A stretch of DNA of 34,353 nucleotides from Candidatus Coatesbacteria bacterium (GCA_014728185.1 WJMB01000138.1:1-34353); one strand, 5' to 3'; counted from the stretch's first letter, positions 1 through 34,353 are shown. The notes: generated from the sequence alone by a model not told the origin. Made by a program: numbers and translations.

Positions 1-129
1 CCAGATGACGGACTGGTAACGGAATGATAAGCGTTCGCTTATCGCTCAACGGCGCAGGATTCGCGGATGAATCGTGCAAGCGCGCCCCACGGCAGCGCAC
101 ATTATGACAGTAAAAACGGAAGGCGGCCG

Positions 130-1239
130 GTGAAGCTCAGCTTCCCCCACATGGGCAACATGTACATCGCGCTGCGGGTGCTGCTCGAGGCCCTGGGTCG
201 CGATTACGTGGTGCCGCCCCCCTGCTCGAAGCGGACGCTTGAGCTGGGTGTGCGTCACAGCCCGGAGACGGCTTGTCTGCCGCTGAAGATCAACCTGGGC
301 AACTTTCTGGAGGCCATCGAGCGGGGCGCCGACACGCTGCTGGTCATCGGCGGCGGCGGTCCCTGCCGCTTCGGCTACTACGGCTCGGTTCAGGAGCAGA
401 TCCTCAAGAACCTTGGCTACGACGTCACCTTCCACTACTTCAGCCAGGACACCAAAGAAGACTTCATCAACATGTTCCGCACGATCTCGAAGCGTTCCGG
501 TCTGCTACGTTTATGGCGGGCCTTCCGCTTCGGGTTGCGCAAGCTTCAGGCCATCGAGTTCGTCGAGGAGTCGGCCCGACGCGCCCGCTGGCGCGCCGCC
601 GAACCCCGCAGGGCCGAGAAGCTGCAGCAGAAATACCTCAAGCGCATCGATGACGCCGGCTGGTATCTCTCACTGCGCGCCGCCGAGATCAGCGCCCGGC
701 GTGATTTCGCCGGCCTGCCCGACCGCGACGACAAGCCGGATAAACCTCTGCGGGTCGGTGTAGTCGGCGAGCTCTACGTGGTCCTCGAGCGCTTCGTCAA
801 CTTCGAGATCGAGCGGCGCCTGGGCGAGATGGGAGTCTGGGTCGAGCGCCCGGTCTCGCTGTCGGCCTGGCTGCACCACAAGATGACCACTGGCGGTGTC
901 GGCGGCGACGCCGACCGCGAGACGGCCAAGCGCTACGCCGAGAAGTACCTGGCCTACGACGCCGGCGGCGAGAGCGTGGTCAGCGTCGGCCAGACGGTGC
1001 GCATGGCCCGCGAGGGTTACGACGGCGTGGTCCACCTGATGCCCTTCACCTGCATGCCGGAGATCGTGGCCCAGAACATCCTCACCCGGGTATCCAACGA
1101 GCTGGGCATCCCGGTGCTGACGCTGATCATGGACGAGCACACCGCCGAGGCCGGGATCGTCACCCGGCTGGAGGCCTTTGTTGATTTGCTTGCCCACAAG
1201 CGCGGCCTGACCCGGACCGAGCCGCTGCCGACGGCTTGA
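130..1239 (+). CDS. CoA protein activase-associated / 2-hydroxyacyl-CoA dehydratase-like protein
   Basis: ORF 67-1239; GTG at 130 after GGAAGG gives the family-typical start MKLSFPHMGN. Motifs SPETACLPLK, GPCRFGYY, VGELYV, HLMPFTCMPE, DEHTAEAGIVTRLEAFVDLL. Confidence 0.8.
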   Translation: MKLSFPHMGNMYIALRVLLEALGRDYVVPPPCSKRTLELGVRHSPETACLPLKINLGNFLEAIERGADTLLVIGGGGPCRFGYYGSVQEQILKNLGYDVTFHYFSQDTKEDFINMFRTISKRSGLLRLWRAFRFGLRKLQAIEFVEESARRARWRAAEPRRAEKLQQKYLKRIDDAGWYLSLRAAEISARRDFAGLPDRDDKPDKPLRVGVVGELYVVLERFVNFEIERRLGEMGVWVERPVSLSAWLHHKMTTGGVGGDADRETAKRYAEKYLAYDAGGESVVSVGQTVRMAREGYDGVVHLMPFTCMPEIVAQNILTRVSNELGIPVLTLIMDEHTAEAGIVTRLEAFVDLLAHKRGLTRTEPLPTA

Positions 1240-1247
1240 ACCGTCCC

Positions 1248-1583
1248 GGGATCAGTCTAAGCGGCGGAAGCTGATAAGCGAGGGAATGCTCACCTAGTTA
1301 TCGACCGCCATCGGCGGCTAATCGAATGTGACTTGACGCTTCCTAGCTCATTGTTCGTATCATTTGGCATCCTGGAGCCTGTTCGGCAAATAAACGTGAT
1401 TCAACGAGCGGGTCATTCGCCGTCTGGCAGAGCTGTGGACAGATTCCGATTTCAACAAGCGCATCCCTCGTCACGGCCTTTTTTCAAATGCTCATAAGTG
1501 CCGGCAGATTACAATCATATCCAGGTCCGAAGCGGTAACCATCTCTCGCTCCGGTTGCTGGTCCGGCTTCCTGTGTCGATCCC
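1248..1583. mobile_element. Degenerate MITE-like cluster (shared-type termini; decayed family C copy at ~1366-1545)
   Basis: Left end GGGATCAG-N9-CGGAAG (1248); right end reads GGGATCGA-N10-CGGACC on the minus strand (1560-1583). 1505-1533 GCAGATTACAATCATATCCAGGTCCGAAGCG resembles the right end of family C (32146-32177). Confidence 0.55.
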
Positions 1584-1695
1584 CATGCGCATCATGCATA
1601 TATTGCGTTTACCGTTCCGAGCCGATCCCGGCGACCACCCATGTGTCCGCTGATTTACCAACCACTGGTTCGAGGATCCAGTTCGAGGAGACATC

Positions 1696-2685
1696 TTGAC
1701 TGAGCGCTATTATCTTGGCGTCGACGTGGGCTCGGTGAGCACCAATTTCGCCCTGGTGGATGAGGGCGGCGAGGTCTCCCAGTCGCTCTACCTGCGCACC
1801 CAGGGCCGACCAATCGAGACCGTTCAGCGCGGTCTGGCCCAGCTCAACAAGCTGCTCGACGGTCGCTCCGAGGTCATCGCCGGCGTGGGCACCACGGGCT
1901 CGGCTCGTCAGCTCACCGCGGTGCTGGTCGGCGCCGATTCGGTCAAGAACGAGATCACGGCCCACGCCATCGCCGCGGGCCTCGAGATACCCGGCGTGCG
2001 CACCGTCTTCGAGATCGGAGGCCAGGACTCCAAGATTATCATCCTGCGCGAGAGCATCGTCGTCGATTTCGCGATGAACACGGTCTGCGCGGCGGGCACT
2101 GGTTCGTTTCTCGACCAGCAGGCGGCGCGGCTGGACATCGCCATCGAGGAGTTCGGCGGCTACGCCCTCAAGTCGACCAGCGCGGTGCGCATCGCCGGAC
2201 GCTGCACCGTCTTCGCCGAAAGCGATATGATCCACAAGCAGCAGATGGGCCACTCCACCGAAGACATCATCGCCGGATTGAGCGAGGCCCTGGTGCGCAA
2301 TTACCTCAACAACATCGCCCGGGGCAAGGACATCCAGCCCCCGATGGTTTTCCAGGGCGGCGTGGCGGCCAACGTGGGCATCAAGCGGGCCTTCGAGAAG
2401 GCCCTGGGTCACGAGGTCATCGTCCCCGAGCATCACAAGGTCATGGGAGCCATCGGCGCGGCTCAACTGGCGCGTGAGCGCGTCGAGATCACTGGCACGA
2501 CCCGATTCAAGGGCTTCGACGCCGCCGAGTTCAGCTACCGCACCCGGGGTTTCGAGTGCGGCTACTGCCCCAACGTTTGCGAGGTCGTCGAGATCCTGCA
2601 GGACGGCGCGGTGATCAGCCGCTGGGGCGACAAGTGCGGCCGCTGGCAGAACCTGGATGTTCCCAGCCCCGTCGGCAAGCGCTGA
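1696..2685 (+). CDS. 2-hydroxyacyl-CoA dehydratase activator-type ATPase (BadF/BadG/BcrA/BcrD, ASKHA fold, Fe-S)
   Basis: TTG start after GAGGAG. Motifs LGVDVGSVST, EIGGQDSK, MNTVCAAGTGSFLDQQA, RCTVFAESD, FQGGVAAN; C-terminal CxxCxxxC...C. Confidence 0.92.
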   Translation: MTERYYLGVDVGSVSTNFALVDEGGEVSQSLYLRTQGRPIETVQRGLAQLNKLLDGRSEVIAGVGTTGSARQLTAVLVGADSVKNEITAHAIAAGLEIPGVRTVFEIGGQDSKIIILRESIVVDFAMNTVCAAGTGSFLDQQAARLDIAIEEFGGYALKSTSAVRIAGRCTVFAESDMIHKQQMGHSTEDIIAGLSEALVRNYLNNIARGKDIQPPMVFQGGVAANVGIKRAFEKALGHEVIVPEHHKVMGAIGAAQLARERVEITGTTRFKGFDAAEFSYRTRGFECGYCPNVCEVVEILQDGAVISRWGDKCGRWQNLDVPSPVGKR

Positions 2686-2738
2686 TAAGCCGTGAGCGGC
2701 GGATCGACTGAAACCGTCGGAGAAAAACGCCTAAGGTC

Positions 2739-2767
2739 TTGACCTGTCATCAATAATCCGGTAACAT
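2739..2767 (+). promoter_or_regulatory. sigma70-type promoter of the HU gene
   Basis: TTGACC-17 nt-TAACAT, 130 nt upstream of the ATG at 2898. Confidence 0.55.
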
Positions 2768-2897
2768 CAAAATTCGTTACGGTACTACATTCTACAACGT
2801 AGAAAAAGCATACGTTTTTCCGGTTGCTGCGTACTAGGCTGACTGGTGAATCGCGGGTTCTCGTTATCCAACCCGGAGCGGCTTCAAGGAGTCGGCA

Positions 2898-3200
2898 ATG
2901 ACCAAAGCGGATCTGGCCCAAAAGATATCAAAAAGCACCGGTCTGACACTCAAGCAGACCACGGAGCTGATCAACGCCATCCTGGAGACGCTCATCGAGT
3001 GCCTGACGACGCCCGGCGACGAAGAGACACTCAAGAAGCAGCGCGTCGAGATCCGGGGCTTCGGCACCTTCCGCTTGCGCCATAAGCGCGCCCGGCAGGC
3101 CCGCAACCCGCGCACCGGCGAGATCATCGAGGTCAAGGAGAAGTGGGTTCCCCACTTCAAGCCGTCGAAGAAACTCAAGAGCATGCTGCCCGACGGTTAA
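2898..3200 (+). CDS. HU/IHF family DNA-binding protein
   Basis: MTKADL..., VEIRGFGTF, ARNPRTGE, PHFKPSKKLK; RBS AAGGAG. Confidence 0.95.
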   Translation: MTKADLAQKISKSTGLTLKQTTELINAILETLIECLTTPGDEETLKKQRVEIRGFGTFRLRHKRARQARNPRTGEIIEVKEKWVPHFKPSKKLKSMLPDG

Positions 3201-3239
3201 TAGACCGCTCTCACAGTTAGTTTCTGAAGTCAATAATCA

Positions 3240-3266
3240 AGACCGGTCCCGCGGAGGGCCGGTTTT
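3240..3266 (+). terminator. Intrinsic terminator after the HU gene
   Basis: ACCGGTCCC-gcgga-GGGCCGGT followed by TTT. Confidence 0.7.
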
Positions 3267-3561
3267 AAAACATAGGCAATATGTTGTCATCCGCGGTACT
3301 GACGCCTAAGATCATCACCTGGATATGGATCGCCATCTTCACTTTATGGCATGATTGATAAGTATTTTAACATCATGAGACGTCTTCGGACCAGATTATG
3401 CAGATAACTGGCGTTCACAGAACAGTTTGATGAACAATTTTTCGCTGTCTGGTCGATCGACGCATCGATCCCCATTCATCAAGAGTTCCCTTTCCGCTTG
3501 CTATTGAGTCGCTTGATGGGCTGCGTAGAAAGCAGATGGTTGGTAAATTCAAATTGCTTAC

Positions 3562-3908
3562 GGGATTATCACGCGTGATTTAACAGGTATGCATCGCTAT
3601 TAGCTGGATATATAGTGGTTTATAGCTGTGCAAGTCGTCCCTGTTTGTGCAAGGCCTGGTGGCGAAAACCAGACTTGCTCTATGAAGGTTCTTTAGAGAA
3701 CACGCATGAGAGTCGGGAAGTCGCGACTCCTGATTTACATCCCAGGTTGTATGAGACTAAACGCTTTCAAACAGCGGCTTTGGCAGGTATGAAAGCTCTT
3801 TGGCTCGTCGAATAAACAGCCTTGCGAAAGATTGTTGTCAGCACCTCCTTTCTAAATGCCGCGCTTTTGCGTTTTCGACGTAGGTTTTCAGTATCAGGTG
3901 ATAATCCC
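3562..3908 (-). mobile_element. MITE-like family B, copy 1 (347 bp)
   Basis: Terminal inverted repeat GGGATTATCAC...GTGATAATCCC. The interior aligns in reverse with 5293-5646 (e.g. AAAACCAGACTTGCTCTATGA vs TCATAGAGCAAGTCTGGTTTT). Confidence 0.85.
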
Positions 3909-3916
3909 AATGCTCA

Positions 3917-3966
3917 TTATCAGCAAATTACAACCATCAACCGGTCCGAAGAGGGTACTCAATCCC
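3917..3966 (+). repeat. Isolated right end of family C abutting B copy 1
   Basis: TTATCAGCAAATTACAACCATCAACCGGTCCGAAGAGGGTACTCAATCCC matches 32140-32189. Confidence 0.75.
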
Positions 3967-4203
3967 AAATGGTAAACAACGCCTCACAGCTCATCGTCGA
4001 GTCGTTCTTCTAACCATGATGATCCCTTCAGCTAATCAACTCAACCAATACGTGGTGTCCCGTGCTTCGTGGAATACCCATTCATCCCCCAGTCCCCGTT
4101 ACATCGTTCCAGTCCCGCCGGTCAGCCGCCCTGTATTGCAGCGGCTGCGGTTTAGCCACAAGCGTTGTACGTGATCAGGGCGCCGCCGTGCACGCCGGAC
4201 GGC

Positions 4204-4232
4204 TTGCCTTTTCCCGTCCCAACAGGTACAAT
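4204..4232 (+). promoter_or_regulatory. sigma70-type promoter
   Basis: TTGCCT-17 nt-TACAAT upstream of the small basic ORF. Confidence 0.6.
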
Positions 4233-4323
4233 ACCCGCTCATATTCAATGGGTTGACGCGCAGCACCCGCCCTTCGTCACTTGCCTGCTTCGATTGACCC
4301 TAGCGGCCGCTGAGAGGAGAAAC

Positions 4324-4416
4324 GTGGGTTCGAGCAAAAAGCGCAAGCGTAAAAAGATCGCCACGCACAAGCGCAAGAAGAAGCGCCGTGCGAATCGGCA
4401 CAAGAAGAAGAAGTAA
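4324..4416 (+). CDS. Small basic ribosomal protein bS22/mS38-like (AURKAIP1/COX24 domain), 30 aa
   Basis: GTG after GAGAGGAG; MGSSKKRKRKKIATHKRKKKRRANRHKKKK; has its own promoter and terminator. Confidence 0.88.
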   Translation: MGSSKKRKRKKIATHKRKKKRRANRHKKKK

Positions 4417-4418
4417 CC

Positions 4419-4447
4419 AAAGCCCCTGTCGCGGGGGCTTTTCTTTT
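4419..4447 (+). terminator. Intrinsic terminator
   Basis: AAAGCCCC-tgtcgcg-GGGGCTTT followed by TCTTTT. Confidence 0.8.
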
Positions 4448-4448
4448 A

Positions 4449-4809
4449 GGCACCACACACGACCTCGGACCAACCAACTTCAACTCGAAACACCACCCCA
4501 CCTCGAAAAAAAGCTGCTGATACGAAGCTATGCCGAATGATGTTTGGCCTGCCAGCTCAACCCCTCGGCGACTGCTAGTTATATATGCATGATAATTGAT
4601 TACTTAGCATCGATAAATCGTCATCGAAACCCATTGCGCCAGGCAGTTGATAATGGAGCTTCGTGACGCCGTCAGGGTATCCCGGGAATGTGAAAATCCA
4701 CGTACCTGCCACAATCAGTTCGCTCGATGTGCACATCTGATTGCCTGCTGACAGCATGTCTCAGAACGATATCCAGTAACACCATGGTCCGTGACCATTA
4801 AGTGATCCC
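4449..4809 (-). mobile_element. MITE-like family A, copy 1 (361 bp)
   Basis: Ends GGCACCAC / GTGATCCC. Collinear with 14230-14601 and the reverse of 7166-7527 and 29705-30064. Flanks TTCTTTTA / TTCTCATA (6/8, decayed TSD). Confidence 0.85.
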
Positions 4810-5292
4810 TTCTCATAATATATTGGAATCAAGTACGGAGTAGCCTGATAAGGGGCGAATGAATGTTTGCCGCCGACACGTAGCGGTCTTGCGGAGCAAT
4901 AATCATTGGACGGGGTCCTCCGACCCCGTCACCAAGCATTGCCATTTTGGATTAACGCGGACGTTTCGAAAGACCAAACCCTAGATATCCCCCCCCGATC
5001 TTGCTCTGTAGGGCGGCCCCTCTGCGAGCCCCCGCGAATATTAAACCGCGTTGCGGGTCTGCAACCTCTCATTCGTCCACGCCTTCCAGAATGCAAATGG
5101 ACGGTACAGGCGAGGACGAACGGTTTTTGACAGACCACACCGATGGTTCTTCTAGTCTCATTCGGTCTTGCACAATTCAATCTCGGTAACCACACTTACA
5201 GTACCGTCACAGTGAATTCACCCAGCAATTTCGCCACAATGCACATAACCCCCATTATCAGAAGCCCGCCACACGGCGGGGTAAAAGTAAAA

Positions 5293-5646
5293 GGGATTAT
5301 CACCTGAAACTGAACCTACGTCGAAACCTAAAAATAGCGTCATATAGAATGGATGTGCCCACAACTACCACATGAGGGCCTTCAGCTCGACGGGCCAAAG
5401 AGGGTTTGCGTATCAGCTAAACCAGCTGTTTGGAAAGATTTAGCATCCATATGACTGGTAAGACCGGGATGCTAATAAGGAGTCGGGACTTCCAGACTCT
5501 CAGCGTCCTCTTGCAGCGCCCTCATAGAGCAAGTCTGGTTTTCCGCCACCAGGCGACGCATGGACAGGGACAGCTCGCGCAGCTATAAAGTACATGATAT
5601 CAAGCTATTAGCGATATATGTCTGTTCAGGAACGTGTGATAATCCC
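5293..5646 (+). mobile_element. MITE-like family B, copy 2 (354 bp) with a perfect 8-bp TSD
   Basis: TIR GGGATTATCAC...GTGATAATCCC, flanked on both sides by AAGTAAAA (5285-5292 and 5647-5654). Confidence 0.9.
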
Positions 5647-6018
5647 AAGTAAAAACTGGGCTCCTTGACGCTTGCCAAAATATTTCAGTTTAAAAACTAG
5701 GTCGGGCAAGAAACGTCGGGAGTTTAATGGTTAGGCCGCGTTGCCATCATGAAACACACAGGTGACTTTCGATCAGGCGCAATGAATAATGGAGCAGACT
5801 TGATACTACAGATCTGCTCCATAGGATAACTCATTGATCAAGCATCCAAAATAGGTATTGATTTGCACCGCCGAGAACTATTAGATAGACTGCCCGCCAG
5901 TTGCGGTATCAATCAGTAGCTTGTGAATCAAGGGTACTAAAACCCCTCCCCTGTCGATGATCGACGCTCTCCGGCCCTCTGAGAAGCTCGTTTATTAGTA
6001 GATGCTAATGCTTTGGGG

Positions 6019-6684
6019 CTAGCTCTCGCCGCTTCCGCCCCGCTTCTCCAGGCGGCGCGGCTGGAGGTTGTGCTCGTCGATGGAGAGCATGGTCACCAGT
6101 TTTTGCTTGGCCTTGGCCGGGTCATCGGACCGGGTCACGGAGCTGATCACGGCGGTGTAGGCCGGGTGGGCGTCGAGGACCAGGGCCAGCTTGTCCGGGG
6201 TGATGCCGCCGATGGCGCAGACCGGCAGCTCGCAGGCGGCGGTTATCTCCTTGACGGCGCCGACGCCGATGGGCTCGAGAGCGGGCTTGGTCTGGGTGCC
6301 GAAGCAGGGGCCGGCGGCCAGGTAGCTGGCTCCGTCCCGCTGGGCGTCCACGGCCTGCTGCCTGTTTCTGACGGTGCGGCCGATCAGAAGCTCGCCGCCG
6401 ACCAGGCGGCGGACCACCTCGACGGGCAGGTCGTCGGCACCCAGGTGGACGCCGTCGGCTCCGGCGGCCAGGGCGATGTCCACCCGGTCGTTGACGATGA
6501 AGGGCACCCCGGCCTCGTGACAGCGACGCGAGAACTCCAACGCGGCCTGGTGGAACTCGCGATCGCTCAGGTTGTCGAGGCGCAACTGGAACACCCCGCA
6601 GCCGGCCAGAAACTCCGTGGTGAAGAGCTTCAGGTTGGCCTCGAGGCCCAGGGTTTCGTCGGTTATCAGATAGAGTCGGGCCAT
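6019..6684 (-). CDS. thiE: Thiamine-phosphate synthase
   Basis: LYLITD, QLR, FIVNDRVDIALAAGADGVHLG, GPCFGTQTK, AIGGI motifs. Confidence 0.92.
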   Translation of the reverse strand: MARLYLITDETLGLEANLKLFTTEFLAGCGVFQLRLDNLSDREFHQAALEFSRRCHEAGVPFIVNDRVDIALAAGADGVHLGADDLPVEVVRRLVGGELLIGRTVRNRQQAVDAQRDGASYLAAGPCFGTQTKPALEPIGVGAVKEITAACELPVCAIGGITPDKLALVLDAHPAYTAVISSVTRSDDPAKAKQKLVTMLSIDEHNLQPRRLEKRGGSGES

Positions 6685-6819
6685 CGCACACCTGCCGGGG
6701 TAGGTTTGAGGATCAATGCATTATACTGTTTGATTGACATCGTCGGATTGACGTCGTCTGGGGTTATCGTTTCCAGCGTTTGCGGAAGAGCGTCAGGCTG
6801 AAGGTGATTTAACGAAAGT

Positions 6820-7158
6820 TGTATCACACTCATGGAGCATACCCCACGTCTCTGACACGTCTTTGGCTGCTGAACTTGTACTTCTGCTACTACACGCGTT
6901 TTATCGGGAGTTACTATCTCCAATGAGCAGATGAAAAGCAGCGCTGACAAAGGGTAGGCCTTATGGATAACCTTCTATGCCAGCAGCTTGTACTTAAAGT
7001 CCTTCCGATTGCTACTCGACTGATAAGCGCATCAATGTCAAGGCCGAAGGATGCGCAGGGTGATATCGGTCAAAGACCAACGCACCCGGACGGCTACTAC
7101 CTGCTCGGTGAACCTCTCGATATCAGCTCTGTTTGGTCCAAGCACGCTCAATGATGCC
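6820..7158. mobile_element. Rearranged family C element: C(+) fragment ~6820-6920 joined to C(-) ~6925-7158
   Basis: 6964-7158 aligns with 11210-11405 and ends GGTCCAAGCACGCTCAATGATGCC. 6882-6918 aligns with 24574-24610. 6900-7120 is the reverse complement of ~14045-14226. Confidence 0.7.
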
Positions 7159-7165
7159 CGGCGTT

Positions 7166-7527
7166 GGGATCACTTAACTGTCACGGACCATGGTGTTACT
7201 GGATATCGTTCAATTATCAGCAGTTGGGGGACAATCAGGTTTGCACATCGAATTAGTTGTTTGTGGCAGGTCAAGTGGGTTTCCACATTCCCATGATGCT
7301 CGTGTTGATTTCTCGGCGCTCAACAAGGAACTGCTTGCTACTATCGGCCTCGATGAAGATGTGTCGATCCCAAATAGCCTAATAGCAAACATATATAACG
7401 AGTAAGCACTGGTATTTGAAGACAAGAGTCTGCTCTTTCTTCGGCATTGTCATGTATCAGGCGTTTTTTGCGAGGTGGGGCGGTGTTTCGAGTTGTAACT
7501 AGCTAGTCCGGGATCGTGTTTGATGCC
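7166..7527 (+). mobile_element. MITE-like family A, copy 2 (362 bp)
   Basis: Starts GGGATCACTTAACTGTCACGGACC and ends GTTTGATGCC; 7232-7271 is identical to 29771-29810. Confidence 0.85.
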
Positions 7528-7534
7528 CTTCTTA

Positions 7535-7639
7535 ATTGCAATTTTAAAAAGCTTGTTTTGTGACGGGTGTCCGATACCAATCACGTATATTATCAACAGG
7601 ATAGAATCACGAGCAGGTCCGAAGAGGGTATACGATCCC
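7535..7639 (+). repeat. Family C right-end fragment
   Basis: Reverse-complement match to 29601-29703; ends GGTCCGAAGAGGGTATACGATCCC. Confidence 0.8.
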
Positions 7640-7769
7640 TAATCATTTTCACGGTTCTTAACGGCTATCGACCAGAGCAGCGGGTCGGGCGACCTGTAGG
7701 CAGGTAGGAGCGCCGGGGTGTGCTTGCTCAGTTGTCAACATTCGAAAACCAGTCAAGCATAGATGTTGG

Positions 7770-9779
7770 TCAGTCGTAGAAGACCCAGGAGAAGCTCAGG
7801 TGGAAACCCGGCGGCGCGGTCAGGCGACCCAGGCCGTCGAATTCCATCCCGCCGCCGATCAGGTTGTTCAACCGCAGGCTGATATCGAAGTCGATCACCC
7901 GGGCGCGGATCAGCAGGTCCAGGGTGAACAGGTCCGTATCCGGCGTCGTGCCCGGCTCACCCGGGTAGGCGGTGTCGAGGATACGGTTGGCGTAGCTCAG
8001 GTGGGCTTCTCCGGTGAGGGTCAAATCACCCTGGAAGAAGCGCCCGGCGTAGCCCAGAGCGGCGCGACCCATGAACCAGGGACCCTTGTCGTCCCGCCAG
8101 GCCAGGGAACCGACCAGGCGCAGCCGCAGCGGTGAGCCGCGAAGCTCGTCGTTCTTCTGCTCGATCTGGTCTCGTCCGATGCCGCCCTGGATCCAGGGGT
8201 CGTCGTGATGCCCGAGAGTCAGTTCGAGCTCGCCGCCGTAGAGCTCTCGAGACTCGGCGGCGTTGACCAGACCGGCGCCTTCGTCGCTCAGCGCATCCGC
8301 CAGACCGCCGTAATAGCCGGTCAGTTGGAGCTTGAGCGGGTCAAGCCGGGTAACGCGCAGCCCGGCCTCCAGGTTCCAGCCGCGTTCGGGCTCCAGCTCG
8401 CCGATGGCCCGCTGGCGCTCCTCCAGGCTCGGTGGACGGTGACCGTCGGCGTAATTGACGAAGACCGAGTCCAGGCCCAGGCGGTGCTGGAGGCCCTGTA
8501 GAAAGCCCAGGCTGAAGGCCGGCGCGCCGCCGCAGCGTGAGTCCTCGTCGTAGCGGGCGGCGGCGACAATCTGGGTCAGGCCCTCGAAGAGTCCCTGCTC
8601 CAGGCTCAGCGCACCGCCGTAGCGATAGAGACGATCGTCAGCGTAGGCCGTTGACTCTTCCAGCCAGCCGTCCAGGGTCAAGCCGAGGCGGGCTCCCCTC
8701 CAGGGGGCCAGGTCCAGTTTGAGCAGCCCGTCGTAGACATCGGCCTCGTAGTAACTCGGCTCGGGCAGTTCTCCGGGAAAGAGCTGGTCGTAATCGGTCA
8801 AGCTGCGCGAGCGCTCACGGTCGTTGTAGCGCAGATCGCCGCGCAGGCGGCCCCAGTCAGCCAGGGGCAGCTCGAGCCAAGCGCCGTAGCTGTATAGATT
8901 GAGGTCGTCGCGGCGTTGGGCCTCGGAGTGCGACCAGCGGTCGCCGTAGCGCGAGTAGTGGCTGCGGGCGTAGATGCCAATGCGACCGTCGTCGTAGCGC
9001 TCTCCGGGTTGGGTGAGCCCCAGGTCGAAGGCCAGCTCTGCGTCCAGGTCGCCACCGTCGGAGTCCAGGCCGTGCTCGGCGGAGTCGGCGCTCCACTTGG
9101 AGCCGCCCACCTTGTAGGCCAGGCGCCAGCGCTGATCGGTAAAGCGTCCCCAGTAGCTCTGATCGTTATAGGTGCCGCTGCCGCCGCCCACCTGGGCCAC
9201 GGCCAGGGTGGGACGTCGAGCTGAGCGGGTGACCACGTTGATCACCCCGCCGGGGGCCCCGGCGTAGAGACCGCCGCCGGGGGTGCGCAGGATCTCCACC
9301 CGGCGGACCAGATTGAGCGGGATGCGTGCCAGGGCCTCGCTCCACCAGACGCCGTGATCGACGGGCAGGCCGTCGATGTAGACGCGCAGGTGCTGGGTGG
9401 AGTGACCGCGCACCGCCAGGCCGCCGTTGTCGCCCAGTCGGTAGCGCTGATCCGGGTAGAGGCCGGCCTCGAAGGCCAGGGCGTCGGCCAGGCCGGCGTA
9501 GTTGAACTCGCGCAGGCGGGCGCCGGAAATCACACTGACGGCGAAGGGCGTGCTCTCCACGTTACGCAGTGAGCCGCCGATGATCAGGCTGTCGGTGAGG
9601 TCGTCTTCGAGGTAGGCTTCGTGGAAGGCTTCGGCGAGGAGGCGGTCGCGTTCGAGCTGCTCCGGGGTCAGCTCGGGTCGGGGCTTTTCGGGCAGGTCCT
9701 GCTGTGCGACGGCGCCGGCGACCATCAGGATCGACAGCGCGGCGACCAGAATGAAACCGCGACGGGGCGGGGGGTTCAA
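7770..9779 (-). CDS. TonB-dependent outer-membrane receptor (BtuB-like plug + barrel)
   Basis: Signal peptide; plug motifs VSVIS, LAVRG, VYIDGLP, VRRVEILR...YAGAPGGVINVVTR; barrel motifs LEPERGWNLEAG and NNL; aromatic C-terminus. Start overlaps the upstream stop. Confidence 0.85.
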   Translation of the reverse strand: MNPPPRRGFILVAALSILMVAGAVAQQDLPEKPRPELTPEQLERDRLLAEAFHEAYLEDDLTDSLIIGGSLRNVESTPFAVSVISGARLREFNYAGLADALAFEAGLYPDQRYRLGDNGGLAVRGHSTQHLRVYIDGLPVDHGVWWSEALARIPLNLVRRVEILRTPGGGLYAGAPGGVINVVTRSARRPTLAVAQVGGGSGTYNDQSYWGRFTDQRWRLAYKVGGSKWSADSAEHGLDSDGGDLDAELAFDLGLTQPGERYDDGRIGIYARSHYSRYGDRWSHSEAQRRDDLNLYSYGAWLELPLADWGRLRGDLRYNDRERSRSLTDYDQLFPGELPEPSYYEADVYDGLLKLDLAPWRGARLGLTLDGWLEESTAYADDRLYRYGGALSLEQGLFEGLTQIVAAARYDEDSRCGGAPAFSLGFLQGLQHRLGLDSVFVNYADGHRPPSLEERQRAIGELEPERGWNLEAGLRVTRLDPLKLQLTGYYGGLADALSDEGAGLVNAAESRELYGGELELTLGHHDDPWIQGGIGRDQIEQKNDELRGSPLRLRLVGSLAWRDDKGPWFMGRAALGYAGRFFQGDLTLTGEAHLSYANRILDTAYPGEPGTTPDTDLFTLDLLIRARVIDFDISLRLNNLIGGGMEFDGLGRLTAPPGFHLSFSWVFYD

Positions 9780-10705
9780 TCCGTCTCCCGGCGCTCCCCG
9801 TTCTCGCTGGAACGGTCGACCAGCAAACCCTCGACGCCCAGGGGGTTGTAGCCGTCGTCGCTCTCGGACGCGTCGTCTTCGAGGTCGAAGAGGTCGTCTT
9901 CGGCGGGGGAGGACTCTCTGTTATCGGACACCGTCTCGCCCGTCGACCCATCCGCCAGCTCGTCCGAGAGATCGATTTCCTCGGCGTCGGCGGGCACCGC
10001 TGATTCACCGGCGGCGCGCCTTGTCGGATCAACCCTCGCACTGTCGACATCGGCCTCGCCGGGCGCTTCATCGTTTCCGGGGCTTTCGGGGAAATCGGCG
10101 GGGCGGCTGGGAGCGGGGGCTTCGTCGGTGGAACCCTCCTCGACGGCCGCGGGCGTATATTCGGTTTCATCGAGGAAACCGCTGGGGCGCTCGTCGGATA
10201 CGCCGGGCTCGGTCGATTCCTCGTTGCCGGATTCGAGCGGTTCGACCCGTTCCTCGGCGGAGGTTTGTTCCGGTGCGGCGCTTTCTTCAACGCGGCCCTC
10301 GTCTGGGAGGTCTACGTCGGGTCGCTCGGACGGGGCCTCGGTTTGAGCGGCGGGCGTCTGCGCAGGCTCATTGACAGCGGACTCGGGCGAGGTCTCAGGC
10401 TCCACCGGTGTCGGCGTCTTCGGGGCGGGCTCGAGCTCCAGGGCCTCATCGAGCTCGGCGATGAGGGCGTCGAGGCGTTCGACGGCGTTGCGGCGCAGCT
10501 TCTCCAGCTCCTCCAGTTGCCGCTTGAGCTCCTCACCGGCCGCCGCGCGCTCCTTGGCCTCTTCGAGCTCCATGTTCAACAGCTCGTTGTCCTCGGCCAG
10601 GGATTGGTTGAGACGCGAGAGGTCGCCGTTGGAGCGCTTTAGCTCGCCGATTTTCTCGACGGCCAGCCGGATGCGGCTCTGTAGTTTGTCGAGCAGTTCT
10701 TCCAC
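9776..10705 (-). CDS. ZapB-like coiled-coil protein with a long acidic disordered C-terminal tail
   Basis: N-terminal ~90 aa heptad pattern (LDKLQSRIRLAVEKIGELK...); position after pheT, as for zapB-like genes; GTG at 10705 lies 6 nt from GGAGG; E/D/P/S-rich tail. Confidence 0.6.
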   Translation of the reverse strand: MEELLDKLQSRIRLAVEKIGELKRSNGDLSRLNQSLAEDNELLNMELEEAKERAAAGEELKRQLEELEKLRRNAVERLDALIAELDEALELEPAPKTPTPVEPETSPESAVNEPAQTPAAQTEAPSERPDVDLPDEGRVEESAAPEQTSAEERVEPLESGNEESTEPGVSDERPSGFLDETEYTPAAVEEGSTDEAPAPSRPADFPESPGNDEAPGEADVDSARVDPTRRAAGESAVPADAEEIDLSDELADGSTGETVSDNRESSPAEDDLFDLEDDASESDDGYNPLGVEGLLVDRSSENGERRETD

Positions 10706-11087
10706 GGCCAACCTCCGTTTCGTCGCCTTCGGGTTCGAACTACCTTCGCGTTGTCCTTATCGATACCTAGAACTCCAATACGCTAAGTATCTTAACACAC
10801 CAAATCGCCTTCAGGGTAGCCCCGGTGGTCTCGATTGGCAAATTAACGTTGAAGCCCGGCACGATACCAGGTTATTCATTCATGATGAAGTTATAACCGG
10901 CTGCCGACTGAACAGTGGTGCCCCCCCAGCAAGTAGAGTCTTGATTGCCGGTTGGAAACCAGCGAAAGTGCTCCAGTCGCTGGTTCGATGCAGAGTGTTC
11001 TAAGCGATAACCATATCCTCTTGTTTCATCATCCCCTTGTTTAATCAAGACTTAGTGTACTCTTTCATGACCGTGGATTAATGGCAA

Positions 11088-11405
11088 GAGATCATATACT
11101 CTGATCGGACCGGGCTGTGTTCGTAATCTGCTTATATTACACGTGTAGCAGAAGATATACCTGTCACTTTCCAGCAGAAAAAAGTGGTGGTGATATGGGA
11201 CATGCTCGTTGGATAACCTACCCTGCCTAGTTGCCTGCAAAGAAAGACCACCCGATTGCCGCTCGACTCATAACTGCCCCAATATCAAGTAACAAGACTA
11301 CGCATGATAAGTATCGGGATTCAAGCCGAACGCAACTAAACAGCCAACTCCTCGTGAAGCTCTCATTATCGACCCTGATTTGGTTCGATCACGTTCTATG
11401 ATGGC
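11088..11405 (-). mobile_element. MITE-like family C, full-length copy (318 bp)
   Basis: End-to-end reverse alignment with 31867-32189 (e.g. CCGCTCGACTCATAACTGC); ends GAGATCATATACTCTGATCGGACC / GGTTCGATCACGTTCTATGATGGC. Confidence 0.85.
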
Positions 11406-11452
11406 TTCAATAAATACTTGGGCCGGCGGACAAGCCGACAGGGGACGTTGAG

Positions 11453-13834
11453 CTACGAGCGCAGCTCGGCGCCCAGCTCCTCGGCCAGGGCTTTGACGAT
11501 CGCGGCGTGACGGGCGTCCACCTCGTCGTCGGTCAGCGTGCGCTCCGGCGAGCGAAAGCTCAGCGCGTAGGCCAGGGAGCGCCTGCCGGCCCCGATCTGC
11601 TTGCCGGTGTAGACATCGAAGATATCCACGCTCTCCAGCAGCTCGTCGGCGGCGGCCTCGATCACCTCGAGTACGCGAGCGTGGGTCACTCCCTCCTCGA
11701 CGACCAGGGCCAGGTCCCGGGTGACGGGGGGATAGGCGGTCGGGTGTTGGAAAACCGGCTCGCCGCGGCGTTCGATCAGCTTGGCCACGTCCAGCTCCAA
11801 CCCCCAGGCCGGATCGCCCTCCAGCTCGTAGGTCTCCAGCAGCTCACCGGCGAAGCGCACCAGCCGACCCAGGCGCTCGCCGTCGAGTTCCACGGCCAGG
11901 CGCAGCGTCGTGTCCGGCGTGGTCTCCAGTGGTTTCAACTCCACCTCGGGGAGCTTGAGTGAATCGAGCAGCGCTTCCAACAGCCCCTTGAGGTCGTAGA
12001 AGTCGTAGGCGCGCTCGACGGCGTGCCAGCTATCGCCGGGGCGCTTGCCCGCCAGCACGGCGCAGAGGCGCTGGCTCTCCCGGGGAGCCTCGTCGCCCTG
12101 GTGGAAGCTGGTCGAGAACTCGTAGAAGCCTCCACCGGCCAGACCGCGACGGCGGTTGTGCCCGGCGGCGTTGAGCAGGCCGATGAAACCGGTGGGCCGC
12201 AGGAAGGGGTGTCCCTTATCCAGGGGATTGCGCACCCGAACGAGCTCCTCTTCGGCGAAACCGAAGCCGGCTGCCTCCTCGGCGGCGACGAAGTCCGTGC
12301 AGAGGACCTCGCGGCAACCGCCGGCGGCCAGGGCGGCGTGGAGGTGTCCGCGTGGGTCGGGCGGGTTGAGGCGCTCGGCGCGCAGCGGGGGCAGCTCTAT
12401 GGGCACGGCGTCGTAGCCGATGACCTGGCCCAGCTCCTCGATCAGGTCGATCTCCCGGGACAGGTCGGGCCGGTGGCTGGGAGCGGCCCAGCGGCTGGTC
12501 GACCCGGCGTCCTCAAGCAGCTCGCAGCCCAGGCTGCGCAGACTCTCCCGCAATCGCTCATCGGTAATGCTGAACCCCAGAACGGCCTCGGCCCGCTCCC
12601 GGCGCAGCTCGATCTGCGGCACTGTCCAGGGGCGGGGATGGGCGTCGTAGAGCACCTCGTCAATCTCGCCGCCGGCGATCTCGACGATCAGTTCAGCGGC
12701 CAGGCGGGCGGCCTCGGGAGCCAGCTCCGGATCGGCTCCACGGCTGAACAGATGACTCGAGGAGGAATGGACATCCAGGGCGTTGGCCGTGGCACGCACC
12801 GAGGTGGGCTCGAACCAGGCGCTCTCGATGAGGATATCGGTGGTGTCCTCGTCGACGCCGGAGTCACGGCCGCCCATCACCCCGGCCACCGCCACGGGCT
12901 TCTCCGCGTCGGCGATGACCAGCATCTCTTCACTCAAGGCGCAGTCGTCGCCGTCCAGGGTGACGATGCCCTCGCCGGGACGGGCGCGGCGGACGACTAT
13001 CCGGCCGTCCGTGAGTCTGTTCAGATCGAAGGCGTGCAGCGGCTGGCCCAGGCCGTGGAGGATGTAGTTGGTCACGTCGACGATGTTCGAGATCGGTCGG
13101 TGGCCGATGGCGATCAGCCGCTGGGCCAGCCAGTCCGGACCGGGGCCGACCTTCACGCCGCGCACGATCAGCCCGACGTAACGGCGGCAGAGCTCCGGGG
13201 CCTCGACGGCGACCACACCGGGATCATCGATTACTTTGGGCGTGATCCGCGCCCGGGGGGACTCGAAGTCCAGGCCGTGGATCGCCGCCAACTGCCGCGC
13301 CAGACCGAGGTGGGACAACGTGTCGGGCCGGTTGGGCGTAGTCTCGAAGTCGATCACCACGCCGTCACTCGGCGCCAGGCGCTCCAGGGACGCTCCCGGC
13401 TGCCACTCGTCCTCATCCAGCAGCCAAATGCCCGTGTGGTCCGCCGACAGTCCCAGCTCGAGCCGGCTGGCCAGCATACCCCGACTGAGCACGCCCATGA
13501 TCTCGCGCTCGCCCACCGTCAGCAGGGGCAGACGGGTGCCCGATGAAACGTAGGGCACCAAACGGCCGGCGGCTTCGGCGGTGTTGGGCGCACCGGCGAC
13601 GACCTCGACCCGACCGCCGTCGACCTCAACCAGGCAGCGGTAGAGCTTCTTCGACCTTGGCAGCGGCCCAACCTCCAGAACCCGACCGGCTTTAACCTTG
13701 CGAAGGTGCTCATATGCAATGCAAAAACCTTCGGAAACGGCGCAGGAGGTGGTCAGGTCGTCGGCTATCTGTTCCGGCGTGCGGTCGAAGCTTTTTGGCA
13801 GGTAGTCGGCCAGCCAGGTGGTGTAGCACTTCAC
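11453..13834 (-). CDS. pheT: Phenylalanine--tRNA ligase beta subunit
   Basis: TPNRPD, NIVDVTNY, GQPLHAFD, LIESAWF, RPDLSREIDLIEE, C-terminal RDLAL...RTLTDDEVD anticodon-binding domain. Confidence 0.97.
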   Translation of the reverse strand: MKCYTTWLADYLPKSFDRTPEQIADDLTTSCAVSEGFCIAYEHLRKVKAGRVLEVGPLPRSKKLYRCLVEVDGGRVEVVAGAPNTAEAAGRLVPYVSSGTRLPLLTVGEREIMGVLSRGMLASRLELGLSADHTGIWLLDEDEWQPGASLERLAPSDGVVIDFETTPNRPDTLSHLGLARQLAAIHGLDFESPRARITPKVIDDPGVVAVEAPELCRRYVGLIVRGVKVGPGPDWLAQRLIAIGHRPISNIVDVTNYILHGLGQPLHAFDLNRLTDGRIVVRRARPGEGIVTLDGDDCALSEEMLVIADAEKPVAVAGVMGGRDSGVDEDTTDILIESAWFEPTSVRATANALDVHSSSSHLFSRGADPELAPEAARLAAELIVEIAGGEIDEVLYDAHPRPWTVPQIELRRERAEAVLGFSITDERLRESLRSLGCELLEDAGSTSRWAAPSHRPDLSREIDLIEELGQVIGYDAVPIELPPLRAERLNPPDPRGHLHAALAAGGCREVLCTDFVAAEEAAGFGFAEEELVRVRNPLDKGHPFLRPTGFIGLLNAAGHNRRRGLAGGGFYEFSTSFHQGDEAPRESQRLCAVLAGKRPGDSWHAVERAYDFYDLKGLLEALLDSLKLPEVELKPLETTPDTTLRLAVELDGERLGRLVRFAGELLETYELEGDPAWGLELDVAKLIERRGEPVFQHPTAYPPVTRDLALVVEEGVTHARVLEVIEAAADELLESVDIFDVYTGKQIGAGRRSLAYALSFRSPERTLTDDEVDARHAAIVKALAEELGAELRS

Positions 13835-13887
13835 AGGCGTACCCCGGGGTTGAGTTGGTTTGGGTTGATCGGCACTGGTTGAAAACG

Positions 13888-14227
13888 GGGATCAGAAACA
13901 CACTGGGACATGATCGGCTTCAACGGCTTGTTCCGGCGCAGCGCGCGAGGAGCCGAGCCCGTCGATCGTTCATGCAGATCGAGAAGCCAGGCACTCCAGA
14001 ACATTGGCTGGAACTGCAACACCGCCGCATCCACCAAAGAAAGGACAGTTCACCGAGCGGTCACTAGTCGTTCGGTTGCGTCGCGTTTTGATACCGAAGA
14101 TAAGTCGAAGGGCAACCGGATGGACGCTAAACACAAGCTGCTAGCATAATAGGGTATCCTCAAGGCTTACCCCTGTCAGCGCTGCTTTTCATCTGCTCAT
14201 TGGAGATAGTAACTCCAGATTAAAGCC
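13888..14227. mobile_element. Degenerate MITE cluster including a rearranged family C copy (~14045-14227)
   Basis: Left end GGGATCAG-N9-GGGACA at 13888; TGTCAGCGCTGCTTTTCATCTGCTCATTGGAGATAGTAACTCC (14174-14216) is the exact reverse complement of 6907-6949. Confidence 0.7.
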
Positions 14228-14229
14228 TA

Positions 14230-14601
14230 GGGATCACACACGATCATGGACCAGCTAGTTATAACTCGAAACACCGATCCACCTCGAAAAACGGCTGATA
14301 CGAGGCTATGCCGAATGATGTTTGGCCTGTCAACTCAACCCCTCGGCGCCTGCTAGTTATAGCCTGTTAGTTATATATATGATAATTAGTTACTTGGCAT
14401 TAATGAATCGTAATCGAAGCCCATTGCGCCAGGCAGTTTCTTCTTGAGCGCCGAGAAGTCATAACAGGCATTATAGAAATGTGAAACCCCGCTTAACTTG
14501 CCACACACTAAAAACTCGATGTGTAAACCTGCTTGCCCGCTAACTGCTGATAATTGAACGATATTCAGTAACACCATGGTCCGTGACCATTAAGTGATCC
14601 C
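14230..14601 (-). mobile_element. MITE-like family A, copy 3 (372 bp; small internal tandem duplication near 14350-14375)
   Basis: TIR GGGATCAC...GTGATCCC; collinear with 4449-4809. Confidence 0.88.
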
Positions 14602-14602
14602 T

Positions 14603-14736
14603 TGTTTCATTATCAAGCAATAAGGCCGCGCAAGCTGGTATCGGGGGCACCTTAAGACGCACCCAATCTGCGACTGTCTGCTTGCTGAACCTTTCACTAT
14701 CGGCCCTGATTTGATTCGTAAGAGTTCCATGATCAC
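14603..14736 (-). repeat. Family C left-part fragment abutting A copy 3
   Basis: TCAAGCAATAAGGCCGCGC and CCCTGATTTGATTCGTAAGAGTTCCATGATCAC align with 11285-11405. Confidence 0.7.
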
Positions 14737-14777
14737 GTACGATGATAACCCACCGCCACTCGATAAACCGACGGGGA

Positions 14778-14854
14778 GGCGTTGGCGCGTTTGTTGCGCA
14801 GGCGGGGGTTGGTTCGCAGTGGCGGTGCGCACTCGCAAGAAACGTGCCAACGCC
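14778..14854. promoter_or_regulatory. Inverted repeat made of two convergent sigma54-consensus sites (copy 1)
   Basis: TGGCGC-GTTTG-TTGC (14783-14797, +) and TGGCAC-GTTTC-TTGC (14849-14835, -), 37-nt spacer. Confidence 0.55.
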
Positions 14855-14869
14855 GGTTCAGGCCGGAAG

Positions 14870-15880
14870 CTAGAACTGCTCCAGGAAGCGGACGTCGTTC
14901 TCGTAGAACAGGCGGATGTCGTCGATACCGTAGCGCACCATAGCGATGCGCTCCGGTCCGATGCCGAAGGCGAAGCCGGTGAACATCTCGGTGTCCACGC
15001 CCATCGGCTCCAGCACCGCCGGGTCGACCATCCCGGAGCCGCCCAACTCGATCCAGCCCGTTCCCGAACAGGTCCGGCAGCCGTCACCGCCGCAGGCCGG
15101 ACAGGTTGACTCGATTTCAGCCGAGGGTTCGGTGAAGGGGAAGAAGTGGGGTCGGAAGCGCACTCGGGTCTTCGAACCGAAGAGCGCGCGGGCGAACTCC
15201 ATCAACACGCCCTTGAGGTGGGCGAAACTGACGCCCTTGTCGATCCAGAGCCCCTCGATCTGGTGGAAGACCGGGTAATGCCGGGCGTCGGCGGTATCGT
15301 TGCGATAGCAGCGTCCCGGGGCGATGATGCGCACCGGCGGCTTGGTCGTCTCCAGGGTGCGGATCTGCACCGGGCTGGTCTCGGTGCGCAGCAGCAGATC
15401 GCAGCCCTCGAGGTAGAGCGTGTCCTTCTCGTCGCGGGCCGGGTGGTCCGCCGGGGTGTTGAGTGCGTCGAAGTTGTGGTACTCGTCTTCGATCAGCGGT
15501 CCCTCGGCCGTGGTGAAGCCCAGATCGCAGAAGATATCGACCAGCTCGTCGATAACCTGGTTGACCGGGTGGCGGCGGTGGACCTCGAAGCGGCGTCCGG
15601 GCAGAGTGTAGTCGAGCTGCGGAACCTCGCGACGTGGGGCGCTGAGCTCGGCGGCGCGGGCGGTCAGGCGGCGCTGGATGTCGCCCTTGATCTCGTTGGC
15701 CAGGGCGCCGGCTCGGGGGCGGTCCTCGGGCGGCAGGGAGCCCAAACGGCGCAGCTTCTCGGTCAGCCGGCCCTTGCGGCCCAGGTACTCGACCCGGACG
15801 GCCTCGAGTTCGGCGTTTTCAGCGACTGCGTCCACGCGCTTGAGCGCCTCGCGACGGATCTTCTCCAGGGCTTCGAACAC
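14870..15880 (-). CDS. pheS: Phenylalanine--tRNA ligase alpha subunit
   Basis: GTG at 15880 after GGAG; NFDALNTPADHPAR, LRTETSPVQIR, FHQIEG, FFPFTEPSAE, CxxC...CxxC insert, GFAFGIGPER, DIRLFYENDVRFL. Confidence 0.97.
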   Translation of the reverse strand: MFEALEKIRREALKRVDAVAENAELEAVRVEYLGRKGRLTEKLRRLGSLPPEDRPRAGALANEIKGDIQRRLTARAAELSAPRREVPQLDYTLPGRRFEVHRRHPVNQVIDELVDIFCDLGFTTAEGPLIEDEYHNFDALNTPADHPARDEKDTLYLEGCDLLLRTETSPVQIRTLETTKPPVRIIAPGRCYRNDTADARHYPVFHQIEGLWIDKGVSFAHLKGVLMEFARALFGSKTRVRFRPHFFPFTEPSAEIESTCPACGGDGCRTCSGTGWIELGGSGMVDPAVLEPMGVDTEMFTGFAFGIGPERIAMVRYGIDDIRLFYENDVRFLEQF

Positions 15881-15988
15881 GGTTGCTCCAGCTCTATCTA
15901 GTCGGGTGGCACGGCTTGTGAGTAAACAGTTCTTGCGGCTTATGGGAAATCCGCGGGATCTTCGCATACTGTGAAAAAAGTTATGGTC

Positions 15989-16108
15989 ACCCGGCAGAAT
16001 GAAAGCCCCCGGGTGAGGGGGCCTGCGGCTTGCGGCACATTCCCGCCACACCCCCTGGTATCAGAGAGGTCATGGGCAGGGGGCGTTGATGCTATAAGTC
16101 CGCCGGGT
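15989..16108 (-). ncRNA. Candidate structured RNA / attenuator in the rplT-pheS spacer
   Basis: Closing stem ACCCGGCGGA/TCTGCCGGGT encloses two hairpins; mismatches resolve as G-U pairs on the minus strand. Confidence 0.35.
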
Positions 16109-16129
16109 AGGGCGTCCCTGAAGCCTTCC

Positions 16130-16477
16130 TCAGCCTTGAAGCGCCTCGACGACGCTGGTGAAGGCTTGCGGATCGGTGGCGGCCAGATCCGCCAGTATCT
16201 TGCGGTCCAGTTCAACGCCGGCCTTGCCCAGACCGTTGATAAATCGGCTGTAGCTTGTGCCGTTGATTCGGCAGGCGGCGTTGATGCGGGCGATCCACAG
16301 GCGGCGGAAGTGTCCCTTGCGTTTGCGGCGGTCGCGGTAGGCGTACTGCAAAGACTTGGTAACCGCGTCCTTGGCGGTGCGGAACAACCGGCTGCGGCCG
16401 TGCTTGAAACCCGAGGCCCGCTTGAGGACCTTGCGGCGACGGCGGCGGCTGGCGACGTTGTTGATGGCGCGGGGCAT
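16130..16477 (-). CDS. rplT: 50S ribosomal protein L20
   Basis: MPRA...[44 protein letters not shown]. Confidence 0.98.
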
Positions 16478-16504
16478 GGTCTATCTCCTGCTAAAAGCGC
16501 GGCG

Positions 16505-16702
16505 CTACTTGTTGAGCATACGCTTGATCTTCTTGACGTCACCCTTGACCGGAACGCTGGTCGAGTTGCGCAGACGGCGCTTGCGGTCCGCACTCTTCTT
16601 GGTCAGGATATGGTTGCAGTTGGCGCGATGACGCATCAGCTTGCCCCGGCGGGTCAGGCGGAAGCGCTTGGCGGTTCCCTTGTGGGTCTTGGCCTTGGGC
16701 AC
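16505..16702 (-). CDS. rpmI: 50S ribosomal protein L35
   Basis: MPKAKTHKGTAKRF...HILTKKS..RKRRL; RBS AAGGAG. Confidence 0.98.
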   Translation of the reverse strand: MPKAKTHKGTAKRFRLTRRGKLMRHRANCNHILTKKSADRKRRLRNSTSVPVKGDVKKIKRMLNK

Positions 16703-16847
16703 GTTTCTACTCCTTGAATGGCACGAGGATGCGGCGGTCGTCGGCTTTCGGAGAACGGTCTTCTCGGGGATCAGTCCTGGTGTGTGGGCTCGGATGTGAA
16801 TTCAAAGCCGCCGTTCCGCCAATCTCGAATCCCCGCAGTTGGCGGGG

Positions 16848-16856
16848 AGTATAGCA
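16848..16856 (-). promoter_or_regulatory. Extended -10 promoter element upstream of rpmI
   Basis: TG-C-TATACT, about 145 nt upstream of rpmI. Confidence 0.45.
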
Positions 16857-16972
16857 CAAAGGCATGATAAAGGGGAAGGCCCCTCTTGCCTTCATCCAGC
16901 CCGAGAAAAGCAGTACACACTCTACTGGCTTGCGTTCTCAGCGACGCGCGGGCGGCCCCGCGCGGATGCGGC

Positions 16973-17518
16973 TCAGGAGTCCTCCTCCGACTCCTTGAAG
17001 AACTCTCCCGGGGCCAGGATCATGGTCATGTTCCGGCCGTCGAGGTGGGGCCGCTTCTCAATCTCGACCTTGTCCCCGAAATGCTCGCAGATGCGCTCGA
17101 GAATCTCTCGGCCGATCTCGGGGTGGGACATCTCCCGCCCACGGAACATGATGGTGACCTTGACCTTGTTGAGCTGCTTGAGGAAGCGCTCGATATGCTT
17201 GACCTTGAACTGGTAGTCGTGTTCGCCGGTCTTGGGTCGCAGCTTGATCTCTTTCAGCGAGACGTTGTGCTGCTTCTTGCGGGCCTCGTGCTCTCGCTTG
17301 GTCTGCTTGTAACGGTACTTGCCGTAGTCCATGATCCGGCAGACCGGCGGTCGGGCGTTGGGCGCCACCTCTACGAGATCGAGCTTCTTCTTCTTGGCCA
17401 GGTCCAGGGCGTCCAGGGTCCGCATGATGCCGATCTGCGTGCCGTCCTCATCGACCACACGGACTTCACGGACGCGGATCCTTTCGTTGACGCGGGTCTT
17501 ACGCTGACTTCCCTTTAT
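16973..17518 (-). CDS. infC: Translation initiation factor IF-3 (probable ATA start)
   Basis: NERIR..EVR, LDLVEVAPNARPPVCRIMDYGKY, KEIKLRP, KVKVTIMFRGRE. GGAGG is 6 nt from ATA (17518) but only 3 nt from GTG (17521). Confidence 0.96.
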   Translation of the reverse strand: MKGSQRKTRVNERIRVREVRVVDEDGTQIGIMRTLDALDLAKKKKLDLVEVAPNARPPVCRIMDYGKYRYKQTKREHEARKKQHNVSLKEIKLRPKTGEHDYQFKVKHIERFLKQLNKVKVTIMFRGREMSHPEIGREILERICEHFGDKVEIEKRPHLDGRNMTMILAPGEFFKESEEDS

Positions 17519-17687
17519 CACGCACCTCCAGGTAGTGCTTTCAATGGTTGCCGTCCGGACGACGAATCAGCCGGTAAGAGCCGTTAAACGCCCGGTGAAC
17601 GTAAATGCCGCTTCGATAACCACGGGCGATGAATACTGCGCTCGTTTACGGTGTAAAGCCCGGTCGGCGACAATGCGTTAGAATGGA

Positions 17688-17717
17688 TTTATAACACGCG
17701 ATTCGGCCGGGCGTCAA
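17688..17717 (-). promoter_or_regulatory. sigma70-type promoter of infC
   Basis: TTGACG-18 nt-TATAAA with a TG extension. Confidence 0.55.
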
Positions 17718-17718
17718 G

Positions 17719-17744
17719 CCCGGCGGGGCTGAAACCCCGCCGGG
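17719..17744 (-). terminator. GC-rich hairpin after thrS
   Basis: CCCGGCGGGG-6 nt-CCCCGCCGGG; weak U tract. Confidence 0.5.
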
Positions 17745-17758
17745 TGAGGGGGATCAGG

Positions 17759-19699
17759 TCAGCTCCAGCGGCCGATGAGCAAACGCTCGTCGCGCTCCCG
17801 GGTCAATTCGTCGAGGGCCTTCTGCAGTGAGACGTTGAAGGGCTTCTCTCCGTGGGGCCGCAGGTTGATATCGCCTGCTTCGACCTCCTTGGCGCCGACC
17901 ACGGCGACGTAGCGCACCTTGGCGGTCTCGGCGGCGGCGATGCGCGCCCCCAGCTTGCGGTTGGAGTCATCGACCGACACCCGGAAGCCGCGCTCGGCGA
18001 AACGGGCGGCGACGCCGCGGGCGTAGTCGTTGAACTCGTCGGCCACGGGCAGCACGCGCAGTTGTTCCGGAGCCAGCCAGAGGGGGAAGTCACCGGCGAA
18101 GTGCTCGATCAGCACGCCGATGAAGCGCTCGAAGCTGCCCAGGATGGCCCGGTGGACCAGCACCACGCGATGGCGCGCCCCGTCCTCGCCGACGTAGGTC
18201 AGGTCGAATCGCTCGGGGAGGTTGAAGTCGGCCTGGCAGGTCGAGGTCTGCCACTCTCGACCCAGGGCGTCGGTGACGTGGACATCGATTTTTGGTCCAT
18301 AGAAGGCCCCGCCGCCCTCGTCGACGTCATAGTCGAGACTGGAGTGCTCCAGGGCTCCGCGCAGGGCCGCCGTGGCCGATTCCCAGATCTCGTCGGAGCC
18401 CATCGAGTCCTCGGGCCGCGTCGAGAGGGTGTAGCGCACCGGCAGGCCGAAGACGGCGAAGAGGTCGCGCACGAAGGCCAGCACACCCTCGATCTCGCCG
18501 CCCAACTGCTCCGGCGTGCAAAAGATGTGGGCGTCGTCGATGGTGAAGCCGCGCACGCGCAGCATACCGTGGAGCACGCCGGAGAGCTCGTTGCGGTAGA
18601 CCTGGCCGAACTCGTAGATCCGGTAGGGCAGCTCGCGGTAGGAGTGCAGCCCCGTGTCGTAGATCAGCACGTGCCCCGGGCAGTTCATCGGCTTGACGGC
18701 GTAATCGGCGTCGTCGCCCTCAAGGCGGGCGAAGAACATCTTGTCCCGGTAGTGCTCGTAGTGGCCCGAGGTGCGCCAGAGGTCGCTGCGGAAGATGTGC
18801 GGCGTGCGCACCAGGCGGTAGCCGCGCTCACGGTACATCGCGTGGGCCAGGCGCTCGATCTCGTGGAACAGCACGGCGCCGGCGGGGTGGTAGAGGATCA
18901 TTCCCGGGCCGTGGTCCTCGGCGACGCTGAACAGCTCCATCTCCTTGCCCAGCTTGCGGTGGTCGCGTCGCTTGGCTTCCTCGATGCGCTCCAGGTATGC
19001 TTCGAGCTGCTTCTTCTTGGGAAAGGCCGTGCCGTAGATACGCGAGAGCATCGGCCGGTTCTCGTCGCCGCGCCAGTAGGCCCCGGCCACGCTGAGCAGC
19101 TTGGGCACCCCCAAGCGCCCCGTCGAGGGCAGGTGAGGCCCCTTGCAGAGGTCGACGAAGTCGCCGTCGCGGTAGAAGCTGACCACGGCGTCCTCGGGCA
19201 GCTCATCGATCAGCTCGACCTTGAGCGCCTCGCCGCGCCGCTCCATCTCGGCCCGGGCGGCCTCGCGATCGACGACCTCGCGCTCCAGGGGCAGGTCCTC
19301 TTTGATGATCCGGACCATCTCGGCCTCGATGGCTTCCAGATCGTCCTCGGTAAAGGGCTTGTCCACCAGGAAGTCGTAGTAGTAGCCCTCGTCGATGGCC
19401 GGGCCGATGCCGTAGCGCACCTCGGGGAAGAGGCGCCCCACAGCCGTGGCCAGCACGTGGGCCGCCGTGTGCCAGTAAAACTCCTTGCCCTCGGGATCGT
19501 CGAACTTGACCAACGTGAATTCGTGCTCCCCGTCGGGCAGCTCGCGACCCAGGTCCCAGGGCTCACCGTCGACCAGGGCGCCCACGGCGGCGCGGGCCAG
19601 CCCGGCGCTGATGCCCAGGGCGACCTCCAGGGGCGTCGTCCCGGCGGGGTGCTCCTGCGCCGAGCCGTCGGGCAGGCGCAGCTTGATGTTCGCGGACAT
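17759..19699 (-). CDS. thrS: Threonine--tRNA ligase
   Basis: TGS domain, HTAAHVLA, DLCKGPH, GAYWRGDE, RDHRKLG, KPMNCPGH, RVRGFTIDDAHIFC, GAFYGPKID, HRAILGSFERF. Confidence 0.98.
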   Translation of the reverse strand: MSANIKLRLPDGSAQEHPAGTTPLEVALGISAGLARAAVGALVDGEPWDLGRELPDGEHEFTLVKFDDPEGKEFYWHTAAHVLATAVGRLFPEVRYGIGPAIDEGYYYDFLVDKPFTEDDLEAIEAEMVRIIKEDLPLEREVVDREAARAEMERRGEALKVELIDELPEDAVVSFYRDGDFVDLCKGPHLPSTGRLGVPKLLSVAGAYWRGDENRPMLSRIYGTAFPKKKQLEAYLERIEEAKRRDHRKLGKEMELFSVAEDHGPGMILYHPAGAVLFHEIERLAHAMYRERGYRLVRTPHIFRSDLWRTSGHYEHYRDKMFFARLEGDDADYAVKPMNCPGHVLIYDTGLHSYRELPYRIYEFGQVYRNELSGVLHGMLRVRGFTIDDAHIFCTPEQLGGEIEGVLAFVRDLFAVFGLPVRYTLSTRPEDSMGSDEIWESATAALRGALEHSSLDYDVDEGGGAFYGPKIDVHVTDALGREWQTSTCQADFNLPERFDLTYVGEDGARHRVVLVHRAILGSFERFIGVLIEHFAGDFPLWLAPEQLRVLPVADEFNDYARGVAARFAERGFRVSVDDSNRKLGARIAAAETAKVRYVAVVGAKEVEAGDINLRPHGEKPFNVSLQKALDELTRERDERLLIGRWS

Positions 19700-19771
19700 A
19701 TTCTCTCCTTCAAAGGTAATCGCTATCCGCCCAGCGGCGGTTGCTCGTTATCTGGTCTGTATGGAAGGTGG

Positions 19772-19812
19772 AAAAAGAAGCCGCACGGTCGCCCCGTTGG
19801 CGCCCTGCGGTT
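19772..19812 (-). terminator. Terminator-like hairpin between the small membrane gene and thrS
   Basis: CCGCAGGGCGCC...GGCGACCGTGCGG followed by CTTCTTTTT on the minus strand. Confidence 0.5.
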
Positions 19813-19918
19813 CTATTGCGCTATTGTCTGCACGGGCCGGGTCCGGCCTGATAAGCCGATGAAAACAACACGAACGTACCCAGCCCCGAAAACAGCCCTT
19901 CCGCAGGCGCCCCGGGGA

Positions 19919-20101
19919 TCAACTAAAGAAGCCGGGGACGGTGGTCAACAGGACACCCAGGAAGAAGACGATCTGACCCGCGACGGCCGCCAACGGACCG
20001 ACGACCTTCACCCAGCGGCGCTTCGAAACCGAAGCGCGCCAGAAGCCGCCGACCAGCAGGGCCAGGCCAAATGCCGCCATTCCTGAATATCCCCAGGCCA
20101 C
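19919..20101 (-). CDS. Small two-helix membrane protein (60 aa)
   Basis: Two hydrophobic stretches around a basic loop (SKRRWVK); near-consensus promoter directly upstream. Confidence 0.6.
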   Translation of the reverse strand: MAWGYSGMAAFGLALLVGGFWRASVSKRRWVKVVGPLAAVAGQIVFFLGVLLTTVPGFFS

Positions 20102-20141
20102 CTCGATGCCTTTCGGATGGGTTGCAGTTTGCTTGTGCTAG

Positions 20142-20170
20142 AATATAGGCGCTCAAGGCCGAGCTGTCAA
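20142..20170 (-). promoter_or_regulatory. sigma70-type promoter
   Basis: TTGACA-17 nt-TATATT. Confidence 0.7.
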
Positions 20171-20342
20171 GTGAGATAGCAATCAAGGGGGCGACCGCTG
20201 GAAGAGCCGCAAGCCGGATAGCTTGGGCACGCCAGTCAGGAGGCTCACCTTGCGTAACATCGCCCATCGAGTAAGCACCGGGGTAACCGCAACGGCGGTC
20301 CCCCACTCCGTTTCGCTCCTTCATCAGCCGAGAGGTTCCCGC

Positions 20343-22814
20343 ATGACCCCACCAAACCGAACAGCCGTCCGCCTGTTAATTGCGCTCGCCATCATGGGCG
20401 GCTCGGTGAGCTCTTCCGCCGCGCCCCGGGTCGTTGTCGAGGCCGCCGTCGACGCAGCCTGGACCCTCGAGGCCCGGGCCGCCTACGAGCTGATCAACGA
20501 CACCGCCGAGCCCCGGCGGGAATGGCTGTTCAGCTTTCCGGCCAACCGCGACGCCGACCCCGGTTTCGTCGGGACCGTCGAGGCGCTGGAGCTCTACGCC
20601 GATAACGAGCGCGGCCCCTACCGCTTCGACGCGCCGGCGGAGCTGCTGGCGGTGAGTTCGGCTGACTGTCCGGTGGAGTCATGGAGCCTGTCGGGGACCG
20701 ATCTGCGTGTCGTGTTGGAAGAGTCCGTCCAGCCCGGTCAGCACGTGGACCTTGAACTGCACTGGCGCCAACCCGTGCCCGAGTTCCGCCACCGTTGGGG
20801 TCGCACCTCCGAGCTCTGCCTGCTGGCCGACTGGTACCCGCTGCCTCGACCGAACCCGGCCCTGGAGCCCAACACCTTCATCCCCGAAAAACCCTGGATC
20901 GCGCCGACGCCTTTCGAGCATGAACTGGAGGTCAACCTGACCCCGCCGCCGGGTTGGGCCTTGGTCGGCGGGGCCGGCGCCGAGGTACTGCTGCTGCCCG
21001 AGGGGCGTCTTGACGAGGTGCGGACCGAGGTCTGGGACGGCGCAACGGTCAGGCTGGTCGGCCTGATCGAGGACCCGGCCCCGGACTTCGCCTGGGCGGC
21101 GCGCTTCGAGGAGCTCTTCGCCGGCTGGATCGGCGGTGAACCGCCCCGGCTGGTCCTCTCGGCCGAGGTCCCCCTCACCGGCGACGAGGCTTATCGGGAC
21201 TTCGTCGTCATCGGCGAGGGCAACCGGCCCTGGCTCTGGCGGGCCAACCACCTGCTGCTGGCCCGGCAGATCGTCCGCCGCCGCCTTGAGCGCCCCGACC
21301 TCACCCTCTCCCTGCTGGAGGCGCTGAGCCAGCGCCTCGCCCGACGGGCCCTCGTCGAAACCCTGGGCGACGGCCGGGACCTGCTGCCCTATGCGTTGCC
21401 CGCCGAGCTCTTCGACGTCACCCAGCAACGCTGGAGCGAGAACCTGATTTACAGCTACCGCGCCTTTGGCTACCCCGATGATTTCCTGCGCCACGCCGAA
21501 CGCCAACCCACGCCCGAGTTCTACGACATCGCCGCCCGGCGCATCCCCGACGAGCACCTGGCCGAACTCGAGGAGGGCCTCGGTTTCGAGCGCTTCTCGA
21601 CGGCGATACGCTACTACCTCGGGGGCGCCCTGCCCGATGATCCCGAGCTGCTGCGCGCCTTGGCCGCGTCCGGCTTCCAACACGACGCTCAGCAACAGCG
21701 ACCCGTCATCGAAGACGCAAGGGGCGACGACTCTGAATCCTGGATCCGCCTGCTGCCCGAGCTCTTCTCGCCGGAGCGCTGGACGCTGTCTGTCTCGCCC
21801 TTCGGCTGGCTCGACGAGGACGACAGCCTCTCCCTGGGCTGCGCCCTGTGGGGCCGCCGCGGGGTCTCCCTGGCCCCGATGGAGCTCTGGGGCACCGACG
21901 ATGTGCTGCTGGTGGCCAACTACAACCTCGAACACGACGACTACAATCTGCTGGCCCAGTACACCACGCCGTTGGCGCCGGGTCCGGCAAGACCCCGAAT
22001 CGGCGCCGGCGTCTTCGCCCGACGCGACGAGATCGGCGCTCAGGCGCTGCTGAACCTCCAGTGGAGCGATTATCCGGGCTACGCCCCGCGCCGTGAGCTG
22101 ACCCTGGGGCTCGAATACGCCTGGATGCGGCCCTTCGCCTCCTACTATCCCAACGGCCTGGAGGGCGACGACGGCCGCCAGCTCTCAGTCTACGCTTCCT
22201 TCTTCCTCGACGGCCGCGGTCCCCTGGGCGGAGTGCAGTCGCTGACCCGCCTCGAGTACGCCTTCGATCCCCTGCCCGAGCTCTCCAGCGATCCGGCTAT
22301 CGACTACTGGCGGCTCTGGCTGGTCAACCAGCTCGAATACCGCCTGGCGAGCTTCCTGCACCCCCGGCTGCGCTTCACCCTGGGCCGGATCTCCGGACAG
22401 GCCCCGGCGCAGCGCCTGCCCGAGCTCACCGAGGACAACGTCGAGCCCCAGTACCATCTGCTTCGTCGGCCCCAAGCCGCCGAGATGCGCGGCTACAACG
22501 ACCTCGACATCTTCGGCGAGGGAGTCTGCGTCCTCTCGGCGGAGCTGAACACGCCCCTGCTTTGGGGGCTGGAGGCCGGGGTCTTCTGCGACTACGGCGA
22601 GGGCGGCGCCCCCCTCGGCGAGCTCTTCGACACCTTCGACAACTGGCGCGCCTCCGTCGGACCCCTGCTGCGCTGGCGCTTCGCCGGGGCCTCCGTCGAG
22701 GCCCACTTCCCGCTCTGGATCAACCGGCCCTACGATTCCGCCACCCGTCTCGATGATCCCGCCGCTCCCCGCTGGGATTGGCGGGTGGATCTGGACGCCT
22801 CGCTGAGCTTCTGA
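20343..22814 (+). CDS. Outer-membrane protein: degenerate M1-aminopeptidase-like N-terminal region plus C-terminal beta-barrel
   Basis: ATG at 20343 after GAGAGG; signal peptide; M1-like N-domain motifs (YELINDT, ADWYP); no HExxH; amphipathic strands, MRGY loop motif, GVFCDYG, C-terminal Phe. Confidence 0.6.
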   Translation: MTPPNRTAVRLLIALAIMGGSVSSSAAPRVVVEAAVDAAWTLEARAAYELINDTAEPRREWLFSFPANRDADPGFVGTVEALELYADNERGPYRFDAPAELLAVSSADCPVESWSLSGTDLRVVLEESVQPGQHVDLELHWRQPVPEFRHRWGRTSELCLLADWYPLPRPNPALEPNTFIPEKPWIAPTPFEHELEVNLTPPPGWALVGGAGAEVLLLPEGRLDEVRTEVWDGATVRLVGLIEDPAPDFAWAARFEELFAGWIGGEPPRLVLSAEVPLTGDEAYRDFVVIGEGNRPWLWRANHLLLARQIVRRRLERPDLTLSLLEALSQRLARRALVETLGDGRDLLPYALPAELFDVTQQRWSENLIYSYRAFGYPDDFLRHAERQPTPEFYDIAARRIPDEHLAELEEGLGFERFSTAIRYYLGGALPDDPELLRALAASGFQHDAQQQRPVIEDARGDDSESWIRLLPELFSPERWTLSVSPFGWLDEDDSLSLGCALWGRRGVSLAPMELWGTDDVLLVANYNLEHDDYNLLAQYTTPLAPGPARPRIGAGVFARRDEIGAQALLNLQWSDYPGYAPRRELTLGLEYAWMRPFASYYPNGLEGDDGRQLSVYASFFLDGRGPLGGVQSLTRLEYAFDPLPELSSDPAIDYWRLWLVNQLEYRLASFLHPRLRFTLGRISGQAPAQRLPELTEDNVEPQYHLLRRPQAAEMRGYNDLDIFGEGVCVLSAELNTPLLWGLEAGVFCDYGEGGAPLGELFDTFDNWRASVGPLLRWRFAGASVEAHFPLWINRPYDSATRLDDPAAPRWDWRVDLDASLSF

Positions 22815-23132
22815 TGGCGCGGCTTCCAGCTTGGACCTGTTGGGCGTTCATTCATTGTGAAACCCGTGCGCTCAACCACACAGAAACACCCCTGGCGAAT
22901 GTGGTACAGTTAAGGCCGCCTCCGATTACAATGAGCGCTTGACTGTCGCCTCCCTTCTTTTCACCGCATATTGGCCATAGCGGTTCGACTAGAATGAACC
23001 GGGAAACCGGTGTCTTCGTAGATAGCGGGAACAGCGTTCCCATCGGTGATGTCGTTTGCTCCGGCCCCTCGATAAGTCCATCAAGCACGTAAACCAGGCT
23101 TTCACATCAACCCGACCGACCCTGGAAGGCCC

Positions 23133-24350
23133 ATGCTCTGGGACCTGATCAAGAACGTCTTCGCTCAGATGCGCGCCCACCTGATGCGCAGCATCCTGAC
23201 GATGTTGGGGATCATCATCGCGGTGATGACCGTGGTGACGATCCTCTCCCTGGTCGGTGGTCTGGACGCCTTCGTCCGCGAGCAGATCGGCAACCTGGGC
23301 GCCAACAGCATCATCATCAGCCGCATGGGCATCGTCAACAGCCAGGAGGACTGGATGGAGGCGGTCAAGCGGCCCCGGGTGACCCTGGAAGACTACGAGG
23401 ACCTTACCCGGCGAATGCGCGGCCGCTACCTCTACGCCTCGCCGCGCATCTTCGCCTACCTGAACCTCAAGGCCGGCAACACCGCGCTGCGCTTCGTGAT
23501 GAGCGTGGGCTGCAACGAGCAGATGATCAGCATCAACGAGCGCTCCCTGGAGGCCGGACGCTACTTCTCCGCCGCCGAGGTGCGCCATAAGCGCAACGTG
23601 ACGGTCATCGGCTCGGAGATCGCCGAGCAGCTTTACGGCGAGACCGATCCCATCGGCCGCCGGGTTTATATCGGCGGGCGGCCCTTCAACGTCATCGGCG
23701 TCTACGAAGCCCAGGGCACGGTGATGGGGCAACCCACCGACGACTTCATCGAGCTGCCCCACACCAGCCTGACCAAAAGCTTCGGCTCGCGCCGCTCCAT
23801 CGCCATCGCCCTGCGCGCCGCCAGCCACGAGGACCTGCAGGAGCTCATCGACACCGCCGAGCGCGAGATGCGCCAGATCCGCCGCCTGGACGCCGGAGAG
23901 CCCAACAACTTCGGCATCATCACCGAGGAGTTGATGCTCTCCACCTTCGAGCAGATGAGCGGCCTGATCTTCGCCGTGATGATCGTCGTCGGCGCCGTCA
24001 GCCTGGTCGTGGGCGGCATCGGGATCATGAACGTCATGCTGGTCTCGGTCTCCGAGCGCACCCGGGAGATCGGTATCCGCAAGGCCGTCGGTGCCACCAA
24101 CCGCGACATCCTGCGCCAGTTTCTGACCGAGGCCGTGGCCATCACCGCGGTGGGCGGGCTGATCGGCATCGCCCTGGGCGCCCTGCTGGGCAACTTCATC
24201 GGCGGTCTGGTCGACCTGCCGGTGAGCATCTCCGTGCTCTCGGTGATCCTCTCGCTGGGCTTCTCCGGCCTGGTGGGGATCAGCTTCGGCATCTTCCCGG
24301 CGCTCAAGGCCTCGCGCCTGGACCCCATCGTCGCCCTGCAGAAGGTTTAG
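23133..24350 (+). CDS. ABC transporter permease, MacB/FtsX family
   Basis: RSILTMLGIIIAV, GRYFS, VGGIGIMNVMLVSVSERTREIGIRKAVGA, PALKASRLDPIVAL. Confidence 0.93.
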   Translation: MLWDLIKNVFAQMRAHLMRSILTMLGIIIAVMTVVTILSLVGGLDAFVREQIGNLGANSIIISRMGIVNSQEDWMEAVKRPRVTLEDYEDLTRRMRGRYLYASPRIFAYLNLKAGNTALRFVMSVGCNEQMISINERSLEAGRYFSAAEVRHKRNVTVIGSEIAEQLYGETDPIGRRVYIGGRPFNVIGVYEAQGTVMGQPTDDFIELPHTSLTKSFGSRRSIAIALRAASHEDLQELIDTAEREMRQIRRLDAGEPNNFGIITEELMLSTFEQMSGLIFAVMIVVGAVSLVVGGIGIMNVMLVSVSERTREIGIRKAVGATNRDILRQFLTEAVAITAVGGLIGIALGALLGNFIGGLVDLPVSISVLSVILSLGFSGLVGISFGIFPALKASRLDPIVALQKV

Positions 24351-24417
24351 CAGGGACATCCAAGACCAGCTTGAATGACGGCGTTAACCGGACCGGCAGA
24401 GCCCCGCATTTCTGATA

Positions 24418-24641
24418 GGCACCATGGAATGTGTTTGGAATGAATCAGGGCGGATACTGACAGGCTCACCGAGCAGGCAATCGCCGACTGCAGGCTTATT
24501 CACAGTGCAGTTTATCATCCGAGCACACCCCATATCGCCGCCGCTTCTTGACCGCTGATAAGTGACAGGCGCATCTGCTGCTACACGCGTCTTATCAGGA
24601 TAATACAATCGCTACTCGATCCGCACAGGGTATACGATCCC
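24418..24641 (+). mobile_element. MITE-like family C, internally deleted copy (224 bp)
   Basis: Both ends present (GGCACCATGG... / GGGTATACGATCCC); flanks TTCTGATA / TCCTGAGA (6/8 TSD). Confidence 0.8.
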
Positions 24642-24725
24642 TCCTGAGAGGCATACGTCTGAGAGGCTTGACCATTCTCGACCGTGTTCCGGGTTGCTGA
24701 TGATCACTCCATGATCCTCGGTTAT

Positions 24726-24767
24726 GCAAGGCAAAATGGCCGCCCACGGGCGACCATTTTGCCTTGC
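24726..24767. terminator. Long hairpin between convergent genes
   Basis: GCAAGGCAAAATGGCCGCCC-ac-GGGCGACCATTTTGCCTTGC. Confidence 0.7.
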
Positions 24768-24799
24768 TGTTGGAAACCGTTTTACTGGAGAAACTTCGG

Positions 24800-25780
24800 C
24801 TACTCCACCAGGTAGGTCAGGATCTCCTCGAAGAGGCCGGCGGTGTCTTTGGGCAAGGAGTGCGCCACGCCCGGCTCGACGACGAAGCGCAGCTCGACGC
24901 CGGCACTTTCCAGTACACCGGCTGCCTCGCGCAGGGACTCCACCCGCTCGGCGTCGTCCTCCAGGCCGATCCAGAGGTAGCAACGCAGCCCGGCCTCGGC
25001 GGCTTCGGCGGCGTATTCGGCCCAGAGCGGGTTCCAGCCTCCAGCCAGGGGGAAGATGCCGCCAAAGACCCCGGGGTTGCGCAGGCCCACACCCAGGCAG
25101 ACAGCTCCGCCCTGGCTGAACCCGCCCAGCAGCACGCGACTCTCGTTGATGCCGTACTCGGATTCCAGGAGCTCCAGGGTCTCCAGCACCCGGGCCTCGG
25201 CGCCGTCGATGCCGCTCCAGACGAAGGCCCGGGGTCCGCGGACCTCGTCGGCGTAGGGAGCGACGAAGAGGTAGCCCCGCTCGGTGAAGGTTCCGGCGAT
25301 CTCATCGCACAGCAGGGGCTCCGGGCTCCCGCCGTAGCCGTGGAGCATGACGACCACGGGGTAGCCGCCGTCGCCGGGGGGATCCTCGGGCAGGGATACC
25401 TGAGGGGGCCGGTCTTTCTCCCGGAGCTCCTCGATCAGCCCGAGGACCTCGGCGATGCGCAACTGGAAGGCGTCGCCATCGCGGATAGAATCGAAGTCGC
25501 TGTCATCGATGAAGGAGTAGACGCCCAGCTCGATGGCCCGATCCAGGTAGAGCAGGGCGCGGTCGGCCTCTCCGATCAGGGCGTAGCAGCAGGCCGCGTT
25601 GTAAGCCGTGTAGGGGCAATCGGGGTGGTTGATGTAGTGCTCATCAAGCAGCCGGGCGGCCTCGGCGTAGTCCCCGGCGTCGTACAACTCCATGGCCTCG
25701 AGATAGCGGTTGTGCTTCTGCTGGGCGAAAACCAGCGCTGGAAGCAGCAGCGAAAGCAAAAGCGGAACAAGGCGCTTCAT
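24800..25780 (-). CDS. Secreted TPR-domain alpha/beta hydrolase (phospholipase/carboxylesterase type)
   Basis: Signal peptide; YNAACCYAL...DSDFDSIR TPR end; LHGYGG, GFSQGG nucleophile, GLED, GVAH; RBS GGAGG. Confidence 0.85.
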   Translation of the reverse strand: MKRLVPLLLSLLLPALVFAQQKHNRYLEAMELYDAGDYAEAARLLDEHYINHPDCPYTAYNAACCYALIGEADRALLYLDRAIELGVYSFIDDSDFDSIRDGDAFQLRIAEVLGLIEELREKDRPPQVSLPEDPPGDGGYPVVVMLHGYGGSPEPLLCDEIAGTFTERGYLFVAPYADEVRGPRAFVWSGIDGAEARVLETLELLESEYGINESRVLLGGFSQGGAVCLGVGLRNPGVFGGIFPLAGGWNPLWAEYAAEAAEAGLRCYLWIGLEDDAERVESLREAAGVLESAGVELRFVVEPGVAHSLPKDTAGLFEEILTYLVE

Positions 25781-25985
25781 TTTTGACCTCCCCTGGGTCG
25801 GGTGAGCTCATCATTACTGGACTCCGCTATCTAGGATACACCCGACACCACCTCGGTTGCGCTGTACTTGAGGGGATGACCCAGTGTGTCGAACCGCGCC
25901 GGTTCAATAGGCTGTTATGATACAGTGCAGTTAGAAAAAATACACGCCTGTCGTATTGTTATTGTTATGATATCATTAATACTAT

Positions 25986-26332
25986 GGGATTATCACCTGA
26001 AACTTAACCGACATTGAAAGGACACTGAGCGGAATATAGAGCGAAAGTGCCAACAACCAGCTCACGAATGGCTCCAGATCGATATGCCAATATTATCATA
26101 TCTGCTAAGTAGCTATTTAAAAGCATATGGCATCCTAAGACTGTGAAGCCAAGGATGTACGCCAGGAGTCGCGATTACTCGACTCGCAACGTTCCATTAG
26201 AATGTTCCGCTTAGAGAACATACGTTTTATGCCAACGGGCAACACACGGACACTGACAACCCGCATGGCAATAAGACACTAAACAACAGGCTATTGGCCA
26301 TATATGCCTGTCCAGGTACGTGTCGTTATCCT
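25986..26332 (+). mobile_element. MITE-like family B, copy 3 (347 bp, diverged)
   Basis: Starts GGGATTATCACCTGAAACT like 5293; internal CAGGAGTCGCGA; ends CTGTCCAGGTACGTGTCGTTATCCT. Confidence 0.75.
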
Positions 26333-26511
26333 CTATTCAATGACCCCTCAGCGTGAAGCTCCTGAGGGGCGTTTTCATATCTAACGCAGCATCGTAGAGG
26401 TGTTAAGCACACCAGTACTGATGCTAACCTGCCAGTTCTGTCCGTTATCGTACTGTTTTCGCCGTTTGAAGTCCGGAACATGGTCGGTGACCTGGTTACG
26501 ATATACATCCC

Positions 26512-27282
26512 CTAGGCGTCCGAGTCGACAGGATCGACGGCGTTATTCGGACGGTGGAGCTTGCGGCCGAAGAGGCGCCGGAAGGGGCGGCTGATGGCGG
26601 CGAAGCCGTCGCGCAGCGTGGTGCGCAGGGAATCGGCGATGGGTCGCAGCAGGTAGAAACGGGTCATTCCACGAACACTGGTGCGCAAGGCGCCCTGTCG
26701 CCAGGTGAACAAACGGGGAAGTAAGGCGCCGCTGCGACCTTGATAGTCCAGGTATTCCCCGCCGTAACGCTCGATCAGGGAGCGCTCCTCGCGACCCAGC
26801 CTGTACAGGACCAGCGGCAGGGCCAACACGATGTTCGAGAAACCGGCGGCAAAGTTCCAGACCAGCAGGGGTTGGGCCAGGCCCCACAGTAGGTGGGAGG
26901 CGTACATCGGGTGGCGCAGCCGGGCGTAGACGCCCGTGGTCACCAGGTCGGCGCTCTCCCGTGGCTCGGCTCCCGGGCTCCAGTTGGAGGCCAGGTCGGC
27001 GTGGGAGCGCCAGAGCAGCCAGGCCGCGCCGAGCATCAGCACCGAGCCAACCGGGACGGCCCAGCGCCCCAGGGTGTAATCGAAGGTCGCCAGCCAGTCC
27101 GTGGCCGCATAAACAACGGGCAGAACGAACATCCCGGTGAAGGGAAGCAGGGTCAACAGAAGTCCCGTCAAACCGAACCGACGTTCACCCTTCAGCGGTC
27201 GGTTGCCCAGGGTGTAGACGACGCGCAGCGCCGTGAGCAGCGCCAGCAGGGCGAAGTAGACGTAGACGCCGTTGGGTCGCAT
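26512..27282 (-). CDS. Isoprenylcysteine carboxyl methyltransferase (ICMT) family membrane protein
   Basis: WRSHADLASNWS, LVTTGVYARLRHPMY, REERSLIERYGGEYLDY. Confidence 0.88.
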   Translation of the reverse strand: MRPNGVYVYFALLALLTALRVVYTLGNRPLKGERRFGLTGLLLTLLPFTGMFVLPVVYAATDWLATFDYTLGRWAVPVGSVLMLGAAWLLWRSHADLASNWSPGAEPRESADLVTTGVYARLRHPMYASHLLWGLAQPLLVWNFAAGFSNIVLALPLVLYRLGREERSLIERYGGEYLDYQGRSGALLPRLFTWRQGALRTSVRGMTRFYLLRPIADSLRTTLRDGFAAISRPFRRLFGRKLHRPNNAVDPVDSDA

Positions 27283-27459
27283 CGGGTCGTCCTTGAATCA
27301 GGGAAACGCAGTTGGGCGGGAGCTCCGAGATTAACGGAGGCGGGCAAAGGCAAGCGGATGTGATTCTAATACAGCCCGCCGCGCCGGGCAACGGCGGGGT
27401 GGGATTGACGATTACCGGCGACCTCGGCTCGTCGTTCTCGCGCGACTGGGTCGAAAACC

Positions 27460-27541
27460 GGCTTTGGCACGTTTTTTGCGCCGTCCCGCCGCCCCTGGTC
27501 GGCCGGCGATGTCTTCCTGTTGCAAAAAACGTGCCAAAGCC
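27460..27541. promoter_or_regulatory. Inverted repeat made of two convergent sigma54-consensus sites (copy 2)
   Basis: TGGCAC-GTTTT-TTGC at 27465-27479 (+) and 27536-27522 (-), 42-nt spacer. Confidence 0.6.
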
Positions 27542-27736
27542 TGGCGTACATGGGATTGCGCGGGTGCCGGACGAGGGGGGGCCGAGGTCGCCGGTGCGTT
27601 GGCTGACTGAACGCGGATCGACGATTCTTTGCCCCTTTTTGGTCCGATCGGGTTGCCTGATGCCTTCTGGTTCCCACTCGACAACGACCGGGTCCGAGGA
27701 CCCGGCCGCGCGTAAACCCGTGGTTGGGTTATCGGC

Positions 27737-29131
27737 CTAGCGCCAGTGGTCGTGCAGGAAGGCGTCGACCTCGGGCAGGCCGCCCTGGAGCACCACGTAG
27801 GCGTTGTACTGCTCGCGTTCGGTGATTTCGCCGTTGACCGGGGTGAGCATCAGCTCCTTGACCCGCTCGGCGTCGTCGCTCATCCCCAGCGCCCAGCCCA
27901 GCTTGATGTAGGCGGCCTCGGGCAGCATATTCGCCAGGGGGACGACCCCCAGCTCCATCAGGTCGCGCCCGGTGTCATAAACGTACATCTGGGCGTAGCC
28001 CCAGAGGGTCTGCACAGTCATGTAGACCTGAACGCCGGACTCGCAGGCCTTGCGCAGCGGTTCGTAGAGCGGTTTGTTGACGTGGCCCAGTCCGGTCCCG
28101 GCGATGACGATGCCCTTGTAACCGTTGTCGATCAGGCTTTCGATGATGTCGGGCTGCATGTTGGGGTAGTAGTAGACGATGGCCACGCGCTCTTCGAAGA
28201 CGTCATAGAGATTTAGCTTTCGCTCGGGATCGCGCCGGGTGAAATCGCGACGCAGCGGCTCGGGCGGGGCCTCCGGGGTGACGGTGGCCAGCGGGGTGTC
28301 GCCCAGGGTACGGAAGGTGCTGCGGTAAGAGCTGTGCATCTTGCGGACCCGGGTGCCACGGTGCAGCAGATTGTAGCGGTCCGAGGTCGGACCGAACATG
28401 CAGACCAACACCTCGGCCAGCTCGCCGTGGGCGGCGGACTGGGCGGCGCACTGCAGGTTGAAGGCGGCGTCCGATGAGGGGCGGTCGCTGGAGCGCTGGC
28501 TGCCCACCAGGATCACCGGAACGGGGAGGTCCTGGAGCATGTAGGACATGGCGGCGGCGGTGTGATGCAGGGTGTCGGTGCCGTGGCCGATGATGATTCC
28601 GGCGACGCCGTTTTCGATCTGCTTGGCGATCTCCCGGGCGGTAATCAGGTACTGTTCGGGGCCCATGTTCTCGCTGAAGACGCCGAAGAGCTTCTTGGTC
28701 TCGAGGTTGCAGATGTCGGCCAGCTCGGGGCAGGCGCCGTAGAGCTCGCCGGGACTGAAGGCGGGTATCACGGCGCCGGTGCGGTAGTCCAGGCGGCTGG
28801 CGATGGTCCCCCCGGTGCCCAGCAGCGTCACGTTGGGCTTGGCGGGATCAAAGGGAAACTCCTGCTCGGGAATCTTGTAATGGGCCTCTTTGTAGTCGTG
28901 CTCGACGATGCTCTGGATGCGTTCCACGGCGATGCCGATGTTGTAGCCCGTGTTCATCTTGAGCACGATGTGGCGGTCGTCGGCCTGTTCGGAGCGCGGC
29001 AGGATGATGCCGGAGAACTCGCCGGTGTCGGTAGTGATGGTGCAGTCACTCCAGACCCGGGCGCCAAGCCGCTTGAGCAGCTCGCGTCCCCGGCCGCGGT
29101 AGCCCTTGTAGGGATCGGGGGTGTCGGTCAT
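27737..29131 (-). CDS. gatD: Glu-tRNA(Gln) amidotransferase subunit D (archaeal type; asparaginase fold with N-terminal domain)
   Basis: ATG at 29131 after GGAG; N-domain VLKMNTGYNIGI; TGGTIASRLDYRTGAV, HGTDT, GSQRSSDRPSSD, GTRVRKMHS, GTGLGHV, MLPEAAYIKLGWALG. Confidence 0.88.
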   Translation of the reverse strand: MTDTPDPYKGYRGRGRELLKRLGARVWSDCTITTDTGEFSGIILPRSEQADDRHIVLKMNTGYNIGIAVERIQSIVEHDYKEAHYKIPEQEFPFDPAKPNVTLLGTGGTIASRLDYRTGAVIPAFSPGELYGACPELADICNLETKKLFGVFSENMGPEQYLITAREIAKQIENGVAGIIIGHGTDTLHHTAAAMSYMLQDLPVPVILVGSQRSSDRPSSDAAFNLQCAAQSAAHGELAEVLVCMFGPTSDRYNLLHRGTRVRKMHSSYRSTFRTLGDTPLATVTPEAPPEPLRRDFTRRDPERKLNLYDVFEERVAIVYYYPNMQPDIIESLIDNGYKGIVIAGTGLGHVNKPLYEPLRKACESGVQVYMTVQTLWGYAQMYVYDTGRDLMELGVVPLANMLPEAAYIKLGWALGMSDDAERVKELMLTPVNGEITEREQYNAYVVLQGGLPEVDAFLHDHWR

Positions 29132-29194
29132 CGTCGCTCCAGTGTCTTTGCGTCCGGATGCAGCTTCCAGTATGGTTGTCCGGCGAGAGAGGCG

Positions 29195-29224
29195 ATTGTA
29201 GCAACGCTCGACCGCTTTAGTAAA
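29195..29224 (-). promoter_or_regulatory. Promoter of gatD
   Basis: TTTACT-18 nt-TACAAT with a TG extension. Confidence 0.5.
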
Positions 29225-29361
29225 GCCTCTCAAGCCGGGCCTTCGACCGGAGGGAAAGCCGACCATTCACAAGTCCTCGTCTACGCTTCGAGTCGGATAT
29301 GCCCCACATTTGCCAGACCGCACATCGCCTGCTATAGTGAGTCTATGTCGATACTCGGCTT

Positions 29362-29470
29362 AATATCATCTGCTCTGTCCGGACCGAATATTGATTGTAA
29401 CCTTCTGAAAACACTAATGATGAACCTCAGATACTACTCAGAAAACCGGCTGTTAAAAAGGCGGTGGCAA
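29362..29470 (-). repeat. Degenerate family C end fragment
   Basis: CTCTGTCCGGACCGAATATTGATTGTAACC resembles 29612-29641. Confidence 0.5.
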
Positions 29471-29600
29471 TCAAAGGGCGTTATCTGTAGCAGATTTTAG
29501 TATCAACGTGCTTGAATGTGCCCTGAGGGCAGCGAGCTACCTGGACCTAAGTACAGTAATAACAAGCACTAAGGGCGCACCAAGTTAACGCTATATAAAA

Positions 29601-30147
29601 GGCATCGAATACCCTGTCCGGACCTGATCGTGATTGTATCCCGTTGATAATAGACTTGATTGGTATCGGATACCTGTCACGAAACAGGCTTTTAATAATT
29701 GCATGGGATCACTTAATGGTCACGGACAATAGTGTTACTGGAGATCGTTCTGATACAAGCTGTCATTGGGCAATCAGGTTTGCACATCGAATTAGTTGTT
29801 TGTGGCAGGTACGTGGATTTCCACATTCCCAGGATACCCTGACGACGTCACGAAGCTCCATTATCAACTGCCTGGCGCAATGGGTTTCGATGACGATTCG
29901 TCGATGCTAAGTAACCATTTATCATGTATATATAACTAGCAGGCACCGAGGGCTTGAGTTGGCAGGCCAAACATCATTCGGCAAAGCCTCGTATCAGCGG
30001 CTTTTTTCGAGGTGGATCGGTGTTTCGACTTGAAGCTGGTTGGTCCGAGGTCGTGTGTGATGCCAACTGCATTTCTGGTAAGTGAAGAACGGCCCAACAA
30101 CCCGCTCCCAATCAGCCTGATCTGGTCCTATCACGTTCCATGATGTT
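29601..30147 (-). mobile_element. Family C copy (29601-29704 plus ~30065-30147) interrupted by A copy 4
   Basis: Starts GGCATCGAATACCCTGTCCGGACC; far end GGTCCTATCACGTTCCATGATGTT matches 11382-11405. Confidence 0.7.
29705..30064 (+). mobile_element. MITE-like family A, copy 4 (360 bp) with 8-bp TSD
   Basis: GGGATCACTTAA...GTGTGTGATGCC, flanked by AATTGCAT / AACTGCAT (7/8). Confidence 0.9.
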
Positions 30148-30239
30148 CTCGCTTTCAGGCATTCCCGTTGTCCCGCGAGGACGTTACTCTACTTGCCTGT
30201 CAATAACCGCTCCACACAGTAAAGCGAAAGGAGCCCGCT

Positions 30240-30905
30240 ATGAAACGACTGCTGCCCCTGCTTTTTGCGGCGGGCGTGATGGCCCTGCCCACGGTCGAAG
30301 CCGCCGCTCCGGCCGACGACCTCCTCTTCACCGAGGACTGGGGCGATCCCGCCTCCTGGAACATCAACAATCCGCCCACCGGCTGGACGATCAACGACCT
30401 GGTCCCCGGCGGGAACCTGGGCTGGGTCCACGACACCTTCCAGGACGGCCACAGCGCCCATGTGGATTACAGCCCGACGGAAACCAGCTTCCAGTACGAG
30501 CTGCTGATGGATAGCCACAGCGTGGACTGCTCCGGCTACAGCGAGATCGAGCTGGCGATGGACTTCGTCCTCGACTGGTACACCACCGCCGGCGGTGTCT
30601 TCGAGATCTGGGTCTCCACCGACGACTGGGCCGGCTACGACGTCGCGCTGACCCACAGCTACGCCGACGGCAGCGTCGGTTACTACGATTGCTGAGGCGG
30701 CGCCCACTCTTACGAGGCCGTGGTTTACGGTCTCGCAGACTACGCCGCTGGATATGACAACGTCAAGCTGGGCTTCGTCCTCTCGGGCACCGACACCTAC
30801 GACAACCTGGACGGCTTGCTGATCGACAACCTTGAAATCCGCGGGGAGGCGGGCAGCCGGACCGAGGTAGCCAGCTTCGGCGAGATCAAAGGCGCCTACC
30901 ACTAG
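30240..30905 (+). CDS. Secreted protein (221 codons) with an in-frame TGA at 30693-30695; candidate selenoprotein, otherwise a nonsense pseudogene
   Basis: RBS AAGGAG; signal peptide; ORFs 30240-30695 and 30720-30905 share a frame with one TGA between them; ends in a MAM/jelly-roll-like LIDNLEI strand and TEVASFGEIKGAYH; terminator follows the second half. Confidence 0.7.
30708..30739 (+). promoter_or_regulatory. Candidate bacterial SECIS element
   Basis: CGAGGCCGT-GGTTT-ACGGTCTCG 9-bp stem plus TCT/AGA lower pairs; G-starting loop 26 nt after the TGA. Confidence 0.45.
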
Positions 30906-30933
30906 GCATTGTCGGGTAGAAGCAAAGCGGCAC

Positions 30934-30960
30934 GGGGACCGGGTTTACCGGTCCCCTTTT
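30934..30960 (+). terminator. Intrinsic terminator
   Basis: GGGGACCGG-gttta-CCGGTCCCC followed by TTTT. Confidence 0.85.
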
Positions 30961-30989
30961 CCATTCTAAGTGTCGCTCGTTGTCCCTTT

Positions 30990-31059
30990 AACGTTGGTTC
31001 AGTTGCAGGTGATAATCCCATTAGCGATATGCATCAGTTCAGGTGCGTGTGATATTTTC
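30990..31059. repeat. Two stacked family B termini
   Basis: 30996-31019 GGTTCAGTTGCAGGTGATAATCCC (one B end), then 31021-31059, which matches 5608-5646 (the other B end). Confidence 0.7.
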
Positions 31060-31063
31060 AACC

Positions 31064-31087
31064 AAAAAGCCCGCCGGAGCGGGCTTT
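31064..31087 (-). terminator. Intrinsic terminator of iscU
   Basis: AAAGCCCGC-loop-GCGGGCTTT; the A5 tract gives a U run on the minus strand. Confidence 0.75.
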
Positions 31088-31118
31088 CGTTTTATCTAGT
31101 TTCTGGAAGATCACGGAG

Positions 31119-31583
31119 CTATTCGGGTTCACCCTCGGCGAACTCTGCGTGGTGCTCGTGGTCGCATTCGCCGCCCAGGTCCATCTTGTCCATCTCCGGG
31201 CATTCGCCGTTGCGGCGGCAGCGGTAATGGGCGATCGCGGCGCGCAGGGCGTCGGTGGCCAGGTTGCTGCAGTGCATCTTGATCTTGGGCAGGCCGCCCA
31301 GGGCCTGGGCGACGGCGTCCCGCGTCAGCTTCTCGGCTTCGTCCAGGGTCATCCCCTTGGCCAACTCCGTGGTAATCGAGCTGGTGGCGATCGCCGCACC
31401 GCAGCCGAAGGTCTTGAAGGTGCAGTCGGTGATGCGCTCGTTCTCATCGACCTTGATGTAGATCTCCATGATGTCGCCGCAGGAGGGGTTGCCGACTCGG
31501 CCGATGCCGTCGGCGTCCTCCAGGGTTCCCACGTTGCGCGGGTTCATGAAGTGGTCCATCACCTTTTCGGTGTAAGCGTCCAT
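31119..31583 (-). CDS. iscU: Fe-S cluster scaffold IscU/NifU-N with a Cys/His-rich tail
   Basis: YTEKVMDHFMNPRNVG, GNPSCGD, FKTFGCGAAIA, LGGLPKIKMHCSNLA. Confidence 0.92.
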   Translation of the reverse strand: MDAYTEKVMDHFMNPRNVGTLEDADGIGRVGNPSCGDIMEIYIKVDENERITDCTFKTFGCGAAIATSSITTELAKGMTLDEAEKLTRDAVAQALGGLPKIKMHCSNLATDALRAAIAHYRCRRNGECPEMDKMDLGGECDHEHHAEFAEGEPE

Positions 31584-31634
31584 CTCTAGGTTACCTCGGT
31601 TGGAGTGTGAACTTTACCAGCTTGGCACAATCCC

Positions 31635-31663
31635 AGTATGCCACAAAAGGAATTAAACGGCAA
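31635..31663 (-). promoter_or_regulatory. Promoter of iscU
   Basis: TTGCCG-17 nt-CATACT; a TGGCA-N11-TGCCA inverted repeat (31623-31643) overlaps the -10. Confidence 0.5.
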
Positions 31664-31866
31664 TCATGTAGGGAATTATCTTCAGCGGTTTGAGCGGCGG
31701 AGGTATCCGCCCACATTCGAGCGATAGTCGAGAAGCGGTAGCCTCCGTTATCATTCCACGAAGCTGAACAGGCAGGTTCGCACAGATAGCCGCCGCAAGG
31801 GAGTTACGCCATCTCTGGTTTTCCGTTTGTTACTATCACTCGTATTCGAACCGCTAGATACAGTCA

Positions 31867-32189
31867 GGCATCATGGTACGTGATCGGACCAAATCTGGGC
31901 GGATATTGCACGGTGCACTGAACAGGTACTCGTTGTTTGTGTGCGCCCGAGTTTGATCCCGATTTTACCACGCGCAGCCTTATTGCTTGAATATGAAGCA
32001 GTTATGAGTCGAGCGGTATTCGGGTGACCGTTAACTGCAAGGCAATAGGCAGGGTGGGTTATCCTCCGAGCACACACCTTGCAACCGCCACTATTTTGAT
32101 CGCTGAAAAGTGACAGGCACCTTTTCTACTGTACGTTTGTTATCAGCAGATTACAAACGAAACCCGGTCCGAACAGGGTATATGATCCC
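31867..32189 (+). mobile_element. MITE-like family C, full-length copy (323 bp)
   Basis: Ends GGCATCATGGTACGTGATCGGACC / GGTCCGAACAGGGTATATGATCCC; aligns with 11088-11405 in reverse and with 24418-24641. Confidence 0.85.
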
Positions 32190-32238
32190 ATTGAACGATA
32201 TTCTGTAACACTCTGATCCGTGACAGCTAAGTGATCCC
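32190..32238 (-). repeat. Isolated family A end abutting the C copy
   Basis: ATTGAACGATATTCTGTAACACTCTGATCCGTGACAGCTAAGTGATCCC matches 14553-14601. Confidence 0.8.
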
Positions 32239-32472
32239 TGCTGGAGTTTTTTAGCTGGGCCGAAAACAAGTAAGCGCAAGGGATCGGATGCTCGGTCCGA
32301 AGAGGCTACACGATCCCCCGCGAAACTTCTAAACAGCGGAAACGCCGGCCACCCGCTTTCGCTCGGTGCGAAGCCCAGGTAACGCAGAGCCGTCCCCATG
32401 TTCCGCCGTTATGTATCGGATTGACAGACCTTCAACGGGGCATACCCGTCCAGCTTGGTCATAGATAGCACC

Positions 32473-32496
32473 ACGGGGCGGTCCGGACCGCCCCGT
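32473..32496. terminator. Perfect 24-bp palindrome downstream of the DUF4349-like cluster
   Basis: ACGGGGCGGTCCGGACCGCCCCGT; no clear U tract. Confidence 0.4.
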
Positions 32497-32522
32497 CACT
32501 CAAAGCGTGGACGCCTTGCCCG

Positions 32523-33383
32523 CTAGGCTTTCCTCCGGCGGCGCAGGCGGCGGATCAGCAGGAAGATTCCCAGCCCCAAGCCGCAAACGGGCACCCCGAC
32601 CACCAAGACGATGATCAGCACCCGCAGCACGTGGAGCAGGATGATGTAGCCCCGGGTGAAGCCTGTGCCGGTGAGCCGGGCCGCCGGATCGGCGATCAGC
32701 CCCTCCTCGGCGGTCAGGGTCAGGTAGACCGGGGTGACGCCGGAGGCGCCGTCCAGGCTCGGGTATTGAGCCAGCAGGGCTGCCTCTTCGTTTTCGATGG
32801 TCAGCAGGCGGTAGCGCAGCTCGGCGGCTTCGGCGCTTCCGGCCTCCTCGAGCTGGCGTTCCAGGGCGGCTCGCTGGGCCCGCAGGTCTCGCAGCTCGGT
32901 AGCGGCCGTGTGGTACTCGTTGCTGACGTCGACGGTGTAGCGCTCCTCGCGCAGCACCTCGCCCAGGGCCCCCAGGCGACGCACCAGGCGGTCGCGTTCT
33001 GAGACGTTAACCAGTTGCAGCAGCCAGCCGGCGGCGGGTTCGTCGGTGGGCCGCAGGTAGGAAAGGCGGGCCAGGTAGCCGTCATGGTCGTCCAACAGCT
33101 CCCGGATGCTCTCCAGCGTCCCGCTAAAATCCTCGACCTGGAGAACGAGGCTGGTGGTCACCCGGAGCATCCGCGGCCGAGTGACGGTGTCGTAGCCCGT
33201 GCCGTCGGGTCGGGGCAAGGTCAGGGTGACCTCGTCGCCGGCGGGCTCGACGGCGGGGACGACGGCGTAGTCCTCGAGATGCTCCTCGAGGGCCGGCCCC
33301 TCGTAGGAGGTGCTCTCGCAGCCGGAGAGGATCAGCGCTGCGGCCAGGACCGCAGCGAAGGCGGCGGTTGCTCGGCGCATCAC
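32523..33383 (-). CDS. DUF4349-like lipoprotein with a C-terminal membrane anchor
   Basis: Lipobox LSGC; LVLQVEDF, LGEVLREERYTVDVSNEY, coiled coil, C-terminal TM and RRRRK. Confidence 0.75.
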   Translation of the reverse strand: MMRRATAAFAAVLAAALILSGCESTSYEGPALEEHLEDYAVVPAVEPAGDEVTLTLPRPDGTGYDTVTRPRMLRVTTSLVLQVEDFSGTLESIRELLDDHDGYLARLSYLRPTDEPAAGWLLQLVNVSERDRLVRRLGALGEVLREERYTVDVSNEYHTAATELRDLRAQRAALERQLEEAGSAEAAELRYRLLTIENEEAALLAQYPSLDGASGVTPVYLTLTAEEGLIADPAARLTGTGFTRGYIILLHVLRVLIIVLVVGVPVCGLGLGIFLLIRRLRRRRKA

Positions 33384-34045
33384 TCCCCCTTCCGCTCGCG
33401 CAGCCGCCCGATGCGCAGCCCGACGAAGAAGGCCAGGATGACGATCACCAGGGCCGGCACGATTGTGGTGAAGATGAAGCTGGCCGCCGGGCCGAAGGCC
33501 GGATCGGGTCGGGGGGTCAGGACCAGCTCGAGGCTGTGGCGCTCGGTGGCTTCGCTCAGCTCGTCGAGGCGTCGCCGGGTGTCCTCGAGCTCGCCCTCCA
33601 GTGTGCTGAGCTGACGCTGGCGGCGGATGCGCTCATCGGCGGAGAGGCCGGTCTGCTCCACGGCCACACTCGCGGAGGCGACGCGTTCCTCCAGGCGCTC
33701 GACCTGTGCGTTCAGTTCTGCGAGCAGATCACCGACGACGTCCAGGCGCGAGGTCTCGCTCTCGACAAGGCCCAGACCGCGCAGCTCGGTCACGGTGCGT
33801 CGGGAGGTCTCGGCGGGCAGGCGGTATTCCAGATAGGCGACGCGACCGTCCGCCGACTCCTCGACCTCACGGGAGACCAGCAGGGCATCGCGCTCGGCCA
33901 GCAGGGTCTCGACGCTGGTCAATCCGGCATCGAAGTCATCGAGGGCCAGAACCAGCTCGACCTCGTAGACCCGGGGAGCGGCCCGGGACAGCGGAACCAG
34001 AGCGACCAGGGCCAGCGTCGTCAGGATCGGGATTGCGCGGCGCAC
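33380..34045 (-). CDS. DUF4349-like exported protein
   Basis: Signal peptide; YRLPAE, LRGLGLVESETSRLDVV, coiled coil, C-terminal TM; stop overlaps the next start. Confidence 0.7.
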   Translation of the reverse strand: MRRAIPILTTLALVALVPLSRAAPRVYEVELVLALDDFDAGLTSVETLLAERDALLVSREVEESADGRVAYLEYRLPAETSRRTVTELRGLGLVESETSRLDVVGDLLAELNAQVERLEERVASASVAVEQTGLSADERIRRQRQLSTLEGELEDTRRRLDELSEATERHSLELVLTPRPDPAFGPAASFIFTTIVPALVIVILAFFVGLRIGRLRERKGE

Positions 34046-34047
34046 GA

Positions 34048-34353
34048 TTACTCACCGCCCCGGCGCAGCAACCGGACGATCCAGCGGGCCAACAGGAAGG
34101 TCGGAACACCGAGCACGGCCAGGGCCAGAACCACGCCGATGATTACCACGAAGACGCGCAGGATGTTGACGATGGCGATGTAGGCCATCTCGAAACCGTC
34201 GGCGATGACCCGGTCACCGCGGAAGGTCGTCCCGGGCTCGTCCTCGGTCAGCGTGATGCGGATCTTGGGCAGAGTGACCAGGTCGTCGAAGTTCTTCAGC
34301 CGACCCTCGGCCTCGGAGAGGCTATAGTCCATCTCGTTGAGGCGTCGGTCGAG
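34048..34353 (-). CDS. DUF4349-like protein, C-terminal part (runs off the window)
   Basis: AEGRLKNFDDLVTLPKIRITLTE followed by a TM segment and a basic tail, as in the two downstream paralogs. Confidence 0.7.
   Translation of the reverse strand, partial: LDRRLNEMDYSLSEAEGRLKNFDDLVTLPKIRITLTEDEPGTTFRGDRVIADGFEMAYIAIVNILRVFVVIIGVVLALAVLGVPTFLLARWIVRLLRRGGE

Follow-up and report, generated by a model that had tools for sequence, protein, structure and literature searches.

The window analysed here, the whole stretch of 34,353 nucleotides from a Candidatus Coatesbacteria bacterium (genome G000), contains repeats that are confirmed as several families of small gene-less mobile elements, MITEs, from IS1595-type transposons. 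They are very probably non-coding MITEs of 320-375 bp that are moved, lineage by lineage, by resident IS1595-family transposases. The copies, their ends, the target duplications, filled and empty sites, the ends of the cognate IS and the transposase domains were all observed directly. MITEs are an ordinary kind of element, and those described here are notable mainly for their unusually high load, which amounts to about 6% of the genome of an uncultured bacterium.

Profile HMMs were built from genome-wide copies and run on the window with nhmmer, which gives the coordinates and model positions used below. A first-pass annotation had listed ten copies of families A, B and C in the window, and profile matches were found at all ten:

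3562..3908, plus strand: B1, family B MITE, full length, 347 bp (nhmmer 1-353, E 1e-85)
4449..4809, minus strand: A1, family A MITE, full length, 361 bp (nhmmer 1-361, E 2e-113)
5293..5646, minus strand: B2, family B MITE, full length, 354 bp (nhmmer; perfect 8-bp duplication AAGTAAAA)
7166..7527, plus strand: family A MITE, full length, 362 bp (nhmmer 1-361, E 4e-106)
11088..11405, plus strand: C1, family C MITE, full length, 318 bp (nhmmer 3-320, E 2e-84, match 11090-11403)
14230..14601, minus strand: family A MITE, full length, 372 bp, in the pheT-pheS spacer (nhmmer 1-361, E 4e-106)
24418..24641, minus strand: family C MITE with an internal deletion, model positions ~155-246 gone (two nhmmer matches, 247-322 and 1-154)
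25986..26332, minus strand: B3, family B MITE with a degenerate right end (nhmmer 2-353, match ends 26331)
29705..30064, plus strand: family A MITE, full length, 360 bp, nested among D fragments (nhmmer 1-361, E 1e-114)
31867..32189, minus strand: C2, family C MITE, full length, 323 bp (nhmmer 1-322, E 3e-93)

The flanks of A1 read TTCTTTTA/TTCTCATA, and the pheT-pheS assignment is based on Pfam searches of the genes that flank 14230-14601. Between A, B and C the interiors cannot be aligned, as had been noted from the sequence (no alignment by blastn; best cross-family profile E 0.75-5.5), and the window indeed encodes no transposase. A fourth family, D, which is homologous to C with 68% identity across the full length, is also present, and nhmmer reveals that the window is rich in truncated and nested repeat pieces beyond the ten copies above:

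1366..1531, minus strand: decayed C-type fragments (nhmmer E ~1e-5)
3371..3555, minus strand: C/D-type fragment adjoining B1 (nhmmer C 146-320, E 1e-12)
3910..3966, minus strand: C/D-type left-arm fragment adjoining B1 (nhmmer C 1-57; repeat family D1)
6876..7158 (piece 6831-7158), plus strand: family C copy without the first ~33 bp (nhmmer 34-322, E 1e-48)
7522..7639, minus strand: family D fragment, left arm, model 1-119 (nhmmer E 2e-26; end motif 7616-7639)
14042..14209, minus strand: family C fragment (nhmmer 74-282, E 8e-16)
14604..14733, plus strand: family C fragment, right part (nhmmer 190-319, E 2e-25)
29365..29701, plus strand: two family D fragments with mutated termini (nhmmer, model 4-229 and 1-101)
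30068..30145, plus strand: family D fragment, right arm, model 243-320 (nhmmer E 5e-16)
30959..31054, no strand assigned: two short family B end fragments (nhmmer)
32190..32238, minus strand: family A left-end fragment, 49 bp, abutting C2 (nhmmer A 1-49; repeat family D3)

The terminal inverted repeat is bipartite and 24 bp long, with GGSAT at the tip and YGGACC or TGAAC at positions 18-24. The end sequences quoted earlier for A, B and C read as given, and the four quoted flank repeats are correct, with AAGTAAAA matching at 8/8 positions, AATTGCAT/AACTGCAT at 7/8 (29705-30064), and the two others at 6/8. Flank identity is maximal at exactly 8 bp, separately in A, B and C. The suggested 8-bp target site duplications exceed chance by a wide margin: 72 of 237 full copies (30%) retain a duplication of at least 7/8, whereas 1000 shuffled pairings gave 0.69 such copies on average and never more than 4. 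In family D such duplications are found in 5 of 32 copies, a figure that may in part reflect a model end register that is one base off. The duplications are 71% A/T (55 well-matched ones scored) in a genome of 64% GC.

The expectation of further copies genome-wide was borne out, as self-blastn with the ten window copies returned 453 merged loci, each query matching 76-152 contigs. Profile searches of the 2.9-Mb assembly determined that families A-D occupy 742 loci, of which 281 are full length, and that the repeat load is 170,256 bp or 5.87% of the assembly. The median lengths are 360 bp for A, 351 bp for B, 320 bp for C and 321 bp for D, and family A has the youngest copies, with 18 of 51 less than 10% from the consensus. 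A scan for the end motif GGSATYRY-N8-11-YKRAMC found 523 occurrences in the genome and 6 in a reversed-sequence control. Pattern searches for the end motif counted 560 in G000, 725 in the congener G001 and 82 in a sister genus. Two further relatives had 17 and 20, and the control counts were 3-10. As observed earlier, no copy in the window lies inside a gene, and the same is true of the full copies genome-wide (0/281), although this is partly true by construction, since the crude GC3-based ORF calls that were used would split a disrupted gene.

Both empty and filled sites were found. A C copy of 320 bp in G000 (C326:498-817) interrupts a transposase gene and is flanked by a perfect 8/8 duplication, AGAACCAT, and the paralogue of this gene on contig C245 is uninterrupted at the insertion site. 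Between species, genes across a syntenic 32 kb of G001 are 88-95% identical to those of the window, and the 788-bp block 29362-30149 is absent from the syntenic G001 site, where the flanking alignments overlap by 5 bases. B1, A1 with B2, and C1 are also missing from the syntenic sites of G001, which has other copies that the window lacks; C1 is likewise missing from contigs of the public runs X6 and X9. At the 7166-7527 site, contigs of runs X1 and X2 join 7115 to 7680 with 54 other letters between. Most of the interspecies empty sites are not clean, because the surrounding intergenic DNA has diverged or holds other insertions.

The proposed origin from the IS1595 family is upheld by resident transposase fragments with the PF12762 domain (DDE_Tnp_IS1595), whose IS ends are the ends of the MITEs. 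PF12762 has 13 matches in G000 and 36 in G001, many of them fragments; P0003, P0004 and a G001 fragment score 111-115 bits with this model, whose cut-off is 27. The zinc-finger model PF12760 falls short of its cut-off of 25.4 on P0004, with 19.5 bits, and is precomputed on several homologues; a CPxC...CKxC pattern is visible in the transposase alignment. The right ends of the IS carry a C/D-type or B-type repeat directly after the transposase coding sequence, and A-type ends were found behind transposase remnants in G000:C326 and L082. At least three IS lineages co-reside. They are distinct in their terminal repeats, in the N-terminal DNA-binding region and in the C-terminal tail, and the terminal repeats of each match one MITE group: A, B, or C/D. 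Because no complete transposase gene is assembled in G000, where the copies are cut by contig ends, internally deleted or interrupted by stops, current activity in this strain is inferred. Fourteen right ends of the IS1 lineage are no more than 550 bp from a contig end, a pattern that a near-identical multi-copy IS should produce. Intact homologues of 258-260 aa and 89-93% identity occur in metagenomes, and their C-terminal tails are of three kinds, one for each type of right end. Related 880-bp IS in other phyla share 55-60% protein identity and the same GGGAT...GGACC 24-bp ends, which match at 17-21 of 24 positions. The partner IS has a single transposase ORF, which spans from about nt 98 into the right repeat. 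Two IS copies in G001, L012 and L013, were inspected by eye and have no matching 8-bp flanks; the G000 copies are contig-cut.

The first-pass annotation attributed all families to one trans-acting transposase, and this part of its reading gave way to at least three lineages, whose ends each match one MITE family and whose N-terminal regions are divergent, although the lineages may cross-mobilise. A single IS1595-family enzyme that reads the shared GGSAT...GGACC and amplified A-D, with the end variants a product of neutral drift, is unlikely. It would account for the occurrence of both conserved terminal-repeat blocks in all families and in the distant IS relatives, and it suits catalytic cores that are 81-94% identical between lineages. 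However, identity falls to about 58% over residues 1-105, the putative N-terminal zinc-ribbon/HTH region where the lineages diverge most and which is the part expected to read the ends, and the ends of each family, with the subterminal DNA too in C/D and B, fit one IS lineage best. The single enzyme also draws on the presence in G000 of only one, decayed, A-type IS junction, yet the A copies are the youngest and the IS1 lineage is the abundant IS. Against this, an A-type partner exists in the clade, with 9 junctions in G001 and 19 in the sister genus (several at contig ends), and it may be unassembled in G000.

The arms of the elements point to the preferred reading of several transposases with cognate MITE families. 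Family D aligns to positions 1-105 and the last 26 bp of the IS1 lineage, family B aligns to the first 33 bp of the IS2 lineage by BLAST and to about 55 nt by eye, and the left-arm homology of A to IS3 comes from a forced MAFFT alignment of five sequences. No transposase remnant was found in the MITE interiors (best blastx E 0.19), and all 597 interior blastn matches fall inside MITE loci. On this reading the MITE families descend from separate IS lineages that differ in their repeat and N-terminal variants, A from one, B from another, and C together with D from the third. The C/D elements, and probably those of A, retain the left arm of the IS as far as the region of the transposase start codon (~105 nt) together with about 26 nt of the right end; family B retains about 55 nt of the left arm. 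About 200 nt of interior make up the rest. DDE transposases of the IS1595-family IS in the same genome would then move the MITEs in trans, each acting mainly on its cognate family, into AT-rich 8-bp targets that are duplicated on entry. Copies gather in intergenic DNA, nest in each other and decay neutrally, and the strain presumably holds intact IS copies inside which the assembly breaks.

It is very improbable that the elements are retained for a host function, such as a structured RNA, a mobile promoter or terminator, or architectural DNA, that fixes their length and interior. A conserved DNA or RNA function had been raised from the narrow length range and found no counterpart in folds, Rfam or orientation. 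Consensus structures of the interiors were absent in eight tests, with alifold energies near zero (-0.2 to -6.6 kcal/mol, z -3.2 to +0.3), and the lowest z, -3.2 at -6.6 kcal/mol, was found for the B plus strand only. Rfam gave 0 matches at the gathering threshold; with the limit relaxed to E<=1 there were 0 and 1 matches, which is chance level, and no MITE contained one. Relative to tandem neighbour genes, 66 copies have the same and 63 the opposite strand, and neither promoter-like sites (7 vs 4.0±2.1) nor terminator-like sites (5 vs 4.1±2.7) are enriched. What favours a function is the left arm, which holds the IS 5' untranslated region as far as the start codon, and the orthologous copy of B3 in G001:C13, identified by pairwise alignment, in which the right-hand ~50 nt upstream of a gene are about 95% conserved between species. 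The rest of B3 decays, and both it and C2, whose junction is also occupied in an alignment with G001, are strongly diverged and gapped beside flanks that are about 95% identical. The likeness in size of unrelated families (~321/322, 353 and 361 bp) would also suit a function, but the size constraint proposed from it is not seen within a family, where indels climb in step with substitutions as plain descent predicts, and constant length inside each family fits shared descent. An assembly or binning artefact, from a foreign organism or chimeric joins in a fragmented metagenome bin, can be practically dismissed: the assembly is in 405 contigs of at most 35 kb with repeats often near contig ends, but in the independent congener G001, whose contigs are longer, these families sit between the same conserved genes, the genes and the spacers with MITEs are covered by contigs from four public runs, each of a different study, and completeness is 99.4% with 0.2% contamination.

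Among known systems, a MITE of Haloquadratum walsbyi from ISHwa6 (IS1595 family) is reported with 165 bp and 7 copies, and like the present elements it is a non-autonomous IS1595-family derivative, with a 25-bp inverted and an 8-bp direct repeat (PMC3852290). In contrast to this archaeal case, the elements here belong to a bacterium, fall into four main families whose members measure 320-375 bp, and are paired with three cognate IS lineages. The IS1016-subgroup element ISApl4 is described as having the DDE_Tnp_IS1595 domain, 8-bp AT-rich duplications and mainly non-coding insertions (PMC12561309), and the catalytic blocks given for it, DESYFG / SD / HINGIENFW / FRFN, can also be seen in the transposases of this system. 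ISApl4 is 712 bp long with 14-bp repeats, GGGGCTG... (PMC12561309), whereas the partner IS have 24-bp GGGAT...GGACC repeats, are about 880 bp long in intact relatives and feature a putative CxxC...CxxC zinc ribbon with an HTH. The IS1016 group is described as being without the N-terminal zinc finger that other IS1595 groups have (PMC8101967). The elements resemble Correia, Nezha, Chunjie, ERIC and QMITE in their resident-IS-like ends, target duplications and intergenic positions, and, like the classical bacterial MITEs described there, they grade in size and sequence from complete to truncated and occupy sites that are empty in relatives (PMC10969869, PMC3184786). Classical bacterial MITEs are mostly given as ~100-235 bp, and the elements here are larger and take a higher share of the genome. 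In a preprint census that covered 183,232 genomes, the highest values reported for a genome are 468 MITEs and a share of 1.23% (bioRxiv 10.1101/2024.01.18.576219); they are not strictly comparable with the figures here because the detection method differs. Merlin transposons are reported to encode a DDE_Tnp_IS1595 transposase and to have 5'-GG termini, repeats of 24 bp or more and duplications of 8-9 bp (PMC8101967); Merlin and its MITEs share a related transposase and similar ends and duplications with the present system, but are eukaryotic.

The ten mobile-element copies that the first-pass annotation had placed in families A, B and C, together with their ends and four flanking direct repeats, are all present in the window as described on direct reading. 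The copies that are referred to individually here are as follows.

3562-3908, family B copy B1
4449-4809, family A copy A1
5293-5646, family B copy B2
7166-7527, family A copy A2
11088-11405, family C copy C1
25986-26332, family B copy B3
29705-30064, family A copy A4
31867-32189, family C copy C2

The further copies predicted elsewhere in the genome were found. A blastn search of the genome bin (G000) with the ten copies gave 1329 matches, which merge into 453 loci (A 101, B 136, C 216) covering 111 kb. Profile HMMs built from copies with strict ends on both sides identified 742 loci in the assembly, 281 of which are full length (A 54, B 73, C 118, D 36); these MITE loci occupy 170,256 bp, or 5.87% of the assembly, with a density of ~97 full copies per Mb (2.9 Mb). 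The end motif occurs 523 times in the genome versus 6 times in a reversed-sequence control. When each end motif was joined to its nearest inward-facing partner and the interior was ignored, 101 pairs were obtained, 76 of which are spaced 310-380 bp with two modes near 320 and 360. The 76 elements fall into four clusters (23, 21, 19, and 9 members) and 4 singletons. The fourth cluster, family D, had been missed in the first-pass annotation and is homologous to C over its full length with 68% identity. Other families with B-like ends are also present, and these are smaller and older. The consensus sequences of A, C, and D feature, by eye only, a CTGATA/TTGATA motif located 10-47 nt inside the GGACC box in both arms. 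Among the 41 genomes searched, A and B are confined to G000 and its congener G001, and C is additionally found in one genome of a sister genus, as a 321-bp C-type copy with 71% identity. The end-motif counts across genomes are 560 in G000, 725 in G001, 82 in the sister genus, and 17 and 20 in two further relatives, with 3-10 in controls.

The window is contig C6 of the G000 bin, which consists of 2.9 Mb in 405 contigs with 64% GC, and its completeness and contamination are 99.4% and 0.2%, respectively. The DNA runs that contain parts of the window are labelled as microbial-mat metagenomes. Among the genes of the window are pheS, pheT, and one for a TonB-dependent receptor, and the nearest named relatives of PheS are from Latescibacterota and other FCB-group lineages at only ~60% identity. 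The repeat-bearing spacers of the window have a GC content down to ~50%. The pheT and pheS genes are usually adjacent; in the window they are separated by a spacer of ~1 kb (13835-14869) that is occupied by one complete A copy plus two fragments of C, and the G001 spacer is 1.5 kb and holds other elements (B and A pieces). A much smaller repeat, with two 20-nt arms (GGCTTTGGCACGTTTTTTGC and its complement) ~43 nt apart, is located at 27459-27542, and a related arm is located at 14830-14853. These two places have 16-19 further matches in the genome, one arm is kept in G001, and the repeat may be a separate small palindromic element.

Insertion of the MITEs produces target duplications of the length that had been proposed. 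In each of families A, B, and C, flank identity is highest at a length of exactly 8 bp, which was repeated in the profile-defined set, and the flanks of 72 of 237 full copies match at 7 or more of 8 positions, compared to a mean of 0.69 and a maximum of 4 in 1000 shuffled pairings, so that the match is far better than chance. The well-matched duplications are 71% A+T, with A/T preferred at positions 1, 2, 7, and 8. No gene call contains any of the 281 full-length copies, a result that is partly circular because the caller would split a disrupted gene. MITE bases overlapping crude gene calls amount to 0.7%, versus 72% coding overall.

The elements had been likened to the IS1595/IS1 type, and the IS1595 reading is supported by matches to PF12762 (DDE_Tnp_IS1595), by matching IS and MITE ends, and by the 8-bp duplications. 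PF12762 is found at 13 places in G000 and 36 in G001, and in 1 of 14 genomes of a control set. The same annotation held that a single transposase amplified all of the families. This is not supported. An alignment of the transposases revealed three C-terminal tails, each of which is specified by a single right-repeat type and terminates within it. There are thus three IS1595-family lineages, with tails and ends matched to one type each.

IS1, tail ...LLNWSDQVT, C/D-type right end
IS2, tail ...ILHACS, B-type right end, represented by the transposase homologue P0003
IS3, tail ...ILIGP, A-type right end, represented by the transposase homologue P0004

In G000 the transposase coding sequence runs into a C/D-type right end in at least 8 contigs and into a B-type right end in contig C87 and, in decayed form, in C89, and the transposase sequence of C326 terminates in an A-type repeat. 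Junctions of the A-type IS number 1 in G000, 9 in G001, and 19 in the sister genus. The alignment also places the stop of the transposase frame within the right terminal repeat in C184, C245, C87, and C326, so some residues of the tail (W-S in one lineage and G-P in another) are coded by the conserved GGACC box. The catalytic core of P0003 is 81-94% identical to that of the C/D-type fragments, and residues 1-105, which include the zinc ribbon and the HTH, are only ~58% identical. IS relatives at 55-60% protein identity, from bins of Gammaproteobacteria and Acidobacteriota, measure 880-883 bp and have 24-bp GGGAT...GGACC ends. Since these distant relatives share the ends, the end signature that was first noticed in the window is a property of this IS clade.

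No complete transposase gene was found in the G000 assembly, and the pieces are cut, contain stops, or are internally deleted. For fourteen right ends of the C/D-type IS, the nearest contig end is no more than 550 bp away, as expected because near-identical IS copies break an assembly. Intact homologues of 258-260 amino acids with 89-93% identity are present on ~1-kb metagenome contigs, and these feature HTH_23, PF12762, and, weakly, the IS1595 zinc ribbon. An internal deletion of transposase residues ~106-158 is common to contigs C47, C308, C332, and C170. Mid-sized non-autonomous IS derivatives of ~720-780 bp are seen in these four contigs and at loci L012, L013, L039, L101, L102, and L104; those in G001 and the sister genus have deletions other than that of G000. 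In size these derivatives stand between the MITEs and the complete IS, as a third class.

The kinship of the MITEs with the IS is located in the arms. D aligns with IS1 over the last 26 nt and, on the left, over the 105 nt that lead up to the GTG start, and C aligns with the same ends more weakly. B and the left arm of IS2 have ~55 nt in common, 33 nt by BLAST and the rest by eye. A aligns loosely over ~105 nt with the left arms of the sister-genus A-type IS in a forced alignment. Outside the arms, the ~200-nt interiors do not resemble the IS, the best match of the interiors to transposase proteins has an E value of 0.19, and all 597 interior matches in the genome lie inside MITE loci. The A, B, and C/D interior profiles do not cross-match, except for C with D. 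In the terms used in a 2024 review (PMC10969869), C/D and B lean to type I MITEs and A leans to type II. A small conserved ORF from the retained start codon was rejected, as the consensus frames, read by eye, stop after 10 (C), 13 (A), and 35 (D) codons and are unrelated.

The clearest case of mobility is in contig C326 of G000, where a 320-bp C copy (498-817), with AGAACCAT perfectly duplicated on its two sides, splits a transposase gene; the paralogous gene in C245 is uninterrupted across this octamer. Comparison with G001, in which positions 50152-82420 of contig C13 are collinear with window 41-31893 and genes are 88-95% identical, revealed that a 788-bp block (29362-30149) made up of D pieces and A4 is absent from G001, where the flanking alignments overlap by five bases. 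The B1, A1 plus B2, and C1 elements are also absent, from short G001 spacers, and G001 carries full D copies and other pieces at sites that are empty in the window. Only B3 and C2 share positions in both, and most spacers are filled in both species by different elements. The empty sites predicted from the first-pass annotation are borne out by the 788-bp block and, at a paralogous site, by the C326/C245 pair. Single-copy sites between species (B1, C1, and a G001 D copy near window ~27640) gave uninformative global alignments, since the intergenic sequence on either side has diverged too far or carries further insertion differences. Contigs from two public runs jump from 7115 to 7680 and carry 54 other letters in place of window 7116-7679 (564 bp), a stretch that takes in A2, a D fragment, and the terminal part of a C copy. 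The depth of these contigs equals that of the single-copy genes on either side, which suggests a structural variant among closely related strains. Two other public runs contain G001-like forms without C1. In the 788-bp block, the outer D-type element is mutated at its two tips (29363-29386 and 30124-30147), GGG to AAT and GCC to GTT, and this is predicted to make it immobile. At the break between the end of C13 and the start of C14 in G001, opposite window ~31900-32400, a B-type IS end is inserted in the C2 orthologue, an example of how such elements fragment assemblies.

The narrow length range had been taken to suggest a size constraint or a conserved DNA or RNA function. In family B the lengths span 339-389 bp. 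Within families, length varies with a standard deviation of 1-18 bp and indels rise with divergence from the consensus, the mean number of events in family A being 0.7 (<10% divergence), 5.3 (20-30%), and 15.8 (>30%), so narrow within-family lengths need no special constraint. Between families, three unrelated interiors give elements of ~321, 353, and 361 bp, and this likeness stays as a weak hint of an architectural requirement. Such a requirement could reflect a set transposition architecture of the IS clade, in which a left arm of ~105 nt to the transposase start codon, a ~200-nt spacer of any sequence, and a ~26-nt right end would be needed because the ends might be joinable only across a loop with a minimum of roughly 300 bp; MITEs of independent origin would then all arrive at 320-375 bp. 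In a linked proposal, the three co-resident IS lineages would have kept near-identical catalytic cores and diversified their DNA-binding heads and ends, which would give each lineage a private MITE set. Taken jointly, these two ideas are improbable. Helical phase was rejected by arithmetic only, as 321, 353, and 361 bp are out of common phase at 10.5 bp per turn.

A conserved DNA or RNA function is not supported. Consensus folds of 25 copies per family gave near-zero interior energies of -0.2 to -6.6 kcal/mol (z -3.2 to +0.3), the exception being the plus strand of B only, weakly. The MITEs have no Rfam matches, their orientation relative to tandem neighbour genes is even (66 same and 63 opposite), and promoter-like and terminator-like sites in them are not enriched. 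The B3 and C2 orthologues are decayed, being heavily substituted and gapped beside flanks that are ~95% identical. The one exception is the last ~50 nt of B3 (window 26282-26332, including the mutated end), which are ~95% identical between species in an otherwise decayed copy. They are located upstream of the gene at 26512-27282 (minus strand) and may have been co-opted as regulatory DNA.

The interest of the system is moderate and is due to the MITE load and the three matched IS/MITE lineages. It provides a worked-out mobilome for an uncultured microbial-mat bacterium, in which the MITE and IS load explains the fragmentation of the bin and why its intergenic DNA is long and more AT-rich than its genes. 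The three lineages with their matched families are a natural system for studying how IS1595-family transposases recognize their own ends versus those of a relative. In annotation, MITE profiles would keep these repeats from being called genes or new RNA families.

MITEs of IS1595-family IS are already on record; the MITE derived from ISHwa6 in Haloquadratum walsbyi is described as an element of 165 bp that is present in 7 copies and has an inverted repeat of 25 bp and a direct repeat of 8 bp (PMC3852290). No account of families A-D was found in the literature on IS1595 and MITEs, with ISfinder and subscription journals outside the scope of the search. PMC8101967 characterizes the IS1595 family by one gene, duplications of 8 bp, a zinc finger at the N terminus, and DDE_Tnp_IS1595 at the C terminus. 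The elements here agree with this, the duplications being those around the MITEs and the zinc finger a weak match, and the catalytic blocks given for ISApl4 in PMC12561309 fit the transposases here. A census preprint of 183,232 genomes gives at most 468 MITEs per genome and at most 1.23% of the genome (bioRxiv 10.1101/2024.01.18.576219); the 5.9% base share in G000 is several times this maximum, though the two figures were obtained with different detection methods.
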